A stretch of 64,000 nucleotides of DNA. Origin: an uncultured Burkholderiales bacterium (GTDB lineage: Bacteria > Pseudomonadota > Gammaproteobacteria > Burkholderiales > Burkholderiaceae_C). This document shows positions 1 through 64,000 of the stretch, piece after piece (the first letter of the stretch is position 1; the number at the start of each line of letters is the position of its first letter). The stretch is from assembly GCA_903842945.1 (NCBI GenBank), contig CAIMNS010000049.1, positions 4,759-68,758 on the forward strand. The letters are read 5' to 3'. Under the pieces are notes generated by a model. It saw only the letters and a program-made list of their open reading frames with translations. It was not told the DNA's origin and searched no databases. Both the position numbers and the translations under genes were made by a program.

Positions 1-861
1 TTCAGCAATGCTGGGTTCGATGGCGGGGTTTCTGTCAAGCTCATAACTCATATGAACATCGTCGGTGGCTTGATCAAAAAGGCCGAGCAATTTTGAACCC
101 GTTGTAGCGGGTGCAGCCAAGAGCTCTGTCTTGTTCGTGACATAGGTGTAACCATTGGACTTCATAAGGCCCACCATATCACTGCCATCTGGGCGTCCAG
201 CTTGTTGCTCCGTCGTCCCCGTTGGGTTGACCGGTACAAAATAACGGCTGTTTCCACCTAAGATCACATCGACGCCTTTGCCCAAAGCCGTGTTGTAGCT
301 TTTGCTGCCTGGTGTCAATTGAGCTGCGATTTCATACTCGGCGTTTCTATTGCAAACGTGTGCGTAATTCACGGCAGGCGTGGCATGGGTGATTCTTGCT
401 GTGCTGACCACGCCAGTGGATTTGCCCTTGGTGATCGCTTGCTCAAGAAGCGTAGGAACGGATTTACCGTTGCTGCCATCCGTTTTGCAGTTGTTGATCC
501 AAGATCCACTCTTTGGAAACGCTGGATCCGTAGAAGGAGAGGTTGGATTGGTGTCAGCCGTCATTGAGATGACATTGTTTTTCATGCGCACACCAGTGAT
601 GTATCCTGCCATGCCTGGTGCTGAGTCGGTGGTTTGTGCATCTGCTGCATAGGTTCTAATTTTGGCTGCATAGGGTAGGGTGTCCATGGTCAACTTACCA
701 GCTTCACCGTAGCCATAAATACGAGCAGCTGTGACCACGACAGGTCCCATGCCGTCACCCAAAAAGAAGATCACATTTTTGGCTTCACCAGCAGCTTGAG
801 CGTTGAAACACATGGCGTTGAGGGTGGTGGCCAAAAGGGTAGCAATTATTTTCTTGTTCAT
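1..861 (-). CDS. phoA: Alkaline phosphatase PhoA family, paralog 1 (truncated by window start)
   Basis: Not in the ORF track. Manual translation from ATG 861 gives MNKKIIATLLATTLNAMCFNAQA-AGEAKNVIFFLGDGMG...TTDSAPGMAG...TARITHATPA, i.e. a Sec signal plus the AP metal-ligand and catalytic Ser motifs. Frame is open to the window edge. Confidence 0.92.
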   Translation of the reverse strand, partial: MNKKIIATLLATTLNAMCFNAQAAGEAKNVIFFLGDGMGPVVVTAARIYGYGEAGKLTMDTLPYAAKIRTYAADAQTTDSAPGMAGYITGVRMKNNVISMTADTNPTSPSTDPAFPKSGSWINNCKTDGSNGKSVPTLLEQAITKGKSTGVVSTARITHATPAVNYAHVCNRNAEYEIAAQLTPGSKSYNTALGKGVDVILGGNSRYFVPVNPTGTTEQQAGRPDGSDMVGLMKSNGYTYVTNKTELLAAPATTGSKLLGLFDQATDDVHMSYELDRNPAIEPSIAE

Positions 862-881
862 GATTTTCTCCGCGTATCAAT

Positions 882-2354
882 TTATAAACCGAGTGCTTTA
901 ACGATCAATGGGAAAACTTCGATGTTCTCCAACGATCCCTTGAATAAATTGGAATTCAGGCCAATGGCTCCCAACCAAACATCACCACCGCCGTGTGTTT
1001 CGTTCTCACCTGAAAGGCGTATGGCGGATTCTTGTTGGTAGTTGTCTGCACCAGTGATAGCGTCCGTCAATGGCGTCATCGCCGCTCTATCAGACACTCG
1101 GTTAGGTCCATTACCAAAAGCCAATACACTGAACGTGGCTCCTTCTGCATCTTTTGCTGGCGTTGTGGGTGTCAACCATTGTTTCAAAACGCCAAGAATA
1201 CCTGGATTGTCTTTGGTCGTTTTTCCTGTCAACGCTGAATAACCTTGCATCACCATGGTGTGGTCGTGATCGGCTGTGACCACAATCAAGGTGTTGCTGA
1301 GGGTAGGGTCGGTTTGACGGACTTTGGCGATGGCTGCAGCAATGGCGTTGTCAAAAGCGATGGTGTCTTGTAAGGCGCGCTTCGCGTTCGTGGCGTGGAG
1401 GGCATGGTCAATTCTTCCGCCTTCAACCACCAAGGTGTAGCCCTTGTTCTTTTTGGCAGCCAAGATGTCCATGGCCTTGGTTGTCATCTCTGCCAAACTT
1501 GGCTCAACGGCTGGATTTCTGTCCAAGTCATAGGACATGTGTCCTCCTGAGAACGATGCATCCAAAACGCCTTGATCAAACAAGGCAAAAAGTTTTGTAG
1601 AGGAGTTGATGGAGACAGCGTTCAGGCTAGGTAAATCGTTGGCAAACGCATAGCCTTGACCTTTCATCTCGGTGATCAAGTTTCTGCCGTCAGGACGGCC
1701 GGCTTTCTCAAGCGCAGAGCCAGAGCTGTTGAAGGGGATGAAATACTTGCTGTTGCCACCCATCAAAACATCAACGCCGTTACCAAGTGCAGCGTTGAAG
1801 CCCGCGCCACCTGGAACGGCTTGTCTGGCGATGTCGTACTCAGCATTTCTGTTGCAAATGTGAGAGAAGGTTGCTGCTGGCGTGGCGTGGGTCAGTCTGG
1901 CCGTGGTAACGATACCTGTTCCCATGTTGTTGGCTTTTGCCAGTTCCAAGAGGGTTTGGACAGGCTTACCGTTGGTGGACACGCAATTGTTCACGGCATT
2001 TGACACACCTGTTGTTGCATCTTTACCAGGGCTCACAGAGGTGGTGTCAGAAGACATGGAAACCACGTCTGAGTTCATCTTCACACCCGTCATGTAAGCG
2101 GACATGGATGCGGCACTCTCGGTGACTTGAAAATTTTGAGAAAAAGTTTTGATGAAAGCTGTATCTGGTAAGGTGTCCATGGTCAATTGACCATCTTCTC
2201 CGTAGCCGTAAATGCGCGCAGCTGTTTGAACGGTGACGCCCATGCCATCACCTAAAAAGAAGATGACATTTTTTTGGGGTGTTTCACTAGATGAGCAAGC
2301 GCCCAAGAGGCCGATTGTGACCACCGACAATAAAACCGATAAGTATTTTTTCAT
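882..2354 (-). CDS. phoA: Alkaline phosphatase PhoA family, lipoprotein (paralog 2)
   Basis: Motifs FLGDGMG, VTESAAS (catalytic Ser), THATPA, VEGGRIDHALH, TADHDH, ETHGG. Lipobox LGAC. Confidence 0.95.
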   Translation of the reverse strand: MKKYLSVLLSVVTIGLLGACSSSETPQKNVIFFLGDGMGVTVQTAARIYGYGEDGQLTMDTLPDTAFIKTFSQNFQVTESAASMSAYMTGVKMNSDVVSMSSDTTSVSPGKDATTGVSNAVNNCVSTNGKPVQTLLELAKANNMGTGIVTTARLTHATPAATFSHICNRNAEYDIARQAVPGGAGFNAALGNGVDVLMGGNSKYFIPFNSSGSALEKAGRPDGRNLITEMKGQGYAFANDLPSLNAVSINSSTKLFALFDQGVLDASFSGGHMSYDLDRNPAVEPSLAEMTTKAMDILAAKKNKGYTLVVEGGRIDHALHATNAKRALQDTIAFDNAIAAAIAKVRQTDPTLSNTLIVVTADHDHTMVMQGYSALTGKTTKDNPGILGVLKQWLTPTTPAKDAEGATFSVLAFGNGPNRVSDRAAMTPLTDAITGADNYQQESAIRLSGENETHGGGDVWLGAIGLNSNLFKGSLENIEVFPLIVKALGL

Positions 2355-2382
2355 GTTTCACCTTAAAGAATAGACGATCATT

Positions 2383-2416
2383 AGCTTAATGGGTACATAT
2401 GAAAGTTACGTGACAT
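2383..2416 (-). promoter_or_regulatory. Pho box promoter for the phoA pair
   Basis: ATGTCAC-GTAA-CTTTCAT (2416-2399), 10 bp, then TAAGCT (2388-2383). Confidence 0.8.
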
Positions 2417-2447
2417 GGGCCGGCTGTTGAAAGTTTTAGCTCAGAAG

Positions 2448-2481
2448 GTGTCATGAAAATGTCATTTGAGCTATTTAAGCT
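2448..2481 (+). promoter_or_regulatory. Pho box promoter for ppk2
   Basis: GTGTCAT-GAAA-ATGTCAT (2448-2465), 10 bp, then TAAGCT (2476-2481). Confidence 0.85.
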
Positions 2482-2514
2482 AAGTGTTGGTTCAATATTT
2501 AGAAGTTCAACACC

Positions 2515-3426
2515 ATGTCTACAAAGCTAAACCTTGATGCGGCACAAATACAGCGACTGAAAGAAGATATCATGGACAGCTTGGACGAAGAGCTTGAAAA
2601 TGAATTTGAAGATGTTGGTTTTGGAGATCCGGAAAGTTTCTCTGCCAAAGCCATTGAATTCAGACGGTTTTATTTTCGCGAGTTGATCAAGCTCCAAGGT
2701 GAACTGGTCAAGTTGCAAGACTGGGTGGTGGCCAACAAGCACAGAATGGTCATTGTTTTTGAAGGCAGAGATGCTGCCGGTAAAGGGGGCGTGATCAAAA
2801 GAATCACGCAACGCTTGAACCCACGCATATGCCGAGTGGCTGCTCTTCCCGCACCCAATGATCGTGAAAAAACACAATGGTATTTTCAGCGCTATGTCTC
2901 CCACCTTCCCGCTGCGGGTGAAATTGTTCTGTTTGACAGAAGCTGGTACAACCGTGCAGGTGTGGAGAAGGTCATGGGTTTTTGCTCCGACGAAGATTAC
3001 GAGGAGTTTTTTAAATCCGCACCAGAGTTTGAAAAAATGCTCACAAGAAGTGGCATTCAAATCATCAAATATTGGTTCTCCATCACAGACGATGAGCAGT
3101 ACTCTAGATTTTTAGGCCGCATCCACGATCCCTTGAAACAGTGGAAACTCAGTCCCATGGATTTGGAGAGCCGTCGTCGCTGGGAGGATTACACCAGAGC
3201 AAAAGAGACGATGATTGAAAGAACACACATCCCAGAAGCGCCTTGGTGGGTGGTTCAAGCGGTCGACAAGAAAAAGGCCAGGCTCAATTGCATCAGTCAC
3301 TTGCTGTCTCAAGTGCAATACTCGGAAATCAACCCACCGGAAATCGTGATGCCAGATCGTGTTCGCAATCCTGACTACATCCGCCACGCCATCCCTCAAG
3401 GCATGATCGTGCCCGAGAAATATTAA
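2515..3426 (+). CDS. ppk2: Polyphosphate kinase 2
   Basis: Walker A FEGRDAAGKGG, FDRSWYNRAGVE, WKLSPMD. Confidence 0.97.
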   Translation: MSTKLNLDAAQIQRLKEDIMDSLDEELENEFEDVGFGDPESFSAKAIEFRRFYFRELIKLQGELVKLQDWVVANKHRMVIVFEGRDAAGKGGVIKRITQRLNPRICRVAALPAPNDREKTQWYFQRYVSHLPAAGEIVLFDRSWYNRAGVEKVMGFCSDEDYEEFFKSAPEFEKMLTRSGIQIIKYWFSITDDEQYSRFLGRIHDPLKQWKLSPMDLESRRRWEDYTRAKETMIERTHIPEAPWWVVQAVDKKKARLNCISHLLSQVQYSEINPPEIVMPDRVRNPDYIRHAIPQGMIVPEKY

Positions 3427-4619
3427 GCTGCTGACTTTTGAGGGTTCGTTTTGAAGGGGTTTCTTTGCTCAAGGTGGGCCATGTATTGCTCTACGTTTTG
3501 ACCTTCTTGATTCAAAAACTCGTCCACGGCTTTTGCAAATGAGGGGTGGGCCAGCCAGTGGGCGCTTTGCGTCATGACAGGTAAGAGGGCTCGCGCCATC
3601 TTGTGCTCGCCTTGCGCGCCTCCTTCAAACCGCTCCACGCCTTTTTCAATGCACCACTCAATGGGTTGGTAGTAACAGGCCTCAAAGTGCAGGCAATCTA
3701 CCCGCTCAAGGGCGCCCCAATACCGTCCATAAGCTACCATGGGCTTGTGGTCTGAGTTCCTTTGGAGGGCCACCAAACTGCAGGCCATGGGATGGCCCTC
3801 TCGGTAGGCAATGAACATCACCCAGTTGTCGATCATTTGCTGCTTCATCTCTTCAAAAAAAGAGGGCGTCAAATAGGGTGAATTGCCGTGTTCTAAATAA
3901 GTTTGTTGATAGCAACGGTAAAAAAAATCCCAATGTTCATGGCTGATTTGAGGGCCTTCAAAGGTTTTAAAAGTCACCTGTGCTTGAGATACTTTTTTAC
4001 GTTCTTGTTTGATTTTTTTTCGTTTCTCTTGATTCATCGAATTTAAAAAATCATCAAAATGATCGAATGGTTTTTCATCCAAATTGGCGTTTTGCCAATG
4101 AAATTGAACCGTGTGCCTCTCAAGCATGTGGCACTCTTGCGCAGCCTTCATGTCCGCTTGGCTGGCATAGAGCATGTGGAGTGAAGACACGCCCCAAGTT
4201 AAACATTGATCGAGCACCGCTTGGAGAAGTTCGGTCTTGAGTTCTTGTGTTTTGGCCAGCAAGCGAGATCCTGGTACCGGGCTAAATGGCGGGGCGATCA
4301 GAGCCTTGGGGTAATAATGCAGCCCGTGACGATCATAGGCTTGTGCCCAAGCCCAGTCAAAGACGTATTCCCCATAAGAGTGTGACTTGAGATAAAGGGG
4401 GCATGCAGCAAGGAGCTCATCCTTGGCGTGCAGTGTGAAGTATTTGCAGGTCCAACCCGTTTTGCTTGTTGCACTGGCACTCTCGTGCATGGCGTTCAAG
4501 TATTCATAACGAAGAAAGGGCGTGGGAACAGAATCAGACAATAAAAGCGCATTCCACTGGGTTTTTTCGATGCTGGCCATCGAATCATGCACCTCAATGA
4601 CATAATTGGATTGATTCAT
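3423..4619 (-). CDS. GNAT/FemAB-like protein (DUF482 type)
   Basis: YLKSHSYGEYVFDWAWA, GRYWG, LHFEACYYQPIE, FEGGAQGEHK. Confidence 0.88.
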   Translation of the reverse strand: MNQSNYVIEVHDSMASIEKTQWNALLLSDSVPTPFLRYEYLNAMHESASATSKTGWTCKYFTLHAKDELLAACPLYLKSHSYGEYVFDWAWAQAYDRHGLHYYPKALIAPPFSPVPGSRLLAKTQELKTELLQAVLDQCLTWGVSSLHMLYASQADMKAAQECHMLERHTVQFHWQNANLDEKPFDHFDDFLNSMNQEKRKKIKQERKKVSQAQVTFKTFEGPQISHEHWDFFYRCYQQTYLEHGNSPYLTPSFFEEMKQQMIDNWVMFIAYREGHPMACSLVALQRNSDHKPMVAYGRYWGALERVDCLHFEACYYQPIEWCIEKGVERFEGGAQGEHKMARALLPVMTQSAHWLAHPSFAKAVDEFLNQEGQNVEQYMAHLEQRNPFKTNPQKSAA

Positions 4620-4633
4620 AACCGTGTTTTTAT

Positions 4634-6666
<2,033 letters not shown>

Positions 6667-6708
6667 TCCACGGGGCCCAAAGCAAGCCCTTGGTTCTGCC
6701 TAGTTTGT

Positions 6709-7101
6709 CTAAGGACTGATGCGTTGCCACAAGGCGCAGGCCCATACGACGATACAAAACACCAGACTCAACAAGACGGCAGCAGAGCCAAGATCCTTGG
6801 CTCTTTTGGAGAGTGCGTGCCAGTCGTCTCCATGTCGATCGATGGCCGATTCAATGGCGGTGTTCAACAACTCCACCACCATCACCAAAATCAGGGTGCC
6901 AATCAAAAAGCACACCTCTAGCCAATTGGAGCCTAGCCAAAACGCACAGGGCAAGAGGGCAACGAAAACCCAAGCTTCCTGTTGAAAAGCGGGCTCATAC
7001 CAACCGGCTTTCAAGCCCGCCAATGAAAACCCCAGGGCATGGTAGACGCGACTGAACCCTCGACGTTTTTTTTGCGGGTTGAAGGAGTCGGTTTTTTTCA
7101 T
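6709..7101 (-). CDS. dgkA: Diacylglycerol kinase
   Basis: AFQQE, VELLNTAIESAID, AKDLGSAAV. Confidence 0.93.
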   Translation of the reverse strand: MKKTDSFNPQKKRRGFSRVYHALGFSLAGLKAGWYEPAFQQEAWVFVALLPCAFWLGSNWLEVCFLIGTLILVMVVELLNTAIESAIDRHGDDWHALSKRAKDLGSAAVLLSLVFCIVVWACALWQRISP

Positions 7102-7107
7102 TCCTCA

Positions 7108-7152
7108 ATTTTTACCGAGATGTATGACAGATTTGTGATGCTTGGATGAAGG
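7108..7152 (-). promoter_or_regulatory. Candidate three-half-site Pho box upstream of dgkA
   Basis: CCTTCAT-CCAA-GCATCAC-AAAT-CTGTCAT (7152-7124), 10 bp, then a weak -10 AAAAAT. Confidence 0.6.
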
Positions 7153-7154
7153 GT

Positions 7155-7676
7155 TTAAGACTGTTTGGGGGCTTCTTCCACCAATTGGGTGTTTGACCAT
7201 GCGTCGTGCCAAAACTGTTGAGATGCTTGAAATCGGGCCAAGGTGGCCCAAACCGATATCCAGCCCAAGCACAAGACCGCTCGCTCAGCCATGCTCAATG
7301 AAAAAGGCACGAGAGCCATCAATGGGGGAATGAACCAAACCCATGAGCTGATCCATCGCTTGAGTGCCATGGAGGTGCTCAGGTGTTGTCCCTGCAAGTC
7401 AAGCAGCTGAATGCGCCAAGTCTTCATGGCCAGGGTTTGGCCACGTCGCCAAAAGTAGATGAAGTAAGCGGTCAAAACACAGAATATAAAAGCTTGAAAG
7501 ACGGATCGATAGGTCAGTGATTTCGACACAGGATCCGAAGCACTGCTGGGCATCAAGGTGTCCAAGACCATGGTGAACATCAAGCCCGAAATAAAGGTCA
7601 CACCAAAAATGAGAATGCCTTCATAAGCGAAGCAAGCCATTCGCTTGAGGATGGAGGGAGCTTTGTGGGTGGTCAT
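7155..7676 (-). CDS. RDD family membrane protein
   Basis: KRMACFAYEGILIFG, GQTLAMKTWRI, QFWHDAWSNTQLV. Start refined to ATG 7676. Confidence 0.88.
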   Translation of the reverse strand: MTTHKAPSILKRMACFAYEGILIFGVTFISGLMFTMVLDTLMPSSASDPVSKSLTYRSVFQAFIFCVLTAYFIYFWRRGQTLAMKTWRIQLLDLQGQHLSTSMALKRWISSWVWFIPPLMALVPFSLSMAERAVLCLGWISVWATLARFQASQQFWHDAWSNTQLVEEAPKQS

Positions 7677-7785
7677 GAAACAATCATTGGAGACAACTGG
7701 CAACAAAAAGTCAAGGGGCCTTTGCGTGGGCCTCAATGAGCGGGCTCAAAAAACGTTTAAAGAAGCGACTAAAGAAACGGGTGCT

Positions 7786-8592
7786 TTAAGGCGCTGGACT
7801 GTTGCGCTTTGGGGGCAAAAGCGTTTTAGATGCTATTTGGTCGACTTGAAGCCTGAGGTGGCTTGGTTCATGGGCGGGTTTGTACAAGGTTGTCGTGCTT
7901 GCCCCAATGGCCTTGGGTTTGGGGGAGATGGCGGCACTGTTGGGCATGATGTTCAAGTTTTGTGCAAGTTCGTTTCTTTGGGCTGGATCCAAGGCTTGGT
8001 ATTCCTGCCATTTGTTCAATCGCTCATCGCCTTGGAATTGCTGGACCTGGGCAAAGATGACGCGCGCTTGAACCCTTTGCTGTGGGCTTAAAAGGCTCCA
8101 CTGTGTCATCCTTGCTTGAAGTTTTTCTTGGTCGCTGACAGACAAGTCGGTAAAGTTGGCCGATAGGCTCAACCACTTTCTCTTTTGCGTCTCACTCATC
8201 TCAGGCCACAAATCAAGCAAAGGCAAAAGCGCCAACTTTTGTTTGTTGTTCAAGTCTGACCACTTAGGGGAAGAGCTCGACGGTTTTGAACTAGGCAACG
8301 CACGTTTGTTGCTGGAAGTGTTGTCTGAGGGCGTGTTGTCGGTCGCAGGCGCTTGGGCTTGGGCTAGCGTTGAGGGGCTGCTTGCTGAGGCGGCCTCGGG
8401 ATTAGGGGCCTGGGCTTGAAGGGCAAAAGGCACATACCAAGCTAAAGTCAGCAGGAAAAGCCTCAGTAAAGAGCTGATTTTTTGTCCTACTTGGAGGCGT
8501 GCGCTTTTGAATGGTTCAGCCAATGTCTTTGAGACTGTCCCAGACGCCAGACGCGGGGGCCTAGCTTTCCCAATCAACAGGCTCAAATTCAT
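7786..8592 (-). CDS. DUF3106 domain protein
   Basis: Repeated W..L...Q motifs (WSDLNNKQKLALLPL, WPEMSETQKRKW, WSLLSPQQR). Position in the ECF cluster. Start uncertain. Confidence 0.8.
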   Translation of the reverse strand: MNLSLLIGKARPPRLASGTVSKTLAEPFKSARLQVGQKISSLLRLFLLTLAWYVPFALQAQAPNPEAASASSPSTLAQAQAPATDNTPSDNTSSNKRALPSSKPSSSSPKWSDLNNKQKLALLPLLDLWPEMSETQKRKWLSLSANFTDLSVSDQEKLQARMTQWSLLSPQQRVQARVIFAQVQQFQGDERLNKWQEYQALDPAQRNELAQNLNIMPNSAAISPKPKAIGASTTTLYKPAHEPSHLRLQVDQIASKTLLPPKRNSPAP

Positions 8593-8594
8593 TG

Positions 8595-9044
8595 TTACTG
8601 CGGACCTTCAGCAGATGACCTTGGAACGCTTAAAAATTTCAAAAATCCTGGATCTGTATAGGCATCAGGGGGAAGATCGTCCAAGAGCAAGGCTTGATCT
8701 ACATCGGCCAGTTCACGGGCTCTGGAGTCGTTTTGGAACTCATGGATCAGCATCAGACCCAGCATGAGCACCAATAGAGGCAGCATGGAGACCAATTTTT
8801 CCCACAAAGGGCTCGACCCTGAACCGCCGCCCAAGCTGGCTACACCATTTTGGATCTGGATGCTGGACGTCATGACCGGTGTGTGGGCCATTTGCTTGTG
8901 CAAAGACAAGGCACGCACCCGGGCAGCACGAAGTCGTTCACTCACGTGATGGGGGACGTTGTCCAAGGAAACGTCCAATTCGGACACAATTCGCCTGGCA
9001 AAGACGTCCTGTGAGCTGAATGATTGTGTCAATCCTTGGGTCAT
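8595..9044 (-). CDS. DUF3619 family protein (putative anti-sigma factor)
   Basis: SERLRAARVRAL, one TM segment, LLLDDLPPDAYTDPGFLKFL. ATGA overlap with the sigma gene. Confidence 0.85.
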   Translation of the reverse strand: MTQGLTQSFSSQDVFARRIVSELDVSLDNVPHHVSERLRAARVRALSLHKQMAHTPVMTSSIQIQNGVASLGGGSGSSPLWEKLVSMLPLLVLMLGLMLIHEFQNDSRARELADVDQALLLDDLPPDAYTDPGFLKFLSVPRSSAEGPQ

Positions 9045-9607
9045 GGCTTAATTCCTTTGGCGCTTAGTGCTAAATATAATGCTTGAATGGCTCGAGAGCA
9101 ATGTGTTTTTACACTTCCTTGCGAACAACCCATTGCCGAAGCTGTTTCAGAAACGTCAAGCTCCTCCCAATAACGCAATAGGAAGGCTTCTCGTTGACGT
9201 GCTGGGAGTTTTTTTATCTCTTCTTCGATTTCCTGGACATTTTGGGTGTGAGAAAAATTCTGCTCAGCACTTTCGCCCATCAAAGTGTCATGTTCGGGTG
9301 CCTTGATGTCCAAAAAATCCATTTCATCGGCTCCAGAATCAGATTCAAAATCATTGAAATTGGAAAAAAGGGCGTTTTTTGTTTTTTGGCGCCTGAACCA
9401 GTCAAGCGTCGTGTTGGACAAAATCCTTTGAAACAGCATGGGCAACTCATTGATTGGCTTGTCGGCGTAATGCTCTGCCAATTTCATCATGCTGTCTTGG
9501 ACAATGTCTAGCGCTGCATCTTCGTCCCTCACATGATAAACAGAGCGCTTGAAAGCTCGTTTTTCAACGCTTTTTAGAAAGTCAGAGAGTTCTTTTTCTG
9601 TGGCCAA
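9041..9607 (-). CDS. ECF RNA polymerase sigma factor
   Basis: ATEKELSDFLKSVE, DIVQDSMMKL, LPARQREAFLLRYWEE..CSQGSVKTHCSRA. Start refined to TTG 9607. Confidence 0.92.
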   Translation of the reverse strand: MATEKELSDFLKSVEKRAFKRSVYHVRDEDAALDIVQDSMMKLAEHYADKPINELPMLFQRILSNTTLDWFRRQKTKNALFSNFNDFESDSGADEMDFLDIKAPEHDTLMGESAEQNFSHTQNVQEIEEEIKKLPARQREAFLLRYWEELDVSETASAMGCSQGSVKTHCSRAIQALYLALSAKGIKP

Positions 9608-9704
9608 GGCGAAGAGGAGTCCAAATGGTGCTGTTGAAGCGAGGTTCGCAGTGTATTTTTCAGAGGTAATTAAACCATAATTAATACAAAAGATTGTTAA
9701 GTTT

Positions 9705-9733
9705 TTTACTCTTTGCAAAAAAAATGACATAAT
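9705..9733 (+). promoter_or_regulatory. Sigma70-like promoter of the ilv operon
   Basis: TTTACT-N17-CATAAT with TG extended -10. Confidence 0.4.
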
Positions 9734-9885
9734 GTGAGGCTGTGTTCAATCGAACATACAAAAACGGGTCTGGGTTTGACGTATCAACGTTTATGGCTAC
9801 AGGTCTTAAGTCTTGACGTGATTCCATAAGAATGCACGAAAAGGCACCCAAGGTTTTTCAGTTAGAAATTCACAAAGGTTCAAAA

Positions 9886-11673
9886 ATGGATTCCAATCAA
9901 TCGCAAGCCTCAAGCCTTGCCGTTAATCCACTTCATGTCTACAACGAGACGCCCGTTCAGCTGATGGGCTCTGAAGTGATGGTCAAAGCCTTACAGGCCG
10001 AAGGCGTTAAATACGTTTGGGGCTACCCAGGTGGCGCCGTTTTGTACATTTACGACGCCTTGTACAAACAAGACACCATTCAACACGTGTTGGTCCGTCA
10101 TGAGCAAGCTGCAGTGCACGCGGCCGATGGCTACGCGAGAGCGACGGGCGATGTGGGGGTTGCCTTGGTGACTTCTGGACCTGGCGTGACCAACGCCGTC
10201 ACTGGTATTGCCACCGCCTACATGGACAGCATTCCCTTGGTGGTGATCACAGGCCAAGTGCCAACACACGCCATTGGGCTTGACGCATTCCAAGAGTGCG
10301 ACACAGTTGGAATCACTCGACCCATTGTGAAACATAATTTTTTGGTCAAGGACGTCAAAGACTTGGCTGTGACGCTTAAAAAAGCCTTTCATATTGCCAG
10401 AACCGGTCGTCCTGGCCCTGTGGTCGTTGATATTCCGAAGGATGTCTCTTTCAACAAGACGATGTACCACGGGTACCATGAGAGCATTGAGATGCGCTCG
10501 TACATACCGGTTAAAAAAGGTCATTCAGGGCAAATTAAAAAGGCCCTGCAGCTCTTACAAAATGCCAAGCGTCCCTTTATTTACACGGGTGGTGGTGTCT
10601 TGATGAGCGAGGCCTCCCACGAATTGAGAACCTTGGTGGACATGTTGGGCGTGCCTTGCACGAGCACGCTCATGGGCTTGGGGGCCTATCCAGCCTCCGA
10701 TAGAAAGTTTCTGGGTATGTTGGGCATGCACGGCACCATTGAGGCCAACAACGCGATGCAAAACTGTGATGTGTTGCTCGCCGTTGGCGCTCGATTTGAT
10801 GATCGGGTGATTGGCAATCCCAAGCATTTTGCTCAAAATGAGAGAAAAATCATTCACATTGATATCGATCCTTCTAGCATCTCCAAGCGTGTGAAAGTCG
10901 ATATTCCGATTGTGGGGGACGTCAAAGAGGTCTTGACCGAAATGATTGGTATGGTCCGAGAAAGTGGACTCAAATCTGACCCCCAAGCATTGGCCGCTTG
11001 GTGGGATAGTTTGGAGCTTTTGCGCTCTAGAGATTGCTTGAAATACGACCGCAAAAACACCTCCGTGATCAAGCCTCAGTATGTGGTTGAAACACTTTGG
11101 AACATGACCAAAGAGTCCGATGCTTATGTGACCTCTGATGTGGGTCAACACCAGATGTGGGCCGCGCAGTACTATCGTTTTGACGAACCCAGGCGTTGGA
11201 TCAATTCGGGTGGTTTAGGTACGATGGGTGTGGGTATTCCTTATGCCATGGGCATCAAGTTGGCAAAACCTGAGTCCGAGGTTTTTTGTGTCACGGGCGA
11301 AGGCTCGGTACAAATGTGTATCCAAGAGCTCTCAACTTGTTTGCAATACAACACCCCGATCAAAATTGTGGCACTGAACAACCGTTACCTTGGTATGGTG
11401 CGTCAATGGCAGGAAATTGAATACTCAGGTCGCTACAGCCACAGTTACATGGATGCTTTGCCTGATTTTGTGAAGTTGGCACAAGCCTATGGTCACGTCG
11501 GTATGCTCATCGAGCGACACGAAGATGTGGAGCCCGCTCTGAGAGAAGCCAGAGCGCTCAAGGACAGGACCGTGTTCATGGATTTCAGAACCGACCCCAC
11601 GGAGAACGTATTTCCCATGGTCCAAGCCGGCAAGGGCATCACTGAGATGCTCTTAGGTAGCGAGGATCTTTGA
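9886..11673 (+). CDS. ilvI: Acetolactate synthase large subunit
   Basis: WGYPGGA, VRHEQAAVHAADGYAR, TSGPG, SDVGQHQMWAAQ, NSGGLGTMG. Start refined to ATG 9886. Confidence 0.97.
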   Translation: MDSNQSQASSLAVNPLHVYNETPVQLMGSEVMVKALQAEGVKYVWGYPGGAVLYIYDALYKQDTIQHVLVRHEQAAVHAADGYARATGDVGVALVTSGPGVTNAVTGIATAYMDSIPLVVITGQVPTHAIGLDAFQECDTVGITRPIVKHNFLVKDVKDLAVTLKKAFHIARTGRPGPVVVDIPKDVSFNKTMYHGYHESIEMRSYIPVKKGHSGQIKKALQLLQNAKRPFIYTGGGVLMSEASHELRTLVDMLGVPCTSTLMGLGAYPASDRKFLGMLGMHGTIEANNAMQNCDVLLAVGARFDDRVIGNPKHFAQNERKIIHIDIDPSSISKRVKVDIPIVGDVKEVLTEMIGMVRESGLKSDPQALAAWWDSLELLRSRDCLKYDRKNTSVIKPQYVVETLWNMTKESDAYVTSDVGQHQMWAAQYYRFDEPRRWINSGGLGTMGVGIPYAMGIKLAKPESEVFCVTGEGSVQMCIQELSTCLQYNTPIKIVALNNRYLGMVRQWQEIEYSGRYSHSYMDALPDFVKLAQAYGHVGMLIERHEDVEPALREARALKDRTVFMDFRTDPTENVFPMVQAGKGITEMLLGSEDL

Positions 11674-11784
11674 TGCATGCCTCTTGCAGGCATGAGCATA
11701 GATTTATTTTTTGTTGATTCTATTGACCGCCAAACCCAAGCATGACCCATGCATGGGTGAGGGCCTCAAAAAGAGGAAGCCATT

Positions 11785-13325
<1,541 letters not shown>

Positions 13326-13350
13326 TCGCTCCTGAGCGTTTGACGCCTAC

Positions 13351-13395
13351 CCCTCTGTCTGGCCGCAAAAAGTGGCTGGTCAGAGGGTTTTTTTT
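13351..13395 (+). terminator. Intrinsic terminator after ilvC
   Basis: CCCTCTGTCTGGCCGC-AAAAA-GTGGCTGGTCAGAGGG hairpin followed by T8. Confidence 0.8.
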
Positions 13396-13403
13396 GACAT
13401 GCC

Positions 13404-14723
13404 TTAGATGAAAAGCAGCAAAGCAATCATAGCGGCAGACAGACACGTCGACAGTGTTCCGATCAGCAGGGACTTTGCGCCCATTTGAACGATGTCTCTT
13501 TGCCGATCAGGTGCCATGGAACCCATGCCCGCAATGACAATGCCTAGGCTGCCGAAGTTCGCAAAGCCACAAAGCAAATAAGTCATGAGCACTCTGGAGT
13601 GTTCGCTCATGGCATTGGGGTCCAACTTTGAGAGATCCAAATAAGCAATGAACTCGTTCAAGACCAATTTGGTGCCCATCAGTTGTCCTGCGATTTGGGT
13701 GTCCTTCCATTCGATGCCAAGGGTCCATGAAAAGGGTTGCATCACCCAGCCGATCACGCGCTGTATGGTCAAAGCAGAGCCATCCCAAAGGGGCAGCAGT
13801 TGAAGAATGCTGTTGCCAAGAGACACCAAGGCCACCAAAACAATCAACATGGCAATGACACTTGCGAGTAAGCGCATGCCTTGATAGGTGCCATCACTGA
13901 TGGCATCCATCGTGCTTTGGTATTTTCTGTGTTGATCGGTGCTTTCAATCAATGCTGAGATATAAGCCCTCAATCCATGGTTTTGTAATCCATGAGACTC
14001 GGCCTCAGTGGAGGAGCTCTCAGGCGATGGATCTTTTGGAATGGCCACCAAACTCAAAACAATGGCTCCGGGTGCACTGATCAAGGATGCGATGATCAAA
14101 TGGGTGACCACGTGAGGGACAGAGTTTTGCAGAAAACTTGCATAGATGACGAGCACGGTGCCGGAAATGGTTGACATGCCAGTGCTCATGACGACAAACA
14201 ATTCGGACCTGGAGAGCCCACTTAAATAAGGCCTGATCAGCAAAGGTGCTTCAACAATGCCCACAAAAACGGTTGCAATGCTTGCAAAGGACGTGGCGCC
14301 AGACACATTCAAGATCTTTCCCAGCAACCAAGCAAAACAACCAATGAGCACTGGCAAAACGCGCCAGTAATAAAGCAGCGCTGAAAGGGCGCTGAAGATC
14401 AAAATCAAGGGCAGCGCTTGCAATCCAAGGACAAAGGACATGCCTGGAGACTTTTCTTCAAAGGGCAGTGGCCCTCCACCTAAATAGCCAAAGACCAGTG
14501 AGGTACCCGCTTGGGTGGCTTTTTGAAGTTCAAGGACACTTTGGTTCAAGGTGCCCAAGCAACTTTGTATGAAAGGTATTTTCAAGAGCGCCAAAGCCAA
14601 GACAAACTGAAACAAAAGTCCTTTGGCCAAGCTCTTGTAGTCAATGCGCGCGCGGTTTTCAGATACCCCAATGGTGATCAACAAGATCAAAGAGACACCA
14701 ATCAAAGATTGATAATTTTCCAT
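13404..14723 (-). CDS. nupC: Concentrative nucleoside transporter (CNT/NupC family)
   Basis: ALPLILIFSALSALLYY, FVGIVEAPLLIRPYL, GTKLVLNEFIAY, YLLCGFANFGS. Confidence 0.93.
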   Translation of the reverse strand: MENYQSLIGVSLILLITIGVSENRARIDYKSLAKGLLFQFVLALALLKIPFIQSCLGTLNQSVLELQKATQAGTSLVFGYLGGGPLPFEEKSPGMSFVLGLQALPLILIFSALSALLYYWRVLPVLIGCFAWLLGKILNVSGATSFASIATVFVGIVEAPLLIRPYLSGLSRSELFVVMSTGMSTISGTVLVIYASFLQNSVPHVVTHLIIASLISAPGAIVLSLVAIPKDPSPESSSTEAESHGLQNHGLRAYISALIESTDQHRKYQSTMDAISDGTYQGMRLLASVIAMLIVLVALVSLGNSILQLLPLWDGSALTIQRVIGWVMQPFSWTLGIEWKDTQIAGQLMGTKLVLNEFIAYLDLSKLDPNAMSEHSRVLMTYLLCGFANFGSLGIVIAGMGSMAPDRQRDIVQMGAKSLLIGTLSTCLSAAMIALLLFI

Positions 14724-14764
14724 ACACAGACTTTCCAGTGAAACGATTTAAATGGACTGCTCTT

Positions 14765-15805
14765 TCAAGCGCCCAATCGAATCAAATCATCCTCGGTCAA
14801 ATGTTCGGTTTTTTTTCCAATCCAACTGAGCAGTCGAGATTTCCAGTTTAAAAAAGAGCTTGGCGCTTTGACCGCAGTATACTCAAGTCGGCCTCGCGCA
14901 CCGCGCTTGCGCTTGAAGTCACCTGCGCCTGAGCTGTAATTGAGCAGCAGTTGTCGCTCTAGGGTGTAGTTGTAGATAGAGGCAAACAAGAGCCGATAGA
15001 TGCCCGGCCCGGTTGCACTCTCCCAATAACCCAAAGCGGGAACAGTCAAGGTGTCCCCAACTTGGTGCAGCAAAGCAAAGGCCACCATGTCACCTTCCTC
15101 GTTCATCAAGCTCAAGCAAGACATCCATTTGGAGTTGATCATGTCTTTGAAAAAAACAGGTGTGTAATTGGCATTGAAGACACTGTGTTTTTTGATGTAA
15201 ATGAGCTCATACAAGGCTTGCATGCGTTCAGCTTGAAGGTCATCGATCGTGTCTAGAGTTGAGACCTTGAGGTGGGATTTTTTGAGGGCACTTAAATCTC
15301 TTGCGAGGTGTGAAGGTTTGCTTTGCACGCCCATTCGTAGATCGAATTCATAAATGACACGCGCAGGTAATGCAACAAAGCCCATGCCTTGAAGCTCAGT
15401 CAGGAGTGAGCCGTGTTGATGTGACAGTAAATTCCGCACAAACAGATAGCGCTTTAATTTCTTCAGTATCAAAGAACGACTGGCCTCGCATATGGCCGAG
15501 TCTTTGACCGATTCCCATACATTGGTCGATATGGGAAAGTTCCCAACGATGGCGTTTTTACTCATGCCAATCCAATTGGCCAAATGCGACAAGGCCTTGA
15601 GGGACATTTTTAAAATGAAGGGTCCCTGGAGCTCATCGGCCGCATAGTCAAACCAGGCAATTTTGGGTGAAGTGATGTAACAAGCGGGTAAAGGTTTTTG
15701 CTCGCTGGTCACGGTGACAGGCAAGTCGCCTTGCTCCCAATGAAGTTCTGCGCCAGCGTTCAGCATCCACTCTGAGAGTGAATGACCCCAGGGGGCTGGA
15801 CTCAT
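14765..15805 (-). CDS. Uncharacterised GNAT/FemAB-like protein
   Basis: LYELIYIKKHSVFNANYT, TVPALGY..GIYRLL, LNYSSGAGDFKRKRGA..LEY. The fold assignment is by recollection. ATGA-coupled to btaA. Confidence 0.65.
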   Translation of the reverse strand: MSPAPWGHSLSEWMLNAGAELHWEQGDLPVTVTSEQKPLPACYITSPKIAWFDYAADELQGPFILKMSLKALSHLANWIGMSKNAIVGNFPISTNVWESVKDSAICEASRSLILKKLKRYLFVRNLLSHQHGSLLTELQGMGFVALPARVIYEFDLRMGVQSKPSHLARDLSALKKSHLKVSTLDTIDDLQAERMQALYELIYIKKHSVFNANYTPVFFKDMINSKWMSCLSLMNEEGDMVAFALLHQVGDTLTVPALGYWESATGPGIYRLLFASIYNYTLERQLLLNYSSGAGDFKRKRGARGRLEYTAVKAPSSFLNWKSRLLSWIGKKTEHLTEDDLIRLGA

Positions 15806-17046
15806 CGAGGGTTTAATCGATACAAATGCAAGGCACCATAGATTCCTGATCGATCTTGTGGGCCCAAGAGGTCAGAAGTTTGGTGATCTCTGGTCCACAC
15901 ATTGGCCAAGGGGCCTGTCAGGCAAGCATCAACAGGGGAATGGGAGCCGGCCGTCCTAAAGATGACCCTTGCGCCTGGCTTGGCCGCATGGGTAATGGCC
16001 GTCCACACAGCGGTCAGCTCTTGAGGTGTCATCCAGTCCTGAGCGTCCAAAAGGTTCACAATATCAACCGACTCAGGGCCTAACTTGATCAGTTTGTCTC
16101 TGATGTTGTTGTGTTCTATTGAGATTTTATGGATGGACTCGCGAAGGAAAGCGTAATTCTCTTTGACCAAATAAAGGGGCAAAGCGCTTTGACCCGTCTC
16201 ATCGTATTTTCTAGCAAAGGCTTGCCATGCAAAATAGTTGTCCTTGATGGGGACAACCGTTGCCAACTGCCTAGCCCGTTGTTTGAGGATTTCAGACATC
16301 TGTTCTGGTTTGTTGTCACACAAAGCCAGGTGCTGGCTTGGGGGAATCCCAAGGTTGTACAGTGCATAGGGGCTGCTAGCAATTTTGGTCACCAACCTAG
16401 AGTCGAAAATCTTTGCGACCTTTTGATCAAACCACTGCTTTTGATCTTCGACAGTTTTTTGTTCTAAAAGTTCAGACAGCTTGACGCCGTGCAATTTTGC
16501 CCCCATGTGGATGATGCCAATGATTTGACCCAGCAGTCCATATTTGTAAAAGCCTTTGGCAAACATTTGAATCCTCTTGGATCCAAATGGGCCACTTTCC
16601 CAGTAGTCCCGGCTTTCTTGATCGAGTTGAGGGGAGATGATGGCGTTGTAGATTCTGACATTGCTGGTGGACTTGGCGACCCCAAAGAATCTGAAGAAGT
16701 CTTCATGGTACTCTAGCGTCTTGAGAGCCGCAATTTTCAAGTGATTCAAAGCAATGTGCGCGTGGTTCAGGTCCACAACAGAAATCTTTGCGGGATTGGC
16801 CATGAGATAAGACAAAGCGTTACAGCCGCCCGAGGCAATGGTCAGCATGTGGTCGGTGGCTTGGATGTCTAAAGCTTTCATGTCCACAATGGGGTCTTCC
16901 CAAATTTGTGTGTAAACCAGGCGATCGAACCACATGGCGAAAATCTTATCCTTCAAACTTGCTTTGGATTTATGCCCAAAAACAGCGTTCTTCAACAGTA
17001 CTTTTGACTTCTTGAGACTTAGAGTTGGATTTGGAGCTGCGTTCAT
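15802..17046 (-). CDS. btaA: SAM:diacylglycerol 3-amino-3-carboxypropyltransferase BtaA (DUF3419)
   Basis: LVYTQIWEDPIVDMKAL, TIASGGCNALSYL, DLNHAHIAL, NYFAWQAF, LLDAQDWM, RVIFRTAG, DRSGIYG. Start refined to ATG 17046. Confidence 0.92.
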   Translation of the reverse strand: MNAAPNPTLSLKKSKVLLKNAVFGHKSKASLKDKIFAMWFDRLVYTQIWEDPIVDMKALDIQATDHMLTIASGGCNALSYLMANPAKISVVDLNHAHIALNHLKIAALKTLEYHEDFFRFFGVAKSTSNVRIYNAIISPQLDQESRDYWESGPFGSKRIQMFAKGFYKYGLLGQIIGIIHMGAKLHGVKLSELLEQKTVEDQKQWFDQKVAKIFDSRLVTKIASSPYALYNLGIPPSQHLALCDNKPEQMSEILKQRARQLATVVPIKDNYFAWQAFARKYDETGQSALPLYLVKENYAFLRESIHKISIEHNNIRDKLIKLGPESVDIVNLLDAQDWMTPQELTAVWTAITHAAKPGARVIFRTAGSHSPVDACLTGPLANVWTRDHQTSDLLGPQDRSGIYGALHLYRLNPR

Positions 17047-17106
17047 GGTTGAAATAAATCCTTGTGTTTGAAGATATGTGCGCAATTGTGAACCCTTAAT
17101 ATTTCA

Positions 17107-17140
17107 ATTGAATGTTACTTTTATTACTTTTCCGTGACTT
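17107..17140 (-). promoter_or_regulatory. Candidate Pho box promoter for btaA
   Basis: AAGTCAC-GGAA-AAGTAAT (17140-17123), 10 bp, then a weak -10 TTCAAT. Confidence 0.5.
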
Positions 17141-17226
17141 AAAATTTTCAATTTCCATCCATGATGTTTTCTGCAGGGTTGTTGGCCCCTTTGTTTTTGA
17201 TAAAAATACGGGCTTAAAGCTTCGAC

Positions 17227-17260
17227 ATGTCACAAAGTTTTAATGCTCATGGGGTAACAT
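17227..17260 (+). promoter_or_regulatory. Pho box promoter for the TPAT operon
   Basis: ATGTCAC-AAAG-TTTTAAT (17227-17244), 10 bp, then TAACAT (17255-17260). Confidence 0.72.
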
Positions 17261-17284
17261 ATTTGCCAAATATTGGACACATAA

Positions 17285-18184
17285 ATGTCAAATTCTTGGG
17301 TTAAAAAATTCTTTTCTTTTGCTGGCATCGTCATGGCCTCTTTAGCGATATCCGGCTGTGCGATGAACACCTTTGTCATTGATCAAGTGGCCAAGAACTT
17401 GGTGTCAGACGATGACAATGAGCAAGATCTATGGTTGGCACGCGATGCAAGTCCTTTTTACTTGAAGTTGACGGAAAATTTATTGATCCGCTCTCCTGCT
17501 AATTTAAAACTGGCTGAGACCGTTTGCAGTGGTTTTACGCAGTACGCCTACACTTTTATTGCATTTGAAGCGGACAAGCTGGAGGCCAGTGATTACAAAA
17601 GCGCTGAGATCATCAGAGAGCGAGCATCCAAGATGTATGCGCGTGCCTACAAACACGGTATCAAAGCTTTGAACTTGAGCTTCACAGGTTTTGAGGCAAG
17701 GCTGAGGGCGCCAAATTCTACCGATCCTATCGTCTTACCAGTCAGCTCCGTGGGACTGCTGTATTGGTCTGCTGCTTCTTTGGGGGGTTGGATTTCAAGC
17801 GCCAAGGACATGCCCGACTTGGTGGCAGATTTTCCGGTGGCCTTGCGATTGGCCAGTTTGGCATGGAAATTGGATCCCTCCTACTCACAGGGCTCCTTGG
17901 CCAGTTTGATGGGGACTTTTGAGTGGGCCAACCCCAACGGTTCAAAACCCTTGGCAACACACTATTTCGATCTGGCCCTTCAGTACTCAAAAGATCAAAA
18001 CGCAGGTCCCTTTGTGTCAAAGGCAGAACGAGTTGCTGTCGCCATGAAAGACAAGAAGATGTTTGAGCAACTCCTTAGCAAGGCCATCGACATTGCATTG
18101 AAATATCCAAGTTTACAAAATGAGGCCATGCGACTTCGTGCACAATGGTTGCTTGATAACGCACAAGAGTTACTTGAAAGTTGA
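17285..18184 (+). CDS. tatT: TatT lipoprotein, TPR-like TRAP accessory component (TPAT system)
   Basis: Lipobox LAISGC, helical repeat pattern (CSGFTQYAYTF, LLYWSAASLGGWI), directly upstream of dctP and dctQM. Confidence 0.85.
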   Translation: MSNSWVKKFFSFAGIVMASLAISGCAMNTFVIDQVAKNLVSDDDNEQDLWLARDASPFYLKLTENLLIRSPANLKLAETVCSGFTQYAYTFIAFEADKLEASDYKSAEIIRERASKMYARAYKHGIKALNLSFTGFEARLRAPNSTDPIVLPVSSVGLLYWSAASLGGWISSAKDMPDLVADFPVALRLASLAWKLDPSYSQGSLASLMGTFEWANPNGSKPLATHYFDLALQYSKDQNAGPFVSKAERVAVAMKDKKMFEQLLSKAIDIALKYPSLQNEAMRLRAQWLLDNAQELLES

Positions 18185-19203
18185 AGATGAATTTTAGACC
18201 TCTCGCACGAATCTTTTCCTGTTGCCTGCTTCTTACTTGGGGATCGCTCGCCTTTGCGGCGGACAAACCCCTGAGGATAGGGACCTTGGCGCCTAAAAAT
18301 TCTTTGTATTACAGGCAACTCATTGATGTGGCTGAGGCATGGAAGAGCGCCGCGGGAGCCAACTCCAAATACACCGTTTACGCAGACGGCAGTCAAGGCG
18401 GGGAGACAGAGTTGGCCAGAAGAATGCGAATTGGGCAACTTCAAGGAGCACTCTTGTCTGTCGTGGGTTTGAAGGAGATTGAACCGTCCATCAGTGCTTT
18501 GCAATCCATGCCCTTGCTTTTTAGAACTTGGGAAGAGGTCGATTTCGTCAGGGAAAAGTTGCGCCCCGCCATGGAAAAGAAGTTTTTAGAAAAGGGGTTT
18601 GTTGTCCTGGCCTGGGGGGATGCAGGCTGGGTCAGGTTTTTTTCAAAGGAACCTGCCTTCAAACCCGACGACTATAAAAAAATGAAGTTTTTTTCTTGGG
18701 GGGGAGAACCCGAGCAGCAAGAGATCATGAAGAACTTGGGCTATACACCAGTTCCTTTGGAGACCACGGACATTTTGCCCTCCATACAAACAGGCATGAT
18801 TTCTGTGGTGCCTTCGACGCCTTACTTTGCGATGGCCAGTCAAATTTACAACACGGCCAACAACATGCTTGAGATCAACTGGGCGCCTGTGGTTGGGGCC
18901 TTGGTGATCACCAAAAAAGCCTGGGATGAGATGAGCCCTGCAGTCCAAGACGTGGTTCGATCGGCTGGTGAAAAGGCGGGAGACCAAATCAGGATCAAAG
19001 CCCGTTTGGAAGTTGAAGAGGCCGTTGAGGCCATGAAAAAGAGAGGTTTGGTGGTGAACAAGCCAAGCCCCGAGCAAATGAAAGAGTGGAATACTTTGGC
19101 CGCGAACCTCTACCCCAAGATCAGGGGCACGATGGTGCCCGCAGAAACGTTTGATGAAGTGTTCAAACATTTGAATGCATTCAGAGCCGGCAAGCAAAAG
19201 TGA
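18181..19203 (+). CDS. dctP: TRAP substrate-binding protein DctP (TatP type)
   Basis: LRIGTLAPKNS, GSQGGETELARRMRIGQLQG, LAWGDAGWVRFFSK. Confidence 0.92.
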   Translation: MKMNFRPLARIFSCCLLLTWGSLAFAADKPLRIGTLAPKNSLYYRQLIDVAEAWKSAAGANSKYTVYADGSQGGETELARRMRIGQLQGALLSVVGLKEIEPSISALQSMPLLFRTWEEVDFVREKLRPAMEKKFLEKGFVVLAWGDAGWVRFFSKEPAFKPDDYKKMKFFSWGGEPEQQEIMKNLGYTPVPLETTDILPSIQTGMISVVPSTPYFAMASQIYNTANNMLEINWAPVVGALVITKKAWDEMSPAVQDVVRSAGEKAGDQIRIKARLEVEEAVEAMKKRGLVVNKPSPEQMKEWNTLAANLYPKIRGTMVPAETFDEVFKHLNAFRAGKQK

Positions 19204-20996
19204 AGTTGAATCCCTTCAAACTGGATGAATTGATTTCATCCCTTGCTTTGCTGTTGATGGCCATCATCCCCGTCGTTGAAATCCTTGCCCGCCCCATTTT
19301 TGGTAAAGGCATTGAGAACGCTCCCATCTTGGTTCAGCACTTTGGTCTGGTCATGTCGATGTTTGGTGCCATAGCGGCCTATCGATTTGGACATCTTTCA
19401 AGCATTGGTGTGATTTTTTACTCTTTTCAGGTCCCAGCGCGTCTTTTGTCGAGTTTAATTTGTGGCCTCTTGTGCTGGGCTTGTTGGCATTTTGTGAGCA
19501 CAGAAAGGTCGGCCCATCAAATGCTGGCTTACTCGATTCCAATTTGGATTTTTCAGTTGGTGATGCCTGTTGGGTTTTTGCTTTTGAGTTGGCAAATCAT
19601 CACGCAAGGTTTGCAATCAAACCTGCCGAAGGCGATGTCTATTCTAGGCATGACGGCCGTCAGTTATTTGCTCTTTCAGTATCTTGAGTCGAATGCAGGG
19701 TCCATGGGGTCCATGGGGTTTGTGTTGGTTGTTTTGGTGGTGATGTTTTTAGGTGGGGCACCTATCTTCTCCATCATTGCAGCCTTGGCCTTGGGCTTGT
19801 TTTGGCAAGAGGGTTTGCCATTGTCTTCGGTGGCCCTGTCACATTACCAAATCACCGTCAATGCTTCATTGCCCGCATTGCCCTTGTTCACCCTGGCGGG
19901 CTTGGTCTTTGCGTCCACGGGGTCAGCCAAGCGTTTGGGCCAAGTTTTCATGGCCATGTTTGGCACGGGCGTGAGGGGAACGGTCTTTGCAGCGACCGTT
20001 TTGTGCTCATTTTTTACGGCTTTTACCGGAGGCAGTGGCGTGACCATTTTGGCGCTTGGGGGTCTGTTGCTTCAATTGTTAAGTGACACGGGCTATTCCA
20101 AAAAAAGGGGGATCAGTCTGGTAACCAGTGCCAGCGCACTTGGCGTTTTGCTGGCACCTTCTGTGCCATTGATCATGTATGCGATCATTGCTCGCGTTCC
20201 GATCAATGCCATGTTTTTGGCTGGTATCGTGCCTGCGGTGGTCATGGTTTTGTCTTTATTGGTCTTTGGTGGCTATTTGAAGCAGGACAATCTAGTTGCT
20301 TCAAATGAGCATGTGCATGTTTTTTCTTGGTTGAAATTAAGGCATGCGTTGTGGGATGCCAAATGGGAGATTTTCACGCCCTTTGTTGCCATTGGCTCTT
20401 TGGTCAGTGGATTTGCAACCCCGACAGAGAGCGCTGCGATCACGGCTGTTTATGCCCTTGTCACGCAAATGATCTTTAACCAAGAGTTGAGCGTGGATCA
20501 ATTCAAGCAGTCCTTGCTCAAGTGCACACAAATCATTGGAGGCGTGATGCTGGTGCTTGGCATGGCCCTTGGGATGACCAATTACTTGATCGATGCAGGA
20601 ATTCCTGACCTGGCCATCCAATGGGTTCAAAGCATCACCAGCAACAGGTACGTTTTTTTATTGGCCCTCAATGTATTTTTATTTTTTGCTGGGGCCCTCA
20701 TGGAAATCTATGCGGCCATTGTGGTGTTGGTGCCTTTGTTGTTGCCTTTGGCCATGTCCTATGACATTCATCCCATTCATTTCGGGATCATCTTTTTGGC
20801 CAACATGGAGATGGGATTTTTATGTCCACCTGCCGGCATGAATATCTATTTTGCCTCAGCGGTCTTTAACCAGCCCTTGAAGGAGGTGGCCATCTCTATT
20901 TGGCCTGCATTGATCGCAATTTTTGTTGGCACTGTGATCATCTCGTGGCTTCCCATACTCACGATTGCCTTGCCTGAGTTTTTTCACATGGTCTAA
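19200..20996 (+). CDS. dctM: TRAP fused small/large permease DctQM
   Basis: About 600 aa polytopic protein. LPALPLFTLAG, TAFTGGSGVTILALG, PTESAA, HPIHFGIIFLANME.GFLCPPAGMN. Confidence 0.93.
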   Translation: MKLNPFKLDELISSLALLLMAIIPVVEILARPIFGKGIENAPILVQHFGLVMSMFGAIAAYRFGHLSSIGVIFYSFQVPARLLSSLICGLLCWACWHFVSTERSAHQMLAYSIPIWIFQLVMPVGFLLLSWQIITQGLQSNLPKAMSILGMTAVSYLLFQYLESNAGSMGSMGFVLVVLVVMFLGGAPIFSIIAALALGLFWQEGLPLSSVALSHYQITVNASLPALPLFTLAGLVFASTGSAKRLGQVFMAMFGTGVRGTVFAATVLCSFFTAFTGGSGVTILALGGLLLQLLSDTGYSKKRGISLVTSASALGVLLAPSVPLIMYAIIARVPINAMFLAGIVPAVVMVLSLLVFGGYLKQDNLVASNEHVHVFSWLKLRHALWDAKWEIFTPFVAIGSLVSGFATPTESAAITAVYALVTQMIFNQELSVDQFKQSLLKCTQIIGGVMLVLGMALGMTNYLIDAGIPDLAIQWVQSITSNRYVFLLALNVFLFFAGALMEIYAAIVVLVPLLLPLAMSYDIHPIHFGIIFLANMEMGFLCPPAGMNIYFASAVFNQPLKEVAISIWPALIAIFVGTVIISWLPILTIALPEFFHMV

Positions 20997-21005
20997 CGAT
21001 AACCA

Positions 21006-22256
21006 ATGGCCTTAAAAATGATCAACCGTCTTTCTTTTCAACACGCCTTCCTTGTCTTTGTCCTTCACTGCCTTTGTGCATTGACCCTCAACAGCTTTGC
21101 TCAAAGCAACGCGCCAAAAAAGCCATTGGTCCTTCTCCTTGGGATCGATGGTTTTAAGCCAAGTTATTTGAATTTAGGCGTCTCACCGAATTTGAATTCT
21201 CTGGTATCAACTGGGGTCCTTGCAAAAGGATCTATCTCTGCCTTCCCGTCCTTGACTTTTCCAAATTTTGTGAGTTTGGTCACAGGCCTCACCCCCGATC
21301 ACCATGGTATTGTGAACAACACCATGACCGATCCGACAACAGATCAGCTCTTTACCTTGGGTTCAAGAGAGGCCGTTGAGAACCCTTTTTGGTGGACGCA
21401 AACCACACCGATTTGGAACAATGTAAGGCAACAAGGCGGGATTGCTTCTGCCATGTTTTGGCCCGGTTCTGAAGTTGAAATCAACGGTGGGCGGCCCAAC
21501 GATTGGGTCAGGTATGAGCATGGCATGTCTCACGACAAGAGACTTGAGCACTTGTTGACATGGTTGTCTAGAGGTGAGTCTTCAAGACCCCATTTCGCCA
21601 CACTGTACCTCTCCGATGTGGACTCTGCTGGGCATGAGTTTGGACCCGATAGCGAACAGGTCAAACAAGCAGTCGCTAAAGTAGATCAGACCCTAGGGAA
21701 ATTGCTGCAAGCACTTTCTAGCTTGGGTTTAAGAGAAAAAACCACCCTGGTGATCGTTTCTGATCACGGCATGGCCAACACGCCTTTGGATAAATCCCTT
21801 GATGTCAGTCAGTGGCTCAAAGATTTCCCTAAAGCCAAGTGGGAGTGGCAAGGTGCCACTTCAGCTGTCAGACTCCATGGTGAAAATGCAGCTCAAGTTC
21901 TCCAGACCTTGTCTCTTCAGTCCCATCTGCAATGCCATGAAAAAAGCAACTTGCCCGAGCGCTATAAGTTTGGACGGCATCCAAGAATTCCTGAAATTGT
22001 TTGTGTGTCTGACATGGGCTACACCGTCACGGCCAATCCCAGTCGAAAAGGACCCCTGGGTCAGCACGGGTTTGACCCCTTTTTGCCTGAAATGCATGGA
22101 CTCTTTTTGGCCTCGGGTTTTCGCATCCAACCTGGTGAATTGGGTTTGATTGAAAACATCGAGGTGTACCCGCTGTTGTGTCAATTGCTGGGTATTGTTG
22201 AGCAAAAAAATGATGCAAGGCATCTTTTGAAAGAGATCGTTTTGAATCCATCGTGA
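21006..22256 (+). CDS. Nucleotide pyrophosphatase/phosphodiesterase (NPP, alkaline phosphatase superfamily), secreted
   Basis: GIDGF, FPSLTFPNFVSLVTG (Thr nucleophile), DSAGHEFGP, VSDHGM, GQHGFD. Sec signal. Confidence 0.92.
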   Translation: MALKMINRLSFQHAFLVFVLHCLCALTLNSFAQSNAPKKPLVLLLGIDGFKPSYLNLGVSPNLNSLVSTGVLAKGSISAFPSLTFPNFVSLVTGLTPDHHGIVNNTMTDPTTDQLFTLGSREAVENPFWWTQTTPIWNNVRQQGGIASAMFWPGSEVEINGGRPNDWVRYEHGMSHDKRLEHLLTWLSRGESSRPHFATLYLSDVDSAGHEFGPDSEQVKQAVAKVDQTLGKLLQALSSLGLREKTTLVIVSDHGMANTPLDKSLDVSQWLKDFPKAKWEWQGATSAVRLHGENAAQVLQTLSLQSHLQCHEKSNLPERYKFGRHPRIPEIVCVSDMGYTVTANPSRKGPLGQHGFDPFLPEMHGLFLASGFRIQPGELGLIENIEVYPLLCQLLGIVEQKNDARHLLKEIVLNPS

Positions 22257-22272
22257 AGTCAAGGATGGATTT

Positions 22273-22299
22273 AAAAAGGCACCAAATCGGTGCCTTTTT
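22273..22299. terminator. Bidirectional intrinsic terminator after the NPP gene
   Basis: Perfect inverted repeat AAAAAGGCACC-AAATC-GGTGCCTTTTT. Confidence 0.85.
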
Positions 22300-22410
22300 A
22301 AATTGTGAAATGTAAATCAAAACCATTGAATCCAAAAGTAATATGAAATGATCGAATTGGATTGTCGCTCTATTGAAACGTTCATGTTTCGGGCCAAGGG
22401 TTATCCATGT

Positions 22411-22444
22411 CTGTCACAAGAATGTAACCAAGTTTTAGCACAAT
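22411..22444 (+). promoter_or_regulatory. Pho box promoter for the exbD-tonB-TBDR-exbB operon
   Basis: CTGTCAC-AAGA-ATGTAAC (22411-22428), 10 bp, then CACAAT (22439-22444). Confidence 0.78.
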
Positions 22445-22450
22445 ACTTCC

Positions 22451-22903
22451 ATGCGAAGATTCCCTCAACAAGCTAGGAAAAAGTCACGAATAGAAATCAT
22501 CCCAATGATCGATGTGATGATGTTTTTGTTGGTTTTTTTTGTACTGATCAGCATCAACGTGATACCTGCTTTGGGCATCAAGATGAACTTGCCCAGTGCC
22601 AACTCGGTCAAAGAAGAACACCCACCCGTTCGGGTCATCTTGGGCATAGGTTCTGATGGTACTTACCAACTCGAAGGACAAACATTTGCCTCTCTTGAAG
22701 GTTTGAAGGCTTCTTTGTTGGCGATCAAAAACCAAAATGAAGCCAAATCCAACAACATTACATCAAGGCCCTCCAGCGCTCGCTTGGCGGTCATCATCAA
22801 CGGCGATGAACTATCTCCCTTGCAGCGATTGGTCGATGTGATGGACATGCTCAAGTCCAATGGGATTGATTCCATGACCATTGCGGCAAAGAAAAAGCAG
22901 TAA
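22451..22903 (+). CDS. exbD: Biopolymer transport protein ExbD
   Basis: IEIIPMIDVMMFLLVFF TM motif, INGD...QRLVDVMD. Confidence 0.93.
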   Translation: MRRFPQQARKKSRIEIIPMIDVMMFLLVFFVLISINVIPALGIKMNLPSANSVKEEHPPVRVILGIGSDGTYQLEGQTFASLEGLKASLLAIKNQNEAKSNNITSRPSSARLAVIINGDELSPLQRLVDVMDMLKSNGIDSMTIAAKKKQ

Positions 22904-22905
22904 AA

Positions 22906-23610
22906 ATGAGTGCCGCTCTTGCTTGGACTTATGAAAAAAGAGATCCCATCTCTTATGCCAGCGCCTTTTTTTTTGGTGTGTTGATTTTATGGTTGATTCA
23001 ATTCTCAGCCCTCGAATTGTCCCGAAACAATGAGCTTGAAATGACCGCCTTCATCGAGTCGCCCCCAGCGCCTGAAATCATCAAGCCTCAAGAGCCTGTG
23101 AAGAAGGTGATTGAAAAGCAAGAGATGCTCAAAAAGCCAGAGATGGTCATGCCAAAGCAGGTGACATCGCCGTTTGCAACAGAAGCGCCAAGGGAGGTGA
23201 AGCAAGCTGAGGCCCCATTGCCGATCGAAAAACCTCAAGTGCATCAAGCACCGCCCCCAGTTGCACTCCCCGCACAAGCGCCAGCTTCAGCGCCAGCGGC
23301 ATCCTCTGTCGCCAGTATTTATGAAGCTCAACTAAGAGCTTACTTGGAAAAAATCAAGCGCTATCCCACCAGCCGTGAAGCCAGGCTCACCAGGCCACAA
23401 GGTGCGGTGCGTGTGTGGTTGGAAATCTCCAGAAGCGGGCAGGTTTTGGGTGTGGGTGTGATGAGCTCATCGGGTTCGAATTTATTGGATGGAGAGGCTT
23501 TGAAAACTTTGAAGAATGGTTTTTATCCTGCTTTTCCTGATGAGGCCTATGTGGGTGAAAGCGCACACAAGTTTTCTGCGACCCTCAGCTACACGCTGGA
23601 GGCGCAATAG
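22906..23610 (+). CDS. tonB: Energy transducer TonB
   Basis: N-terminal TM, Pro-rich linker, KRYPTSREA..QGAVRV..SSGSNLLDGEAL C-terminal domain. Confidence 0.88.
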   Translation: MSAALAWTYEKRDPISYASAFFFGVLILWLIQFSALELSRNNELEMTAFIESPPAPEIIKPQEPVKKVIEKQEMLKKPEMVMPKQVTSPFATEAPREVKQAEAPLPIEKPQVHQAPPPVALPAQAPASAPAASSVASIYEAQLRAYLEKIKRYPTSREARLTRPQGAVRVWLEISRSGQVLGVGVMSSSGSNLLDGEALKTLKNGFYPAFPDEAYVGESAHKFSATLSYTLEAQ

Positions 23611-23671
23611 TTTTTTTGTTAGTTTTTGTTGGATTCAATTAGTTTTTGTTAATTATTTTTAGGAGAAAAAA

Positions 23672-26065
23672 ATGAAGAAGTCGAATCGTGTCTTTCAGCT
23701 GTCCTTGTTGAGCATTGCTCTTTTGGGCACCGGTTATTTTTCATCCGCTTTGGCACAAAAGGCACCTACCGATGTGGGTACAGTCAAAATCACGGGTGAA
23801 GGCGATGCTTTAGGCAATGGACTTTTGATTGATGAAGACAGTGTGAAAACAAAAAGCACAGTCACCAAAGCGATGATTGACAAAGAGCGTCCAACAGCAA
23901 ATGCTTTCCAAGTTTTGAATTTGATGCCCAGTGTCAATGCTTCTAGCTACGATGCGACAGGACTTTTTGGCGGTAATTTAAGGGTCAGAGGTTTTGACAG
24001 CTCCCAGATGGGTTTCACCATCAATGGAGCTCCTGTGAACGACTCTGGTAACTTTGCGATTTATCCACAAGAGTATTCTGATATTGAAAACATGTGTGAA
24101 GTCTTCATCACCCAGGGATCTGTGGATACAGATGCTCCTCATGTGGGCGCCTCAGGGGGTAACGTTGGTATGGTCAGTTGCTCACCCAAAGACACCTTTG
24201 GTGGCAGATTCACGGGCTCTTTGGGGGACTTGAATTTCAAGCGTTCGTTTTTACGCTTGGATACAGGTTTGATTGGCAAGGAACATCCTTTCAAAGCTTT
24301 TGTATCTTACTCAGCCGCTCAAGTCGACAAGTTCAAAGGACTCGGTGCGGCGAACCGTCATCACATCGATGTCGGTATGGATTGGAAACTGACCGACAAC
24401 ACAACATTGACATCCAACTTGCTGTATAACTTTGCAGTCAACAGCAATTTTTTGACTTTGACCAAAGGGGAGAATGCTCAAAATTCATCGCTTGACTTCA
24501 GCTCATCTGTGCCGCAACACTTGGCTTCTGGCAATGAGAACACCACGGCCAATTTTGGTACGAGCAGCGCTGGTGCAGTGCCAAGAGCCAAGTTGGCCTA
24601 CTATGGTTACTCTTTGAATCCCTTTGAGAACTATCTTTTCACATCGCGTTTGCAAACTCGAATCGATGACAAATTGACCTTGAGTGCAGAGCCTTACTTT
24701 TGGTACGGTTATGGCACCGGTGGTACCCAACAAACAACTCTTGCTGAGTCCAGCACAGGATTTCGCGGAGGTATTGCTGACATCAACAAAAATGGCAACA
24801 CCACGGACACCGTGGGCATCTACCGTGGAAGTGTGACCCAGACGAACCGTCCTGGTATCACGTTCAAAGCCAATTACGATTTAGGTGATCACAAGATCCT
24901 AGCTGGACTGTGGATGGAGCAAGCCCGCCACCGTCAAACTCAACCCGCTACCACCTTGGACAACAACGGGACCATTTCTGATTTGTGGTTGAGAAACAAT
25001 TTGTTGCGTTACAACGATGGCAGTTTGTATGAAGGTAGAAACTACAAAACTGTCTCCACCGGTTATTCCTTGTTCTTACAAGACACCATTTCCATGGGTC
25101 GTTTGGACATCATTCCCGGTGTGAGATTCTCTTCTATCAAGCGTGACTTCACCAACTATGCATCTAGTGGCTCGGGTTTGGGCGCAGATTATTCTGCTGA
25201 CAAAACCTATGCCAAGCCTTTGGTTTCTTTAGGTGCTCGTTACAAAATCGACGACGCTTTGCAAGCTTATGCCAATGTTTCTCAAAACATGCGCGCACCG
25301 TCTAACTTCGTTTTGTCAAGCTGGGTCACCGGTGGCACTTATGCCAATGGCGCTTTGACTGGGTATAAGCTAGTTCCCAACAACTCCATTCAAGCTGAGA
25401 CCTCGGTCGCCACTGAAGCCGGACTGCGCATCACAGAAGGTGACATCAAGGGTTCTATCTCCTTGTTCCAAGTCAACTTCAAAAATCGTCTTGCTTCTGG
25501 TTTCAATCCCGATACAGCCACTTACACTGACTACAACGTTGGCGACTCGACCATCAAGGGTTTAGAGTTGCAAATGGGATCCAAGCCAGTCAACGGCTGG
25601 AGTGTGTTTGGTTCTGCAACGTACACACAAAGTAAAATCTTAAACAACTTCCCCGCAACTGCAACCAGCACACTGCCAACGTCTGGCTCGATGTTCCCAG
25701 ATACACCTGAGTGGATGTACGGTGCTTCAGTTCAATACGCTTCAGGTCCTTATCTCGCGTCCTTGTCTGGCAAATACACGGGCAAGCGCTTCACAACACT
25801 TGTCAACGATGAGTTCTTGGATGCCTATACCGTTTTTGACTTGAATGCAGGATATCGCTTTGAAAATGGCACTTTCTTTAAGAGCCCCACCGTGCGTTTG
25901 AACGTGAGCAACTTGTTCAACAAGAACTATTTGATTGCCAACTCTGGAAGTGGTTCAAACATCACCACCTCGACAACGGCACCAAGTTCACAAGGCGGTG
26001 GTTTTCCCAGCTATTACGTTGGAGCCCCGAGGTTTGTCAGCATGTCATTTGGCACTGATTTCTAA
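23672..26065 (+). CDS. TonB-dependent outer membrane receptor
   Basis: Signal peptide, TonB-box-like DVGTVKI, plug LRVRGF...TINGAPVND, NVSNLFNKNY, terminal Phe. AGGAG RBS. Confidence 0.93.
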   Translation: MKKSNRVFQLSLLSIALLGTGYFSSALAQKAPTDVGTVKITGEGDALGNGLLIDEDSVKTKSTVTKAMIDKERPTANAFQVLNLMPSVNASSYDATGLFGGNLRVRGFDSSQMGFTINGAPVNDSGNFAIYPQEYSDIENMCEVFITQGSVDTDAPHVGASGGNVGMVSCSPKDTFGGRFTGSLGDLNFKRSFLRLDTGLIGKEHPFKAFVSYSAAQVDKFKGLGAANRHHIDVGMDWKLTDNTTLTSNLLYNFAVNSNFLTLTKGENAQNSSLDFSSSVPQHLASGNENTTANFGTSSAGAVPRAKLAYYGYSLNPFENYLFTSRLQTRIDDKLTLSAEPYFWYGYGTGGTQQTTLAESSTGFRGGIADINKNGNTTDTVGIYRGSVTQTNRPGITFKANYDLGDHKILAGLWMEQARHRQTQPATTLDNNGTISDLWLRNNLLRYNDGSLYEGRNYKTVSTGYSLFLQDTISMGRLDIIPGVRFSSIKRDFTNYASSGSGLGADYSADKTYAKPLVSLGARYKIDDALQAYANVSQNMRAPSNFVLSSWVTGGTYANGALTGYKLVPNNSIQAETSVATEAGLRITEGDIKGSISLFQVNFKNRLASGFNPDTATYTDYNVGDSTIKGLELQMGSKPVNGWSVFGSATYTQSKILNNFPATATSTLPTSGSMFPDTPEWMYGASVQYASGPYLASLSGKYTGKRFTTLVNDEFLDAYTVFDLNAGYRFENGTFFKSPTVRLNVSNLFNKNYLIANSGSGSNITTSTTAPSSQGGGFPSYYVGAPRFVSMSFGTDF

Positions 26066-26071
26066 ACCTAC

Positions 26072-26632
26072 ATGACTGAGTTTTTACACCAAGCTTCGTT
26101 TGGGTTGATGATCATCTCTGCCATCATTGCAACTGTGGTGAGCGTAGAGAGGATCATCTTCTCCAGTATGAATTTAAAGCGGGCCAAGCAGTTGACGCTC
26201 TGCGTTGAGTCGCAAAAGGGCTCTGTTAGCACTTTGTTAGGAAAAGATGTTGTGTCTGAGATGGTTCAAAAAATCCTTGATGACAAAGCTCAAAATTTTC
26301 CTGAGTCCGTTCAACATGACCGAGCTGATGCAGCGTTCATTCACGCCAAAGATGAATTGGGTGCCAGGCTTTGGATACTTGACACGATCGTCACTGCCGC
26401 GCCCTTGATGGGCCTCTTGGGGACCATTTTCGGTATCGTGGATACTTTTTTGGCCTTGTCTAAATCTGGTATGTCTGACCCTGCAGGTGTGAGTGCAGGC
26501 ATTGGAACGGCTCTTTACGCGACGGCACTTGGAATTTCAATTGCCTTGATTGGTCTTTTCGCATTCAACTTTTTGAGTGTTCGCAATGAGAGGATAGGGG
26601 AGCATTTGAAGATGCTGATTTTGCGACTCTAG
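26072..26632 (+). CDS. exbB: ExbB (MotA/TolQ/ExbB proton channel)
   Basis: LDTIVTAAPLMGLLGTIFGI, GIGTALYATALG. Confidence 0.92.
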   Translation: MTEFLHQASFGLMIISAIIATVVSVERIIFSSMNLKRAKQLTLCVESQKGSVSTLLGKDVVSEMVQKILDDKAQNFPESVQHDRADAAFIHAKDELGARLWILDTIVTAAPLMGLLGTIFGIVDTFLALSKSGMSDPAGVSAGIGTALYATALGISIALIGLFAFNFLSVRNERIGEHLKMLILRL

Positions 26633-26657
26633 ACCTTTCTATGTTTTGATCCGTCCC

Positions 26658-26699
26658 GCCGTTAACTGCCAGCGTGATCCAGTTAACGGCTTCTTTTTT
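26658..26699 (+). terminator. Intrinsic terminator after exbB
   Basis: GCCGTTAACTG...CAGTTAACGGC 11-bp stem followed by TTCTTTTTT. Confidence 0.8.
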
Positions 26700-26790
26700 G
26701 GCGTGTTCCATCATCTCGCTACAGCCGGGCATGTATTTTTTGGCGCTTGATCCATCAATGAGCTTGCCTTGTGGGTCGATTTGCTTATCC

Positions 26791-26803
26791 TAAGTGTTTG
26801 ATT
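26791..26803. promoter_or_regulatory. IHF consensus site upstream of psd
   Basis: TAAGTGTTTGATT is the reverse complement of WATCAANNNNTTR. Confidence 0.5.
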
Positions 26804-26894
26804 TCATTTAAAAAAAACTCATTTCTAGGGGTGAATAGAAAAGCACCTTGTGACCATTACAATCAAAGTCATTCAGATTTAACAAAGGTGCCCC

Positions 26895-27545
26895 TTGAAT
26901 TACCCACATCCTATTTTGGCAAGAGAAGGTTGGCTCTACATTGCCTTGAGTTTGATTGCCGCAGTTGTCGCCCATTGGCAGGGGGGATGGGCTTGGGGTT
27001 TGCTCTTTGATCTGATGTGTGTTTTTGTCATCCAGTTTTTTCGTGACCCCCCTAGAGAAGTTCCAAGTGAAGAGGATGCGGTGTTGTCTCCAGCGGACGG
27101 TCGCGTCATCAAGGTCGAGCGGGCTTTTGATCCCTACGCCAACCGCGAAGCGATTTTGATCAGTGTCTTCATGAATGTGTTCAATGTCCATAGCAACCGA
27201 GTGAGCGTGAATGGCACAGTGAGCAAGATCGAGTATTTTCCTGGAAAGTTTTTCAACGCAGATTTAGACAAGGCCTCCACAGAAAATGAGCGCAATGCCA
27301 TGGTCATCGATGCGCAATTTGCAGGTCAGCCTAAAACCATCACCTTGGTCCAAGTTGCTGGTCTGATTGCCAGAAGAATTCTTTGTTATGTTCAGGTGGG
27401 AGAACAACTCCAAAAAGGTCAGCGCTACGGATTTATCCGGTTTGGCTCTCGAGTGGATGTGTACTTGCCTATCGATGCGATTGTGAAAGTGTCGCCTGGA
27501 GATAAAGTCTCTGCGACCATGACCATTTTGGCCAAATTAAGCTGA
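26895..27545 (+). CDS. psd: Phosphatidylserine decarboxylase proenzyme
   Basis: [40 protein letters not shown] cleavage site. Confidence 0.96.
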
Positions 27546-27590
27546 TGGGCTTCCCGCATTCAGGTGCATGTATTTAAAGGATTGAACGCG

Positions 27591-28436
27591 ATGAATCCCC
27601 TTGAAGTCCCAGAGGTCAAACTGAGCTCTAGAAAACCCCGCAAAGGCATTTACATGCTGCCCAATTTGGTGACCTTGGCAGCTTTGTTTGGGGGGTTTTA
27701 TTCCATCGTGATGGCGATGAACGAGCGCTTTGACGCGGCCACCATGGGAGTTTTTTGTGCCATGATTTTGGACAGCTTAGATGGTCGCGTGGCCCGCATG
27801 ACCAATACGCAAAGCGCTTTCGGTGAGCAAATGGATTCTTTGGCCGACATGGTGTCCTTTGGCGCAGCACCGGCCTTGATTTCTTATGAGTGGGCCTTGA
27901 AGGGCCTGGGTCGTTGGGGCTGGATTGCTGCATTTTTGTACTGCGCTTGTGCTGCTCTTCGCTTGGCCAGGTTCAATGTCAACACCAGCGTGGTCGATAA
28001 ACGGTTTTTTCAAGGTCTGCCTTCCCCAGCTGCAGCGGCGGTCATCGCGGGTTTCATTTGGTTGATCAATGAAGCGGGCATTGACGGTCCAAGTGTTGCA
28101 TGGGGGATGTTTGCGCTTTGTTTGTTCGCAGGCTTGAGCATGGTCACCAACGCACCTTATTACAGCTTCAAAGATGTTCAAATGAAGAAAAGCGTGCCTT
28201 TTGCGACCATCGTTTTGCTCGCTCTGATCATCGCTGTCATCAACATTCATCCACCTACCGTTTTGTTTGCATTGTTTGTAGCCTATGGCTTATCAGGCTA
28301 CGTCATCTATGCTTGGAGAAAAGCGAGCGGATTACAAGCAAGTGTGATCAGTACATCCACCGACGAGCCTGAGGAGTCAGGCCTTCATGATCTTGAGGCG
28401 GATAAGGAAGATCAAGCGCGACACCCCCAAAGCTAA
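27591..28436 (+). CDS. pssA: CDP-diacylglycerol--serine O-phosphatidyltransferase
   Basis: LDGRVARMTNTQSAFGEQMDSLADMVSFG CDP-alcohol phosphotransferase motif. Confidence 0.96.
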   Translation: MNPLEVPEVKLSSRKPRKGIYMLPNLVTLAALFGGFYSIVMAMNERFDAATMGVFCAMILDSLDGRVARMTNTQSAFGEQMDSLADMVSFGAAPALISYEWALKGLGRWGWIAAFLYCACAALRLARFNVNTSVVDKRFFQGLPSPAAAAVIAGFIWLINEAGIDGPSVAWGMFALCLFAGLSMVTNAPYYSFKDVQMKKSVPFATIVLLALIIAVINIHPPTVLFALFVAYGLSGYVIYAWRKASGLQASVISTSTDEPEESGLHDLEADKEDQARHPQS

Positions 28437-28495
28437 AAAACAACGAGCTCAAGACCTGAACTTTGCAGGTCAAGTATTTGTGTTAAAATTCACCC

Positions 28496-28546
28496 ATGAA
28501 CAAAATGCTAACGCTTCTACTGCTGCGCTTTAACGGGCGGAGTTAG
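28496..28546 (+). CDS. leuL: leuA leader peptide MNKMLTLLLLRFNGRS
   Basis: 16 codons with five Leu (CTA,CTT,CTA,CTG,CTG) directly upstream of the attenuator. Confidence 0.85.
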   Translation: MNKMLTLLLLRFNGRS

Positions 28547-28599
28547 ACGCGAGCGTTCAAACCCCAAAAAGCCCGTATGCAGTTGCAACGGGCTTTTTT
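28532..28599 (+). terminator. leuA attenuator (antiterminator/terminator)
   Basis: Terminator GCCCGT...ACGGGC+T6 (28566-28599). ACGGGC in the leader (28533-28538) can pair alternatively with GCCCGT (28571-28576). Confidence 0.88.
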
Positions 28600-28660
28600 G
28601 TTGTGTGGTGTGGATAAGTTGGTAATAGTCAAAAGAAGTTAAATGCTTAAGGAGTAAGTC

Positions 28661-30199
28661 ATGGCCGATAAATTGATCATATTTGATACCACTTTAAGAG
28701 ATGGAGAGCAGTCGCCAGGGGCCTCCATGACCAAGGATGAAAAGTTGCGCATCGCACGTCAACTGGAACGTTTGAAAGTGGATGTGATCGAGGCGGGTTT
28801 TGCGGCAAGCTCCAACGGTGACTTTGAAGCCGTGAAAGCCATTGCAAACACCATCAAGGAGTCCATCGTTTGCTCACTCTCAAGGGCCAACGATCGAGAC
28901 ATCAGTCAGGCCGCTTTGGCACTTAAAGGTGCGCAACGCGGGCGAATTCACACCTTCATAGCGACCTCGGCACTTCATATGGAGAAGAAACTTCGCATGA
29001 GCCCTGAGCAAGTGCTCGAGCAAGCGAAACTGTCCGTTCGGTTTGCTAAAAATTTGCTCGCCGATATCGAGTTCAGTCCAGAGGACGGTTACAGAAGCGA
29101 TGAAGATTTTTTATGCAGGGTGATTGAAGCCGTGATTGCCGAAGGGGCAACGACCATCAATGTGCCGGACACGGTGGGTTATGCGGTCCCAGAGCTGTAT
29201 GGCCAGTTCATTAAAAATTTACGCGAGCGCATTCCCAACAGCGACAAGGCCATTTGGTCCGTTCACTGTCACAACGATTTAGGCATGGCGGTGGCCAACT
29301 CCTTGGCGGGCGTGATGATGGGCGGGGCTAGGCAGGTGGAGTGCACCATCAATGGCCTGGGCGAGCGAGCAGGCAACTGCTCACTGGAGGAGATTGTCAT
29401 GGCGGTCAAAACCCGCAAGGACTATTACGGCTTGGAGCTGGGTATCGATACCAAGCACATTGTGGCCACCAGCAAAATGGTGAGTCAAACCACGGGATTT
29501 GTGGTGCAGCCCAACAAAGCGGTGGTGGGGGCCAATGCTTTTGCTCATGCCTCTGGTATTCACCAAGACGGTGTTTTGAAAGCCAGAGACACTTACGAGA
29601 TCATGAGAGCTGAGGACGTGGGTTGGAGTGCCAATAAGATTGTCTTGGGCAAGTTAAGTGGTCGCAATGCGTTCAAACAAAGACTGCAAGACTTGGGCGT
29701 TCAACTTGAAGGTGAGGCCGATATCAACACCGCGTTTTCAAAATTCAAGGAATTGGCTGATCGCAAAAGCGATATCTTTGATGAAGATATATTGGCTTTG
29801 GTCAGTGATGAAAGCGTCAGTCAAGCGCAAGAGCAGTTCTCCTTTGTGTCCTTGTCTCAAAGAAGTGAGACAGGGGAAAAACCACATGCCAGCATCGTCT
29901 TTAAGGTCCATGGCAAGGAAGTCAAAAGCGAGTCGAACGGCAACGGCCCTGTCGACGCCTCCTTGAAAGCCATTGAAAACTTTGTCAAAAGCGGTGCCGA
30001 AATGGTCCTCTATTCGGTCAATGCCATCAGCGGCTCAACCGAGTCTCAAGGAGAGGTCACCGTGCGATTGCAAAACAGTGGCCGTGTGGTCAATGGCGTG
30101 GGATCTGATCCCGACATTGTGGTGGCCTCGAGCAAAGCCTATTTGAGTGCCCTGAACAAACTGCAAAACAAATCCGATCGCGTCGCAGCCCAAGGGTAA
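28661..30199 (+). CDS. leuA: 2-isopropylmalate synthase
   Basis: [43 protein letters not shown]. Confidence 0.98.
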
Positions 30200-30320
30200 A
30201 CACTTAGAGGTGTGCTTCTCCCTAGTGCTTTGAGAGGCAAGAGACCTTGATTGAGAGGCAAATTTTAGTTTTTTTAAATAAAAACCGAAGCTTGGATCGT
30301 GGTTATTTAAGCAACTTTAC

Positions 30321-30356
30321 AAAAATCATGCAAGTCATTGATCTTGCATGATTTTT
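30321..30356. repeat. Perfect 14-bp inverted repeat containing an IHF-like core
   Basis: AAAAATCATGCAAG-TCATTGAT-CTTGCATGATTTTT. Confidence 0.8.
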
Positions 30357-30569
30357 TATTTGTTGATACACTTGCGCTCATCTTGATGGCAAGAGTGCGA
30401 AGGCTTGGGGTCTTAAAAGTCTCAAAACCTTCACGGCCTTTGCAAAAAAGGGTGTTGTTGGGGGGTCCCTCTTGCACCGTTCAAGTGCGAGAGCAGGCAA
30501 GCCCTGATTCAAGAAGTGTTGTGTACAGTTTACAAGTGACCTGTCGATCCTATAAAGTGTTGCACAGAG

Positions 30570-31574
30570 TTGGCTAAAAAAAGGGGAAATGTTTTGATCA
30601 AACTAATTTGGATGAGTTGTGTACTTTGCTTGTTGAGCGGATGGGCTCAGGCAAAAGTGTCCTCGACGAATGATCAAAACGTGACACTCGTCAAATCCAA
30701 GGATGGTACCGTTAGGCACAAAGCCGTTAAATTGAAACGATCCATCAAACGGGTGTCTGTCCCTTTAAGGCCTTCCTACGGTCAATTGGCTGGCTTGCAT
30801 CAATTGTCCGATGACTTGTCGCTCAAATCCAGCGTTGCCTATGTGATTGATCAAGACACGCATGAAGTGCTGCTGAGTAAAAACGATCAAGCGGTTTTAC
30901 CCATTGCTTCCATCACCAAGCTCATGACGGGTTTGATTGTGAGCGAGAACAAATTGGATTTATCTCAACCCATCACCATCACGGATGACGACGTGGACAT
31001 GGAAAAAGGCAGCTCATCGAGGTTGAGGGTGGGCACCACATTGACCCGTGGTGAGTTGCTTCATTTGGCCTTGATGGCCAGCGAGAACCGCGCTGCACAT
31101 GCCTTGGGTCGCACCTTTCCAGAGGGTGGTTTGGGTGCATTTGTTCAAAAAATGAATGAAAAAGCGCTGCAACTGGGCATGAAGGACACCAGCTATTTTG
31201 AACCCACTGGCTTGTCCAGCAAAAATCAATCCAGTGCAAAAGATTTGGCCACCTTGGTGGGGCATGCTTATCAAGACTCTTTGCTCAGGGAGTTATCCAC
31301 GTCGGCAAGCCATTCTGTTGAGGTTGGCTCCAGGGTGATGAGTTTTCACACGACCAATCGATTGGTCAAAAATCCCAATTGGGACATTGGTCTTCAAAAG
31401 ACAGGTTACATCTCTGAGGCTGGGCAGTGTTTGGTGATGCAAGCCAAAATTGCAGGCCGTCATCTGATCATGGTGTTTTTAGACTCTGCTGGCAAACTCA
31501 GCCGTATCGCTGATGCAGAGCGCGTCAGGCATTGGGTGGAAGCACAGCAAAAATTTGTTGTGCCCCAAAGCTAA
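30570..31574 (+). CDS. pbpG: D-alanyl-D-alanine endopeptidase (PBP7, peptidase S11)
   Basis: ASITK (SxxK), ASEN (SxN), QKTG. Start uncertain. Confidence 0.93.
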   Translation: MAKKRGNVLIKLIWMSCVLCLLSGWAQAKVSSTNDQNVTLVKSKDGTVRHKAVKLKRSIKRVSVPLRPSYGQLAGLHQLSDDLSLKSSVAYVIDQDTHEVLLSKNDQAVLPIASITKLMTGLIVSENKLDLSQPITITDDDVDMEKGSSSRLRVGTTLTRGELLHLALMASENRAAHALGRTFPEGGLGAFVQKMNEKALQLGMKDTSYFEPTGLSSKNQSSAKDLATLVGHAYQDSLLRELSTSASHSVEVGSRVMSFHTTNRLVKNPNWDIGLQKTGYISEAGQCLVMQAKIAGRHLIMVFLDSAGKLSRIADAERVRHWVEAQQKFVVPQS

Positions 31575-31628
31575 AAGGCCTTTTTCTGCGCTTGCTGTTG
31601 AGCTAGAAATGTTCCTCTTGAGGCTTTC

Positions 31629-32411
31629 TCAAGGGGCGTCACCCAAGGCTTTTGAGATGTCTTGAGCGGTGCTTTGGAGATGAGCGAGCCACTGCTCATC
31701 GAGCCTATCGGCCGGTGCAGAGATGGACAAACCAGCGACCAAAAGATGTTGGTCGTCATAAATTCCACAAGCCATGCACCTCACGCCCAGTTCCAACTCT
31801 TCGTTGTCTCGGGCCACGCCATCTTGCTTCACCTTTGACAACTCAAGCTCGAGGTCTTCGAGCCGGGTGATGCTGTTGATGGTGTTGCCCAGCAAACTTG
31901 TCCTTTGAGCGTAGGCTTTTATTTTGAGTGGCTCTTCAGCGGCTAAAAAAAGCTTTCCTACAGAGGTCAAATGCAAGGGGGCGCGTCCCCCGATGGCTCT
32001 GACGACTTGCATGCCAGAGCGTTCACTGAAGGCGCGCTCGATGTAGACAATCTCATCGCCTTGTCTGAGACTCAAATTGACAGACTGCTCAATCAAATGG
32101 TGCAGGCTTCTCATGGGCTCGAGTGCCGCGTCGCGCACATGCAAGCGTGCTTTGACCAAATTACCCAGTTCCAAAAAACGCATGCCCAGACGGTAGGTAC
32201 CTGATTCGGGTCGGTCGACATAATGACCCAGGGCCAAGTCGTTCAAAATACGATGGGCCGTGGAGGGGTGGAGTTGTGTTTTTTCACTGATTTCTTTGAG
32301 ACTCATGGCCTCTTGCCGAGAGGCCAGCAAGTCCATGAGTTTGAAGATTCTCTCAATGACTTGAATGGCGGGGGTTTGAACGTTTGAGTCAGTGGGATGC
32401 GTGTTGGCCAT
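31629..32411 (-). CDS. IclR family transcriptional regulator
   Basis: HTH LHPSTAHRIL, YRLGMRFLELG, APLHLTSVGK, LSISAP. Confidence 0.93.
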   Translation of the reverse strand: MANTHPTDSNVQTPAIQVIERIFKLMDLLASRQEAMSLKEISEKTQLHPSTAHRILNDLALGHYVDRPESGTYRLGMRFLELGNLVKARLHVRDAALEPMRSLHHLIEQSVNLSLRQGDEIVYIERAFSERSGMQVVRAIGGRAPLHLTSVGKLFLAAEEPLKIKAYAQRTSLLGNTINSITRLEDLELELSKVKQDGVARDNEELELGVRCMACGIYDDQHLLVAGLSISAPADRLDEQWLAHLQSTAQDISKALGDAP

Positions 32412-32449
32412 GAGCAATCTTAACTCTTTAATTGCATTTGATGGAGGCC

Positions 32450-33187
32450 TCAGGCAACATCAATCCATTGGCCGTGTTGGAGAATTTGATAGGGTTTGAA
32501 CAAAGATTTGTATTTCATCTTTGCACTTTCGTTGATCAAGTAGCCTAAATAGACGAAGGGCAGTTTCATTTGCCGCGCTTGTTCAATTTGCCACATGATG
32601 TTAAAAATACCGTAACTGCTGTGACTCTCGGGTTCAAAAAACGTATAAACCGCTGACAAGCCGTCGTTCAACACATCCAAGATCGAGACCATTTTGACCG
32701 CCGAATGGCCTGTTTTGGGGTCGCGCGCGCGAAACTCGACCAGTCTAGAGTTCACTCGAGATTGCAAGAGAAATTGGGCGTACTGCTCGACACTGTCTTG
32801 ATCCATGCCTCCGCCTTCATGACGGCTGATCTGATAGCGCAGGTACAGGTCGTAATGCGCTTGGACGAAATTCAAACGCATGATGCGAACCTCTAAGTCC
32901 AAATGGGCAGACCAGGCTCTTTTTTGACTTCGATTGGGCTGGTACAAGTCGCTCTTGATGCGAAGGGGAAGACAGGCTTGACAACCATCACAGTGGGGCC
33001 GGTAGGTGAACAAGCCAGAGCGCCTAAAGCCTTGGCTGACCAAATCGGAGTACACATCGCTGTTGATCAAGTGTCCGGGGGAGGCGACTTGCGACCTGGC
33101 GTCGCGTTCGGGCAGGTAACTGCACGGGTACGGTGCCGTGGCATAGTACTGTAAGCTTTGTAGGGGGAGATCCTTTAAGTGAGTCAC
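32450..33187 (-). CDS. ate: Arginyl/aspartyl-glutamyl tRNA-protein transferase (Ate/Bpt)
   Basis: [41 protein letters not shown]. Likely GTG start at 33187. Confidence 0.93.
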
Positions 33188-33195
33188 GATCAGGC

Positions 33196-33981
33196 TCAAG
33201 AAGGGGATGAAGGAAAAGTGGGTGTCAACAGCTCTTGCCAGTATATCGGCTTAAAAATCCATGGAGGTGACGTTTGCGTTAAGCTGGGAGAAATTTTTTG
33301 TAAAAAGTCGGCTCTATCGATGGTCTCACCTCCCAAGGAGCTCAGATGAGCTGTTTTTTGTTGGCAATCGATCAGTTCAATTTGGTGGTGCTTGGCAAAG
33401 GCCACCAAAGCACTTAAGGCTATTTTAGAGGCGTCTGTTTGAAAGGTGAACATCGATTCGCCAAAAACAGCACGCCCCAGGTTCACCAGATAAAGCCCGC
33501 CCACCAAAACCCCATCTTGCCATGTTTCAACGCTGTGGGCGAATCCTGCCAAATGCAGTTGATGGTAAGCATGGATCATTTCGCGCGTGATCCAGGTGCC
33601 GCCTTGACCCTCTCGCTCTATACCAGAGCAGTTTTCAATGACCGTTAAAAAAGCGCTGTCCATTTTGATCTCGCACCCTGGGCTGTTGGAGAAGCGCTTC
33701 AGACTTTTTTTAAGCGACGCGCTCACCTTAAACTTGTCGGGCAGCAAGACCATTCTTGGATCGGTGCTCCACCAAAGGACGGGCTGGCCTTGGCTGTACC
33801 ATGGAAATATGCCCTGGCTGTAGGCCTCTACAAGCCGTTGAACGCTCAAGCCTCCCCCGGCCGCCAAGAGCCCAGGCGTGCTCGAATGCTTTCCCATTGC
33901 TTGACTGAGCGGTGGGAAAGGCGTTTTTGCCTCTAAAAACGAGATCGAACGGCGTTGGGATTCATTCAACATGGGATGCAA
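33196..33981 (-). CDS. aat: Leucyl/phenylalanyl-tRNA--protein transferase
   Basis: [43 protein letters not shown]. Confidence 0.96.
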
Positions 33982-34116
33982 GAAGGGCTAGCTTTGAACA
34001 GTGTTTCATGGCATGATAGAGGGTTTTAAAGTTGCGATCAACGACGGGGCCAAGGGGCAGTTAAAAAAGCCTCTTAAAACCCACGAAAACATCGGGCCAA
34101 TCAAACAAGGAAACAG

Positions 34117-35298
34117 TTGAATTTCCTAGAAAAGCGCCTAGATGGAGTGCACTTGATCAAAGTGCTCAAACGGCAAAGCAGCAAAGCGGCAAAGGAAAAC
34201 GAAAACGTGTCTAGATTTTGGGTCATTGATGTTTTGAAATTATTAGGTGCTCAGTGCATTTTGCTTCATCATTTGTCAATCTATGGTCCGATTGCGCAAG
34301 AAATAGACATCTACTACCCCATCTTCATGGATGATTTTTCCGACCTCACTCGGTTGGCTGTTCAGGTGTTTTTGGTGATTTCGGGCTACTTGGCTGCCAA
34401 ATCCATCAGCCGAATGAAAGAAGTTCACGTGTCTGCTTTGTTGTTCAAACGTTTCGTGCGATTGGCACCGTTTTATCTCCTGTGTTTGTGCATGTGTGTG
34501 ATGGCTGGCGTTTTGTTGCACGATCACTTGTGGGGCTCATGGGTGCCAGAGGTGCCCACATGGGGAGGCTTTTTGGCACACGCTCTGCTGCTTCAGGGCC
34601 TGCTTGATGTGCCATCCATCTCATCGGGTGTTTGGTATGTTGCCATTGATTTTCAGCTGTTTGCGTTGACTGTTTTTTTGGCCTATCTCTTTTCTTCTAG
34701 AGAAAAAATTCGCGTCGATAACGCCAAGCTTAAATTGAGTTTGGCGTTTTTGGGTTTGATGTCCTTGTGGTTTTTTAATCGGTTCGCAACCCTGGACAAC
34801 TGGGCGATTTATTTTATGGGCTCCTACGTGCTGGGCATGCTTGCCAATTGGGCTCACGAGTCCGTCATCAACAAAAAGCTTTTTCTGTGTGTTTGGGTTG
34901 TGGGCCTGCTCTCCGTGATCTACGAGCCACGTGTTCGCATTTCACTGGCCTTGTGCATTTCGATGTGCATGTTTTTATGGGCCCAAGACAAGGGGCTGTT
35001 TTTGTCCAATAGAACCAAATCGATCTTGTCCATTTTGGGTGACTCGGCCTATGCGGTCTTTTTGAGCCACTTTGCCATGATTTTGATCTTCAGCGCCCTT
35101 TGGAACTACTTTGAAATGGAGGGCCTCAAGTCTGCCATGGCCATGGTCCTTTTTTATTGGATCACTTGCGTGTCTTGGGGACTGTATTTGCATCTCAAAG
35201 TTGAATCCGAAATCTCCATGCTTGAATGGACACCCATTTTGAAAATGTTTCATCGCGTCGGCAACCCCAAGGCGACAGAGCTTTACAAGGCCATTTGA
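34117..35298 (+). CDS. Acyltransferase 3 family membrane protein
   Basis: IDVLK..HH, LAVQVFLVISGY, KRFVRL, VWYVAIDFQLF, GDSAYAVFLSH. Start uncertain. Confidence 0.85.
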   Translation: MNFLEKRLDGVHLIKVLKRQSSKAAKENENVSRFWVIDVLKLLGAQCILLHHLSIYGPIAQEIDIYYPIFMDDFSDLTRLAVQVFLVISGYLAAKSISRMKEVHVSALLFKRFVRLAPFYLLCLCMCVMAGVLLHDHLWGSWVPEVPTWGGFLAHALLLQGLLDVPSISSGVWYVAIDFQLFALTVFLAYLFSSREKIRVDNAKLKLSLAFLGLMSLWFFNRFATLDNWAIYFMGSYVLGMLANWAHESVINKKLFLCVWVVGLLSVIYEPRVRISLALCISMCMFLWAQDKGLFLSNRTKSILSILGDSAYAVFLSHFAMILIFSALWNYFEMEGLKSAMAMVLFYWITCVSWGLYLHLKVESEISMLEWTPILKMFHRVGNPKATELYKAI

Positions 35299-35579
35299 TG
35301 CGATGGGCTTGAGGCGCGGATCTTTGGGTCCATGCGCCAAGTACGCGTGCTCTTGGTCCCTGCACTCCAAGACCTTGTGCGGATTTCTCCCATCGCCTTT
35401 GGCTAGAATTTGGGTAAGCCCTTATAAGTCCATGTTCTAGCCATGATTTTTAACACCTAGGTAGCGTTTATACTTCTAAAATGGGGAAGATGTGCGGTCA
35501 TTGGTTCTAAATTCTTAGGTTTGAGAGTTTTCATAACTTGTCAAATGGATTCTTTTAATTTGTTGGGGTGAGCTTTTCA

Positions 35580-36857
35580 ATGAAGATCAAAACAATTATC
35601 ACAGGCTTGGTGATCCTAGGGGTCATCGGTGGCTTGGTTTATTATCGAATGGCCCCCAGCGATCAGGGGGCGACCAAAGGGCCCAATGAGCCTGCGGTGA
35701 CGCTCCAACCCGTTGTGCCCAAGGATGTGGCCGTTAACTTAAGTCTGAACGGCACAGTCACTTCAATCCGAACCGTTGATGTGAGATCGCAAGTCACCAA
35801 CACCGTCAAAGAGGTGAGGGTCAAAGAAGGACAATTTGTCAACCAAGGCGATATTCTTTTTGTGTTGGACACCAGAAGCGATAAGGCCAATGTTGCCAAG
35901 TTGACAGCGCAATTGTTGCGTGACAAAGCCTTGGCAGCTGATCAAGATCGCCAATATGCCAGAGCGCAAGAGCTGAAACTCAAGAACTTTGTCTCTCAAG
36001 GCTCGGTCGATACGACGATGAGCCAGCGAGATGCACAGGTGGCCTTGGTGGCTTCAGATGAAGCTGCTCTTGAAGCGGCCAAAGTGGCCTTGGATTTCAA
36101 CACCATCAGGGCACCTATTTCAGGTCGCACTGGGGTGATCAATGTATTTCCAGGTACTTTGGTGCTTCCTCAAACGGTGAGCTTGCTCACGATCACGCAG
36201 CTCGACCCGATCAGTGTTCAGTTCACTGTGCCCGAGAGTCAGTTGGCCAAACTGCAAGCTGCACTGAAGTCCTCTGCTGCATCGCAAGGGTCGAGCAACG
36301 TTGAGGTCAAAGCACCCAACACGAACAAAAGCGTTTCAGGGCATTTGTATTTCGTTGATAATTTAGTGGATCCAAGCTCTGGCACCATCAAAGCCAAAGC
36401 CAGATTTGAAAATAAAAACAACGATTTGTGGCCAGGGCAGTTTGTCCAGACCAAGGTCAGTTTGGGGCTGATCAAAGACGCTTTGTCCATCCCTTCAAAG
36501 TCAATTGTTAACAGTCCCAACGGCAAATTTGTGTATGTGGTGGGTGAAGACCGAATTGCAAAACAAAAACCGATCAAAGAACTCTATGTCTCAGGAGAGT
36601 TCATGGCTGTTGAAGGGCTCAGCGCCAATGACGCCGTGGTGGTTGAGGGCAAGCAAAACGTGAGGCCAGACGCCACGGTCAGAATCATCACGCCTGGCGC
36701 CTCCAAGCCTGGTGCGACCGATACCAAAGGCGGTGCAGCTGCACCCGCAGACGGACAGGCCAAAGAAAAGTCAGCCCCAAGCTCTGAGCCCGCTGGTGCA
36801 AAAGACAAACCGCCTGCAAGTCCCAAGCCCAACGAAGTGACGCCTACAGCGAAATAA
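35580..36857 (+). CDS. RND efflux periplasmic adaptor (MFP)
   Basis: VDVRSQV.., IRAPISGRTG, DNLVDPSSGTIK, LWPGQFV. Pro/Ala/Lys-rich tail. Confidence 0.93.
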   Translation: MKIKTIITGLVILGVIGGLVYYRMAPSDQGATKGPNEPAVTLQPVVPKDVAVNLSLNGTVTSIRTVDVRSQVTNTVKEVRVKEGQFVNQGDILFVLDTRSDKANVAKLTAQLLRDKALAADQDRQYARAQELKLKNFVSQGSVDTTMSQRDAQVALVASDEAALEAAKVALDFNTIRAPISGRTGVINVFPGTLVLPQTVSLLTITQLDPISVQFTVPESQLAKLQAALKSSAASQGSSNVEVKAPNTNKSVSGHLYFVDNLVDPSSGTIKAKARFENKNNDLWPGQFVQTKVSLGLIKDALSIPSKSIVNSPNGKFVYVVGEDRIAKQKPIKELYVSGEFMAVEGLSANDAVVVEGKQNVRPDATVRIITPGASKPGATDTKGGAAAPADGQAKEKSAPSSEPAGAKDKPPASPKPNEVTPTAK

Positions 36858-36870
36858 GCCCTAGCCCAGT

Positions 36871-39800
36871 ATGAACATTCCTCAGCTATGTATTCAGCGC
36901 CCGGTGATGACGGTGCTGTTGAGCCTGTCCACGGTCATGGCGGGCTTGTTGGCCTATTCCAAGATACCGATCTCCGCTTTGCCCAGTTACAACACACCCG
37001 TGATCAGCGTGGGCGCCAGTTTTCCGGGTGCGAGCCCAGAGACCATGGCGGCCTCTGTCGCTCTACCGCTGGAGAAGCAATTCTCCACGATCGACGGCAT
37101 CAACGTGATCAGTTCGACCAGCATTTTAGGTTCGACCACCATCACGCTGGAGTTCAATTCAGATAAAAACATTGATCTGGTCGCCGTGGACGTGCAAGCC
37201 GCTTTGTTGCGCGCGCAAAGATCGCTGCCCGTTGAGATGACCACCCCTCCAAGCTACAGGAAAGTCAACCCTGCTGATTCGCCTATTTTGTTTGTGGCCT
37301 TGACCTCTCCGTCCCTCAGTTTTTCAGAGCTCAATGATTACGCGGAAAATCTGATTGCCCCCACCATCTCCACCATCAATGGCGTGGCTTTGGTCAATGT
37401 CTACGGGCAAAAGCGTTTTGCCGTACGCGTCAAGGCCAACCCACAAGCGCTTGCCAGTTATGGCCTCACCATGGAGGATGTGTTGGCGGCCGTGAACTCG
37501 GCCAATTCCAACACGCCCGTGGGTATTTTGGATGGTCCCAAGCAACTCTTGACCATCACGTCGAACAAGCAATTGACCAAATCCAGTGAGTTTGCCAACC
37601 TGGTCATCAGTTCACGCGCCAATGGGGTGGTGCGACTCAAGGACGTGGCAAGCGTTCAAGACAGTTACGAGTCCGTGCGTACACAGGCCAGTTACATGGG
37701 TAAAACATCCATCATTTTGGCTGTTCAAAGGCAGCCCAAAGCCAATACGGTTGAGGTCATCGACAACGTTCAAAAGCTTTTGCCGGGTTTAAAAGCCCAA
37801 ATGCCGTCCTCGGTCGATATTTTGCCCTTGAACGACCGGTCCATTTCAATTCGTGAGGCCATTCACGATGTGAAGTTGTCCTTGGCTTTGACGGTGGTCT
37901 TGGTGGTTTTGGTGATTTTGATGTTCATCCGTCGCGCAGTGGCCACCATCATTCCAACCCTCAGTTTGCCCGTGTCTTTGATTGGCGCCATTGGGTTGCT
38001 CTATGCGCTGGGTTACAGTTTGGACAACATTTCCCTTTTAGGCATCACCTTGGCCGTGGGCCTGGTGGTCGATGATGCGATTGTGATGCTCGAGAACATT
38101 GTGCGCCACATTGAAGATGGGATGACGCCCATGGAGGCCTCACTGAGAGGGGGTAAAGAGATGGCTTTTACCATCATCTCTATTTCAGTGTCCTTGGTGG
38201 CTGTTTTTATTCCTATTTTCTTCATGCCCGGTGTCATTGGACTGCTGTTTCATGAGTTTGCCGTGGTGGTCGGCTTGTCGGTCTTGGTCTCGGCGGTTGT
38301 GTCTTTGACCTTGGTGCCCATGCTGTGCAGTCGTTTCTTGCCAGCCCATCAAGCGAGTCAAGTCAGCGGGCAAGGGTCTCACGCCAACGCCCAAGAGGGC
38401 GCATTTGGCCGCTGGTTTGAACATGCATTTCAGTCCTTGCTCAATGCCTATACCAGCAGCCTCGACGTGGCTTTGCTGCACCGAAGATGGGTGCTTTTTG
38501 TGGCGTTCATCACCTTTGTTTTAACGGCATGGCTTTTTGTCATCAGCCCCAAGGGCTTCTTTCCTGAGGAGGACATTGGTCAAATTCAAGTGACCACAGA
38601 AGCCTCAGAGGACATTTCATTTGCTGAGATGGTTCGCATTCAAAATTTGATCGCTGCTCGCTTGCAAGAAGACCCCAACGTGGACTATGTGTCCACCTTC
38701 GTGGGTTCTGGATCCTTCTCTTCTTCTCCCCTCAACTCTGGGCGCATGTTCATTGCGCTCAAGCCTTTGAGCCAGAGACCTAAAATTCAAGAGGTGATCG
38801 AAGGGCTCAGGAAGAGGGCGCGTTACCCTGGATTTGCGGTGTACATGAGGCCGGTGCAAAACTTGCAACTGGGGGGCAAAGTCAGCAAGTCCAGATACCA
38901 GTATGTCCTTCAAAGTGTGAGCGCGGATTCATTGAACGAGTGGTCCAACAAGCTTCAACAAAAGATGCGTGCAGACCCCGCTTTCAGGGACGTTACCAGC
39001 GATTCACAACTCAGAGGCCTGCAAGCCAATGTGATTTTTGATCGAGACAAGGCGGGTCAGTTGGGGGTGCAAACCCAAGACATCCGCTCAGCCTTGTACA
39101 GCGCCTTTGGAGACCGTCAGATATCCACCATCTTTACACCGGTGAGCAGTTACTTGGTGATCTTGGAGGCACCGGAAGACTTTAGGAAGTTTGAAGATCA
39201 AATTGGTAACATTTACGTCAGGTCCAAGTTGAGCCAGCAAGTGATTCCCCTGTCAAGCTTGGTGACCGTGACCAGGGGCGTTGGGCCCACTGCTGTCAAT
39301 CACCAAGGTCAGTTGCAAGCGGTCACCATCTCCTTTAATTTGGCGCCCGATGTGCCGCTTGGAGATGCAACGAAAAAAATCTCTGTGTTCACTCAAGACA
39401 TTCAGTTGCCCGCTTCCATCATGACCAAGTATGGTGGGGATGCTGCAGTGTTCCAAGACACACAGTCGAGTCAGGTGATTTTGTTGGTGGTGGCGGTTTT
39501 GGTGATCTATGTGCTTTTAGGCGTTTTGTATGAAAGTTATATCCATCCCTTGACGATTTTGGCCGGCTTGCCTTCTGCCGCTGTGGGTGCTTTGCTCTTT
39601 CTGTGGTACTTTAAAATCGATTTGACCTTGATCGCGACCATTGGTATTTTGATGCTCATTGGCATCGTGAAGAAAAATGCCATCATGATGATTGACTTTG
39701 CGTTGGATGCACAAAGAAACAGTGGTCTGGATCCTGAGCTTGCAATTCGCCAAGCTTGTAAGCTGCGTTTCAGGCCGATTTTGATGACCACGTTTGCAGC

Positions 39801-39996
39801 TCTTATGGGCGCACTGCCGATCTCTCTGGGACTAGGCGCTGGTGCTGAATTGCGAGCCCCGCTGGGTATTGCTGTGGTTGGAGGTTTGTTATTCTCTCAG
39901 GTCATCACCTTGTACATCACGCCAGTCATCTATCTGTACCTAGATCAATGGGCTGGCAAAGGCCCCTTGGTCATCCAAGAGGACTTGGAGATTTAA
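36871..39996 (+). CDS. RND efflux permease (AcrB/MdtBC-like)
   Basis: 1041 aa. GLVVDDAIVMLENI, GIVKKNAIMMIDFA, RFRPILMTT. Confidence 0.96.
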   Translation: MNIPQLCIQRPVMTVLLSLSTVMAGLLAYSKIPISALPSYNTPVISVGASFPGASPETMAASVALPLEKQFSTIDGINVISSTSILGSTTITLEFNSDKNIDLVAVDVQAALLRAQRSLPVEMTTPPSYRKVNPADSPILFVALTSPSLSFSELNDYAENLIAPTISTINGVALVNVYGQKRFAVRVKANPQALASYGLTMEDVLAAVNSANSNTPVGILDGPKQLLTITSNKQLTKSSEFANLVISSRANGVVRLKDVASVQDSYESVRTQASYMGKTSIILAVQRQPKANTVEVIDNVQKLLPGLKAQMPSSVDILPLNDRSISIREAIHDVKLSLALTVVLVVLVILMFIRRAVATIIPTLSLPVSLIGAIGLLYALGYSLDNISLLGITLAVGLVVDDAIVMLENIVRHIEDGMTPMEASLRGGKEMAFTIISISVSLVAVFIPIFFMPGVIGLLFHEFAVVVGLSVLVSAVVSLTLVPMLCSRFLPAHQASQVSGQGSHANAQEGAFGRWFEHAFQSLLNAYTSSLDVALLHRRWVLFVAFITFVLTAWLFVISPKGFFPEEDIGQIQVTTEASEDISFAEMVRIQNLIAARLQEDPNVDYVSTFVGSGSFSSSPLNSGRMFIALKPLSQRPKIQEVIEGLRKRARYPGFAVYMRPVQNLQLGGKVSKSRYQYVLQSVSADSLNEWSNKLQQKMRADPAFRDVTSDSQLRGLQANVIFDRDKAGQLGVQTQDIRSALYSAFGDRQISTIFTPVSSYLVILEAPEDFRKFEDQIGNIYVRSKLSQQVIPLSSLVTVTRGVGPTAVNHQGQLQAVTISFNLAPDVPLGDATKKISVFTQDIQLPASIMTKYGGDAAVFQDTQSSQVILLVVAVLVIYVLLGVLYESYIHPLTILAGLPSAAVGALLFLWYFKIDLTLIATIGILMLIGIVKKNAIMMIDFALDAQRNSGLDPELAIRQACKLRFRPILMTTFAALMGALPISLGLGAGAELRAPLGIAVVGGLLFSQVITLYITPVIYLYLDQWAGKGPLVIQEDLEI

Positions 39997-40240
39997 TGAG
40001 CATCCGACAAGGGAAAACCCATTTTTGAAGGGGTTGTTGGATTCGAGTTACACTCACGCTCGTTGCAGATGACCAATCTTATTTAACGCAAGGCCCCTGG
40101 GCGCTTCAAGATCCATGTCATGCCATTGGACCTTGATGCTGAAGTTGTTGGGTCGACCTAAAAAAAGGGGTTAACCCTGAGGGGAGCTAAATCACGAGAG
40201 TGATAAGCTCCGAACAGATTCTTTTTTACAGTGGAAAACT

Positions 40241-40699
40241 ATGAAATTAACCATCAATGATCAAGCCCGAGAACTCGATGTAGAACCTGACATGCCCCTT
40301 TTGTGGGCATTAAGAGATGAGCTTGATGTCAAGGGTCCCAAATACGGTTGTGGCATTGCCCAATGTGGAGCATGTACCGTTTTACTCAATGGTGAGCCTG
40401 TTCGTTCTTGCGCCTATCCTGTGTCTGCCGCAGTGGGCCAACAAGTGGTGACTTTGGAGGGTCTGGAAAAAAAGGGCAAGTTGCATCCGGTCCAACAAGC
40501 TTGGATTGACCATGAAGTGCCACAATGTGGCTACTGTCAGGGAGGCCAAATTTTAGCAGCTGTCGCCTTGCTGAAGAAAAAACCCAAACCCACAGACCAG
40601 GACATCGATGCAGCAATGACCAACATTTGTCGTTGCGGTACCTACGCCAGAATTCGCTCAGCCATCCACGCTGTAGCAGCCAAGGGAGTGAAAGCATGA
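40241..40699 (+). CDS. iorA: (2Fe-2S) subunit of an isoquinoline 1-oxidoreductase-like molybdoenzyme
   Basis: [28 protein letters not shown]. Confidence 0.92.
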
Positions 40700-42930
40700 G
40701 CGACCAGCAAATCAATTCTTCTACTGAAGTGGCTTTCGACGATGCAGGCGTTGCCCGTCGTGATTTTCTAAAAATTGGCGCATCTGTGACCGCAAGTACA
40801 GGTGCGTTCAGCATGGCTTTCTTTGTGCCCGAGCGGGCCAATGCAGCCGACCCCAAGGGCACGACGCCCGCCAACAACGATCCACAAAAAGTCAATGCTT
40901 GGATCGAGATCCGACCCGATGAGACGGTGATCATTCGATACGCCAGATCAGAGATGGGACAAGGCTCTCGGACTTCAGCGCCGATGCTGATTGCTGAAGA
41001 GTTGGAGGTGGATTGGAAAAAGGTCAAGGTTGAATATGCCTTTGCGCATGACAATTTGAAACAAAAGCGCGTCTATGGCGACATGGCCTCAGTGGGCAGC
41101 CGTACGATTCGTTTGTCCCAAGAGTATTTAAGAAAAGCCGGTGCCACCGCTCGTGAGATGCTGATCGTGGCGGGTTCTCAGGCGATGAATGTGCCGTCCT
41201 CTGAATGCATTGCCAAATTGGGCATGGTGATTCACCCTGCAAGCAAGAAAAGCATCAGCTACGGCAAGGTGGCCTTGAAGGCTGCCGAATTGACGCCTCC
41301 AGCCAATGTGAGTTTGAAGGACCCCAAGGATTGGACGATTGCGGGTAAATCCATCAAGCGCGTGGACATCCCAGACATTGTCACGGCCAGAATTCGTTAT
41401 GGCGTGGACACACAGCTGCCTGGCATGCTGCACGCAGCCGTTGCCCAAAGCCCGGTCTTCAATGGCAAGGTCAAGTCCATGGATGGCTCTAAGGTGCAAA
41501 ACCGCAGAGGCATTGTCAAGGTCTTGAACATGGGCAACTTTGTGGCCGTGGTGGCGGACAACTATTGGCGCGCCAAAGAGGCCCTCAAAGAGGTGAACGT
41601 TGAATGGGACGTGGCTCCAGAGCACACCAAACTGAGCAACTCCTCCTTGCATGCTTTCTTCAAAGAAGGCCTGACCCAGCCTGAATTGGCCGTGGCCAGA
41701 AACGATGGCGACACGGCGAAAGCCTTGGCTGGCGGCAAAGTCATAGAAGCCGAATATTTCACGCCTTATTTGGCACATGCCACCATGGAGCCCATGGTTT
41801 GTACCGCTTGGCTTCAAGGCGAGAACCTTGAAATTTGGCCCTCCACGCAAAATGCTGAAGGCTCTTTGGCAGCAGCCTCTACCGCCTCGGGTGTCAAACA
41901 AGAGAACGTCAAAGTCTATCCCATGCAGCTTGGCGGTGGCTTGGGTCGCAAAAGTCCTCAGGACTTTACGGTGCAAGCTGTTCGAATTGCCAAGGAGATG
42001 GCGGGTAAACCGGTCAAACTCATTTGGAGCCGTGAAGAGGACATGCAACACGATTTTTATCGTCCTGCTTCCTTGGTCAAGTTGGCCGCTACTCAAAAGG
42101 CCGATGGCAACATCAATGCCTTGCATATTCGCGTAAGCGCTCCTTCAATCATTGCCTCCTTGTTAAAGCTGCCTTTACCCAAAGGTGTGGATCCACAAGC
42201 GGTGGCTGCCTTTGAAGACCACCCTTATGCCATTGCCAATTCCTTGGTCGATTATGCTCAGCGCAACTCCAACATACCCGTGGGCTTTTGGAGAACAGTA
42301 GGGCACTCACAAAACCCCTTTGTGCGTGAGTCTTTCATCGATGAGTTGGCCCATGCGGCGGGTAAAGATCCATTGGAGTATCGACTTGCCAACTTGCCAG
42401 AGAAGAACTTCAGGGACATCGCCATTTTGAAAGCGGTCACCAAAGCGGCCAACTACTCGTCTCCTTTGCCCAAGGGCGTGTTCAGAGGGATTGCTGAGAC
42501 CGAAGGCTATGGCAGTTGGACGGCCTGCGTTTGCGAGCTCTCGGTCAATGACCGACAAGAGGTGAAAATTCACCGCATTGTGATGGGTATTGATCCTGGC
42601 CATGCGGTCAACCCAGACAACATCCAAGCTCAATTGCAAGGCAGTGTGGTGCATGGTTTGAGTGCGATTTTCTGGGGTGAGATGATCATCAAAGAAGGTC
42701 GAATTGAACAGTCCAATTTCCACGAGTACCGAATGATGCGCTTGAATGAGATGCCCTTGGTGGAGACGGTCATCGCTCCCACAGGTGGTTTCTGGGGCGG
42801 TGTGGGTGAACCTGCTCAAGCGCCTTTGGCGGGTGCAGTGGCCAATGCCCTCTTCAATGCCACGGGCAAGCGGGTGCGCTCTTTGCCTCTCAAAAATCAT
42901 GGTTTCTCACTCGCGCGGGCCAGAACCTGA
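40696..42930 (+). CDS. iorB: Molybdopterin-binding subunit, xanthine dehydrogenase family (IorB-like), Tat exported
   Basis: ATG 40696 in ATGA overlap with iorA. RRDFLK Tat motif, SEMGQG, HATMEP, GGGLGR, WRTVG, GGVGEP. Confidence 0.9.
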
Positions 42931-43170
42931 TTATGGAGTGATTTTCTCGGGCGGGAAGTCCATCAAACCTCCCGTCTTGAGCGCCTCAAACCCTTGGACC
43001 CCATCTTGTTTGCAGCATTTTGGGGTCCATTTCTTTGCTTGGTCTGCTTGAGTGGAAAATCCCCTAAAGATCGCGGTCTATTGGAGGTGTGAAGCCAGCC
43101 TTGCTGACAGAGTGTTTTAAACTCGGTTCTATTTATGGGGTTGTATCAACATGTTCTTGATGGTGGTGTG

Positions 43171-43662
43171 ATGGGTTCTTTTTCGGCTGCCAAAAGAAAA
43201 CTTTTGCTGGGCTTGTCTTTGGGCGGATGGGCCTTGAGTCAAAACACGCATGCGCAAAACATGACCTCAGGTCGCTTGAGGTCCATGGAAGAAATGTTGC
43301 GAGGCATCGAGAGCTACCCCACATCACTTGTCACGCCCATTGAGTCCAAGGTGAAGTTGTACATTCCCTTGCTTGCTGACAACGGCAACTCGGTACCAGC
43401 TCAAGTCTTGGTGGATTCTCCAATGACGCCAACGGACCACGTCGAGTCTTTGTACCTCTTGTCTCAACGAAATCCGGTGTTGATCATGGCGCATTTTCAC
43501 TTGGGTCCATGGAGCGGACGAGCTGAGATCAACACGCGACTAAGACTTGCCGGTAGTCAAAAGGTCATGGCCTTGGCCAAAATGTCCAATGCCCACTGGC
43601 ATTACCACATGGTCGAAGTCATTGCGACCGAGTCGGCCTGTGTCGATGCCTCGGACAGCTAA
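43171..43662 (+). CDS. SoxY-like carrier paralog with non-canonical arm
   Basis: LLADNGNSVP, RNPV...FHLGP.SGRAEINTRLRLAGSQ.V.ALA. C-terminus is VIATESACVD, not GGCGG. Confidence 0.75.
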   Translation: MGSFSAAKRKLLLGLSLGGWALSQNTHAQNMTSGRLRSMEEMLRGIESYPTSLVTPIESKVKLYIPLLADNGNSVPAQVLVDSPMTPTDHVESLYLLSQRNPVLIMAHFHLGPWSGRAEINTRLRLAGSQKVMALAKMSNAHWHYHMVEVIATESACVDASDS

Positions 43663-43676
43663 GAACGAAGACACCT

Positions 43677-43994
43677 ATGAATGCACGACTGACTTGGCCA
43701 TCGAACATCAAAAGTGGAGAGGTGATCAAACTTCGCCTTTTGATTCAGCACCCCATGGACACGGGTTATTTACAAGACTTCACGGGACACTACATTCCTA
43801 GAAATATCATTCAGTGGATCAAAGCCACCTACGATCAAAAGCAAGTTTTTTACGCTCAAACCTCTTCAGGCATAGCGGCAAATCCTTTTTTTGAGTTCTA
43901 CATCAAGGCCACGGTCAGTGGTCTTGTGGTGGTCAATTGGCGAGATGATTTGGGTGTTGAAGGCGAGCTTCGACAGGTCATTTCTGTCAACTAA
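43677..43994 (+). CDS. soxZ: SoxZ-like protein
   Basis: KLRLLIQHPMDTG, IAANPFFEF, WRDDLG. Confidence 0.85.
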   Translation: MNARLTWPSNIKSGEVIKLRLLIQHPMDTGYLQDFTGHYIPRNIIQWIKATYDQKQVFYAQTSSGIAANPFFEFYIKATVSGLVVVNWRDDLGVEGELRQVISVN

Positions 43995-44013
43995 GACGCA
44001 TCGTTGAAAAAAC

Positions 44014-44562
44014 TCAATTCAAAGATTCAGCAATTTTTCTGTAGTGGCTCAAAGGCGGTGTTTGGACATGAGGTACTTTGGCCAAATCGTCATAGCGTCT
44101 GAGTCGAACGGCATCTTGAGCAAAAGGCTGCTGAATATAAATTTGTGCTGCCTTGCTTGAGAAAACGCCACCTTGAAGCTCTAAGGTGTGCTTTGAGGTG
44201 GGAGACAAGGCCTCCCAATAAGAGGGATCCTCAAAACAAAGATAGCGTTTGGCATCGACGTGCAACCTGATGGGAGCAAGGACGTCTTCTGGGAAAAGGG
44301 GGCGTAAAAATGGCAAAGCAATGTATTGATGCAAGTCGTCTTGGTGCTTTGAGGCCTCCTGGTCTTGAGAAAACTCTTGGGTGATCAAGTGTCCTATGTC
44401 ATGCAAAAGTGATGCTGTGATCATTTGCGGTGTTTCATGGGCTGTTTCTGCCAAGTGAGCACATTGAAGGGCATGTTGAAGTTGGCTGATCGCCTCTCCC
44501 GAGTACTGCGAATCGCCCTTGAACACGAGAAGGTCAATGATCTCTGTGACGGTCATTTTCAT
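44014..44562 (-). CDS. PhnZ-like HD-domain diiron phosphonate oxygenase
   Basis: YSGEAISQLQHALQC, LLHDIGH, LH, HVDAKRYL, RRYDDLAK. Confidence 0.85.
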   Translation of the reverse strand: MKMTVTEIIDLLVFKGDSQYSGEAISQLQHALQCAHLAETAHETPQMITASLLHDIGHLITQEFSQDQEASKHQDDLHQYIALPFLRPLFPEDVLAPIRLHVDAKRYLCFEDPSYWEALSPTSKHTLELQGGVFSSKAAQIYIQQPFAQDAVRLRRYDDLAKVPHVQTPPLSHYRKIAESLN

Positions 44563-44573
44563 GGATGGGCTCT

Positions 44574-45344
44574 TTAGATGAGGGCTTTGCGAATTTTGGA
44601 AGAAACGATGTCAATCACACTCACCGTGATCACCACAATGATCATCACGGCTGAGGTCTCTTTGTATTGAAAACTTCGAATGATTTCCCACAGCAAGACG
44701 CCAATGCCACCTGCGCCAACCATACCCACCACGGTTGCAGAACGCACATTGGATTCAAAGCGATAAAGCGTGAAGGAGATCCACAAGGGCATGACTTGAG
44801 GTATCACGCCATAGATGATTTCGTGCAATGCGCCTGCGCCTGTTGAACGAATGCCTTCAATGGGTTGGTGATCAATGGCCTCTACTGCTTCAGAAAAAAG
44901 TTTGGCCAAAATACCCGTGGTATGGATCCAAAGTGCCAAGACCCCTGCAAAGGGCCCTAAGCCAACAGCCACCACAAAAAGCATGGCAAAAACCATCTCG
45001 TTGATGGCGCGAAAAGAATCCATGAGACGTCGAACGGGTTGATGAATCCACCAAGGTACGATATTGGAGGAAGCCAGCAAACCAAATGGCACTGCAGTCA
45101 GCACCGCTAAAAAGGTGCCCCAAAGTGCAATCTCTAGAGTCACCAACATCTCTTCAAAGTAGAGTTTCCAGTGATTGAAGTTAGGCGGGAAAAACTCTGT
45201 GGCGTAGGACTTCATGTTGTCCGAATCCCGCCACAAGTCCATGGGACGCATGTCCGCACCGTTCCAAGATGCCACGAGCATCAAGATCAACAAGCCCCAA
45301 GCAAATTGCAAGAAAAGGCTTCGTTTGGGCTCTGGCGTAGACAT
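44574..45344 (-). CDS. phnE: Phosphonate ABC transporter permease
   Basis: [39 protein letters not shown]. Confidence 0.96.
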
Positions 45345-45358
45345 GCGTTTAAAAAAAC

Positions 45359-46303
45359 TTACTTCAATTCAGCTAATTTTTTATCAATTTCAGCAACGCG
45401 TGTTTTCTTGTCTGCATCGGAAATTGTTGCGTCCGCTTCAATCTTGTTGCGCTGGCTGAAATACTCGAGTTGACGAATAGGCACGAGTTGTTGGTTGGTC
45501 GAAGCCTTGAAGCCAGAGAGTTTGCTGATTTTCATGACGACTTCGCGCTCGCGTGGGTCGCTTTTTGCATAGTTGTAGAAGAAATTCTTGATCTTTGTTT
45601 TTAAAGCCTCTGGCACATCTTTCCTCATGACCATCGGGTCAAGTGGAATGAGAGGAGAGGTCCATACAATCTTGATGTCCTTGAACTTGTCTGGAAAGCG
45701 TTGTTCAATCTTGTCAAGGTTCTCGCTGTTGTTGGTGGCGACATCGACTTGCTTGTTGGCAACCGCCAAGGCATTGGCCTCGTGGTTGGCACTTCTGGTA
45801 ATTTTGAAGGCTGTTTTTGAGTCAACTTTGTTTTGTGCAAAGACATAAAAACCGGGCACTAAAAAACCAGAGGTTGAATTGGGATCTCCATTGCCAAAGC
45901 TCAATGATTTGGCATTTTTCAACACATCATCCACGGTGTTCAAGGGACTGTCTTTGTGGACAATCAAATGTGAGTAATAGCCTTGCGTCCCATCGGCATT
46001 GACCATTTGTGCGAAAACTTCTGCGTTGGAGCGATCCACTGCTTCCATCGCCGCTTTGTTGCCGAACCAAGCGAGTTGAACTTTGTTAAAACGCATGGCT
46101 TCAATGATGCCAGCATAATCGGAAGCAAAAAAAGGCGTGACTTTGACGCCGAGTTGACGACTCATGTCATCAATGAGGGGTTGCCAATCTTGACGCAAAT
46201 TCACCGAAGCCTCGGTGGAAATCAAACCAAAGTTGATATCTTGCGCCATGCTTGAGCAAAAGCTCAAGCACAAGGACAAGGTGAGTAGCAATTTCTTGTA
46301 CAT
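45359..46303 (-). CDS. phnD: Phosphonate ABC transporter substrate-binding protein
   Basis: [44 protein letters not shown]. Start refined to ATG 46303. Confidence 0.96.
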
Positions 46304-46323
46304 AAAAGACTCCATAAAAGACA

Positions 46324-47175
46324 TCAGGCGATGTGAAAATTAAAAGAAGGCGAGAGGGAAGGGTTGGTGGATGAGCTTGGCGTTGAAAGCTGCTCGGGCT
46401 CGAACAATTCATTGGCTTGTGAGCCATAAAGTTTTTTAAGGAGCTCCACCGTCAACTCGCTAGGAGCTCCGTCAAACACGATCTGGCCTTCTTGAAGACC
46501 AATGATTCGATTGAAATACCTCTTAGCAAACTCCACTTGATGAAGGGATACAAGGATGGTGCAGCCATCTTCCTTGTTGATGTTTCTTAGGATTTCAATC
46601 ACATTTCTTGAAGACTCTGGATCCAAGGACGCAATGGGCTCATCTGCCAAGATCAAATTCGCACCCTGAACCAGCGTGCGAGCAATGGCCGCTCTTTGTT
46701 GCTGCCCACCAGACAGGGTCGACGCGCGCTGGGCATGACACTCATGAATGCCCACTCGTTTGAGGGATTCCAGTGCTTGGTTCTTTTCTGAAGGATGGAA
46801 GTAATGCATCAATCCACGCCAAAGGGGGATGGCGTGAAGCAAGCCGACCAAGACGTTGGTCTGCACGGATAAGCGATCGACCAAATTAAATTGTTGAAAC
46901 ACAAAACCAATTTTTGATCGGATGGAGCGAATATCTTTTGCGATTTGCCCATTTTGTTGAACGCATCGACCCCCCACTTCAATCAAGGATTCTGTCTGCG
47001 TGTCTGCAGCAACCAAGCCTGCGATATGCCGCAAAAGGGTTGACTTGCCTGAACCTGATGCACCAATGAGGGCCACCATTTCTCCTGAACGGACTTCTAA
47101 ATCAACACCACGTAAAACATGCTTGTTGCTGGAGAAATGCTTGTTGAGATTGGATATTTTTAGGGTCGTTGTCAT
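46324..47175 (-). CDS. phnC: Phosphonate ABC transporter ATP-binding protein
   Basis: GASGSGKST, LSGGQQQR, ILADEPIASLDP. Start refined to ATG 47175. Confidence 0.96.
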   Translation of the reverse strand: MTTTLKISNLNKHFSSNKHVLRGVDLEVRSGEMVALIGASGSGKSTLLRHIAGLVAADTQTESLIEVGGRCVQQNGQIAKDIRSIRSKIGFVFQQFNLVDRLSVQTNVLVGLLHAIPLWRGLMHYFHPSEKNQALESLKRVGIHECHAQRASTLSGGQQQRAAIARTLVQGANLILADEPIASLDPESSRNVIEILRNINKEDGCTILVSLHQVEFAKRYFNRIIGLQEGQIVFDGAPSELTVELLKKLYGSQANELFEPEQLSTPSSSTNPSLSPSFNFHIA

Positions 47176-47252
47176 TGGAAATCGTGCAATTTGACCCAGT
47201 TTGACAATACTTTGTGTCAGCTTCTTTACAAACCTCAAATTTGAAGCGCTTT

Positions 47253-48413
47253 TCAGATAATTCTTCTGCCTTTTGACCAGGCCGATTTCACGATCGCGTG
47301 GGTTTTATGAGAAGAAATATTGACAAAATGGGTGTGAATCAAGTCTGCCCGCAAGCCCACCTTGATCGAGCCGCGGTCCATCAAACCCGAAGCCATTGCG
47401 GGGTTGTGGCTGACCGTTGCCAGGGCTTTGGGTAGGGTGTAGACGCCCTCATCGACCAAACGCATCACCGCCGCCAAAAGGCTACTGGGAACATAGTCAG
47501 AGGACAAGATGTCCAACAAGTCCAAGCGAGCCAGATCAATCGCTGCAACGTTGCCAGAATGTGAGCCCCCCCGTACCACATTGGGAGCACCCATGACATT
47601 GAGCATGTGGTTTTCATGTGCAGTTCTTGCCGCGACCAAACTGGTTGGAAATTCAGAGAGAGAGGCTTTTTCACTTGAGGCTTGTAGCACATGCGCTGTG
47701 GTGGTGTCATCGTGACTTGCTAAAGCAATGCCGTGTGTTTGGCAGTAATCAACAAAGTAGGCTCTGTGAGGCTCGGCGTACTTGGCTTGCAAGAGCGGTG
47801 CATTGGCAAGTTGAAACTCAAACTTTTCTTGGCTCCAGCCCTTTTTACCCGTGTAATAGGTTCTAGCGGCCTCTAAATTTTCCCATTGCCTTTGTCCTGG
47901 GGTGTGATCCATCAGTGAGACCAAGCTGAGTTTGGGGTGGCCATGAAAGGGTTTAAAAAGTTCAATGGTATTGGGTGCAGGCAATTCGCATCTCACGTGC
48001 AGATGGTGATCGACTCTGAGCAAATGCTTCTGCTCACAAAACGCCAAGGTTTCTAAAAAGCTGTTCCAAGTTGACCCCCGCAAGCTCTCCGTATCTGCCT
48101 CACCCACGCCCAAGGCATCAAACACGGTGGTGATACCACTGGAGGCGACTTCTGCGTCGTGAGCCAGCAAAGCGGGTAATTCTTCCCAATAGACCTTGGG
48201 CCTGGGCATCAAATGCCGCTCCAAATTGTCCGTATGAATTTCTACAAGTCCAGGCATCAAATAGTCACCCTTCAGATCAACGACCTCAGTAGAGGGTGAC
48301 TTTGAAGGGTCTCCAATGGACGTGATCAGTCCATCTTCAACTTGAACAGATGCCTCAATGATCTCATCGATTAAAACGACCTTGGCGTTGATAAAGAGTG
48401 TTGCTGGTGTCAT
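47253..48413 (-). CDS. phnM: Alpha-D-ribose 1-methylphosphonate 5-triphosphate diphosphatase
   Basis: PGLVEIHTDNLE, MDHTPGQRQ, ASHDD, RGGSHSGN, LSSDYVP. Confidence 0.96.
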   Translation of the reverse strand: MTPATLFINAKVVLIDEIIEASVQVEDGLITSIGDPSKSPSTEVVDLKGDYLMPGLVEIHTDNLERHLMPRPKVYWEELPALLAHDAEVASSGITTVFDALGVGEADTESLRGSTWNSFLETLAFCEQKHLLRVDHHLHVRCELPAPNTIELFKPFHGHPKLSLVSLMDHTPGQRQWENLEAARTYYTGKKGWSQEKFEFQLANAPLLQAKYAEPHRAYFVDYCQTHGIALASHDDTTTAHVLQASSEKASLSEFPTSLVAARTAHENHMLNVMGAPNVVRGGSHSGNVAAIDLARLDLLDILSSDYVPSSLLAAVMRLVDEGVYTLPKALATVSHNPAMASGLMDRGSIKVGLRADLIHTHFVNISSHKTHAIVKSAWSKGRRII

Positions 48414-49126
48414 GTGAATTCGCGAAATTGTGTCATGTCTAGACGTTGAGTTGCCAGGGCTTTGGCAAGCTCTGGATCATGAAAGATACCAATGACTGCA
48501 GTCCCTTGGTGAAGCACTTGTTGGATCAAATCAACGACGATTTGGGTGTTGACTTTGTCCAATGAGGCCGTTGGCTCATCTAAAAGCAAGACGGGCTTTC
48601 TTTTGATCAAATTTCTAGCAATATTGATTCTTTGTTGTTCGCCGCCAGAAAAAGTAGCGGGGGGAAGGTTCCATAAATTCATGGGGATGTTCAGTTGGCT
48701 CAGCACGTCCTTGGCTTTGTCAAGAGACTGATCCCAATCCATGCCACTCCTATCTAGATCTTCAATCAAACTTTCAGCGACGATTTCTAAAGCACTGACT
48801 CTAGGAATGATGCGAAGAAATTGACTGACATAACCCATGAAGTTATTTCTTAATTCGATAACGGTTCTTGGTGGCGCTTGTGTGATGTCCACCGCCAGCC
48901 CATTGTGTGGGGAGAGAACAATTTGACCCTGGCTTGCCCTGTAATTGCCATAAATTAACTTAAGGACAGTGCTTTTGCCCATGCCCGAGGGGCCATCAAG
49001 CACCAAGCATTCGCCTTCAGAGACACTCAAATTGACATGTTTTAGAACGGACAAGACCACACCGTTTTGATTATGAACGGTGAATGTTTTATCGACATCA
49101 ATCAATTCGACGATAGGTTTGTTCAT
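48410..49126 (-). CDS. phnL: C-P lyase system protein PhnL
   Basis: GPSGMGKST, YVSQFLRIIPRV, TFSGGEQQRINIAR. Confidence 0.96.
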   Translation of the reverse strand: MNKPIVELIDVDKTFTVHNQNGVVLSVLKHVNLSVSEGECLVLDGPSGMGKSTVLKLIYGNYRASQGQIVLSPHNGLAVDITQAPPRTVIELRNNFMGYVSQFLRIIPRVSALEIVAESLIEDLDRSGMDWDQSLDKAKDVLSQLNIPMNLWNLPPATFSGGEQQRINIARNLIKRKPVLLLDEPTASLDKVNTQIVVDLIQQVLHQGTAVIGIFHDPELAKALATQRLDMTQFREFT

Positions 49127-49917
49127 GAGCTTAACATGGAGGAGACCAACAGTTGGGTGTACGGATGCTGGGGATCATCCAGGACTTGATCGGTGAGGCC
49201 TTGCTCGACCGCTAGACCATCTTTCATCACCACCATGCGCTGAGACAGGAGCCTGGCAACGGACAAATCGTGGGTCACGATGATTGCAGCCAATTTCATT
49301 TGTTTGACCAAATTGCGAAGCAAATCAAGCAATTTGGCTTGCACGGAAACATCCAAACCCGAGGTGGGTTCATCCATCAACATCAACGTTGGCAAGGTGA
49401 CCAAGTTTCTTGCAATCTGTAAGCGCTGGCGCATACCACCCGAATACTGCCTAGGTGTATCGTCGATGCGGGAAGGGTCGATTTCAACCTTCTCCAACCA
49501 CATACGAGCAGTTTCGCGCAGCTTGGAGTAGTTGCGTTGACCAAGACTCATCAGTCGCTCTGCTACATTGGCCCCAGCCGTCACGTCCATTCTTAATCCA
49601 TCCTCTGAGTTTTGATGGACAAAGCCAATCTCAGTTCTGGACAAGTACCTCAGTGTTGCCTCAGAAATGGCGTGAAGATTCAAGACCTGATCGTCTTTGG
49701 ACGTGAAGAATACATCACCACTGTCGGGTTGGAGTTGTGCGGCAAGGGTTCTCAGAAGGGTAGATTTTCCTGACCCAGATTCTCCTACCACTGCAAGGAT
49801 CTCACCAGGCCAAAGTTCAAACGAGACGCCACGAACGGCAACTCTGCGGCCATAGGATTTATAGATCTCTCGAACGCTCAACAAGGGCTTGGGGTTACTG
49901 CTGCTGATCAAGGTCAT
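49123..49917 (-). CDS. phnK: C-P lyase system protein PhnK
   Basis: GESGSGKST, GMRQRLQIARNLV, LDDPQHPYTQLLVSS. Confidence 0.96.
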   Translation of the reverse strand: MTLISSSNPKPLLSVREIYKSYGRRVAVRGVSFELWPGEILAVVGESGSGKSTLLRTLAAQLQPDSGDVFFTSKDDQVLNLHAISEATLRYLSRTEIGFVHQNSEDGLRMDVTAGANVAERLMSLGQRNYSKLRETARMWLEKVEIDPSRIDDTPRQYSGGMRQRLQIARNLVTLPTLMLMDEPTSGLDVSVQAKLLDLLRNLVKQMKLAAIIVTHDLSVARLLSQRMVVMKDGLAVEQGLTDQVLDDPQHPYTQLLVSSMLSS

Positions 49918-50366
49918 AGATCAATCCTAAAGCTGTGGCCATGCTTTTCAAATCCAAGGGATTCATAAAAGTCATGTGCACGCGTGCGCTTGATGTTGGA
50001 GGATAAAACCATTTTGTAGCAGCCCATTTCTTTAGCGAGTTTCATGGCTTGAAGCATCATTTGTTGTCCGATGCCTTGTCCTTGGTGGTCTTGTGCGACC
50101 ACCACATCTTCAATGATGGCAGAGGCAGATCCCATGTGGCCGATGTTGTGCATGAGCAGAAAAGCGAAGGTGCCGATCAAATCGCAAGGAGTGCTCTCTT
50201 GAAGCGCTACAAATAATTTGTAGTAAGGGTAGGCCTTGAAGGAATGAAAGAGTTCAACGGCACTTTGGGGATCAAGCACTTTTCCGTTGTCAAAGGATGG
50301 TTGTGCATAAAGTTTCAAAATGTTGGGGACATCTGCGTCGGTGGCTTCTCTGATCAACAAGCTCAT
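49914..50366 (-). CDS. GNAT acetyltransferase, probable PhnO-like aminoalkylphosphonate N-acetyltransferase
   Basis: IEDVVVAQDHQGQGIG, CYK..LSS, AH.FYESLGF. Translationally coupled between phnJ and phnK. Confidence 0.7.
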   Translation of the reverse strand: MSLLIREATDADVPNILKLYAQPSFDNGKVLDPQSAVELFHSFKAYPYYKLFVALQESTPCDLIGTFAFLLMHNIGHMGSASAIIEDVVVAQDHQGQGIGQQMMLQAMKLAKEMGCYKMVLSSNIKRTRAHDFYESLGFEKHGHSFRIDL

Positions 50367-51247
50367 GATGGCCTCTCTTGATCAAGCCCTTGTGAAGGGT
50401 CCGCATTTTGCTGTTGTCTTTGTAAACAAAAATCAGAGTCTGAGCAAACATGCATGCGACTGCCCTTGTCATCAACGATGATTTCATCTAAAAAAGTGTC
50501 GTTTGAACCACAGATGTTGCAGTTTTCATTCCAAGTTTGAATTTCAAAAGGATGGTCTTCAAAGCTCAAGCTCTCAACGGCTGTGTAGGGGGGCACGGCA
50601 TAGATTCTTTTCTCTCTTCCAGCTCCAAACAATTGAATGGCTGGGTTTTGATGCATTTTGGGGTTGTCAAATTTGGGTATGGGAGACGGCGACATGATGT
50701 AGCGGTGGTTGACCATCACGGGGTAATCGTAGGTGCTAGAGATATGCCCATACTTTGTGATGTCTTCATACAACTTGACATGCATCAATCCATACTCGGC
50801 CAGTGCGTGCAATTTTCTTGTCTCTGTTTCCTGGGGCTCTAGCCTTTGCATGGGCTCAGGGACTGGGACTTGATAGACCAGTATTTGACCTTCTTGCAAA
50901 GCTTGTTCGGGGATACGGTGGCGAGTTTGAATCACCGAGGCCAGAGTTGTTCGAGTGGTTGTTTCAATCCCTGAGGTATTTTGGAAAAAGCGACGGATGT
51001 TAACAGCGTTCACCGTATCATCGCTGCCTTGATCGATCACTTTTAAAGTGTCATTTTTGCCAAGAATGCTAGCGGTCACTTGAATGCCTCCGGTACCCCA
51101 TCCATAGGGCAAGGGCATCTCTCGGGAGCCAAAGGGCACTTGGTAGCCGGGAATGGCAATGGCTTTGAGCAATGCGCGACGAATCATCCTTTTTGTTCGC
51201 TCGTCGAGGTAGGCAAAATTGACCTTTTCTTCGTCGAAGTTATTCAT
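50363..51247 (-). CDS. phnJ: C-P lyase radical SAM protein
   Basis: NFAYLDERTKRMIRRA, MPLPYGWGTGG, CNIC-X21-CSDSDFC cluster motif. Start refined to ATG 51247. Confidence 0.98.
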   Translation of the reverse strand: MNNFDEEKVNFAYLDERTKRMIRRALLKAIAIPGYQVPFGSREMPLPYGWGTGGIQVTASILGKNDTLKVIDQGSDDTVNAVNIRRFFQNTSGIETTTRTTLASVIQTRHRIPEQALQEGQILVYQVPVPEPMQRLEPQETETRKLHALAEYGLMHVKLYEDITKYGHISSTYDYPVMVNHRYIMSPSPIPKFDNPKMHQNPAIQLFGAGREKRIYAVPPYTAVESLSFEDHPFEIQTWNENCNICGSNDTFLDEIIVDDKGSRMHVCSDSDFCLQRQQQNADPSQGLDQERPS

Positions 51248-52379
51248 CGTCGTGCTCGAACTTGGGTGGATTGGATTCATTCAAAGCATGTTGTGATTGA
51301 GTTCGCATCTTTCTCACAAGTTCCAATTCTGACTGAAAGTCCACATAGTGGGGCAGCTTCAGATGTTGAACAAAACCAGAGGCTTCAAGACTGTCGCTGT
51401 GAGACAAGACGAATTCTTGCATTTGTGCGGGAGACTCAACTTTTTCTCCAAGTTCCTCTGCTCGCAAGGCCCGATCGACCAAACTCATGGCCATTGCTTT
51501 TCTCTCACAATGGCCAAAGGTCAGTCCATATCCCCTGGTGAATTGAGGGGGTGTGCTTTTATTGCCAGCAAATTGATTGATCATTTCGCATTCGGTGAAC
51601 TCGATGTCACCCAAAGAAATCGCGAACCCGAGCTCTTCAACGTCTATTTCTATCTCTAAAGAACCCATGCGAATTTCGCCCACAAAGGGGTGGGTATGGG
51701 AGTAGCCTCTTTGTGTCGAATAGGCCATAGATAAGAGAAAGCCTTCATCTGCACGTGCTAAATTCTGCAAGCGGGTCGCTCGACTTGCAGGAAAGGACAA
51801 GGGTTCACGTGTCAAGTCAACAGGTGGCTCAGCATCTTGAAGGGGTTGACTCTTTTCAATCAAGGCTTCATCGTTCAACAAATCCACAACCCTTGGGAAA
51901 TGCACGACCTCTTGGCTGGAGGGTGGCTGTTGACTGGGGGTGGCCAATTCGTCGGTGGTGGGACCCTCTTGACTTGCCAGAAGGCTAAAGTCAAGAAGTC
52001 TTTGCGTGTAATCAAAGGTTGGCCCAAGCATTTGTCCACCTGGTAAATCTTTGAATGTCGCTGAGATTCTTCTGTCCAAACGCATGTTAGCGGTCTCAAG
52101 CGGTAAGGTGCTTCCAAAGCGCGGGAGAGTTGTTCGATAGGCTCTTAACAAAAAGATAGCCTCAACGAGATCCCCGCTGGATTGTTTGATGGCCAAGGCA
52201 GCAAGTTCGGGGTCATAAAGGGAGCCCTCTGTCATGACCCGATCGACGGCAAGTTTGAGTTGCTCTTGAATTTGTTGGACATTCAACTCAGCAATGTGCT
52301 TTTGCCCACGACGTTGTTCATTCAAACGTTCGTAACTTTTTTGAATGGCCGATTCACCGCCTTTGACTGCAACGTACAT
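51240..52379 (-). CDS. phnI: C-P lyase complex subunit PhnI
   Basis: MYVAVKGGE, RRISATFKD.PGGQ.LGPT, SGFVQHLKLPHYVDFQSE. Confidence 0.98.
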   Translation of the reverse strand: MYVAVKGGESAIQKSYERLNEQRRGQKHIAELNVQQIQEQLKLAVDRVMTEGSLYDPELAALAIKQSSGDLVEAIFLLRAYRTTLPRFGSTLPLETANMRLDRRISATFKDLPGGQMLGPTFDYTQRLLDFSLLASQEGPTTDELATPSQQPPSSQEVVHFPRVVDLLNDEALIEKSQPLQDAEPPVDLTREPLSFPASRATRLQNLARADEGFLLSMAYSTQRGYSHTHPFVGEIRMGSLEIEIDVEELGFAISLGDIEFTECEMINQFAGNKSTPPQFTRGYGLTFGHCERKAMAMSLVDRALRAEELGEKVESPAQMQEFVLSHSDSLEASGFVQHLKLPHYVDFQSELELVRKMRTQSQHALNESNPPKFEHDDE

Positions 52380-53024
52380 TTAGACTTCTCTTGGTAAAAA
52401 TGACAACAGGCTTGTTCTTGGCAAGCCAACGAGGGTTTCACCATCACTAAAAAAAACATCTACGCCACAAGGAAAGAGCGCATGGTTCGAATTCCAAAAG
52501 TCAAGCCACAGCTTGCATTCTTCTTTTGACCAACCAAAGATTTGTAACTCATGAGTTTCTTTGATGCCAGGACCTTGGAGCACAAAAACCCCTTGGTCAG
52601 ATTTTTTTGTCAAACTCTCCACTTCAATGATGCAAATGGCAGAGCGGTCCGGGTATGGATCGCTTCCGGTTTGAAGTTGACTCAAGGCAGGACATTCAGC
52701 AACGTGCTTGATCCACACAAAATCTGCTGTTTTGATGTCTTCAGTGATGGTGCAATCGGTATGAAACTGAAGCCACGTGCTGGCCAGCGTGTTGCGCAAG
52801 GAGTCCGACAGCCACAAGGATGTTTCTGAGTCCAAAAGGGCCAAGAGCAAGCCAGAGGCAACGGGATTCAAACCCAGTGGTGGACTTGCATCGTGATGGA
52901 GTGTGTTCAACCTTCCAGGATAAGACAGTGCATTCAAAGCAGTGCGAAAAATGAATTGGCTGCTGTGCGTTTCATCACCAAATCCAGGTGAAAGGGTGGC
53001 CAGGTCAGTGATGGGTTCGTTCAT
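52380..53024 (-). CDS. phnH: C-P lyase system protein PhnH
   Basis: FR..L.ALSYPG, LLD.ET.LW, GSDPYPDRSA, LQGPGI, FPCGVD, GLPRT. Confidence 0.94.
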   Translation of the reverse strand: MNEPITDLATLSPGFGDETHSSQFIFRTALNALSYPGRLNTLHHDASPPLGLNPVASGLLLALLDSETSLWLSDSLRNTLASTWLQFHTDCTITEDIKTADFVWIKHVAECPALSQLQTGSDPYPDRSAICIIEVESLTKKSDQGVFVLQGPGIKETHELQIFGWSKEECKLWLDFWNSNHALFPCGVDVFFSDGETLVGLPRTSLLSFLPREV

Positions 53025-53031
53025 GTCTGTA

Positions 53032-53517
53032 TCAACCACCGGCTTCTCTAGCAACCGTAAAAAAATCAACTTTGGTTTCTTGAGCTTTCTTGTTTTTTTG
53101 ATCGCTGATCATTGTCAAATGTTGTTGGATCGGATCGATGAGTTTTTCAAGCCAATAGAGTTGATGGGTGGTGTCTTGTAGCAACGCATCTCCAAGACTT
53201 GCGAGAAAAGCCCGTCTTTTTGAACGGCCAAGGACGTAGGCTATACCGACAAGCTCATGATGTTGGGCGTCTTTGATTTTGATGGCGCATCGTGTTACAG
53301 TCATCTCACCTAAATTGAACGGCTCACCATTTCCACCGATGCGGCCCTTGACCATCATCAATCCAGTTTCAGGTTTTCTAAGCCACAGGGGTTCTTCTGG
53401 AATATGATCCTTCAAGGCCTCCAAAAGCATGGAAGTGGGTGCTCGAGAAAGCCATTTCATCCAATCCGCTCTGGATTTTGATGGGTCAATGGGGTTGGTG
53501 TTTGAATTTCGAAGCAT
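53032..53517 (-). CDS. phnG: C-P lyase system protein PhnG
   Basis: PETGLMMVKGR.GG.GEPFNLGEMTVTRC, DALLQ. Confidence 0.95.
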   Translation of the reverse strand: MLRNSNTNPIDPSKSRADWMKWLSRAPTSMLLEALKDHIPEEPLWLRKPETGLMMVKGRIGGNGEPFNLGEMTVTRCAIKIKDAQHHELVGIAYVLGRSKRRAFLASLGDALLQDTTHQLYWLEKLIDPIQQHLTMISDQKNKKAQETKVDFFTVAREAGG

Positions 53518-53566
53518 GAAAATGTATACTTAGGTTGTCTATTTCAGATAAACCTTCACAAAGTTC

Positions 53567-53600
53567 ATCTTATAACTCCAATATGAAGATTGAGTGACAG
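53567..53600 (-). promoter_or_regulatory. Pho box promoter for the phnG operon
   Basis: CTGTCAC-TCAA-TCTTCAT (53600-53583), 10 bp, then TAAGAT (53572-53567). Confidence 0.85.
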
Positions 53601-53625
53601 ATGGATTTTAAGCAAGCTTCATAAC

Positions 53626-54342
53626 ATGAGCCTCAACAAGCCCTATAGATACGCGATTTATTTTGCTGGGGAGCCCCAAAGTGAGTTGTGGACTTTGGGC
53701 ACTCAATGGCTTGGCAGATGCTCTATGGGTGCAGAGGTTCCAGGCTTTGCAAGGATCAACCCACTCAATAGAGAATGGAGGTGGAAGATGACCCAACATC
53801 CTAGGCGCTACGGTTGGCATGCCACTTTGAAAGCTCCCTTTAGATTGAAAAAGGATTTAAGTGTCGAAACTTTATTGGCTGAGTTGCAACAGTTGAGCCA
53901 TGAGTTAACGGTTTTTGAGCTTCCTCTTTTGGAGGTCAAGAGACTGAAAAATTTTTTAGCTCTTGCGCCTCTTGAAAACCAGCGCGGTATTGAAAAAATC
54001 GCTGCTGCAGCCCAACAATGTGTTGAACATTTGAGTCCATGTGCAGAGTCTTTGACAGCATCGGAAATTGCCTACAGAAATGAATCAAGGTTAAGCGAAC
54101 GCGAGCAAGTTCTTTTGCAGCAGTGGGGGTATCCTTATGTCAAAGAGCTCTATCAATTCCACTTCACATTGTCTGACGGCTTGGATACATCGAGTGCACT
54201 TGAAATTCATGAGTTGACGCATGCAGCAAAAGCATGGTTTGATTTTGCACAACCTTTGCGATTTGATCGCATTGCACTTTTTGTAGAGGAAAGCAAAGGA
54301 CAAGACTTTAAATTTTTAACTGACTTTGTGATCCCCCAATGA
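53626..54342 (+). CDS. DUF1045 (2H phosphodiesterase-like) phosphonate-associated protein
   Basis: RYAIYF, PRRYGWHATLKAPF, GYPYV...QFHFTLS (two HxT motifs). Confidence 0.9.
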   Translation: MSLNKPYRYAIYFAGEPQSELWTLGTQWLGRCSMGAEVPGFARINPLNREWRWKMTQHPRRYGWHATLKAPFRLKKDLSVETLLAELQQLSHELTVFELPLLEVKRLKNFLALAPLENQRGIEKIAAAAQQCVEHLSPCAESLTASEIAYRNESRLSEREQVLLQQWGYPYVKELYQFHFTLSDGLDTSSALEIHELTHAAKAWFDFAQPLRFDRIALFVEESKGQDFKFLTDFVIPQ

Positions 54343-54893
54343 GTGCCAAGCTGATCTACGTGATGGGTCCATCGGGAGCTGGAAAGGACAGCTTGATGAG
54401 ATGGGTGATGCACAACAAGAACGCTTCAATGAAGCTCCATTGGGCCAAGAGACTTGTGACCCGACATTGGCCTCAAGGTGAGGGGAGCGATGAGCATGTG
54501 AGCCTAGAGGTTTTCGAAAAATTGCTAGAAAATCAAGCTCTTGCCATGCATTGGTTTGCTCATGACCTTCATTACGGCATCTTGAACAGTGAATTGATGA
54601 GCCATCCACCTGATGCTTGGCTTTTGATCAATGGATCAAGGGCCTATTTTTCTAGAGCCCTTGAGCTTTACCCTCAATTGCTTGCGATTCACATCACGGC
54701 CAGCACGCCAACGCTTGAAGAACGGTTGAATCAACGTGCCAGGGAATCAGAAGACAAGATTTCATCGAGATTGACCAGGCCTCAGTTGGTCAAGCCCGAG
54801 GGAGATGTTCCTTGGCTAGACGTCCTCAATGAGGGTGATCTCAAGGACGGTGGGCAACAAATCCTATCGTTCCTCAGCACAAGGCACTTTTGA
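54339..54893 (+). CDS. phnN: Ribose 1,5-bisphosphate phosphokinase
   Basis: VMGPSGAGKDSL, W.AH.L.YG, NGSRAY, RL..R.RE. Confidence 0.92.
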   Translation: MSAKLIYVMGPSGAGKDSLMRWVMHNKNASMKLHWAKRLVTRHWPQGEGSDEHVSLEVFEKLLENQALAMHWFAHDLHYGILNSELMSHPPDAWLLINGSRAYFSRALELYPQLLAIHITASTPTLEERLNQRARESEDKISSRLTRPQLVKPEGDVPWLDVLNEGDLKDGGQQILSFLSTRHF

Positions 54894-54896
54894 GAG

Positions 54897-55427
54897 TCAG
54901 ACCGCTCTTCGAATGTTTTGCTTTTCGTTGAGGATGGCCCAACGCTCATGGTCCCGCCATTGCCCATTTTTTTTGATGAATTTTGGGCTGTAGCCTTCTT
55001 TCAAAAAGCCACATGAATGGGCCAATGCAATCGAGGCGGTGTTGTCGGGTTGTATGTTGGCTTCAAGCCGGTGAAGCTTTAAGTGGTGAAAGGCCAATTG
55101 GATGACTTGATGGACAGCCAATCGCATGAATCCTTGCTTCAAGTGCCCGACAAATCCATAGTAAGTGATGTAGCTGTTTTTAAAATCATACATATAAATA
55201 TCGCGCAACTCAACAACGCCCACCATCTCGCGGGTCAGGGTATGGATCGCCCCATAAGCTCGATGGCTTGGGGTGCTCATTTCTTTGATGTAGGCTCTGA
55301 ACTCTTGGTTGGTGGAGGGGGTTTGCACCCAAGGCTTCAAAAGTTGATGACTTTGTCGCTGTTTGAACAAGTAAACCTTGGCATCTTCTTGATCAAGAGG
55401 CCTGATCTGAATGGGGGATTGACTCAA
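54897..55427 (-). CDS. RimJ/RimL family N-acetyltransferase
   Basis: LKLHRLEANIQPDNTASIALA..CGF.KEGYS, WRDHERWAI. Confidence 0.88.
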   Translation of the reverse strand: MSQSPIQIRPLDQEDAKVYLFKQRQSHQLLKPWVQTPSTNQEFRAYIKEMSTPSHRAYGAIHTLTREMVGVVELRDIYMYDFKNSYITYYGFVGHLKQGFMRLAVHQVIQLAFHHLKLHRLEANIQPDNTASIALAHSCGFLKEGYSPKFIKKNGQWRDHERWAILNEKQNIRRAV

Positions 55428-55511
55428 AATTGTTGTTCCTGATTGACCTAGACGCCTAAAACATTGACCCGTAGGATCCTTGAGTGTTGGACCATGAGCT
55501 CGAGAGTGAGC

Positions 55512-56822
55512 TTACAGATTCCTTTTCAAGCGCCTTTTTTCAAAATGCTTCAATGCCCCGTAGGTCAAGATACCTACGAGGGCTGAGCACAACAAAAAAG
55601 CACCATAAGCAACTGGCCAAGGGGTACCCTCGGTCATCATTGAAAATTCTGACATACCGCCAATGCCAGCCAAAATATTGATGGGCATGAACACCACACT
55701 AAAAACCGTCAATTGATTGACTCGTTTGTTTTGATTGATGTTGATGAAACCAATGGTCGCATCCATCAGGAAATTGATCTTGTCAAATAAAAAAGCGGTG
55801 TGGTTGTTCAGTGAGTCAATGTTTCTTTGAATTTCCTTGGAGTCTGAATTCTGATTGACCGTGAGCAATCGACCACGCATCAGAAAGCTCAATGCTCTTT
55901 GTGTATCCAAGATGTTGCTTCTGATGCGCCCATTGTGGTCCTCTTCCTCTGCAATGTCCGCCAAGATGCCTGCTGCTTCTTGATCCGTGATGGTTTCACT
56001 CAAAACATGTCGGCCTACAACGCCTAGCTTTGCGTAAATTTTTTCCAATGAGTCGGCTGAAACCTCGACGTCTGCGCCATAGAGTTCAAGCAACAGGTCG
56101 ATGCTGTCTGAAACGTAACCGGGTTGAGTCAACGCCCGCTTGCGTTGCAACCTGAAAACCGGGAGTTCTTCATTTCTCATTGAAAAAAGAATGCCGCCAT
56201 GCAAGATGAACGTGACTGGGACACTTCTTGAGTCGCCTCCTTCATCCAGAAGAAAGTTGGAATGCAAGTGAATGTTGTCTTGTTCGTCGACATAAAATCT
56301 AGCACTGACCTCAAGATCGGTGGCCTCAACGGGTTCAGGCAATTCAAGACCAAAATGGGCGCCGATGAAAACCCTTTCCGCTTTGCTGGGGTTGATCAAG
56401 TCGACCCAAATCGGCTTGGCCACCTCGATGTCTTTGCGAGCAGATACAGGGATGTGTCTTAATCGATCCTCAAACAAATCGTAGACGTTGATCTTGCTTT
56501 GGGCGAAATCGGGCTGTTTGTCCCCGACGAGTTCTGTTCTTCTGACTTCAGACAGCTCCCAAAGGACCTCATTTTCCAGGTCCGGGGGGAGTTTGGACCA
56601 CAGCCTCTTTGCGTCTTGCAAGTTCAAGGACTCTAAACAATGACCCAGTTCAGGGGGTGTTTGCTTAGAGATAAAGTTTTGTAACTCGGCATGGTGCTGC
56701 TTTTGAATCAGCGTTTGAACAAAATCATGGCGATTCATTTTTTGGTTGTTGATCATGCCATCAATCAGTTTTTGTTTGCCCATCATCTCAATGAGTTGTT
56801 CAATAGACATCGATGAACCCAA
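55512..56822 (-). CDS. corA: CorA-family divalent cation transporter with MgtE-like N-terminal domain
   Basis: PIWVDL, IEASARF-like LEVSARF, LFDKINFLMDA..GFINI.QN, GGMS signature. N-terminal LIQKQHHAELQ...PPEL..CLESL. Confidence 0.88.
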   Translation of the reverse strand: MGSSMSIEQLIEMMGKQKLIDGMINNQKMNRHDFVQTLIQKQHHAELQNFISKQTPPELGHCLESLNLQDAKRLWSKLPPDLENEVLWELSEVRRTELVGDKQPDFAQSKINVYDLFEDRLRHIPVSARKDIEVAKPIWVDLINPSKAERVFIGAHFGLELPEPVEATDLEVSARFYVDEQDNIHLHSNFLLDEGGDSRSVPVTFILHGGILFSMRNEELPVFRLQRKRALTQPGYVSDSIDLLLELYGADVEVSADSLEKIYAKLGVVGRHVLSETITDQEAAGILADIAEEEDHNGRIRSNILDTQRALSFLMRGRLLTVNQNSDSKEIQRNIDSLNNHTAFLFDKINFLMDATIGFININQNKRVNQLTVFSVVFMPINILAGIGGMSEFSMMTEGTPWPVAYGAFLLCSALVGILTYGALKHFEKRRLKRNL

Positions 56823-57357
56823 AATTTCTCATTGAAGTGCGGTGGTTGAGGAGGGTGAATGAACAGTTTTAATCACCAAGCCCATTGTAAATCAAGGGCC
56901 ATGGGTCTGGATCGTTTCTAAGTCTAGGCAGATTCTGTGAAATCGAATGCCTGTGCGCTTTGGGCCTATTGGAAAAGAAAGCGCATTGAATTGTCGGGCT
57001 GAAGTTCCAGGGTTTTGATGCCTTGTCACCTATGCATGAAAAAGTAATATATTTCAATTCGTATATTAAATTTTTATTAAAAACTTCTAATTCTTGAATT
57101 TATTTAGAAGGATGTCTTTTTTTTGATCATGCTTGAGTTCCTTTCTGTGACGTTTTGATTTCAAAAATAAGTACAAATGGTGTCATGTTGCATTGCGTCA
57201 ACAATTGATAGAGGATCTCAACAATTCAATTGCACGCACATTCAAAAGCAATTCAAATACGTTCAACTTACAGAACGGTAAGTTCCTTATTTGTTCAAAG
57301 CTGATTTATTAAATTGGTTTCGAGCGTTGAGTCTTTTTAAACTTGGAGAATTTTGAT

Positions 57358-58494
57358 ATGAAAAAAACACTTGTTGCAATCGCTGCTTTAGCATCTTTGG
57401 TCTCAGTTGCCCAAGCCCAGTCTTCTATGGTCCTTTATGGCGTGTTAGATGCTGGTGTACGCAACGATTCAAACGTTGCTAAAGCATCAACAGGCGCTGC
57501 ACAGTCTTTGACACAGTTCAACAACGGTGCTTTGAACACATCACGTTTCGGTATCCGTGGTACCCAAGACGTTGCTGATGGTATCAAAGCCAACTTTAAG
57601 CTTGAGAGTGGTTTAAAGCCTGGTAACGGCGCATCTTCAAATGCAACAAATTTGTTTGACCGCACAGCCAGTGTTGGTTTGCAAAACAGCTTGGGTTCTT
57701 TGGATTTGGGTCGTGTGACAACATTTGCATACGACACAACTGCTTCTTACACCATCGATCCATTGGGCTTGGAGATGACCAACAACAACCAAGTCGCTGG
57801 TGTCAAGGCGATCAACGTCAATCCCTTGGGAACAGCCATTGGAAGCGGTTTCTTTACATCACGTAGAGACAACTCCATGAAGTACATGGGCACGTTCGGT
57901 CCAGTTTCTGCTGGTTTTGCTTATTCTTTTGGTAACGTTTCTGGCAATTCAACTGCTGGCTCATCTGCTCAAGTCATGGCCAAATACAGTGCCAATGGTT
58001 TGAACTTGGCAGCCACCACTGACAGCTTGACCGACGCAACTTCACTCAAGCAAACTTTGACGACTTTCGGCGGCAACTACACCATCTCTGGTGTTAAGTT
58101 GACTGCTGGTACAGTTCAATTGAAGACGCCTGCTGGTTACAATGCAGTTGCTGGCGTTTTGAGTGGTTCAACTTATGCTGGTCCTTCTACGTTCTTGGTT
58201 GGCGCTGCCGCAACAGCAGATACCAAAATGACCGTTAACGATATTGGTTTGACATACCAAGTGACTACAGAGATGAATTTGGCCGTTGCTTACTACACAG
58301 CCAAGTTTGAGCAAAATGCACTCTCAAACACCTTCAACACAACAGCTGCACGTGTTCGTTACGCAGTGGGTAAGACCACAGATATCTACGGCGAAATCGA
58401 TAACACCAAAGCAACTGGCATGGATGTCTCCAAGTCTGCTGCTGCTAGTTTGTCAAACTCTGGCTACACCATCGGTTTACAACACCGTTTCTAA
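57358..58494 (+). CDS. Gram-negative trimeric porin
   Basis: MKKTLVAIAA signal, LYGVLD, SRFGIRG, F.LESG, LFDR.A.VGL, terminal IGLQHRF. Confidence 0.95.
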   Translation: MKKTLVAIAALASLVSVAQAQSSMVLYGVLDAGVRNDSNVAKASTGAAQSLTQFNNGALNTSRFGIRGTQDVADGIKANFKLESGLKPGNGASSNATNLFDRTASVGLQNSLGSLDLGRVTTFAYDTTASYTIDPLGLEMTNNNQVAGVKAINVNPLGTAIGSGFFTSRRDNSMKYMGTFGPVSAGFAYSFGNVSGNSTAGSSAQVMAKYSANGLNLAATTDSLTDATSLKQTLTTFGGNYTISGVKLTAGTVQLKTPAGYNAVAGVLSGSTYAGPSTFLVGAAATADTKMTVNDIGLTYQVTTEMNLAVAYYTAKFEQNALSNTFNTTAARVRYAVGKTTDIYGEIDNTKATGMDVSKSAAASLSNSGYTIGLQHRF

Positions 58495-58652
58495 GCACTT
58501 GAAATTTGCTAGCCAAGCTTGAGTGGATGGATTCAAATCTGCCCTCAGCTTGAGTTAGCTCGGTTCATGTTTTGAAAACTCCTGGTTTTTTTGCTCCAAT
58601 CAAGTGTTGATTGGAGCACCTCGATTATGTCAAGTTCTTCACGGAACTTTTT

Positions 58653-58685
58653 AGCCCGCTCAGCAAAACTGAGTGGGTTTTTTTT
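58653..58685 (+). terminator. Intrinsic terminator downstream of the porin
   Basis: AGCCCGCTCAG-CAAAA-CTGAGTGGGTT followed by a T tract. Confidence 0.82.
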
Positions 58686-58712
58686 ATCTTTTACGCTTGC
58701 ATCAACAGTGAA

Positions 58713-59912
58713 TCAAAGCTCATGAATGCGTTGTGGGAACTGATGCAGTCTTTCTGAGCCATCGATGTCACCCACCAAGAAATCATCACACGACCAACTG
58801 TAGGTTCTCTCAGTGGTGTAAGTGGGGTGAGCAGCCATGACCATGTTCTTGGCAATTTTCATGGTCTCATCCATTCTGACCAAAGGTCGCTCTACCATGT
58901 CGTAGCCTTGTCCATGGCAATGGAGTCGTTTTTCTTCAGGGCGACCATGCTCTCGCATGTATTGATTGTAGGCCTGCCAGATGTCTGCACAATCCGCTCC
59001 GGGTTTGAGAAGCGAAGCGGTGAACTTTTGGGCTTGGAGGACAAACTCGTACTCTTCTTTCATCTCACTTGTGGCTTTGCCCAAGACGCATGTTCTGCCA
59101 AGCTCAGTGTAGTAGCCTCCTGCGCCAGAGTTCTCAATCAAGAGGGTGAATTGGTCTCCCTCTTTGATCACCCGATTTTGTTGATGGCGATTGGCAAAAA
59201 CCGGTGGCACACCTAGGGGGCTAGAAGCGCAAAGGAAAAGCCCTTGCTCACTGCCAAAGTCATGACCCACTTGCTCTGCAATGGCTGCCACTTGAAGGTC
59301 TGTCATACCCGGCCTGATTTGATCAAAGACAGCTTGCATAGCGGTGTCTTGCATGTGGGCTACTCGGCGTAAAAAGGAGATTTCTTCTGCACTTTTGACG
59401 CATTTGATGTGATCCACCATCTCCGACTCATCGCTGAAGATGGCGTTGGCCAAGGCTCCTTTTTTCAAGGTGTCCACCAAAGCGTAAGAGATGGCCGCAA
59501 CACCCAGCAAACCAATTTTTGCGTGGGCATAGTTGCTCAGTGCTTTTTCTGCAAGTTTTGCATCGTAGGATGCGGTGAAATGGGCCGACGCATAGCTTGG
59601 TGTGCCCATGAATTTGGACACGCCACGACGCAAGAGGTCATCCTCATGGGCAAATTCTCGCACCATGTTGAAGGGGCCTTGACCTATCACGGTCATTCGG
59701 TCATCGACTGGAAAAATCACCGTCACACAGTAACCGTTGGTGGCAGGCACGTCGGTGAAGTACTTGATGTAGCCCCCCATGAAGTCATTGTTGGCCTGCA
59801 TCACCAGCACATCGATGTGTCGCTCTCGCATCGCCGCCCTGATAGCAGCCCATCGTCTTTCAAGCTCGGCGTTTGAGATGGGAGAGTTGATTTTTTCCAA
59901 TTGAGCGTTCAT
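58713..59912 (-). CDS. M24 (creatinase/aminopeptidase P fold) hydrolase with atypical ligand set
   Basis: Creatinase-like N-domain (ERRW.AIR.AM.E..IDVL), VKSAEEI, GYYTELGRT, HCHGQG. Confidence 0.8.
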   Translation of the reverse strand: MNAQLEKINSPISNAELERRWAAIRAAMRERHIDVLVMQANNDFMGGYIKYFTDVPATNGYCVTVIFPVDDRMTVIGQGPFNMVREFAHEDDLLRRGVSKFMGTPSYASAHFTASYDAKLAEKALSNYAHAKIGLLGVAAISYALVDTLKKGALANAIFSDESEMVDHIKCVKSAEEISFLRRVAHMQDTAMQAVFDQIRPGMTDLQVAAIAEQVGHDFGSEQGLFLCASSPLGVPPVFANRHQQNRVIKEGDQFTLLIENSGAGGYYTELGRTCVLGKATSEMKEEYEFVLQAQKFTASLLKPGADCADIWQAYNQYMREHGRPEEKRLHCHGQGYDMVERPLVRMDETMKIAKNMVMAAHPTYTTERTYSWSCDDFLVGDIDGSERLHQFPQRIHEL

Positions 59913-59951
59913 GTTGACGGTTGTCCAGTAGGTAAAAAAATGCTGATAGGC

Positions 59952-60926
59952 TTAGCTTGAATTGGCTTGGGCCGCTTGAACCACATTGATCATTTGATGG
60001 AAGTCTCCACGTTCAAAGCACTCCAGATTGGTTTGAATCACAGGAATGGCTTCATGGACATAGCCATCGTAAAAGCCACCTTGGTGCGGGGTCACGATCA
60101 CATTTCGCATACCCCAAAACACATGCTCAGCAGGCAAGGGCTCTTGCTCAAACACGTCCAATGCAGCCGCTTGAATGGTTTTGTTGTCCAAGGCTTTGAT
60201 CAGATCGCCTTCATGGACCACGCCTCCCCTGGCCAAGTTGATCAAGTAGCTTGATCTTTTCATGACCGAGAAGGTTCGTTCATTGATGATGCCATGTGTC
60301 TCTGGGGTATAGGGTGTGAGCAAGACCAAATAGTCCGCTTGTGCAATGGGTCCCAATGCATGGTGTCGGGAGTGAACTTCATCAAATCCATCCATCTCAC
60401 GCACCGTCGAGCTGATCCCAATGACACGCATCCCAAGAGCCTTGCATTTGGGTGCCAATTCGGCAGCAATGACGCCTGTGCCGTAGATGACGACGGTTTT
60501 GCCATGCAACAGGGTGGGTGGTATCTTTTTCTCCCATTTGCCAAGAAGTTGGTTTTCATAAATATTCCAAAGACCTCTGGACAAGGCAAACATCATGGAC
60601 AAGGCGGCCTCAGAAACAGGGGGCCCGTGGATGCCGTGTAAGTTGGTCACGGTCACACCTTTGCCCAAAGAGGGGCGATTGGTGATCCCATCCACCCCAG
60701 TTCCAAGGGCTTGGATCCATTGGAGACGTTTGGCTTTTTCAAGAACATGTTCAGCCATCATGGGGCCAAAGGTGATCAAGATATCGGCCGTTTCAATGAA
60801 GGGGTCGACCTTGCTGTGGTGGTCCACCAAGCTGACCTTGATGTTTTTACTCAAGGCGCTGACGCCTTCAAGGTATTGATGCCTGACTTGCTCGGGGAGG
60901 GTCAACAAGATGAGGATATGGATCAT
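59952..60926 (-). CDS. D-2-hydroxyacid dehydrogenase
   Basis: GTGVD, GTGVIA, INLARG, DVFEQEPL, TPHQGG. Start refined to ATG 60926. Confidence 0.92.
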   Translation of the reverse strand: MIHILILLTLPEQVRHQYLEGVSALSKNIKVSLVDHHSKVDPFIETADILITFGPMMAEHVLEKAKRLQWIQALGTGVDGITNRPSLGKGVTVTNLHGIHGPPVSEAALSMMFALSRGLWNIYENQLLGKWEKKIPPTLLHGKTVVIYGTGVIAAELAPKCKALGMRVIGISSTVREMDGFDEVHSRHHALGPIAQADYLVLLTPYTPETHGIINERTFSVMKRSSYLINLARGGVVHEGDLIKALDNKTIQAAALDVFEQEPLPAEHVFWGMRNVIVTPHQGGFYDGYVHEAIPVIQTNLECFERGDFHQMINVVQAAQANSS

Positions 60927-61168
60927 GCGTTGGTAGGGATGGTAAGGCGAGAACTTGAATTTCAATGGATGATCCAAGTCTTCAAAGTCTTCATGTTGAT
61001 TTTGAAAAAGGACGCTCTCAACGGCATCTGGGTGATTGCATTTTCAAAGAGACAGTTTACACAACATCTCACCCTCAGCGCACTGGTAGTAATACGGGTT
61101 TATCGAAAGTGTTGGAGCTTGATAATCAGGCAAGACAAGATCATCTGTTGAAATGTAAAGGATAGACA

Positions 61169-61669
61169 TTGAAAAACCTCTTGAACCTCGTGTTTCTCGT
61201 GCTTGGGTGTTGTGCTCAAACTGTATTTGCAGACGACAACAGCCGCATCGTTGGCAACTGGAAACTGGTCTCTGTTTTGTACGAAGATGCTCAAACCAAG
61301 GAACGCTTTCCAGTCTTAGGCGAGCATCCTCGTGGGTACCAAATTGCGACCGCTTCAGGGCGTTGGTTGGCGCTGGTCACCGCACAAGATCGAGCCATCC
61401 CCCGTACGGACGAAGAACGCGCCAAAGCCCTTAAAACCATGATTTCATATACCGGTCAATACCGAGTTGAGAAAGGACAGGTGGTGACCAAGGTGGAAGC
61501 CGCGTGGAACGAGTCCTGGGTTGGCACAGAACAAATCAGGGCCTATCGTTTTGAAGGCGACTTGTTGCATTTGGAGAGCCCACCTCAACCCCATCCCAAC
61601 ATCGATGGCCGAGTGGTCAAAATCATCGTCACATGGAGCGTGAGCCCTGAACGTTTGGCCTGTGCGTGA
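61169..61669 (+). CDS. Secreted lipocalin-like domain protein
   Basis: Signal peptide, IVGNWKLVS, MISYTGQY, W.G.EQ.R.YRFEGD.L.L. Confidence 0.8.
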   Translation: MKNLLNLVFLVLGCCAQTVFADDNSRIVGNWKLVSVLYEDAQTKERFPVLGEHPRGYQIATASGRWLALVTAQDRAIPRTDEERAKALKTMISYTGQYRVEKGQVVTKVEAAWNESWVGTEQIRAYRFEGDLLHLESPPQPHPNIDGRVVKIIVTWSVSPERLACA

Positions 61670-61757
61670 CCGGATGACCGTGAGTCCGGTGCTCACGTGG
61701 TTTTTTTTCGCCCAAGATCTGAGCCCTTCTGAATGGAGCAAGTTGATGGTGCGTGTG

Positions 61758-62270
61758 CTATTTTGGTGCAACCCAGAACCCAATATGGGGCAGTGTGGAT
61801 TCTTCAAGCAAAGCCGGTCCAATGCATTCAATGTCATGGGGGGATGATTTAAAGATATCACGGCAGGAGAGTTCCACATCTTTGGCTGTTGCGATCTGTC
61901 CCCTGAAGTCACGCAGCCTCACTGCATCAATTCCAAACACAACACGGCCAACGCCAGACCAAAAGATCGATCCCGCGCACATGACGCAAGGCTCACCAGA
62001 TGAGTAAATGGTCGCATTTTCAAGCGTGTGGCGGTCGTATTTGGCCCCTAAGTTTCTGACGGCGGTGGTTTCAGCATGCCCCGTGATGTCACCCGTTTCT
62101 GCGGTGTTGTTAAAGCCCTCGCTCAGAAGTTGACCTTCTTTAGAGATGATGACCGCACCAAAGGGGCGGTTGTTGCCAGATCGAGCCCGTTTTGACAATT
62201 CGATGGCTTGGCGTAAATATTTAGCGTCGGTGTCGTTGAGTGCGACTTCATCAAGTGCAGAGGTGGTCAT
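61758..62270 (-). CDS. Nucleoside/nucleobase deaminase (CDA superfamily, GuaD-like)
   Basis: PFGAVI, GHAE, GEPCVMC zinc motif. Confidence 0.9.
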   Translation of the reverse strand: MTTSALDEVALNDTDAKYLRQAIELSKRARSGNNRPFGAVIISKEGQLLSEGFNNTAETGDITGHAETTAVRNLGAKYDRHTLENATIYSSGEPCVMCAGSIFWSGVGRVVFGIDAVRLRDFRGQIATAKDVELSCRDIFKSSPHDIECIGPALLEESTLPHIGFWVAPK

Positions 62271-62357
62271 GTTGTTTTGAACAAAAAATAAGGGTTGAAG
62301 AAAGGGGGCAACTTTAAAAGTGAGCGTTGTTGAAGAGGGCGTTCCTTGAGTTTCAGG

Positions 62358-63380
62358 TCAGGTTTTGAACACCTCGGTTTCTCCGGCGGCCGTTAACAGG
62401 TCCATGAGTCTTTTTCGAATCAAAAGTCCAGGGCGATCGCTTGGCATAGAGAATTCAATGCCAAGGCGTTTTGCATCGATCACCGCATCGGGGTTGGTCG
62501 ATTCGAGAATGTCCTTGTCCTCACGGGTGATGACTTCATCAAAGTCGATGAGCATTTGAGCGGGGCAGTCCTCCTCTTTGTCATTTCTAAAGAGCCATTG
62601 GCACAGTTGAAGGTGACCGTCGTCGATCGGTGTGAACGCATTGAAAATAATATGGCGAACGCCTGAAGGGTACTCGATGTCAAGGCGTCTGCAAAAGGGT
62701 TCAAAATAAGCATTTCTCATGTGCCGAGTGGTGAGTGGGTTTTGATCTCCACTGATGCGTTGAAACTTCTCTGGGTTGGTCGCCGGTACAACCGTTTCCG
62801 CATAAAACCCCCGGTCCGTATCGACCAAGGTATAACTGCTGGGCTTGGGGTTAGAGGCGACGCCAAAAGTTGCGCGGTGAACAAAGCTAAAGTGAGCATT
62901 GTCAAACGAGTTCTCAAGAGCCCTCATGGGAGAGGTGGCCCAGGTCTCGTAGAACTGAAAAATGGTTCGGAATTTGGGGTCGTCAAACTCGGGTACGTCG
63001 GGGATGGGCGCCAAGGGCTCTCCCAAACAGACCCAAGCGTAGCCATATTTGGCTTGGGCGTGGTAGGCCGTTGTCCCCAACTGATCCGGGATGGGTTTGC
63101 CTGTCTCCCATTGGGGAATTTCAACCACTTTGCCCCGCCTGTCATAGGTCCAGCCATGGTAGCCGCATTGGATGCGACCCTTGTTGCTCCAGCCCTTGGA
63201 CAATTTGGCCGTGCGGTGACAACACCGGTCTTTCAAAGCTGCAGGCTCTCCCTTTTCATCTACAAACAGCACCAGATCAAGGCCAAGCAACTTGAAGGGC
63301 TTGGGGCCCCCATGCAAGAGGCTTAAAGGCATGACTGCATGCCAATAACGATGGAAAATGGGTTGTTGGGTGGTGAGCAT
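62358..63380 (-). CDS. Rieske non-heme iron oxygenase alpha subunit (VanA/NdmA-like)
   Basis: CCHR-X-CGYHGW Rieske motif, ENSFDNAHFSFVH mononuclear Fe ligands. Start refined to ATG 63380. Confidence 0.92.
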   Translation of the reverse strand: MLTTQQPIFHRYWHAVMPLSLLHGGPKPFKLLGLDLVLFVDEKGEPAALKDRCCHRTAKLSKGWSNKGRIQCGYHGWTYDRRGKVVEIPQWETGKPIPDQLGTTAYHAQAKYGYAWVCLGEPLAPIPDVPEFDDPKFRTIFQFYETWATSPMRALENSFDNAHFSFVHRATFGVASNPKPSSYTLVDTDRGFYAETVVPATNPEKFQRISGDQNPLTTRHMRNAYFEPFCRRLDIEYPSGVRHIIFNAFTPIDDGHLQLCQWLFRNDKEEDCPAQMLIDFDEVITREDKDILESTNPDAVIDAKRLGIEFSMPSDRPGLLIRKRLMDLLTAAGETEVFKT

Positions 63381-63469
63381 GTGAGATTCCTTCATTTCTT
63401 GTAGCAATTAGCATTCCAAACCCAAATGGGTTTGCTGTTGAAACCAATACCTGTCTCAGTCTTGATTTT

Positions 63470-63503
63470 TTGTCATCATTTCTTCACAATCCATGACTAA
63501 CAT
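63470..63503 (+). promoter_or_regulatory. Pho box promoter for the last gene
   Basis: TTGTCAT-CATT-TCTTCAC (63470-63487), 10 bp, then TAACAT (63498-63503). Confidence 0.78.
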
Positions 63504-63601
63504 GGTTCAACTTATAAACGATCATAAAAATCTGGTCAACTTTGTGCCTCATCAAGCGATCGATTGACAGGTCCGTTCACTCAAGCCTTTGGGCACCCAA
63601 C

Positions 63602-64000
63602 ATGTTCCATTCAATTGTTGATAGAAGATTTCTTGCTGTTTTGGCGCTGGGACTGGCTGGTGTAGGTCTTTCAGATGCGCAAGTTCAAGTACAAGGCCAA
63701 AACCAAAACCAAAATCCGCTTGCCAATGACGCCGAGTCCAAGGTGGTCAAGGTGGCTTTCAGTGAGTTCTTTCAAATGCCTTTTGGCCCCAAGGGACTGA
63801 CCTTCACCAAAAAAGCCAAGGCTTTGGTGGGCCAAAGGGTGAGCATCACGGGGTACATGGTCAAGATGGAGCAGCCGATAGCGGGTCAGTTCATCTTGTC
63901 GCCTCGCCCGGTTGAGATCAACGACCATGCGGACGGAGACGCCAACGATTTACCAGCCCATGCAGTGCTGGTCTTGCTGGACACAGTTCAGGCTGAGGCC
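63602..64000 (+). CDS. Secreted hypothetical protein (truncated by window end)
   Basis: Not in the ORF track. MFHSIVDRRFLAVLALGLAGVGLSDA-QVQ...FSEFFQMPFGPKGL...GQRVSITGYMV...FILSPRPV...DGDANDLP, open to the window edge. Confidence 0.8.
   Translation, partial: MFHSIVDRRFLAVLALGLAGVGLSDAQVQVQGQNQNQNPLANDAESKVVKVAFSEFFQMPFGPKGLTFTKKAKALVGQRVSITGYMVKMEQPIAGQFILSPRPVEINDHADGDANDLPAHAVLVLLDTVQAEA

Follow-up and report, generated by a model that had tools for sequence, protein, structure and literature searches.

Eight promoters within the window, i.e. the whole 64-kb stretch of DNA that was analysed, carry an 18-bp 7-4-7 direct repeat which is followed after exactly 10 bp (N10) by a -10-like hexamer. 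We interpret these sites as PhoB-dependent class II sigma-70 promoters of an uncultured freshwater Limnohabitans-related member of the Comamonadaceae, a reading to which we assign, on the sequence evidence, a probability of roughly 0.85. Within this explanation at least seven of the eight sites are predicted to work as PhoB-dependent promoters, and about 27 of the roughly 60 genes of the window would very probably be turned on at phosphate exhaustion.

Promoter architecture and statistical excess

An earlier note on this DNA had listed eight repeat-N10-(-10) sites, and all eight sequences, spacings and hexamers were borne out by direct reading (8/8 promoters); positions 2383 and 63503 are the final bases of the first and the last -10 hexamer. 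In all of them the half-sites are two 7-bp repeats with 11-bp periodicity, resulting in a local consensus of nTGTCAY-nAAn-nt[G/T]T[C/A]AY with a -10 of TAnnnT or nAnAAT. Over the 37 distinct sites compared (window plus orthologues) T4, C5, A6 and A17 never vary; T15 occurs in 35 of them, and the 4-bp spacer is rich in A. A consensus scan of three intergenic regions for TTGACA-N16-18-TATAAT directed toward phoA, ppk2, btaA, tatT and exbD gave no match. The claimed resemblance to established PhoB-activated promoters is supported, since the geometry is that published for E. coli and five of the eight hexamers have the TAN3T form.

For the statistical analysis a strict rule of the E. coli type was applied, which demands two NTGTCAY half-sites at ≥10/12, N10 and a -10-like hexamer. 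On both strands of the whole window exactly 7 matches were obtained, compared to 0.57 in shuffles. All seven belong to the sites of the earlier note and each lies just upstream of a correctly oriented gene. That note had also proposed a scan against shuffled intergenic controls; in 5.3 kb of intergenic DNA 7 matches were observed versus 0.03 in 300 dinucleotide shuffles, so that similar matches are not frequent in random DNA and chance is excluded for the architecture. The btaA site (9/12, TTCAAT), which had already been called weak, is the weakest of the eight and falls outside the strict rule. Among the intergenic box-like repeats (≥9/12) a -10-like hexamer was found at gap 10 in 7 of 22 cases, and at other gaps between 2 and 21 in 0 to 2. 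Furthermore, with leave-one-out matrices seven of the eight sites rank in the top 29 of 127,966 positions.

Conservation in related loci

For comparison, orthologous promoters were anchored in relatives from lake metagenomes. In this set, which comes mostly from one family and is therefore of limited phylogenetic depth, identity was 0.88 and 0.87 for the two half-sites and 0.85 for the -10, with 0.58 for the N10 spacer, 0.40 for the upstream and 0.49 for the downstream flank; anchoring by best matrix score inflates the half-site identity, not that of the -10, which lies outside the matrix. The 10-bp spacing is kept in relatives for all eight promoters while the spacer sequence varies, the btaA gap being 11 in four relatives. 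In 238 kb of related loci the architecture occurs 32 times, in every case at most 130 nt ahead of an ORF start and never inside a gene. As judged from these alignments, every site is a conserved island amid the diverged intergenic DNA of the relatives, the btaA footprint not being box-specific.

Of the further candidates three were rejected. The matrix match at 26866(+) in front of psd scores 12.6 bits but lacks conservation in five related loci (L001-L005), the match at 44396(+) (14.1 bits) lies within a gene on the wrong strand, and a box-like plus-strand sequence upstream of the DUF1045-phnN operon is likewise not conserved. A match at 30417(+), scoring 13.7 bits and situated 136 nt ahead of a D-Ala-D-Ala carboxypeptidase gene, lacks a -10 at N10 and is kept as a mere candidate. 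No box was found in the 520-bp region upstream of a PhoE-like candidate porin gene at 57343, and the remaining promoter regions of the window (e.g. ilvB, leuA, porin, corA) gave no match to the architecture. Consequently, the non-conserved psd match and the non-matching promoter regions serve as negative controls.

Phosphatase, polyphosphate and phosphonate genes

The phoA promoter (2383..2416, minus strand; box 2399-2416, ATGTCAC-GTAA-CTTTCAT; N10; -10 TAAGCT at 2383-2388) is predicted to serve phoA (882-2354, minus strand, Pfam). Its box fits the consensus at 11/12 with leave-one-out rank 7 of 127,966, and the architecture is kept in three related loci (L086, L087, L169) and also in more distant phoA loci (L095-L099). 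The ppk2 promoter (2448..2481, plus strand; box 2448-2465, GTGTCAT-GAAA-ATGTCAT; N10; -10 TAAGCT at 2476-2481), predicted to serve ppk2 (2515-3426, plus strand, Pfam), is the best site of the window with 12/12. In L169 (PPK2 92%) it reads TTGTCAT-GAAA-ATGTCAT followed by N10 and TATGCT, and the Limnohabitans Rim8-like locus L171 has two boxes in front of ppk2.

On the minus strand, the phnG promoter (53567..53600; box 53583-53600, CTGTCAC-TCAA-TCTTCAT; N10; -10 TAAGAT at 53567-53572; 10/12, leave-one-out rank 10) precedes the 12 genes phnGHIJ-GNAT-phnKLM-phnCDE-HD (53517 down to 44014; Pfam and NCBIfam). The site is conserved with N10 and TAAGAT or TATGAT in L166-L168, at a PhnG identity of 65-78%. 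At the end of the window a further promoter (63470..63503, plus strand; box 63470-63487, TTGTCAT-CATT-TCTTCAC; N10; -10 TAACAT at 63498-63503) precedes a gene for a small secreted protein, starting at 63602 on the plus strand and truncated by the window end. This box reaches 10/12 but only leave-one-out rank 149. In five related loci (L081-L085) it is followed at exactly N10 by TAACAT, TATCAT or TATGAT, with the protein just 54-78% identical and the other intergenic DNA unalignable; the next gene there encodes a 671-673-aa Alk_phosphatase. The AlphaFold model of the secreted protein is poor (pLDDT 56), and Foldseek gave weak OB-fold-like matches with a TM of 0.25-0.33 by query length.

Transport genes

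The tatT promoter (17227..17260, plus strand; box 17227-17244, ATGTCAC-AAAG-TTTTAAT; N10; -10 TAACAT at 17255-17260; 10/12, leave-one-out rank 7) precedes tatT-dctP-dctQM-npp (17285-22256, plus strand; Pfam TAtT, DctP, DctQ/DctM and Phosphodiest). In L001-L005 both the box and a TAAYAT hexamer persist, unlike the upstream flank. An extra conserved palindrome at 17259-17273 suggests a second input at this promoter. After npp an intrinsic terminator (22278..22299, plus strand; GGCACC-AAATC-GGTGCC, then TTTTT), whose hairpin is conserved in the same five loci, parts the TRAP/npp operon from exbD.

The exbD promoter (22411..22444, plus strand; box 22411-22428, CTGTCAC-AAGA-ATGTAAC; N10; -10 CACAAT at 22439-22444; 11/12, leave-one-out rank 9) forms a conserved island in L001, L002, L004 and L005. 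It precedes exbD-tonB-TBDR-exbB (22451-26632, plus strand; Pfam ExbD, TonB_C, Plug with TonB_dep_Rec barrel, MotA_ExbB), the TBDR being a TonB-dependent receptor. With only 6 nt between the -10 and the ATG, a leaderless mRNA is predicted. Assembled lake metatranscriptome contigs, which give neither growth conditions nor 5' ends, match the TRAP and the TBDR genes, indicating that these are expressed in nature.

Lipid genes and alternative explanations

Two minus-strand promoters precede lipid genes. That of dgkA (7108..7141; box 7124-7141, GCATCAC-AAAT-CTGTCAT; N10; -10 AAAAAT at 7108-7113; 10/12, leave-one-out rank 20) lies in front of dgkA (6709-7101; Pfam DAGK_prokar, E 1e-30), again with 6 nt from -10 to ATG and hence a predicted leaderless mRNA. 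The btaA promoter (17107..17140; box 17123-17140, AAGTCAC-GGAA-AAGTAAT; N10; -10 TTCAAT at 17107-17112; leave-one-out rank 29) would serve btaA (15802-17085, BtaA, DUF3419), g14765 (14765-15805) and possibly also nupC (13404-14723), as no hairpin was found between g14765 and nupC. No btaB methyltransferase gene follows btaA; g14765 stands there instead, encoding a conserved protein of 346 aa that has no family assignment. Pfam gave only a sub-threshold GNAT match for it, a search of solved structures gave no relative, and it does not resemble the FemAB-like gene at 3423.

These two sites bear on an alternative in which only the six core promoters (phoA, ppk2, tatT, exbD, phnG and 63602) are PhoB-dependent, the btaA and/or dgkA boxes being conserved for other reasons or not activated from such a geometry. 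The btaA box scores 9/12 and is followed by a poor -10 that relatives do not retain at N10; they have TTCAAA/TGCAAA at gap 10, where T6 is lost in four of them, or TCAAAT/GCAAAT at gap 11; moreover, the whole stretch from box to start codon is conserved, so that the footprint is not box-specific. The box itself, however, is conserved in relatives and in L004 even improves to two perfect GTCAC half-sites. At dgkA a non-canonical first half-site (GCATCAC) and the AAAAAT hexamer agree with this alternative, whereas box and nAnAAT stay at N10 in L002-L004 while the flanks diverge. Both genes also fit phosphate-stress lipid remodelling: btaA or btaAB, responsible for DGTS synthesis, is Pho-regulated in rhizobia and Rhodobacter. 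Furthermore, the diacylglycerol kinase DagK and PlcP are PHO-dependent in Pseudomonas putida BIRD-1 (PMC5082522); no direct report of PhoB control over dgkA was found in a search of the literature. Restriction to six promoters is regarded as unlikely, and the btaA site would probably work as a PhoB promoter like the others.

We consider it highly improbable that a different OmpR/PhoB-family response regulator, or PhoB plus a second regulator, acts here in response to some other cue, for instance envelope stress or general nutrient stress. All OmpR-family regulators bind direct repeats of 10-11 bp periodicity, the window holds no regulator gene (phoB, phoR, pstSCAB and PhoU were not found within its 64 kb), and the palindrome of the tatT promoter would suit a second input; against this stand the TGTCA core as the hallmark of PhoB, a gene set (phoA, phn, ppk2, phosphodiesterases) that is canonical for the Pho regulon, and the geometry of E. 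coli PhoB promoters (PMC1906773). That the repeats are chance matches or general AT-rich intergenic promoter features is refuted, despite 137 box-like matches in the window at the loose threshold of 9/12, mostly within genes, by the shuffles of the full architecture with its gap fixed at 10 and by the footprinting, with half-sites and -10 conserved against saturated flanks and related DNA free of in-gene matches.

Proposed mechanism

From the architecture, its excess and conservation and the gene functions we infer PhoB as the binder, its binding as the activating step and phosphate limitation as the signal. Under phosphate shortage, a head-to-tail dimer of phosphorylated PhoB would occupy the two 7-bp half-sites and, from a box which sits where the -35 is missing, 10 bp upstream of the -10, would recruit RNA polymerase. 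The response would combine phosphoester hydrolysis (phoA, the npp phosphodiesterase, the secreted protein with the alkaline phosphatase next to it) with the uptake of phosphonates and C-P lyase (12 phn genes) and with import via the TAtT-type TRAP transporter and a dedicated ExbBD-TonB-TBDR outer-membrane system. It would also make use of polyphosphate through ppk2 and remodel the membrane lipids through dgkA and through btaA with its g14765 partner. Functions in phosphorus acquisition or sparing are assigned by Pfam/NCBIfam for PhoA, PPK2, the Phn C-P lyase with PhnCDE, the NPP phosphodiesterase, BtaA and DgkA; for the TRAP transporter, the TBDR and the secreted protein such a role is plausible.

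More tentatively, and as a combination that we regard as possible rather than probable, the window may encode an uncharacterised phosphate-starvation import route, consisting of a PhoB-controlled TBDR with its own ExbBD-TonB on a leaderless mRNA, a TRAP-TAtT transporter co-transcribed with the NPP phosphodiesterase, and the secreted protein, restricted to this lineage, with the 671-aa alkaline phosphatase, together with BtaA and a 346-aa partner that replaces BtaB and leads to a phosphorus-free non-DGTS lipid.

Comparison with known systems

Limnohabitans-like Comamonadaceae are abundant in lakes, and lakes are commonly phosphorus-limited. In a literature search no description of a Pho regulon was found for these bacteria; the classical PhoB class II promoter type is known and its prediction in this group is new. 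Owing to the textbook geometry no new mechanism is added to promoter biology. The site model and the gene list, which includes the methane-relevant C-P lyase genes, can be used for reading lake metatranscriptomes as indicators of phosphorus stress, and they highlight candidate organophosphate importers (TBDR, TRAP-TAtT) and uncharacterised proteins with testable substrates.

In analogy to btaAB of rhizobia and Rhodobacter the BtaA gene lies behind a Pho box, here with the 346-aa protein in place of btaB. Compared to P. putida BIRD-1 (PlcP, DagK, OlsAB), the kinase is of the small integral-membrane DgkA type (DAGK_prokar), btaA with its partner is present and no plcP was seen in the window. In E. 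coli PhoB promoters the Pho box lies 10 bp upstream of a TAN3T -10 and replaces the -35 (PMC1906773; PMC4971064). TGTCA-core 7-bp repeats, a 4-bp A-rich spacer, N10 and the absence of a canonical -35 are common to the present sites and those of pstS, phoA, phnC and ugpB, and phoA and the phn C-P lyase operon are among the regulated genes in both cases. In contrast to E. coli, the present sites show greater degeneracy in the downstream half-site (TTTCAT, TTTTAAT, TGTAAC, TCTTCAY), the -10 of exbD and dgkA lies just 6 nt from the ATG, and the gene set additionally includes the TRAP-TAtT transporter, ExbBD-TonB-TBDR, btaA, dgkA and ppk2. The earlier note had placed several unexpected genes in the phosphorus-starvation response; they do stand behind predicted Pho boxes, but "unexpected" is overstated for some, as precedents exist for the TBDR and the diacylglycerol kinase. 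Thus, TonB-dependent receptors likewise belong to the PhoB regulon of Caulobacter crescentus, together with phosphatases and a nucleotide pyrophosphatase/phosphodiesterase, and changes in the membrane lipids are part of it as well (PMC11208175); that regulon was experimentally defined in Alphaproteobacteria, whereas the one proposed here is a sequence-based prediction in which the TBDR shares an operon with its own exbD-tonB-exbB.

Results

The window source is an uncultured freshwater betaproteobacterium. Among species-representative genomes, a BtaA query returned a 99%-identical protein in a MAG labelled Betaproteobacteria, 90–91% identical proteins in Comamonadaceae/Burkholderiales lake MAGs and 66–75% identical ones in Limnohabitans-like MAGs. 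Many lake metagenomes contain DNA of this organism, and its TRAP and TBDR genes are represented as transcripts in assembled lake metatranscriptome contigs. Pfam and NCBIfam assignments bear out the gene names of the earlier note. The eight promoters precede the genes for PhoA (882-2354, −), PPK2 (2515-3426, +), DgkA (6709-7101, −), BtaA/DUF3419 (15802-17085, −), TAtT-DctP-DctQM-NPP phosphodiesterase (17285-22256, +), ExbD-TonB-TBDR-ExbB (22451-26632, +), PhnGHIJ-GNAT-PhnKLM-PhnCDE-HD (53517 down to 44014, −) and a protein with a signal peptide but without family assignment (start 63602). About 27 of the approximately 60 window genes sit downstream of them, and no phoB, phoR or pst genes were found within the 64 kb.

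At each promoter the earlier note had described an 18-bp 7-4-7 direct repeat (Pho box) followed after exactly 10 bp (N10) by a -10-like hexamer, and all eight 18-mers, gaps and hexamers are as written. In order to avoid circularity, the window was scanned with an outside rule derived from the E. coli consensus: two NTGTCAY half-sites spaced 7-4-7, exactly 10 bp, and a -10-like hexamer (TAnnnT, or at least 4/6 of TATAAT with A2 and T6). With at least 10 of 12 half-site matches, exactly seven hits were obtained on both strands, all of them sites of the earlier note, intergenic and oriented to the adjacent gene; only the btaA site failed this strict rule. Block shuffles of the window gave 0.57 matches versus the 7 observed. 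The earlier note had proposed shuffled intergenic controls, and there equally good matches were rare (0.03 in dinucleotide shuffles of 5.3 kb intergenic DNA, with 0/300 reaching the observed count). A -10-like hexamer followed 7 of 22 intergenic box-like repeats (at least 9/12) at gap 10 and 0–2 of the 22 at the other gaps from 2 to 21. Using leave-one-out matrices, the omitted sites ranked 5 (ppk2), 7 (phoA), 7 (tatT), 9 (exbD), 10 (phnG), 20 (dgkA), 29 (btaA) and 149 (63602 gene) among 127,966 positions. As negative controls, the ilvB, leuA, porin, corA and other window promoter regions contained no match to the architecture, and a 12.6-bit matrix match upstream of psd was not conserved. A D-Ala-D-Ala carboxypeptidase gene is preceded at 136 nt by a 13.7-bit Pho-box-like repeat (AAGTCTC-AAAA-CCTTCAC; 30417-30434, +), which lacks a -10 at N10.

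Orthologous loci were retrieved for all eight promoters; except for distant phoA loci, these relatives belong to one family-level group. For btaA/tatT, exbD and dgkA the flanking proteins are 65–92% identical in four lake MAGs, and box and -10 are recognizable as islands of conservation amid largely unalignable intergenic DNA. At phnG, the box, N10 and TAAGAT/TATGAT are kept in three loci (PhnG identity 65–78%). Both phoA/ppk2 boxes recur with N10 and TATGCT/TATTGT in a locus whose intergenic region has diverged (L169; PPK2 92%), and a further relative (L087; PhoA 85%) carries TTGTCAT-CAAA-CATTCAT, N10 and TACGAT. Distant phoA loci (55–61% identity) again present the box, N10 and TAAGCT/CAAAAT/TATCTT. 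In L171, a Limnohabitans Rim8-like locus, ppk2 is preceded by two boxes and has other gene surroundings.

With the sites aligned ungapped from the box, mean pairwise identity was 0.40 for the upstream 30 bp, 0.88 and 0.87 for half-sites 1 and 2, 0.58 for the N10 spacer, 0.85 for the -10 hexamer and 0.49 for the six bases 3′ of it. The anchoring matrix does not include the -10, whose conservation at a fixed distance is therefore independent evidence. The outside rule gave 32 matches across 238 kb of related loci, each preceding an ORF start by at most 130 nt. The local consensus of 37 distinct sites reads nTGTCAY nAAn nt[G/T]T[C/A]AY, N10, TAnnAT, the downstream half-site being the more degenerate.

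The ppk2, phoA, tatT, exbD and phnG sites can be regarded as predicted PhoB sites with high confidence. The same holds for the predicted site of the 63602 gene, based on conservation, its matrix score being modest. In five loci (L081-L085; 54–78% protein identity) TGTCAY-N4-TCWTCAY, ten variable bases and TAACAT/TATCAT/TATGAT form the sole conserved block upstream of this gene. Only about 15 homologues were found (~15 clusters, roughly 180–215 aa), with a signal peptide and an invariant SPRPVEINDHADGDANDLPA core; its AlphaFold model, of poor quality (pLDDT 56), gave only weak OB-fold-like matches. A 671–673-aa Alk_phosphatase-family gene follows the homologue in all four loci with a complete downstream gene (L081-L084).

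Confidence in the predicted dgkA site is good: the first half-site is non-canonical, but box and -10 are kept at N10. At both exbD (22439-22453) and dgkA (7099-7113) the ATG comes exactly 6 nt after the -10 hexamer. Transcription starting 7 nt past the -10 would begin with the A of the ATG, so that leaderless mRNAs are predicted for both genes; this distance is 6–7 nt in relatives, most of which lack a Shine-Dalgarno sequence there. The tatT -10 and predicted +1 are overlapped by a perfect palindrome (ATATTTG-C-CAAATAT, 17259-17273), and the tatT start codon lies within a second Pho-box-like repeat (TGGACAC-ATAA-ATGTCAA, 17274-17291). Both are kept in five related loci (L001-L005) and could serve as a further regulatory input or form a hairpin in the 5′ mRNA. 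The divergent DUF1045 ORF (putative phosphonate metabolism protein) is listed from TTG 53590; its true start is most likely the conserved ATG at 53626, which renders the phnG Pho box (53583-53600) intergenic, 25 bp from that gene.

The predicted btaA promoter is assigned with moderate confidence. Its box is conserved, with two perfect GTCAC half-sites in the related locus L004; however, conservation extends over the entire leader. The -10 is TTCAAT in the window and L001 only; other relatives have TTCAAA/TGCAAA at gap 10 or TCAAAT/GCAAAT at gap 11. In rhizobia, btaA is Pho-regulated. A 346-aa ORF (g14765; 14765-15805, −) has a 4-nt overlap with the btaA stop codon and follows btaA in all 12 of the Burkholderiales loci inspected. 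Pfam, NCBIfam and PDB contained no relative apart from a sub-threshold GNAT (Acetyltransf_6) match. Because the window holds no btaB methyltransferase, the BtaA-linked lipid may be one other than DGTS. The nucleoside transporter gene nupC (13404-14764 region) comes 41 nt after g14765 with no hairpin in between, a synteny kept in L001-L005, and may be co-transcribed with btaA from the Pho promoter. In Limnohabitans-like loci (L007, L008, L011, L035) a box with N10 and -10 precedes three further genes downstream of btaA-g14765, encoding a ~160-aa membrane protein, a 335–358-aa protein and a 477-aa protein resembling UDP-glucose dehydrogenase. The pattern points to a larger lipid or glycolipid cluster under Pho control there; TuaD is among the PHO-regulated proteins of P. 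putida (PMC5082522).

Discussion

Judged from their sequence, the window promoters are of the classical PhoB type. Consensus scans revealed no canonical -35/-10 promoter for phoA, ppk2, btaA, tatT and exbD, and a conserved intrinsic terminator (22278-22299) parts npp, the phosphodiesterase gene of the tatT operon, from exbD, which therefore needs its own promoter. Class II activation is most likely: a head-to-tail dimer of phospho-PhoB would occupy the box and interact with sigma-70 region 4, replacing the -35 contact, a step that is established for PhoB.

The mechanism is unsurprising, and the result should be useful to freshwater microbial ecology; no description of a Pho regulon for this lineage was found in the literature. 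The earlier note had called several members unexpected. Less precedented are the co-transcription of a TAtT-type TRAP transporter and an NPP enzyme, the combination of a TBDR and its own ExbBD-TonB within a single Pho operon, and the pairing of a lineage-restricted secreted protein and a large alkaline phosphatase, whereas TBDRs and DagK as such have precedents (PMC11208175, PMC5082522). The Caulobacter PhoB regulon comprises TonB-dependent receptors and a nucleotide pyrophosphatase/phosphodiesterase (PMC11208175), and in P. putida BIRD-1 both PlcP and DagK are PHO-dependent (PMC5082522). The geometry itself, which the earlier note had likened to that of PhoB-activated promoters, is common to the window sites and E. 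coli, where 10 bp separate the Pho box from a downstream TAN3T -10 (PMC1906773) and the box takes the place of the -35 (PMC4971064).

Follow-up and report, generated by a model that had tools for sequence, protein, structure and literature searches.

Gene content and transcription units

The window analysed here is a stretch of 64,000 nucleotides (64 kb) from an uncultured Burkholderiales bacterium; among named genomes, the MAG 'Betaproteobacteria bacterium ELA468' is the closest. A 13-kb segment of the window, flanked by ilvBHC on one side and psd-pssA-leuA on the other, carries eleven genes. All eleven had been named in an earlier note on this DNA, and a check with Pfam searches bore out their places and coordinates. 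Two further genes, phoA and ppk2, lie outside the segment.

882-2354, minus strand: phoA, alkaline phosphatase gene, outside the 13-kb segment
2515-3426, plus strand: ppk2, outside the 13-kb segment
13404-14723, minus strand: nupC, concentrative nucleoside transporter that closes the btaA unit (Pfam Nucleos_tra2_C, _N and Gate, E 2.8e-67)
14765-15805, minus strand: predicted tandem-GNAT transferase (346 aa) at the place of btaB; its modelled fold resembles aminoacyl-PG synthases and FemX
15802-17085, minus strand: btaA (DUF3419), SAM:diacylglycerol 3-amino-3-carboxypropyl transferase type (PF11899, E 8e-99, nearly full length)
17285-18184, plus strand: tatT (PF16811, E 1.4e-45)
18181-19203, plus strand: dctP/tatP, periplasmic binding protein (PF03480)
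19200-20996, plus strand: dctQM, fused membrane component (PF06808 plus PF04290; TIGR00786 above cut-off)
21006-22256, plus strand: NPP, putative secreted nucleotide pyrophosphatase/phosphodiesterase (PF01663, E 3.8e-82), last gene of the tatT unit
22451-22903, plus strand: exbD (PF02472, E 7e-27)
22906-23610, plus strand: tonB (PF03544 and TIGR01352)
23672-26065, plus strand: TBDR, TonB-dependent outer-membrane receptor (plug plus barrel)
26072-26632, plus strand: exbB, last gene of the cassette (PF01618, E 4e-24)

The segment had been described as an island, a label that holds only in the sense of an insertion between ilvC and psd. That position is shared by one clade in the comparison with relatives, the base composition agrees with that of the flanks and no mobility genes were seen in the segment.

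The eleven genes form three transcription units. Three gene pairs overlap by 4 bp (btaA and the GNAT-like gene, tatT and dctP, dctP and dctQM), the gap between dctQM and NPP is 9 bp, and that between the GNAT-like gene and nupC is 41 bp, with no terminator-like site listed there by a terminator scan. RNA evidence for the segment comes from low-depth metatranscriptome contigs, one of which spans the junction between the GNAT-like gene and nupC at 14484-14856 (weak evidence, DNA carry-over being possible). Two intrinsic terminators were read by eye at sites that the simple terminator scan did not list, and the stem of the one after NPP is preserved in five relatives despite changes in both arms.

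22278-22299, plus strand: intrinsic terminator after NPP, a hairpin plus T-run (GGCACC-loop-GGTGCC-TTTTT)
26659-26699, plus strand: intrinsic terminator after exbB, CCGTTAACTG...CAGTTAACGG followed by a T run

Pho-box-like sites

Each unit had been credited with its own Pho-box promoter, and each does have a conserved Pho-box-like site at promoter distance. Mismatches are given relative to TGTCAYN5TGTMAY, for which the boxes between phoA and ppk2 serve as an internal positive control.

2399-2415, minus strand, and 2449-2465, plus strand: Pho boxes between phoA and ppk2
17123-17139, minus strand: Pho-box-like site of the btaA unit, AGTCACGGAAAAGTAAT, two mismatches
17228-17244, plus strand: Pho-box-like site of the tatT unit, TGTCACAAAGTTTTAAT, one mismatch
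22412-22428, plus strand: Pho-box-like site of the exbD unit, TGTCACAAGAATGTAAC, no mismatches

An extra GTAAC half-site stands beside the btaA-unit site at 17114-17118, and -10-like elements lie 10 bp downstream of the other two sites (TAACAT at 17255-17260 for tatT, CACAAT at 22439-22444 for exbD). With at most one mismatch allowed, the motif has four matches in the 64 kb against 2.5 expected, a count that is not significant on its own. All four are intergenic and face phosphorus-related genes (two at phoA/ppk2, one at tatT, one at exbD), while the intergenic share of the first 30 kb, by our own count from the list of open reading frames, is about 6%. A footprint alignment of five relatives shows the three segment sites as invariant blocks, the btaA site being near-invariant, within otherwise diverged spacers. 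An analogous TGTCACTGATTTTTCAC is found upstream of tatT in two other loci (L016 and L020), and similar sites elsewhere precede tatT, olsB, btaA, corA and a phosphonate transporter.

From these sites the three units look co-regulated by PhoB, and we infer that low phosphate induces them. The PhoB regulon of Caulobacter crescentus responds with the same kinds of genes, its TonB-dependent receptors, a nucleotide pyrophosphatase, phosphatases and lipid-remodelling enzymes all being PhoB-regulated (PMC11208175). The Caulobacter genes are dispersed and include no TPAT or btaA, whereas here they are packed in 13 kb, with further phosphorus genes elsewhere in the window.

btaA, its partner gene and the TPAT transporter

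The proposed identity of BtaA was borne out by the PF11899 match and by 41-44% identity to rhizobial DUF3419 homologues; behind one of these lies a gene for a class I SAM methyltransferase, i.e. btaB. By this homology the window protein is a genuine BtaA-type enzyme; its translation probably begins at the ATG at 17046, relatives being called at 413 aa, and it has no signal-like N-terminal sequence. The btaA-btaB operons for DGTS in Rhodobacter sphaeroides, Sinorhizobium meliloti and marine roseobacters are Pho-regulated and often lie beside plcP (PMC4796936). They share with the window a DUF3419 BtaA of ~410 aa, an upstream Pho-box-like site and a 4-bp gene overlap, but their second gene encodes the class I SAM methyltransferase BtaB, whereas here it is the 346-aa putative transferase. 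Neither in the window nor in loci L028 and L047 does the gene after btaA encode a SAM methyltransferase. Several relatives have plcP adjoining the btaA pair, agt or olsB are also neighbours in relatives, and the 64-kb window itself yielded no plcP.

The GNAT label given to the second gene is right only indirectly: neither Pfam nor NCBIfam gave a match for the window protein, nor did a profile search of the PDB, although some relatives match PF13480 or PF04339. The fold comes from an AlphaFold (AF2) model with a pLDDT of 89.6, which predicts a tandem-GNAT arrangement. Its top Foldseek matches are L-PGS, A-PGS, MprF and FemX (E 5e-11 to 1e-8, TM 0.51-0.57), a likeness at fold level only, with ~12% identity at a TM of about 0.55. 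The aminoacyl-phosphatidylglycerol synthases (MprF C-terminal domain, DUF2156) and the FemX aminoacyl-tRNA transferases attach an amino acid to a lipid head group or to a cell-wall precursor; the BtaA partner differs from them in having no sequence-level match and no membrane domain. The tandem-GNAT fold also includes acyl-CoA-dependent enzymes. The gene adjoins btaA in 35 of 38 informative species-level loci of Burkholderiales and Rhizobiales, while all other neighbours vary. Nothing else about the locus is as unusual as its place in the btaB position, and the pairing of btaA with a tandem-GNAT enzyme in place of the BtaB methyltransferase appears undescribed; the earlier note made no remark on it. 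Since the second gene would encode a tandem-GNAT transferase and not BtaB, the predicted product is a homoserine lipid other than DGTS.

The transporter had been assigned to the Tp0956/Tp0957 type, and these are indeed the best PDB matches of TatT (Tp0956, 5.5e-12, with Enhygromyxa salina TatT, 8g52, at 1.4e-5) and of DctP (Tp0957). The lipobox of TatT, LAISG|C, lies at residues 20-25. In an alignment with a hand-entered SiaP sequence, Arg147 of SiaP falls on Phe171 of DctP, within a KFF[SA]W motif that five TPAT binding proteins share; in TRAP binding proteins this arginine selects carboxylates (PMC4646407). On these comparisons the window system classes as a genuine TPAT, sharing with those of Treponema pallidum (Tp0956 TatT, Tp0957 TatP, TatQM) and Enhygromyxa the four operon components, the TatT lipobox and a binding protein lacking the TRAP arginine. 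It differs from them in that its binding protein has an ordinary signal sequence and no lipobox, and in its Pho-box-like site, its terminal NPP gene and its surroundings of phosphorus-starvation and P-free-lipid genes, a context for a TPAT of which no description was found in the literature. A TPAT adjoins btaA in the window clade and in loci L016, L020 and L021, and in five Limnohabitans loci it lies between ppk2-dgkA and olsA/olsB-plcP-agt, with pst-phoU-phoBR beyond ppk2-dgkA in four of the five. A TPAT apparently under Pho control and still linked to lipid-renovation genes also appears undescribed. The lineages with this linkage are all related (Comamonadaceae-like), and it may represent retained ancestry and not repeated re-association.

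Other functions for these two components have to be weighed. The tandem-GNAT protein might have nothing to do with the BtaA product and act on peptidoglycan or a soluble metabolite, with a btaB elsewhere completing DGTS: the window shows 64 kb of the genome, so btaB could lie outside it, the related Pfam families FemAB_like and Acetyltransf_6 are annotated for peptidoglycan or cellulose functions, and distant tandem-GNAT members are fused to ATP-grasp domains and not to BtaA. We consider this unlikely in view of the lasting adjacency to btaA amid changing neighbours, the 4-bp overlap, which implies translational coupling, the location exactly at the btaB place of canonical operons and the action of the best structural matches on lipid head groups. 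For the TPAT, a role in phosphorus acquisition is somewhat easier to entertain, though still improbable; here a P-containing amphiphile (lysophospholipid, alkyl phosphate or phosphonate) would be imported and split inside by PlcP-type enzymes, which would supply phosphate as well as the diacylglycerol or acyl chains needed for P-free lipids. Pho-regulated importers usually carry phosphorus compounds (Ugp, Phn, Pst), the Limnohabitans TPAT lies between pst-phoBR and plcP, and the missing carboxylate-selecting arginine argues against a simple carboxylate ligand. Against this, we know of no TRAP system that carries a phosphate ester, and long-chain fatty acids are the only ligands shown for TatT proteins (PMC11713862).

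NPP, the TonB cassette and a proposed reading in two blocks

The NPP aligns with the Xanthomonas axonopodis NPP (PDB 2gsn) over the whole catalytic domain (E 1.9e-80). It shares with that enzyme the nucleophile Thr84, Asn105, the Asp/His metal ligands and Phe85 and Tyr170, which we take to be the base-stacking aromatic pair. Its closest relatives are the Xanthomonas enzyme and the nucleotide-type ENPP1/3/4/5 (E 1e-80 to 1e-57), with the lipid-type ENPP2/6/7 further away (1e-43), and its N-terminus bears a hydrophobic signal-like sequence, so that any product would be released outside the cytoplasm. The protein thus looks nucleotide-type and secreted, and a nucleotide substrate is predicted; its gene differs from that of Xanthomonas in ending a TRAP operon, directly upstream of a TonB cassette.

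For the receptor of that cassette, no NCBIfam model reached its cut-off and no PDB sequence matched at E 1e-8. Orthologues with 41-64% identity retain the order exbD-tonB-TBDR-exbB. In locus L067 an NPP gene again directly precedes the cassette, beside a phytase-like gene; in L054 the NPP position is taken by a UshA-type 5'-nucleotidase gene with a Pho-box-like site; and in L055 and L056 the cassette has neither a P-related neighbour nor a Pho box.

The cassette of L055 and L056, standing apart from phosphorus genes, raises the alternative that this system takes up iron, siderophores or something else other than phosphorus and is no more than a neighbour of the phosphorus genes. Source annotations of its relatives read 'iron complex outermembrane receptor protein' and there are partial matches to siderophore-receptor models, but every NCBIfam match is far below its cut-off, no Fur box was found for the cassette (best 12 of 19), the Pho-box match is perfect and invariant in five relatives, and an NPP, phytase-like or 5'-nucleotidase gene lies directly upstream in three lineages; such a function is very unlikely. 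The earlier note had instead joined all units in one pathway, in which a phospholipid-like or other phosphodiester enters through the receptor, NPP takes off its phosphorus (here read as loss of the phosphate-bearing head group in the periplasm), the lipophilic part moves through the TPAT into the cell and BtaA reuses diacylglycerol for a P-free lipid. The units are indeed grouped, each with a Pho-box-like site, the TPAT operon ends with NPP, hydrophobic ligands are what TPATs handle (PMC5812351, PMC11713862), and the eukaryotic ENPP2, 6 and 7, present among the NPP matches, cleave lipid phosphodiesters. The co-occurrence of DUF3419, TatT, NPP and TBDR expected across relatives nevertheless failed to appear: the full set is limited to one narrow clade, that of the window, and elsewhere btaA goes with the TPAT, or NPP with the TonB cassette, the TPAT-btaA loci of Limnohabitans-like genomes having no NPP. 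Import of a phospholipid-like substrate also sits poorly with an NPP much nearer the nucleotide type that keeps Phe85 and Tyr170, and with its replacement by a 5'-nucleotidase in L054. Moreover, nupC is given no role, the signal-like sequence of NPP would place its product outside the cytoplasm while BtaA lacks one, characterised TatT proteins bind long-chain fatty acids and not diacylglycerol (PMC11713862), and characterised BtaA systems draw diacylglycerol from the cell's own phospholipids via PlcP (PMC4796936). The linear chain from receptor through NPP and TPAT to BtaA is therefore quite improbable; what stands of it is the link between the TPAT and P-free-lipid genes in relatives.

Starting from the observed gene identities, operon structure, conserved Pho-box-like sites and module linkage in relatives, we regard the locus as likely to be a cluster of phosphorus-starvation genes under PhoB control in a freshwater Burkholderiales bacterium, with three operons serving two functional blocks and not one pathway. 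The membrane block probably comprises btaA, the tandem-GNAT enzyme and the TPAT, and the scavenging block NPP with exbD-tonB-TBDR-exbB. The substrates, and the tandem-GNAT reaction, that we infer would combine as follows. BtaA would form diacylglyceryl-homoserine by moving the aminocarboxypropyl group of SAM onto diacylglycerol, and the tandem-GNAT enzyme, replacing BtaB, would most likely acylate or aminoacylate the free amino group of this head group to form a P-free lipid other than DGTS. The divergent TPAT, with its TatT lipoprotein, arginine-less binding protein and DctQM, would support lipid renovation by importing a hydrophobic ligand, for which the long-chain fatty-acid type is the likeliest. 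In the scavenging block, the receptor energised by ExbB-ExbD-TonB would bring an organophosphate across the outer membrane, secreted NPP would cut phosphodiester or pyrophosphate bonds of the nucleotide type, the phoA genes nearby, with their Pho boxes, would release phosphate and NupC would recover the nucleoside. Nucleotide scavenging fits better than phospholipid import because the NPP looks nucleotide-type and secreted and because nupC belongs to the btaA unit.

The window NPP gene lies in the TPAT operon and not in the TonB unit; the operon boundaries thus cut across the two blocks and would also permit a functional link between TPAT and NPP. NPP is also found alone in unrelated contexts (L060).

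Gene content and predicted Pho control of the island

The clustering of the eleven genes at 13404-26632 is in itself ordinary Pho-regulon biology, and the locus yields two testable, apparently undescribed hypotheses, one concerning the lipid made by btaA and its partner gene and the other a TatT-type TRAP transporter (TPAT). The island is flanked by ilvBHC on one side and psd-pssA-leuA on the other, and an ORF list, together with Pfam and NCBIfam scans, confirmed all the genes and coordinates first read from the sequence:

13404-14723, minus strand: nupC (ORF list, Pfam)
14765-15805, minus strand: gene for a 346-aa protein (ORF list)
15802-17085, minus strand: btaA, DUF3419 (Pfam)
17285-22256, plus strand: tatT, dctP, fused dctQM and an NPP-family phosphodiesterase (ORF list, Pfam)
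22278-22299, plus strand: terminator after NPP, hairpin and T-run, read by eye
22451-26632, plus strand: exbD, tonB, a TonB-dependent receptor and exbB (ORF list, Pfam)
26659-26699, plus strand: terminator after exbB, hairpin and T-run, read by eye

The description of these genes as three transcription units is right because btaA and the 346-aa gene, tatT and dctP, and dctP and dctQM each overlap by 4 bp, dctQM and NPP are separated by only 9 bp, and terminators follow NPP and exbB, the first with a stem kept in five relatives despite changes on both arms. Neither terminator is among the sites listed by a simple terminator scan. In composition and gene content the segment does not fit a horizontally acquired genomic island, as the GC content (0.43-0.50) equals that of the flanks and no integrase or transposase is found among the eleven genes. 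An Rfam scan of the window returned no RNA elements, and a search of the same 64 kb for plcP, agt, olsB, pstS and phoBR found none of them.

Matches to the Pho-box pattern TGTCAYN5TGTMAY were compared with the expectation from shuffled sequence. With up to two mismatches they occur at chance level (32 observed, 31.3 expected), and with at most one there are four in the window against 2.5 expected; such counts alone prove nothing, and the argument therefore rests on position and conservation. All four sites with at most one mismatch are intergenic, the intergenic share of the first 30 kb being about 6% by our own count from the ORF list. Two of the four fall in the promoter region that an alkaline phosphatase gene (882-2354) shares with the divergent ppk2 (2515-3426) and are an internal positive control for the motif. 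The sites of the island itself are:

17123-17139, minus strand: weaker Pho-box-like site of the btaA unit, with two mismatches
17228: Pho-box-like site upstream of tatT, with the -10-like hexamer TAACAT 10 bp downstream
22412: Pho-box-like site upstream of exbD, with the -10-like hexamer CACAAT 10 bp downstream

A Pho box was taken as two 7-bp direct repeats 11 bp apart that replace the -35 element, and this layout, with a -10 element about 10 bp further on, is found at 17228 and 22412; a -10 hexamer 10 bp past the Pho box is the spacing of E. coli PhoB promoters. When the two spacers that hold these sites were aligned across five relatives, whose proteins are 65-96% identical to those of the window, all three island sites stood out as invariant blocks in otherwise diverged sequence. 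More distant loci have similar sites in front of tatT, olsB, btaA, corA and a phosphonate transporter. Pho control of the three units is thus a well-supported prediction from the sites, and the claim of the earlier note that each unit has its own Pho-box promoter holds at the level of predicted sites, with a weaker one for btaA. Two lake metatranscriptomes cover the island at a depth of only 0-5, from relatives 90-95% identical, and are uninformative on induction by P limitation.

The alkaline phosphatase gene beside ppk2 is one of a tandem pair (1-783, cut by the window edge, and 882-2354), both on the minus strand and divergent to ppk2, and the Pho boxes in the spacer lie at 2399-2415 (minus) and 2449-2465 (plus). 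A phoA-phoA tandem also follows the btaA pair in two loci from other genomes (L016 and L020). At exbD, the spacing of Pho box and -10 (22412-22455) predicts that transcription begins on, or no more than a few bases from, the annotated ATG at 22451, so that the mRNA would be leaderless or translated from a downstream Met; this ATG is invariant in relatives, one of which is called at 131 aa, not 149.

BtaA, its tandem-GNAT partner and the TPAT transporter

Replacement of phospholipids by P-free lipids is a major response of aquatic bacteria to P scarcity, and the known routes lead to PlcP-Agt glycolipids, OlsBA aminolipids and the BtaAB betaine lipid. BtaA of the window matches PF11899 over profile positions 7-384 of 385 (E 8.3e-99) and is 41-44% identical, over at least 92% of its length, to Rhizobium, Sinorhizobium and Shinella genes. 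In R. leguminosarum, whose btaA is 41.5% identical, a class I SAM methyltransferase gene comes next with a 4-bp overlap, and a plcP-btaA-btaB arrangement has been described (PMC4796936). Whereas btaB thus follows btaA with a 4-bp overlap in canonical operons for DGTS, the window has the gene of the 346-aa protein in that place, with the same overlap. No BtaB N-methyltransferase gene lies beside btaA in the window, the overlapping downstream gene encoding no methyltransferase domain, nor does a methyltransferase gene adjoin btaA at two further loci (L028 and L047).

The 346-aa protein has no match in Pfam (E 1e-3) or NCBIfam, nor in PDB sequences searched with a family profile; a few relatives match PF13480 or PF04339. 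An AlphaFold model built from 27 sequences (pLDDT 89.6, pTM 0.89) has a tandem-GNAT fold, and the class of the BtaA partner is resolved only by this structure prediction. The top Foldseek matches are lysyl- and alanyl-phosphatidylglycerol synthases, MprF and DUF2156 domains, followed by FemX (E 5e-11 to 1e-8, TM 0.51-0.57), with L-PGS 4v36 at probability 1.00, E 5e-11 and TM 0.55; acyl-CoA-dependent tandem GNATs come lower in the list. The label 'GNAT' given to the protein earlier therefore stands by predicted fold and by the Pfam matches of a few relatives, not by any sequence match of its own. Membership in the aminoacyl-tRNA lipid transferases (aaPGS, DUF2156) was rejected: given the lack of a Pfam or PDB sequence match, the protein is described as fold-like and is not filed as an aaPGS member.

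A profile search of 1.8 billion representatives recovered 1112 members of the tandem-GNAT family, of which only about fourteen clusters fall in the score range of the btaA-linked subfamily. A Rosetta-stone check of long family members revealed no fusion of BtaA with a tandem GNAT; the fusions present are with ATP-grasp or Rieske domains. In three distant members of 660-766 aa (P0399, P0415 and P0491), the ATP-grasp domain is N-terminal, a hint that the family at large may serve in pathways that form amide bonds. The window also encodes a FemAB_like protein of 398 aa right after ppk2 (3423-4619, minus strand; PF04339, E 7.6e-135), which shares its broad fold class with the BtaA partner but has weak profile similarity to it (hhalign probability 7%).

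In the proposed mechanism, the tandem-GNAT enzyme would aminoacylate or acylate diacylglyceryl-homoserine at its free amino group, and the product would be a P-free lipid other than DGTS. Aminoacylation, on the strength of the modelled fold, may be aminoacyl-tRNA-dependent and MprF/FemX-like. Since BtaA is paired with a putative MprF/FemX-like transferase instead of BtaB, a new head group is predicted, and this prediction is directly testable; the organisms that carry the pair are freshwater Burkholderiales, Limnohabitans and Polynucleobacter relatives among them. No description of btaA or DUF3419 with a GNAT partner was found in the literature searched, and the pairing seems new.

The second hypothesis concerns the TPAT, a transporter type that since 2012 has had no clear physiological role and whose TatT component was shown only recently to bind fatty acids. 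The window carries tatT (PF16811), dctP and dctQM in one operon, as is diagnostic of a TPAT, and the best PDB matches of DctP and TatT are Tp0957 and Tp0956 of Treponema pallidum. TatT has a lipobox (LAISG|C) and is also homologous to the palmitate-bound Enhygromyxa Es_TatT (8g52); it may be a lipoprotein that takes up a hydrophobic ligand and docks on DctP. DctP is of the Tp0957 type in that the carboxylate-selecting Arg of TRAP binding proteins is absent: Phe171 aligns with Arg147 of SiaP and lies in a motif, KFF[SA]W, that five TPAT binding proteins share. Only 3% of TRAP binding proteins lack this Arg, and the residue most often found in its place is Phe (PMC4646407). Long-chain fatty acids are ligands of TatT from both T. 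pallidum and E. salina (PMC11713862). A link between TatT and phosphate limitation was not found in the literature searched, and a TPAT under apparent Pho control and linked to lipid-renovation genes likewise seems new. Its position behind a conserved Pho-box-like site offers a concrete test condition, P limitation, in cultured organisms such as Limnohabitans curvus.

The NPP enzyme and the TonB-dependent receptor

Among solved structures, Xanthomonas NPP is the closest to the NPP enzyme (E 1.9e-80). In the alignment of the two, the nucleophile Thr84, Asn105 and the Asp/His ligands of the two-metal site are all conserved, with the motifs GIDG, DSAGH, SDHG and QHG. Phe85 and Tyr170 are conserved and correspond to Xanthomonas Phe91 and Tyr174, presumably the base-stacking aromatic pair. 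The enzyme is closer to the nucleotide-type ENPP1/3/4/5 (1e-63 to 1e-57) than to the lipid-type ENPP2/6/7 (about 1e-43), and by this closeness and the aromatic pair it is assigned, as a sequence-based prediction, to the nucleotide-specific subgroup. Its N-terminus resembles a signal sequence.

The receptor has a plug and barrel (PF07715, PF00593) and is accompanied by adjacent PF02472, PF03544 and PF01618 genes, as in a TonB-dependent transporter with a dedicated energiser. It has no PDB sequence match and reaches no curated family cut-off in NCBIfam. A siderophore or iron receptor was considered and rejected: its highest NCBIfam score, 115.9 bits, falls short of the cut-off of 223.5, and no Fur box was found for the receptor cassette, the best match being 12 of 19 positions.

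Distribution of the modules and readings of the locus

A scan with an alignment of the 346-aa protein, taking one genome per species, gave 41 loci. The best match is the MAG 'Betaproteobacteria bacterium ELA468' (96%), and the remaining loci are mostly from freshwater Burkholderiales (Limnohabitans, Polynucleobacter and Comamonadaceae MAGs), with a few Rhizobiales. DNA runs containing the segment come mainly from lake and freshwater metagenomes, with some from biofilm and seawater. Polynucleobacter bastaniensis and Piscinibacterium candidicorallinum are cultured carriers of the btaA pair, which in the complete genome of the latter (L047, 6633-12172) sits between a 'choice-of-anchor I' protein and a phospholipase/carboxylesterase-family hydrolase.

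All island proteins were compared by tblastn with every fetched locus. The whole island, in the same order between ilvC and psd, is confined to the window's own clade (L001-L003, L010-L014 and L057-L059). In 35 of the 41 loci btaA has the 346-aa gene as its neighbour, and three of the six exceptions are truncated contigs. The TPAT also adjoins btaA, with TatT 50% identical and without NPP, in three Limnohabitans-like loci (L016, L020 and L021), of which L020 has the order agt-plcP-olsB, olsA, dctQM-dctP-tatT, corA, btaA-GNAT-like, porin, phoA, phoA, and L016 has a different receptor with exbB-exbD-tonB directly upstream of btaA. In five Limnohabitans loci, including that of the L. curvus isolate, ppk2-dgkA is followed divergently by tatT-dctP-dctQM, olsA and olsB-plcP-agt, and four of these loci also have pst-phoU-phoBR and corA on the far side of ppk2-dgkA; L. 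curvus thus has its TPAT in the company of both pst-phoBR and plcP. The order exbD-tonB-receptor-exbB is a conserved four-gene unit in Burkholderiales (L054-L056 and L067). A UshA-type 5'-nucleotidase gene with a Pho-box-like site precedes the cassette in L054 (64% identity), and NPP lies directly before it in L067 (56% identity, from a metagenome NPP scan), with a phytase-like esterase gene divergent; the neighbours in L055 and L056 are uninformative, and NPP occurs alone in L060 to L066.

Because the modules separate in this way, the island is a place where two blocks meet, one made up of btaA/GNAT-like and the TPAT, the other of NPP and the TonB cassette. The operon boundaries of the window cut across this split, since the TPAT operon ends with NPP. 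The expectation that the units co-occur is thus borne out for each of these two pairs and fails for the full set beyond the window's clade. The lineages with the TPAT-lipid linkage are all related to one another, and ancestry retained under selection is as likely an explanation of it as repeated re-association. The exbB-last order is unusual and is retained as a unit at receptor identities of 41-64% across Burkholderiales; its movement between contexts suggests a self-contained uptake cassette.

The locus is best read as a cluster of separable modules under the control of PhoB. One module, for membrane renovation, would comprise BtaA, the tandem-GNAT enzyme and the TPAT; the other would scavenge nucleotide-type organophosphates by means of the receptor, NPP, NupC and the phoA genes close by. 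NPP, the TonB cassette and nupC are ordinary Pho-regulon content in this arrangement, the receptor being a candidate for nucleotide-type organophosphates. The earlier note, whose observations were confirmed, had joined the receptor, NPP, the TPAT and BtaA in one route, in which the receptor imports a phosphodiester, NPP removes the P, the TPAT moves the lipid and BtaA reuses the DAG. Its interpretation is only partly supported, and as a single pathway it is very unlikely: the modules are distributed separately across loci, NPP is nucleotide-type in character and is replaced by a 5'-nucleotidase in L054, TatT ligands are fatty acids, and nupC is left without explanation. A variant in which the TPAT imports a P-containing amphiphile, to be split intracellularly by PlcP-type enzymes, is a little less improbable, and still unlikely.

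Within the modular reading, we tentatively propose, while giving it somewhat less than an even chance, that btaA and the tandem-GNAT gene make an undescribed P-free lipid, aminoacylated or acylated, not trimethylated, and that the Pho-controlled TPAT is the dedicated lipid or fatty-acid importer of membrane renovation. If so, this would be a lipid of abundant freshwater Burkholderiales (Limnohabitans and Polynucleobacter relatives), and the orphan TPAT class would gain its first physiological role outside spirochaetes. The view that the combination is undescribed needs to be narrowed: the PhoB regulon of Caulobacter takes in receptors, a nucleotide pyrophosphatase and lipid-remodelling functions (PMC11208175), so that the set is known at regulon level, and the apparent novelty lies in the btaA partner and the Pho-linked TPAT.

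Several neighbouring genes recur in similar surroundings. The diacylglycerol kinase gene dgkA (6709-7101, minus strand), at some 4 kb from ppk2, is one more gene of DAG handling that stays close to the TPAT, ppk2-dgkA being directly divergent to tatT in Limnohabitans L051, L052, L053, L073 and L074. Further along the window are a phosphonate C-P lyase operon (about 44000-53069, minus strand; PhnI at 51240-52379 and an amidohydrolase at 47253-48413), a CorA-like channel (55512-56822, minus) and a porin (57343-58494, plus), with weak Pho-box-like sites of two mismatches at 53293 and 53583. CorA-like genes and porins also lie within the Pho/lipid clusters of L006, L008, L016, L020 and L051, and by this recurrence the CorA-like protein may belong to the Pho regulon, in a role that has so far gone unnoticed. 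Conserved Pfam-less proteins of 330, 227 and 180 aa likewise recur in P-starvation clusters of the Limnohabitans type, and a Pho-box-like site lies upstream of the 330-aa gene; their coordinates are:

L016 3420-4412, minus strand: Pfam-less conserved protein
L016 14241-14924: Pfam-less conserved protein
L020 15615-16298: Pfam-less conserved protein
L004 11106-11648: Pfam-less conserved protein

Follow-up and report, generated by a model that had tools for sequence, protein, structure and literature searches.

If a btaA-type gene is coupled to something other than btaB, what becomes of the lipid that its enzyme makes? The DGTS pathway formed by BtaA and BtaB is known from Rhodobacter sphaeroides, Sinorhizobium and Agrobacterium (Klug & Benning 2001 and Riekhof et al. 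2005, as cited in PMC4796936). The present analysis concerns a 64,000-nucleotide stretch of DNA from an uncultured Burkholderiales bacterium, called the window below, for which a preliminary description had proposed that btaA is coupled to a 346-aa GNAT/FemAB-like gene in place of btaB. Exchanging phospholipids for lipids that lack phosphorus is among the major adaptations of aquatic microbes and, to our knowledge, few phosphorus-free head groups are known in bacteria, namely DGTS, glycolipids and ornithine-type aminolipids.

Results

Identity of the btaA-type gene

The upstream gene of the pair lies on the minus strand at 15802–17046 and encodes 414 aa. The ORF call extends to 17085, where an in-frame TTG start would give a BtaA 13 aa longer (427 aa); the ATG at 17046 is likely the true start, because 414 aa agrees with the 413-aa homologues. 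Its assignment as btaA was confirmed by an end-to-end match to DUF3419 (PF11899, E = 8.3×10−99, residues 50–423 of the 427-aa ORF on profile positions 7–384 of 385). Identity to BtaAs that are linked to btaB or fused to a methyltransferase (L073, L075, L079, L080) is 41–49%, and of the 56 invariant BtaA residues L075 and L082 retain all, while L079 retains 55. The SAM-binding motif TIASGGCNALSYL is conserved, with S72, C75 and N76 invariant and G73 and G74 nearly so. Close homologues have precomputed Methyltransf_25/_11 matches, and the AlphaFold model (pLDDT 89) retrieved class-I SAM methyltransferases from the PDB, weakly (E 10−4 to 10−2). NCBIfam has no model for BtaA, nor for the 346-aa GNAT protein.

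A neighbour-joining tree of BtaAs was built, with no bootstrap and with the DUF3419 of a KASIII cluster as outgroup. In this tree the btaB-linked BtaAs (L073, L079, L022 and the fusion L075) fall between the GNAT-linked gamma and beta clades, and the Verrucomicrobia GNAT-linked clade has the Chondrinema btaAB as its sister. On the basis of this tree and the shared invariant residues, we rejected the possibility that the DUF3419s linked to GNAT are a separate paralogue with another acceptor. We conclude from these sequence comparisons that the window gene is a BtaA-type enzyme, orthologous to the btaB-linked BtaAs. Its predicted activity is that of an S-adenosylmethionine:diacylglycerol 3-amino-3-carboxypropyl transferase, with diacylglyceryl-homoserine (DGHS) and MTA as products.

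Pairing with the GNAT gene across genomes

The two minus-strand ORFs share an ATGA at 15802–15805, the TGA of btaA overlapping the ATG of the GNAT gene as had been described, an arrangement that implies translational coupling. The pairing is not peculiar to the window. Of 72 independent genome loci with the GNAT gene, 66 have a DUF3419 gene beside it; in 65 this gene lies just upstream on the same strand, and in L022 it is divergent. Of the 6 loci without it, 5 end at a contig edge. In most loci for which both ORFs were called, the two are spaced by −4, −1 or at most ∼21 nt; some Verrucomicrobia show longer ORF-call overlaps, and in Thiomicrorhabdus the spacing is 68–69 nt. The pair occurs in at least 65 genomes, from Burkholderiales, Thiomicrorhabdus, Vogesella, Lysobacterales, Rhizobiales and Verrucomicrobia, that is, four proteobacterial classes plus Verrucomicrobia, and pairwise distances of BtaA and GNAT correlate (r = 0.75). 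This adjacency is far beyond chance. Literature searches found no publication describing the pair.

Regulation and phosphorus-related context

Upstream of btaA, 94 nt from its ATG, is a Pho-box-like element (17112–17140, minus strand) made of three 7-nt repeats at 11-nt spacing, AAGTCAC ggaa AAGTAAT aaaa GTAACAT, which is conserved in loci L001 to L005. Strict regular expressions matched 8–22% of loci depending on the pattern, and a weighted half-site score based on the E. coli consensus was used instead. By this score the window site reaches 13 over three half-sites, only the 95th percentile of the background. Among 64 loci, which are phylogenetically related, 42 reach the 95th percentile and 24 exceed the 99th. 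No sigma-70 −35/−10 consensus was seen in the region upstream of btaA.

A nupC-type nucleoside transporter gene (13404–14723, minus strand, identified by Pfam and NCBIfam) begins 41 nt downstream of the GNAT gene, and the order btaA-GNAT-nupC is shared by L001–L005. No terminator-like site was found in the gap between 14765 and 14723, and one lake metatranscriptome contig covers 14484–14856, running from nupC into the GNAT gene; nupC is probably in one transcript with the pair. The strongest terminator-like site between 13200 and 17400 lies after nupC on the same strand, at 13257–13274. This hairpin, GGCGCGCAATTGCGCGCC, has 7 G-C pairs, is followed by a T-rich tail, and is the probable end of the transcription unit. 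Lake metatranscriptomes contain transcripts of both btaA and the GNAT gene, and the window sequence is present in ∼20 metagenome runs from lake, freshwater, biofilm and seawater samples. The MAG JBAXNB01 is 96–99% identical to the window.

A PlcP-like Metallophos gene occurs in 23 of the 72 GNAT loci, 48–53% identical to the copy of the canonical plcP-GT4-btaA-btaB locus L073, and Thiomicrorhabdus has the minimal set btaA-GNAT-plcP. In L083, an operon plcP-GT4-btaA-GNAT lies beside phoH, an alkaline phosphatase and a phosphonate ABC transporter. The Agt-like glycosyltransferase GT4 was found in 10/72 loci, an OlsB-like gene in 8 and PSD in some, and phosphatase genes are often near the pair. 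The window itself holds many phosphate-scavenging genes and, over its 64 kb, no plcP-like gene. Operons plcP-btaAB and plcP-agt with Pho boxes are a published pattern (Sebastian et al. 2016, PMC4796936), in which btaBA can be distant from plcP; none of the six plcP neighbourhood types, as presented in the available sections of that paper, has a Fem/MprF-like gene. Overall, a role of the btaA-GNAT context in phosphorus-stress lipid remodelling is supported by gene content and candidate regulatory sites.

Fold of the partner and its likely donor

The partner gene (14765–15805, minus strand) encodes a tandem-GNAT transferase of the Fem/MprF structural class, as judged by AlphaFold and Foldseek. 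The model (pLDDT 91.8, pTM 0.90) has two beta-alpha GNAT-like halves, residues ∼1–160 and 165–315, followed by two C-terminal helices, and the earlier label of GNAT/FemAB-like proved apt. Its best PDB matches are the MprF synthase domains 4v36, 4v34, 5vrv and 6lv0, FemX, and Sbb17/Sba18 (E 2×10−10 to 2×10−7, TM 0.46–0.53, 10–15% identity), with alignments of 330–379 columns to the MprF domains and FemX. All characterised PDB matches with TM of at least ∼0.46 are aminoacyl-tRNA-dependent, whereas the acetyl-CoA tandem GNATs score lower (TM 0.33–0.39).

The sole Pfam match of the partner, to PF13480 (Acetyltransf_6), is sub-threshold (E 0.0095; 16.5 bits, where the cut-off is 22); neither PF02388 (FemAB) nor PF09924 (LPG_synthase_C/DUF2156) matched in the same scan. 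A few homologues have precomputed PF13480 or PF04339 matches. Searching PDB sequences with the family alignment returned no Fem or MprF chain and two spurious matches only. The PF04339 FemAB_like protein encoded elsewhere in the window (3423–4619) was considered as a member of the same subfamily and rejected (hhalign probability 8%).

The family, 1115 clusters at the 50% level, shares the invariant motif LNYSSGAGDFKRKRG. The beta5-alpha4 region holds the invariant residues K298, R299, R301 and G302 and the nearly invariant F297. The C-terminal G-D-F-K-R-K-R-G may resemble the F-K-x-x-G of the Fem family, in which case its F-K might correspond to F304/K305 of FemX. The beta4-alpha3 loop (261–268) varies in sequence and length across the family, with only G268 conserved, and pLDDT dips there; on inspection, it lacks the Q/R-x-x-G-x-G/A CoA-pyrophosphate motif. 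Distant relatives (27–30% identity) lie in clusters with KASIII, reductase, MBL and F390-synthetase genes, where the donor may plausibly be an acyl thioester and the acceptor something other than DAG. In the non-BtaA clusters of distant homologues an ATP-grasp gene takes the place of DUF3419, and there are ATP-grasp::GNAT fusions, among them the long family members P0395 and P0417, which had been tried as BtaA fusions. The lone candidate for a DUF3419::GNAT fusion, sought as Rosetta-stone evidence, was a 788-aa ORF in L055; it proved an artefact, namely an open alternative frame in high-GC DNA.

Our preferred reading is that the pair is a PhoB-type phosphate-starvation module in which DGHS made by BtaA is N-aminoacylated or N-acylated by the GNAT protein; from sequence and models, we give it a probability of about 0.45. 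In this pathway BtaA, by orthology, would transfer the 3-amino-3-carboxypropyl group of SAM onto diacylglycerol, which in many relatives could be supplied by the adjacent PlcP-like phosphoesterase cleaving phospholipids. The GNAT protein, judging from its fold and from the gene coupling, would then place an acyl-type group on DGHS, at its free alpha-amino group. Most likely an aminoacyl-tRNA would be the donor, giving an aminoacyl-homoserine (“dipeptide”) head group, the alternative being acetyl- or acyl-CoA/ACP. Points against this reading are that the structural similarity is moderate (TM ∼0.5), that the GNAT gene coexists with methyltransferases in other lineages, that distant relatives sit in other clusters, that plcP is missing from the window, and that the Pho-box-like site is only at the 95th percentile. 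The narrower proposal, an aminoacyl-tRNA-dependent transferase that builds an aminoacyl-homoserine head group on diacylglycerol, as a phosphorus-free counterpart of the aminoacyl-PG of MprF, is put forward tentatively.

The closest competitor keeps the amine of DGHS as acceptor and changes the donor to acetyl-CoA or a fatty acyl-CoA/ACP. The product, N-acetyl- or N-acyl-DGHS, would be an anionic phosphorus-free lipid able to replace PG or cardiolipin. Besides the GNAT fold and the Acetyltransf_6 match, Foldseek gives significant matches to acetyl-CoA tandem GNATs (VipF, 2wpw, Eis) as well, the KASIII and adenylating enzymes clustered with distant homologues would provide acyl donors, and the basic KRKRG motif might accommodate CoA or ACP no less readily than tRNA. 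However, the domain arrangement is closer to the tRNA-dependent class (by the TM values above), the loop lacks the canonical motif for the CoA pyrophosphate, and BtaA-type loci contain no acyl-activating gene. We regard this donor as doubtful.

Methyltransferases near the pair

Trimethylated DGTS could not serve as a substrate of the GNAT protein. No methyltransferase was found in the window, in agreement with the preliminary description: tblastn with the BtaB of L073 and the methyltransferase domain of L075 gave zero matches in the 64 kb or in the Burkholderiales loci, tblastn with a second family, of the Verrucomicrobia/Lysobacterales type, gave none in the window, and a Pfam scan of 54 window ORFs (about all non-overlapping ORFs of at least 150 aa) revealed no methyltransferase domain. 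There was likewise no BtaB within ∼8 kb of the pair in ∼38 Burkholderiales, two Thiomicrorhabdus and one Vogesella loci. When the BtaB of L028, the closest alphaproteobacterial relative, was used to look for a Burkholderiales BtaB, only alphaproteobacterial names, in canonical or L028-like contexts, were recovered; this outcome is suggestive of an absence of BtaB in Burkholderiales.

In other lineages the picture differs. GNAT, btaA and btaB occur together in three loci, L022 and L028 (labelled Rhizobiales) and L083 (a related metagenome contig), and the GNAT gene lies beside a different, divergent class-I methyltransferase in 27 Verrucomicrobia/Lysobacterales loci. As far as gene content goes, these loci show that the GNAT protein is not needed to replace methylation. 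Because it coexists with BtaB or another methyltransferase, it is better seen as an extra, ancient partner of BtaA than as a simple BtaB substitute; judged from the same loci, the methyltransferase is lost or was never present in some GNAT-carrying lineages. The earlier wording “in place of btaB” is only partly right: it fits the 64-kb window and, within ∼8 kb of the pair, the Burkholderiales loci, and fails as a general description. Where no methyltransferase accompanies the pair (the window, other Burkholderiales, Thiomicrorhabdus, Vogesella), N-substituted DGHS rather than DGTS would be the end product under the preferred reading; where BtaB or another methyltransferase is present, the pathway may be branched or its product further methylated.

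It may also be that DGTS is still the main product, the required methyltransferase (BtaB, or an analogue like that of Verrucomicrobia) being encoded elsewhere in the genome, and that the GNAT protein has an accessory role, producing a minor lipid on a side branch or modifying a different molecule. The coexistence loci are in line with this, as is the published separation of btaBA from plcP (PMC4796936); moreover, only 64 kb of the genome is visible, and Polynucleobacter L019 has a class-I methyltransferase at a distance of 5.7 kb from the pair. Yet wherever BtaB was found (L022, L028, L073, L075, L079–L083) it adjoins btaA, is fused to it or lies at most ∼1 kb away, the named BtaB homologues retrieved are all alphaproteobacterial, and the L019 enzyme has only the SAM motif in common with BtaB. 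Together with the empty Burkholderiales, Thiomicrorhabdus and Vogesella loci, this makes a hidden DGTS pathway unlikely.

Alanyl-DAG synthases aminoacylate diacylglycerol itself. An acceptor other than the BtaA product (diacylglycerol, a GT4-made glycolipid or a non-lipid small molecule) is nonetheless highly improbable: MprF-type enzymes do esterify lipid hydroxyls according to their PDB descriptions, GT4 shares the operon in L083, and distant homologues or fusions have ATP-grasp for DUF3419, but coupling to btaA is tight and near-universal, compared to 10/72 for GT4 and 23/72 for plcP, and the stop/start overlap suggests stoichiometric co-production of BtaA and GNAT.

Discussion

The btaA-GNAT pair probably makes an undescribed membrane lipid under phosphate scarcity, as its gene context and the structural models suggest. 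A conserved, probably Pho-controlled partner of BtaA with an MprF/Fem-like fold points to a DGHS derivative, which would offer lipidomic surveys a specific target mass and may account for some “unidentified aminolipids”. Were the donor an aminoacyl-tRNA, tRNA-dependent lipid modification would extend past phosphatidylglycerol, and the pair would represent both a new lipid class and a new non-translational use of charged tRNA. Control of membrane charge would then be kept after phospholipids are replaced under phosphate starvation. The lineages that carry the pair include lake-dominating ones, and those to benefit would be abundant freshwater bacterioplankton (Limnohabitans/Polynucleobacter-type Burkholderiales, Verrucomicrobia) and some sulfur oxidisers. 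Cultured carriers are Thiomicrorhabdus arctica DSM 13458, Polynucleobacter bastaniensis, Piscinibacterium candidicorallinum (LMG 29480, NZ_CP180191) and Vogesella urethralis.

Among known systems, BtaA-BtaB is the nearest. The first enzyme is the same, a DUF3419 protein with 41–49% identity and shared invariant residues, and in both cases btaA is followed by a translationally coupled enzyme that modifies, or in the GNAT case would modify, the head group, in a plcP and, for the GNAT pair, probable Pho-regulon context. The second gene differs, being a tandem GNAT here and a class-I methyltransferase of ∼210–220 aa in the case of BtaB, and so does the predicted product, an amide-substituted DGHS instead of a quaternary ammonium betaine.

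MprF-type enzymes act on lipid head groups and serve to tune membrane charge. The aminoacyl-PG synthases (L-PGS 4v36, A-PGS 4v34, and 6lv0 from Rhizobium tropici) are the best structural matches of the GNAT protein, with both GNAT domains aligned (E 2×10−10 to 2×10−9, TM ∼0.5). Unlike them, it has no PF09924 match and no N-terminal multi-pass flippase or transmembrane domain, and its presumed acceptor is the amine of a phosphorus-free lipid, giving an amide, rather than the glycerol hydroxyl of PG, giving an ester. The tandem fold is also that of FemX (1ne9/7z6a) and Sbb17/Sba18 (9wqx/9wqy), and Fem-type chemistry, in which a substrate amine attacks an aminoacyl donor, is what we propose for the GNAT protein. 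Identity to this class is however 11–15%, PF02388 does not match, and in place of a peptidoglycan precursor or antibiotic scaffold the proposed acceptor is a glycerolipid.

PlcP-centred operons (PMC4796936) resemble many of our loci in their PlcP-like and Agt-like neighbours and upstream Pho-box-like sites; they differ in that the 64-kb window has no plcP, and the types published there, in the sections available, include no Fem/MprF-like gene. Finally, the OlsB/OlsA system is distinct in family and product, OlsB being a single-domain protein of PF13444, which does not match the 346-aa GNAT, and ornithine lipids having no glycerol backbone. It is nevertheless alike in principle, as OlsB belongs to the GNAT superfamily and makes an aminolipid free of phosphorus when phosphorus is limiting, and OlsB-like genes neighbour the btaA-GNAT pair in 8 loci.

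A conserved btaA-GNAT gene pair

The upstream member of the pair is a minus-strand reading frame (15802..17085) whose product aligns with Pfam DUF3419, the BtaA family (PF11899), from one end to the other (E 8e-99). Its start codon is probably the ATG at 17046, the limit also given in the preliminary description, from which a BtaA-type protein of 414 aa is read; homologues have 413 aa. The ATGA overlap described between this gene and the next was seen again at 15802-15805, minus strand. The downstream GNAT gene (14765..15805, minus strand) encodes 346 aa; the sole Pfam match of its product, Acetyltransf_6, is below threshold (E 0.0095), and NCBIfam has no model for it.

A word-indexed search for homologues of the 346-aa protein gave 171 clusters at 90% identity; an exhaustive profile search gave 1115 at the 50% level, of which 552 have E <= 1e-30. 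Almost all of them are unnamed. Scanning one genome per species gave 72 loci: many from Burkholderiales (Limnohabitans-like MAGs, Polynucleobacter bastaniensis, strain AAP99, Piscinibacterium), about 30 from freshwater Verrucomicrobia, and others from Thiomicrorhabdus arctica, Vogesella urethralis, Lysobacterales, Rhizobiales and Ferrovibrionaceae. The GNAT gene is accompanied by a DUF3419 gene in 66 of the 72, directly upstream on the same strand in 65 (it is divergent in locus L022), and five of the six loci lacking one end at a contig edge. In most of the loci with both ORFs called, the spacing is -4, -1 or up to about 21 nt; the gap is 68-69 nt in Thiomicrorhabdus, and overlaps of the ORF calls are longer in some Verrucomicrobia. 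Across loci, pairwise distances of one protein correlate with those of the other (r = 0.75), which fits co-inheritance. The best-matching locus, L001 of a Betaproteobacteria MAG, encodes proteins 96% and 99% identical to those of the window, which therefore derives from an uncultured Burkholderiales bacterium of fresh water. The window sequence was found in about 20 metagenome runs (lake, freshwater, biofilm, seawater); two lake metatranscriptomes contain fragments of both genes from close relatives. That btaA-GNAT is a real, conserved module is thus well supported.

Transcription unit and phosphate-stress context

Upstream of btaA, at 17112-17140, lie three repeats of 7 nt each, phased at 11 nt (AAGTCAC ggaa AAGTAAT aaaa GTAACAT), which are kept in loci L001-L005. 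By a score that compares three half-sites with the Pho-box consensus of E. coli, the best sites reach at least the 95th percentile of background windows in 42 of 64 loci and exceed the 99th in 24; they typically lie 85-94 nt 5' of the start codon in Proteobacteria. Judged from these motifs, the module is probably Pho-regulated. No sigma-70 -35/-10 consensus was found upstream of btaA. The transcription unit is probably btaA-GNAT-nupC, because there is no terminator between GNAT and nupC, a strong one is predicted 3' of nupC (13257-13274), and one metatranscriptome contig bridges the GNAT-nupC junction. This nupC-type nucleoside transporter gene (13404-14723, minus strand) starts 41 nt after GNAT, an order kept in L001-L005; its presence in a lipid operon is odd, but would fit phosphorus scavenging from nucleotides. 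Another metatranscriptome contig (run X26) joins 17326 to 18787, omitting 1460 nt of TAtT/DctP genes; the joint has just 21 nt on one side and probably reflects strain variation or chimeric assembly.

By its gene content the window is a phosphate-scavenging neighbourhood (882-3426, 17285-22256 and 44014-54893). It encodes an alkaline phosphatase, PPK2, a TonB system, a TRAP transporter (TAtT/DctP/DctQM) with an NPP-type phosphodiesterase behind it, and phnCDE. It also has a full C-P lyase cluster, made up of phnG, H, I and J and of genes for ABC-type ATPases, an amidohydrolase, a DUF1045/PhnP-like protein and a PhnO-like GNAT. No plcP was found in the 64 kb. Genes for phosphatidylserine decarboxylase and a pssA-like CDP-alcohol phosphatidyltransferase (26895-28436, plus strand) directly follow the ExbB/ExbD/TonB/TonB-dependent-receptor cluster, which puts some 10 kb between phospholipid (PE) synthesis genes and the P-free lipid module.

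Among the 72 loci, 23, from three phyla or classes, have an LpxH/PlcP-type metallophosphoesterase within 8 kb of the pair, 48-53% identical to that of the canonical plcP-GT4-btaA-btaB locus. Genes for GT4 (Agt-like), OlsB-like (PF13444), phosphatidylserine decarboxylase and alkaline phosphatase also recur. The metagenome contig L083 carries a Metallophos-GT4-DUF3419-GNAT operon flanked by phoH, alkaline phosphatase and phosphonate ABC transporter genes, and in Thiomicrorhabdus btaA-GNAT-plcP stands alone amid unrelated genes. In L008 (9052-9633), and likewise in L009, L010 and L015, a small Cys-rich ORF of about 160-196 aa, which has a C-x-x-C-C motif but matches no Pfam family, is kept between GNAT and the OlsB-like gene of the cluster btaA-GNAT-ORF-olsB-plcP-GT4.

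Identity of the two proteins and proposed chemistry

BtaA makes diacylglyceryl-homoserine (DGHS) from SAM and diacylglycerol (Klug & Benning 2001; Riekhof et al. 2005; both as cited in PMC4796936). Canonical loci have a DUF3419 gene followed by that of a 217-235-aa class-I methyltransferase with the BtaB N-terminal signature, as in R. leguminosarum (L079), S. meliloti (L080), Chondrinema (Bacteroidota, L081), L082 and a Beijerinckiaceae locus (L073) with plcP-like and GT4 genes upstream; in L075 the two are fused. The window protein is 41-49% identical to proteobacterial BtaAs linked to btaB or fused to a methyltransferase, and is nearer to these than to the GNAT-linked DUF3419 proteins of Gammaproteobacteria (39-43%) or Verrucomicrobia (25-28%). 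In a neighbour-joining tree without bootstrap, btaB-linked BtaAs nest between GNAT-linked clades, that of Chondrinema being sister to the verrucomicrobial one. Fifty-six residues are invariant among the relatives of the window protein; L075 and L082 have all of them, L079 has 55. Orthology therefore argues for a true BtaA, predicted to make DGHS from SAM and diacylglycerol. The AlphaFold model (pLDDT 89) shows a Rossmann core of SAM-methyltransferase type that carries a large helical insertion, and its matches in the PDB are weak because, to our knowledge, no BtaA structure has been solved.

The 346-aa protein, which has no transmembrane or further domain, was modelled from a 103-sequence alignment (pLDDT 91.8, pTM 0.90). 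Foldseek against the PDB ranked first the MprF aminoacyl-PG synthase domains (4v36, 4v34/4v35, 5vrv, 6lv0) together with full-length MprF (9j8q/9goe/7duw), then FemX (7z6a, 4ii9, 1ne9), and then Sbb17/Sba18 (9wqx, 9wqy), which are aminoacyl-tRNA-dependent peptide synthases; for all of these, E values are 2e-10 to 2e-7 and TM scores 0.46-0.53, with both halves aligned. Acetyl-CoA tandem GNATs (VipF, 2wpw, Eis, GLYAT) rank lower, at 0.30-0.39. The model thus bears out the earlier GNAT/FemAB-like label and is that of a Fem/MprF-class tandem GNAT; at sequence level the protein belongs to neither the FemAB nor the DUF2156 Pfam family. The family has 31 invariant residues, some of which belong to L-N-Y-S-S-G-A-G-D-F-K-R-K-R-G, a very basic stretch at residues 288-302 (second GNAT domain, beta5-alpha4 region). 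The beta4-alpha3 loop, where classical GNATs carry the CoA pyrophosphate motif, is variable.

The two genes are shown to be coupled, the first to be an orthologue of BtaA, the second to belong to the Fem/MprF fold class, and their context to be one of phosphate stress; the chemistry that follows is a proposal. BtaA would supply DGHS, and the GNAT partner would have the alpha-amino group of DGHS attack an activated acyl donor. We favour aminoacyl-tRNA as donor, giving an aminoacyl-homoserine head group (probability about 0.3), because every characterised structural neighbour with a TM score of at least about 0.46 depends on tRNA and the loop has no CoA motif. Acetyl- or acyl-CoA/ACP, which would give an anionic N-acyl-DGHS, is a serious alternative, somewhat less likely; acetyl-CoA enzymes do appear among the structural matches, at the lower rank.

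The window also encodes a second, genuine Fem-superfamily protein (PF04339 FemAB_like, 3423-4619, minus strand, 398 aa, E 7.6e-135), between PPK2 and NAD synthase; by hhalign (probability 8%) it is unrelated to the 346-aa protein at subfamily level. Adjoining genes at 32450-33981 (minus strand) encode Arg-tRNA-protein (ATE_N/ATE_C) and Leu/Phe-tRNA-protein transferases, N-degron aminoacyl-tRNA transferases, again related to GNATs, whose genes have the look of ordinary housekeeping genes.

Relation to BtaB and methylation

The absence of a methyltransferase from the window, noted at first reading, held: searched by tblastn, the 64 kb gave no match to a genuine BtaB or to a second methyltransferase family, and Pfam found no such domain among 54 ORFs, approximately all non-overlapping ones of at least 150 aa. 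The further claim that GNAT stands in place of btaB applies only to some lineages and fails for L022, L028 (both labelled Rhizobiales genomes) and L083 (a related metagenome contig), where a BtaB-like gene adjoins: in L022 btaB-btaA is divergent from GNAT, and in L028 and L083 btaA-GNAT converges with btaB. A different class-I methyltransferase, of an uncharacterised family, always adjoins btaA divergently in the 27 Verrucomicrobia and Lysobacterales loci that have it, within L040-L070 (L049 1764-2576, L047 5820-6479, L067 5565-6266, for example). It matches Methyltransf_25 weakly, without the BtaB N-terminal signature, and might act on the new head group or else be an analogue of BtaB. Neither BtaB nor this second methyltransferase was found within about 8 kb in some 38 Burkholderiales, two Thiomicrorhabdus and one Vogesella loci. 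The P. bastaniensis locus (L019) has genes for a 236-aa class-I methyltransferase, sharing the SAM motif alone with BtaB, and a GDPD phosphodiesterase 4-6 kb upstream of the pair (306-1016 and 1867-3213, both minus strand).

Since co-occurrence with a methyltransferase is found in some loci and none is nearby in others, GNAT appears from gene content to be an ancient extra partner of BtaA, with the methylation step dispensable in several lineages. Where a methyltransferase is present, part of the DGHS would go to the betaine lipid DGTS and part to the new lipid, or else methylation would fall on the new terminal amine. That DGTS is still the product, through a btaB elsewhere in the genome, we regard as rather unlikely: wherever BtaB was found, it adjoins btaA, is fused to it or lies within about 1 kb, which is suggestive of, though not proof for, a real absence where none is nearby. 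All named BtaB homologues retrieved were alphaproteobacterial.

Distant relatives and known systems

GNAT homologues at 27-30% identity, on Rhizobium (pMK-2, L076), Shinella, Paraburkholderia (a plasmid, L078), Bacillus mycoides (p237, L077), Paenibacillus and Deinococcus replicons, are the last gene of a different conserved cluster of six to seven genes: KASIII, NAD(P) oxidoreductase, MBL hydrolase, F390-synthetase-like adenylating enzyme, DUF3419 or ATP-grasp, GNAT. The first four recall OleABCD or beta-lactone-type lipid pathways. Two long family members (P0395, P0417) are ATP-grasp::GNAT fusions. Because DUF3419 or ATP-grasp precedes GNAT in these clusters too, the family repeatedly follows an enzyme predicted to install an amino-acid-like moiety; donor and acceptor may differ between branches. 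That the GNAT coupled to btaA acts on an acceptor other than DGHS is the least probable reading.

Our literature search found no account of a BtaA partner of GNAT kind, and none is among the types of the plcP-neighbourhood survey in the available portion of PMC4796936. The operons with Pho boxes that this paper describes from marine bacteria, plcP-btaAB and plcP-agt, are arrangements that match those around the btaA-GNAT pair. The module would be of a known kind, P-free head-group synthesis on diacylglycerol, and what is new is the GNAT partner of BtaA.

Follow-up and report, generated by a model that had tools for sequence, protein, structure and literature searches.

Gene organization and transcript boundaries

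Four genes lie head to tail on the forward strand of the window, that is, the whole 64,000-nucleotide stretch of DNA from an uncultured Burkholderiales bacterium that was analysed. These are tatT (17285..18184), encoding a TPR-like T component and predicted lipoprotein (PF16811, E 1.4e-45); tatP (18181..19203), encoding a DctP-family periplasmic binding protein (PF03480; NF037995, 261 bits); dctQM (19200..20996), in which the small and large TRAP membrane subunits are fused (PF04290 and PF06808; TIGR00786, 286 bits, above its cut-off); and npp (21006..22256), encoding a secreted nucleotide pyrophosphatase/phosphodiesterase (PF01663, E 3.8e-82; 277 bits, cut-off 23). Gene order, translational coupling and the terminator are all seen directly. 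The open reading frames and family matches bear out the original prediction of a TPAT operon that closes with a secreted NPP, given that tatT adjoins, in the same orientation, genes of the DctP and DctQ/DctM types. As far as the contigs reach, 80 of 80 related loci retain the T-P-QM order, and the arrangement from tatT to npp exceeds chance.

Overlaps of 4 nt had been proposed at the first two junctions. The one between tatP and dctQM (GTGA) stands, while the one between tatT and tatP (gTTGAagATG) exists, as TTGA, only if the TTG start is used, and the ATG at 18187, located 2 nt past the tatT stop, is an equally plausible start. The 9-bp gap before npp is as described, from the dctQM stop (TAA, 20994-20996) to the ATG at 21006. 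So is the terminator (22268..22304, forward strand; its GC core and T run span 22278-22299), a GC-rich hairpin that leads into a U run. The hairpin at 22273-22299, AAAAAGGCACC-AAATC-GGTGCCTTTTT, folds with -21.6 kcal/mol (z = -5.85, matched by none of 200 shuffles), and close relatives maintain it through compensatory changes such as AAGCACC/GGTGCTT and GCGCAC/GTGCGC. A simple terminator scan did not pick up this hairpin, because A/U pairs lengthen the stem through the T run.

The operon is flanked by two further gene groups. Upstream and divergent lies an operon (13404..17085, reverse strand; Pfam and NCBIfam) for a DUF3419 protein of the BtaA family, a weakly FemAB/GNAT-like protein and a NupC-like nucleoside transporter, whose synteny is preserved in relatives; the BtaA of R. 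sphaeroides matches DUF3419 (PMC6642084). Directly downstream of npp lies an ExbD-TonB-TBDR-ExbB module (22451..26632, forward strand; Pfam) for TonB-dependent outer-membrane uptake, a conserved partner of NPP with a Pho box of its own.

A predicted Pho box in the tatT promoter

A seedless Gibbs sampler, applied to the tatT upstream regions of 66 other dereplicated genomes, learned the motif TGTCAC-N5-TTTCAC, which is present on the forward strand in about 60 of these 66 regions. The E. coli consensus, scanned with up to four mismatches, is found in 57% of the upstream regions versus 17% of random segments. In the window, the de novo matrix assigns 17.1 bits (window mean -27, sd 9.7) to a site at 17227..17244 on the forward strand, ATGTCAC-AAAG-TTTTAAT (core TGTCAC-aaagt-TTTAAT, 17228-17244), which ranks fifth among about 128,000 positions. 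It is outranked by sites upstream of phoA, phnG and the BtaA-like gene, the last of these being at 17120..17139 on the reverse strand (17.9 bits, rank 4), within a block conserved in relatives. The eight best matches are all intergenic and precede phoA, phnG, the BtaA-like gene, tatT, ppk2 and exbD; the site before exbD (22411..22428, forward strand, CTGTCAC-aaga-ATGTAAC; 14.0 bits, rank 8) is conserved in all relatives.

The site before tatT is composed of two direct 7-bp repeats with an 11-bp period, and is conserved in six of six close relatives, unlike the flanking spacer. A -10-like hexamer, TAACAT (17255..17260, forward strand), follows 10 nt after it within a block, GGTAAYAT, that is conserved in relatives, and is inferred to be a promoter element. 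The Pho box that had been suggested before tatT is hence supported by both its rank and its conservation across orthologous promoters. The motif is common to the tatT promoters of freshwater Burkholderiales and Rhodocyclales, and a near-universal Pho box before tatT is predicted for these groups.

An alternative would be plain clustering, in which the Pho box is a chance match and the operon is constitutive or responds to another signal. The first half-site is good, and the second (TTTAAT) is weak and degenerate; a sigma-70 consensus scan detected no promoter in the region; and a block of the 5'-UTR at 17266..17276 on the forward strand (CCAAATATTGG, inside TTTGCCAAATATTGG), a candidate for such a signal, is invariant among seven aligned relatives while the remainder of the spacer varies. 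Nevertheless, a missing -35 element is typical of PhoB-activated promoters, and a chance match is difficult to reconcile with a motif that emerges de novo from most orthologous promoters, selects phoA, phnG and ppk2 in the window and outlasts its flanking spacer in relatives. The absence of Pho control is therefore considered very improbable. The case for a Pho box in the tatT promoter is credible, and the four-gene operon is apparently turned on by phosphate starvation, as a PhoB-activated unit within what would be a Pho-regulon gene cluster.

The ligand of the transporter

TatT matches Tp0956 (E 5.5e-12) and, over its C-terminal half, the palmitate-bound protein of PDB entry 8G52 (E 1.4e-5). 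It carries the lipobox L-A-I-S-G-C25, with Cys25 nearly invariant in the orthologue alignment, and with Ala instead of Asp at residue +2, the lipoprotein would be directed to the outer membrane according to the E. coli sorting rule. The best PDB match of TatP is Tp0957. Phe171 of TatP aligns with the carboxylate-binding Arg of 4p1e, 4pfr and 4n15 and with an Ala of Tp0957, and Phe occupies this position, Arg-147 in SiaP numbering, in 73 of 73 TatP orthologues. TatP thus lacks the Arg-147 carboxylate clamp, whose absence is the rule for TPAT binding proteins, and Tp0957, with Ala at the same position, has a hydrophobic pocket (PMC4646407). Because the carboxylate-binding Arg is absent, a small carboxylate, the ligand named beforehand as telling against the original prediction, is an unlikely one for TatP.

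The description of TPAT substrates as largely unknown is outdated, as long-chain fatty acids are ligands of Tp0956 and of the TatT of Enhygromyxa (Zhai et al. 2023, according to PMC11713862; PDB 8G52), although such binding is known so far for two T components only. A hydrophobic or amphipathic ligand is therefore a reasonable expectation for the transporter, and to this extent the proposal of an amphipathic substrate holds.

TPAT orthologues in other genomes have lipid and phosphate genes as neighbours, including OlsA-like, OlsB-like, LpxH-like metallophosphoesterase, GT4 glycolipid-synthase-like, DUF3419/BtaA-like, PPK2 and PhoB genes, yet counts of the lipid genes are not phylogenetically independent, because several come from one Limnohabitans-like clade, and many orthologues are located among housekeeping genes. 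The lysophospholipid flippase LplT (448 bits, above its cut-off) also recurs beside TPATs, in one case (L084) 67 bp downstream and on the same strand. Together with the recurrent proximity of TPAT and NPP genes described below, this makes a lysophospholipid-like ligand a possible, though minority, reading.

The transporter could also import a small head-group product that contains neither phosphorus nor a carboxylate, for example ethanolamine or an amine similar to choline, freed outside the cytoplasm by NPP or phosphatases. It would then be comparable to Csal_0678 and EtoX, which are TRAP binding proteins without the Arg. The Phe of TatP is the commonest substitution among Arg-less members (PMC4646407), and ethanolamine is a possible ligand of DctP proteins that lack the Arg (PMC4646407; PMC10132767). 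However, the closest solved relative has the hydrophobic pocket mentioned above, the ethanolamine binder is not among the top PDB matches of TatP, a small polar amine would need no TatT with a lipid-binding pore, and nitrogen or carbon control would be more natural for it than Pho control, all of which makes amine import improbable.

The NPP and its genomic partners

NPP presents an apparent N-terminal signal peptide and is 40% identical to the Xanthomonas NPP (2GSN) over 362 residues (E 1.9e-80). In phmmer searches it scores 274 bits with this enzyme (Xac NPP), 197-218 bits with ENPP1, ENPP4, ENPP3 and ENPP5, and about 150 bits with ENPP2, ENPP6 and ENPP7. At the positions of D54, T90, N111, D210, H214, D257, H258 and H363 in Xac NPP, the window enzyme has the identical residue throughout; we take these to be the Thr nucleophile, the Asn and the six ligands of two zinc ions, roles that were reportedly assigned by Zalatan et al. 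in 2006. The base-stacking pair F91 and Y174 is kept as well, with conserved LTF and vrY motifs. In addition, NPP aligns to Xac NPP with short gaps only and therefore retains the loops whose loss, as is said in the papers on the autotaxin structure, creates the lipid pocket. Being nearer to Xac NPP and ENPP1/3/4/5 than to ENPP2/6/7 and having the aromatic pair, it is probably an enzyme of the nucleotide type and not of the lipid/choline type (ENPP2/6/7).

Across genomes, NPP is found in four of 80 species-level TPAT loci, all four from the lineage of the window, and was not found in the other 76 within up to 10 kb per side. The tatT-tatP-dctQM-NPP operon is thus, as judged from these loci, lineage-restricted. 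Among 77 metagenome loci, NPP homologues adjoin ExbD-TonB-TBDR-ExbB modules in 20, in divergent, upstream and downstream arrangements, versus TPAT genes in six. Nonetheless, TPAT and NPP genes come together in three arrangements, namely the present operon, a convergent one (L090, L115-117, L121) and TPAT-PhoD-NPP (L091, L123, L153), and the origin of this adjacency on no fewer than three occasions may point to a genuine functional connection.

These data bear on whether a single amphipathic phosphodiester, for instance a lysophospholipid, is the substrate of both TPAT and NPP, such that NPP would remove or expose its phosphate-bearing head group on the periplasmic side and TPAT would take up either the lipid or the uncleaved diester. 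Such a scheme is in keeping with the single transcript and its 9-bp gap, the three independent arrangements, the recurrence of LplT beside TPATs, including the case at 67 bp, the binding of fatty acyl chains by members of the TatT family (PMC11713862) and the missing carboxylate Arg of TatP. It is, on the other hand, opposed by the 76 TPAT loci where NPP was not seen within 10 kb, by the roughly threefold more frequent pairing of NPP with the TBDR module, and by an NPP that is closest to nucleotide-type enzymes and keeps the loops lost in autotaxin; hydrophilic glycerophosphodiesters, for their part, would not need TatT. A common substrate is on balance unlikely, though less so than amine import. 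The step by which an amphipathic phosphodiester was originally inferred from the linkage with NPP is thus not supported, given the four-in-80 distribution, the more persistent pairing with the TBDR module and the enzyme type, and the comparison suggests that TPAT and NPP are co-regulated neighbours rather than two steps on one substrate.

Proposed function of the locus

We favour, with a probability of about one half, a PhoB-controlled TPAT that handles lipids, with the nucleotide phosphodiesterase NPP on its transcript serving the adjacent TonB-dependent module. TatT would pass a hydrophobic or amphipathic, lipid-derived ligand, probably a fatty acyl chain or a compound resembling a lysolipid, to soluble TatP, and the fused DctQM permease would import it. 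This import may serve the turnover or scavenging of envelope lipids during the swap of phospholipids for phosphorus-free lipids. NPP, as a periplasmic phosphodiesterase/pyrophosphatase of the nucleotide type, would cut diesters or pyrophosphate-linked nucleotides that enter through the Pho-regulated TonB-dependent receptor nearby; PhoA would act on the monoesters so formed to free their phosphate, and the resulting nucleosides could be a cargo of the NupC-like carrier. Shared regulation would explain how NPP came to close the TPAT transcript in this lineage, and a common substrate is not needed to account for its position.

No paper linking TPATs to the Pho regulon was found in the literature searched. 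The Pho box before tatT, three phosphorus-free-lipid pathways and LplT nearby lead to the hypothesis that TPATs take part in the lipid economy of phosphate starvation, which is testable in culturable Limnohabitans strains. In a bolder and speculative version, which we regard as doubtful, TPATs would fill the place of a so far missing lipid importer in the response of freshwater Betaproteobacteria to phosphate starvation, retrieving phospholipid-derived lysolipids or acyl chains under PhoB control, and the co-transcribed NPP and the TonB-dependent receptor would complete a three-compartment pathway. If so, lipids drawn from the outer membrane of the cell itself or from foreign membranes would be rebuilt into phosphorus-free ones, and in the lineage of the window the pathway would strip phosphorus from amphipathic or nucleotide-linked diesters. 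The persistent pairing of NPP with the TBDR module points to periplasmic processing of organic phosphorus delivered by TonB-dependent receptors in phosphorus-limited lakes.

Comparison with known systems

The TPAT of Treponema pallidum, reportedly described by Deka et al. and Brautigam et al. in 2012, consists of TatT (Tp0956), TatP(T) (Tp0957) and TatQM. The window system shares with it the order of T component, DctP-type binding protein and fused QM permease, a lipoprotein TatT and a binding protein without the carboxylate-binding Arg, and Tp0956 and Tp0957 are the best solved relatives of its TatT and TatP. The similarity is, however, distant (E about 1e-12 for TatT and 1e-20 for TatP), the window TatP has, from its sequence, an ordinary signal peptide instead of a lipobox and Phe instead of Ala at the Arg position, and the operon has a Pho box and an additional enzyme gene in a free-living freshwater betaproteobacterium. 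The TatT of Enhygromyxa salina in complex with palmitate (8G52; Zhai et al. 2023) belongs to the same Pfam family, and the match, weak though significant (E 1.4e-5), supports by analogy a fatty-acyl ligand for the window T component, although its sequence is highly divergent and its genomic partners differ.

The lipid-remodelling sets known from phosphorus starvation are PlcP-Agt, OlsB/OlsA and BtaA/BtaB (PMC4796936). OlsA-like, OlsB-like, LpxH-like, GT4 and BtaA-family genes, as well as LplT, adjoin TPAT orthologues, whereas the described pathways include no TRAP- or TPAT-type transporter and the window has the BtaA-like gene only, its weakly FemAB/GNAT-like partner standing where BtaB would otherwise be. 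The Xanthomonas axonopodis NPP (2GSN) resembles the window enzyme in its catalytic and metal residues, the Phe/Tyr nucleotide slot and its single-domain secreted architecture. Finally, in Caulobacter crescentus, where TBDRs and a nucleotide pyrophosphatase belong to the PhoB regulon, phosphate starvation induces these together with a phytase, phosphatases and genes for lipid remodelling (PMC11208175). No TPAT is reported for Caulobacter, yet the same mix of genes is present in the window and related loci, where, unlike in Caulobacter, a physical link between NPP and the TBDR module recurs in many lineages.

Genomic setting and anatomy of the operon

The window is part of a betaproteobacterial chromosome and carries ilvBHC, psd-pssA-leuA and DUF3106/DUF3619/sigma-E-type genes. 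Its nearest records are freshwater MAGs labelled 'Burkholderiales' and 'Betaproteobacteria', and the DNA sequencing runs containing its sequence are exclusively lake and freshwater metagenomes; a search for RNA runs containing it found none. The interval between ilvC and psd is occupied by a block of about 13 kb with three transcription units. The first, on the minus strand (17085 down to 13404), is made up of DUF3419, weakly FemAB/GNAT-like and NupC-like genes; the other two, tatT-tatP-dctQM-npp (17285-22256) and exbD-tonB-TBDR-exbB (22451-26632), are on the plus strand. The block from nupC to exbB (13326-26894) lies wholly between ilvC and psd, which are neighbours in other Burkholderiales. 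Composition gives no sign of a recent horizontal transfer of the block, as GC is uniform (0.45-0.52) from ilvC to leuA, and any insertion would therefore be old.

The original prediction described a TPAT operon (the T component TatT, the DctP-type binding protein TatP and a fused DctQM permease) ending in a gene for a nucleotide pyrophosphatase/phosphodiesterase (NPP). Gene order, junctions, families and terminator confirm this observation, and its operon coordinates and family assignments were correct. Overlaps of 4 nt join tatT to tatP (TTGA) and tatP to dctQM (GTGA), an alternative tatP start being the ATG 2 nt past the tatT stop, and 9 nt separate the dctQM stop from the npp start. The terminator placed after npp is a hairpin at 22273-22299 (-21.6 kcal/mol, z = -5.85), preserved in close relatives by means of compensatory base changes. 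It was overlooked by a consensus terminator scan because A/U pairs absorb the T run, and folding decided the matter.

The minus-strand operon (13404-17139) is preceded by a Pho box, and its first gene belongs to the DUF3419, or BtaA, family (PMC6642084). The FemAB/GNAT-like gene overlaps the DUF3419 gene by 4 nt, no BtaB methyltransferase is present, and the operon may make a phosphorus-free lipid different from DGTS. Methylthioadenosine is released by BtaA chemistry, which might explain the NupC-like nucleoside carrier encoded in the same operon.

Pho promoters

Upstream of tatT, the E. coli Pho-box consensus is found with no more than 4 mismatches in its 14 core positions in 57% of 86 related loci, a criterion that 17% of random segments also satisfy. 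A first PWM, picked with that consensus and hence partly circular, was superseded by an unseeded Gibbs motif, since the upstream scan leans on the E. coli sequence. The sampler, given 66 dereplicated regions upstream of tatT, all of them from other genomes, arrived at the same result as the first PWM: TGTCAC-N5-tTTCACA, on the coding strand of about 60 of the 66 regions, which is the classic direct-repeat pair with an 11-bp period.

Run over both window strands (about 128,000 positions), the Gibbs matrix gave eight best matches, every one intergenic. These precede phoA (2396-2415), ppk2 (2449-2468), the DUF3419 gene (17120), tatT (17228; 17.1 bits, fifth in rank), exbD (22412), psd (directly upstream, 26867-26886; 16.7 bits), phnG of the C-P lyase operon (53580-53599; the second-highest score in the window) and a gene for a secreted protein (63471-63490; 20.6 bits). 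The psd site was discounted and taken as chance, its first half-site not being kept in relatives, while the tatT, DUF3419 and exbD sites are kept and the spacers around them drift. From the remaining intergenic matches and this conservation, at least six Pho promoters appear to be present in the window, the tatT and exbD operons having one each, with the terminator between them. A sigma-70 consensus scan at the tatT operon found no promoter, as is expected where a promoter depends on PhoB. The Pho promoter originally proposed for the tatT operon is thus well supported by the unseeded motif, its rank in the window and its conservation and, as far as sequence goes, its Pho box is real.

Between a -10-like hexamer and the tatT start, the block TTTGCCAAATATTGG (17261-17276), with the inverted repeat CCAA-ATA-TTGG, is invariant in seven relatives, the neighbouring spacer being variable; a second regulatory site and an mRNA element are its candidate roles. 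Predicted Pho-regulon genes are dense elsewhere in the window (882-3426, 44014-54893 and 55512-56822): phoA and ppk2 are transcribed divergently, both behind a Pho box of their own, and the phnGHIJ... C-P lyase operon faces DUF1045 and PhnN-like genes. An ORF that starts at 63602 and exceeds the window end encodes a signal peptide and has its Pho box (63471-63490) about 110 nt upstream.

Conservation of the TPAT-NPP linkage

In a species-dereplicated genome scan with the TatT alignment, npp follows dctQM in four of the best 80 of 392 relatives. These are the four closest only, with TatT at least 68% identical and the ilvC...psd setting common to all. The remaining 76 loci, in which TatP identity still stands at 68-81%, belong to Limnohabitans, Rhodoferax, other Comamonadaceae, Azonexus, Dechloromonas and a Gallionellales MAG, and NPP was not found at these loci within up to 10 kb a side (45 of the 76 with more than 3 kb 3' of dctQM). 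On these comparisons, the tatT-tatP-dctQM-npp operon is the arrangement of one lineage.

From the NPP side, look-ups and a metagenome scan yielded 77 loci (38-61% identity). The ExbD/TonB/TBDR/ExbB module for TonB-dependent outer-membrane uptake directly adjoins NPP in 20 of them, in divergent, upstream and downstream orientations, and orthologues of the window TBDR (58-65% identical) remain beside NPP across rearrangements (related loci L009, L114 and L145). TPAT adjoins NPP in six: four are convergent, and two, whose TPAT belongs to a divergent subfamily with about 30% identity in TatT, have TPAT, then PhoD, then NPP. A divergent PhoA-type phosphatase stands beside NPP in five loci and PhoX in three. 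Given the frequency of adjacency (20/77 against 6/77) and the persistence through rearrangement, the durable partner of NPP is, by genomic context, the TonB-dependent module. The original prediction had TPAT and NPP acting on one amphipathic phosphodiester, an idea to which their common operon lends itself; NPP, however, persists with the TBDR module, whereas its operon with TPAT is confined to one lineage, and the shared substrate is retained as a minority alternative. TPAT-NPP proximity has three separate origins, which is consistent with two members of the same regulon having come together by drift within phosphorus-acquisition islands.

The exbD-tonB-TBDR-exbB genes of the window (22411-26632) have their own conserved Pho box. 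The module is likewise found at L004, L009, L093, L106-L114, L127, L143-L148 and L158-L161, sometimes with a Phytase-like (PF13449) gene also beside it. Together with NPP, it looks like a conserved module for the uptake and processing of organic phosphorus. The second TPAT subfamily (L091 and L153; TatT about 30%, TatP 58% identical; L091 TatT at 2191-3057) lies in a phosphonate-ABC/PhoD-NPP/PhoX/ugp-like phosphorus-acquisition island, where PhoD and NPP abut with zero gap.

Neighbourhoods of TPAT in other lineages

At least one phosphate- or lipid-remodelling-type gene lies within 7 kb in 26 of the 76 other TPAT loci, although the signal for lipid genes comes in part from a single clade and many other TPATs are located among housekeeping genes. 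In that Limnohabitans-like clade, the order is PhoB ... CorA-like, ppk2, divergently tatT-tatP-dctQM, OlsA-like and then, divergently, OlsB-like, an LpxH-like metallophosphoesterase (possibly PlcP-type), GT4 and LplT. LplT and GT4 also lie 3' of TPAT in other lineages, in differing arrangements (at L084, LplT is 67 bp past dctQM), and a DUF3419/GNAT-like pair is found near TPAT in two loci (L018 and L021) and in the window's own lineage. The recurrence beside TPAT of three phosphorus-free-lipid routes (betaine-, ornithine- and glycolipid-like) and a lysophospholipid flippase is suggestive. Homologues of LplT, OlsA/B, PlcP-like and GT4 proteins were sought in the window and none was found, the CorA-like gene alone being present; its orthologues adjoin ppk2 and TPAT in Limnohabitans loci. 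On inspection of the sequences, the genes immediately 3' of dctQM in other lineages have housekeeping functions (ApbA-like, DnaJ-like, DAHP synthase, DapD-like and SixA-like). TPAT has no universal enzyme partner.

Proposed mechanism and relation to characterised proteins

NPP, whose N-terminal signal peptide can be read from the sequence, is 40% identical to Xanthomonas NPP and retains the nucleophile, every metal ligand and the base-stacking Phe/Tyr pair. It scores 197-218 bits against ENPP1/3/4/5 and about 150 bits against the lipid/choline enzymes ENPP2/6/7, which also argues against a substrate shared with TPAT. The best mechanism would be that of a PhoB-activated, lipid-handling TPAT, on whose transcript rides a nucleotide-type periplasmic phosphodiesterase; this NPP would work with the adjacent TonB-dependent receptor, itself under a separate Pho promoter.

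TatT carries a lipobox, whose Cys is almost invariant. The protein matches Tp0956, with weak similarity to the palmitate-bound TatT of Enhygromyxa as well. Both of these proteins bind long-chain fatty acids (PMC11713862), and the earlier view of TPAT substrates as largely unknown is therefore dated. The closest solved relative of TatP is Tp0957. The Arg with which TRAP binding proteins hold a carboxylate (following the rule in PMC4646407) is present in canonical DctPs and replaced by Ala in Tp0957. TatP has Phe171 there, a residue invariant in 73 orthologues, which makes a small carboxylate an unlikely ligand.
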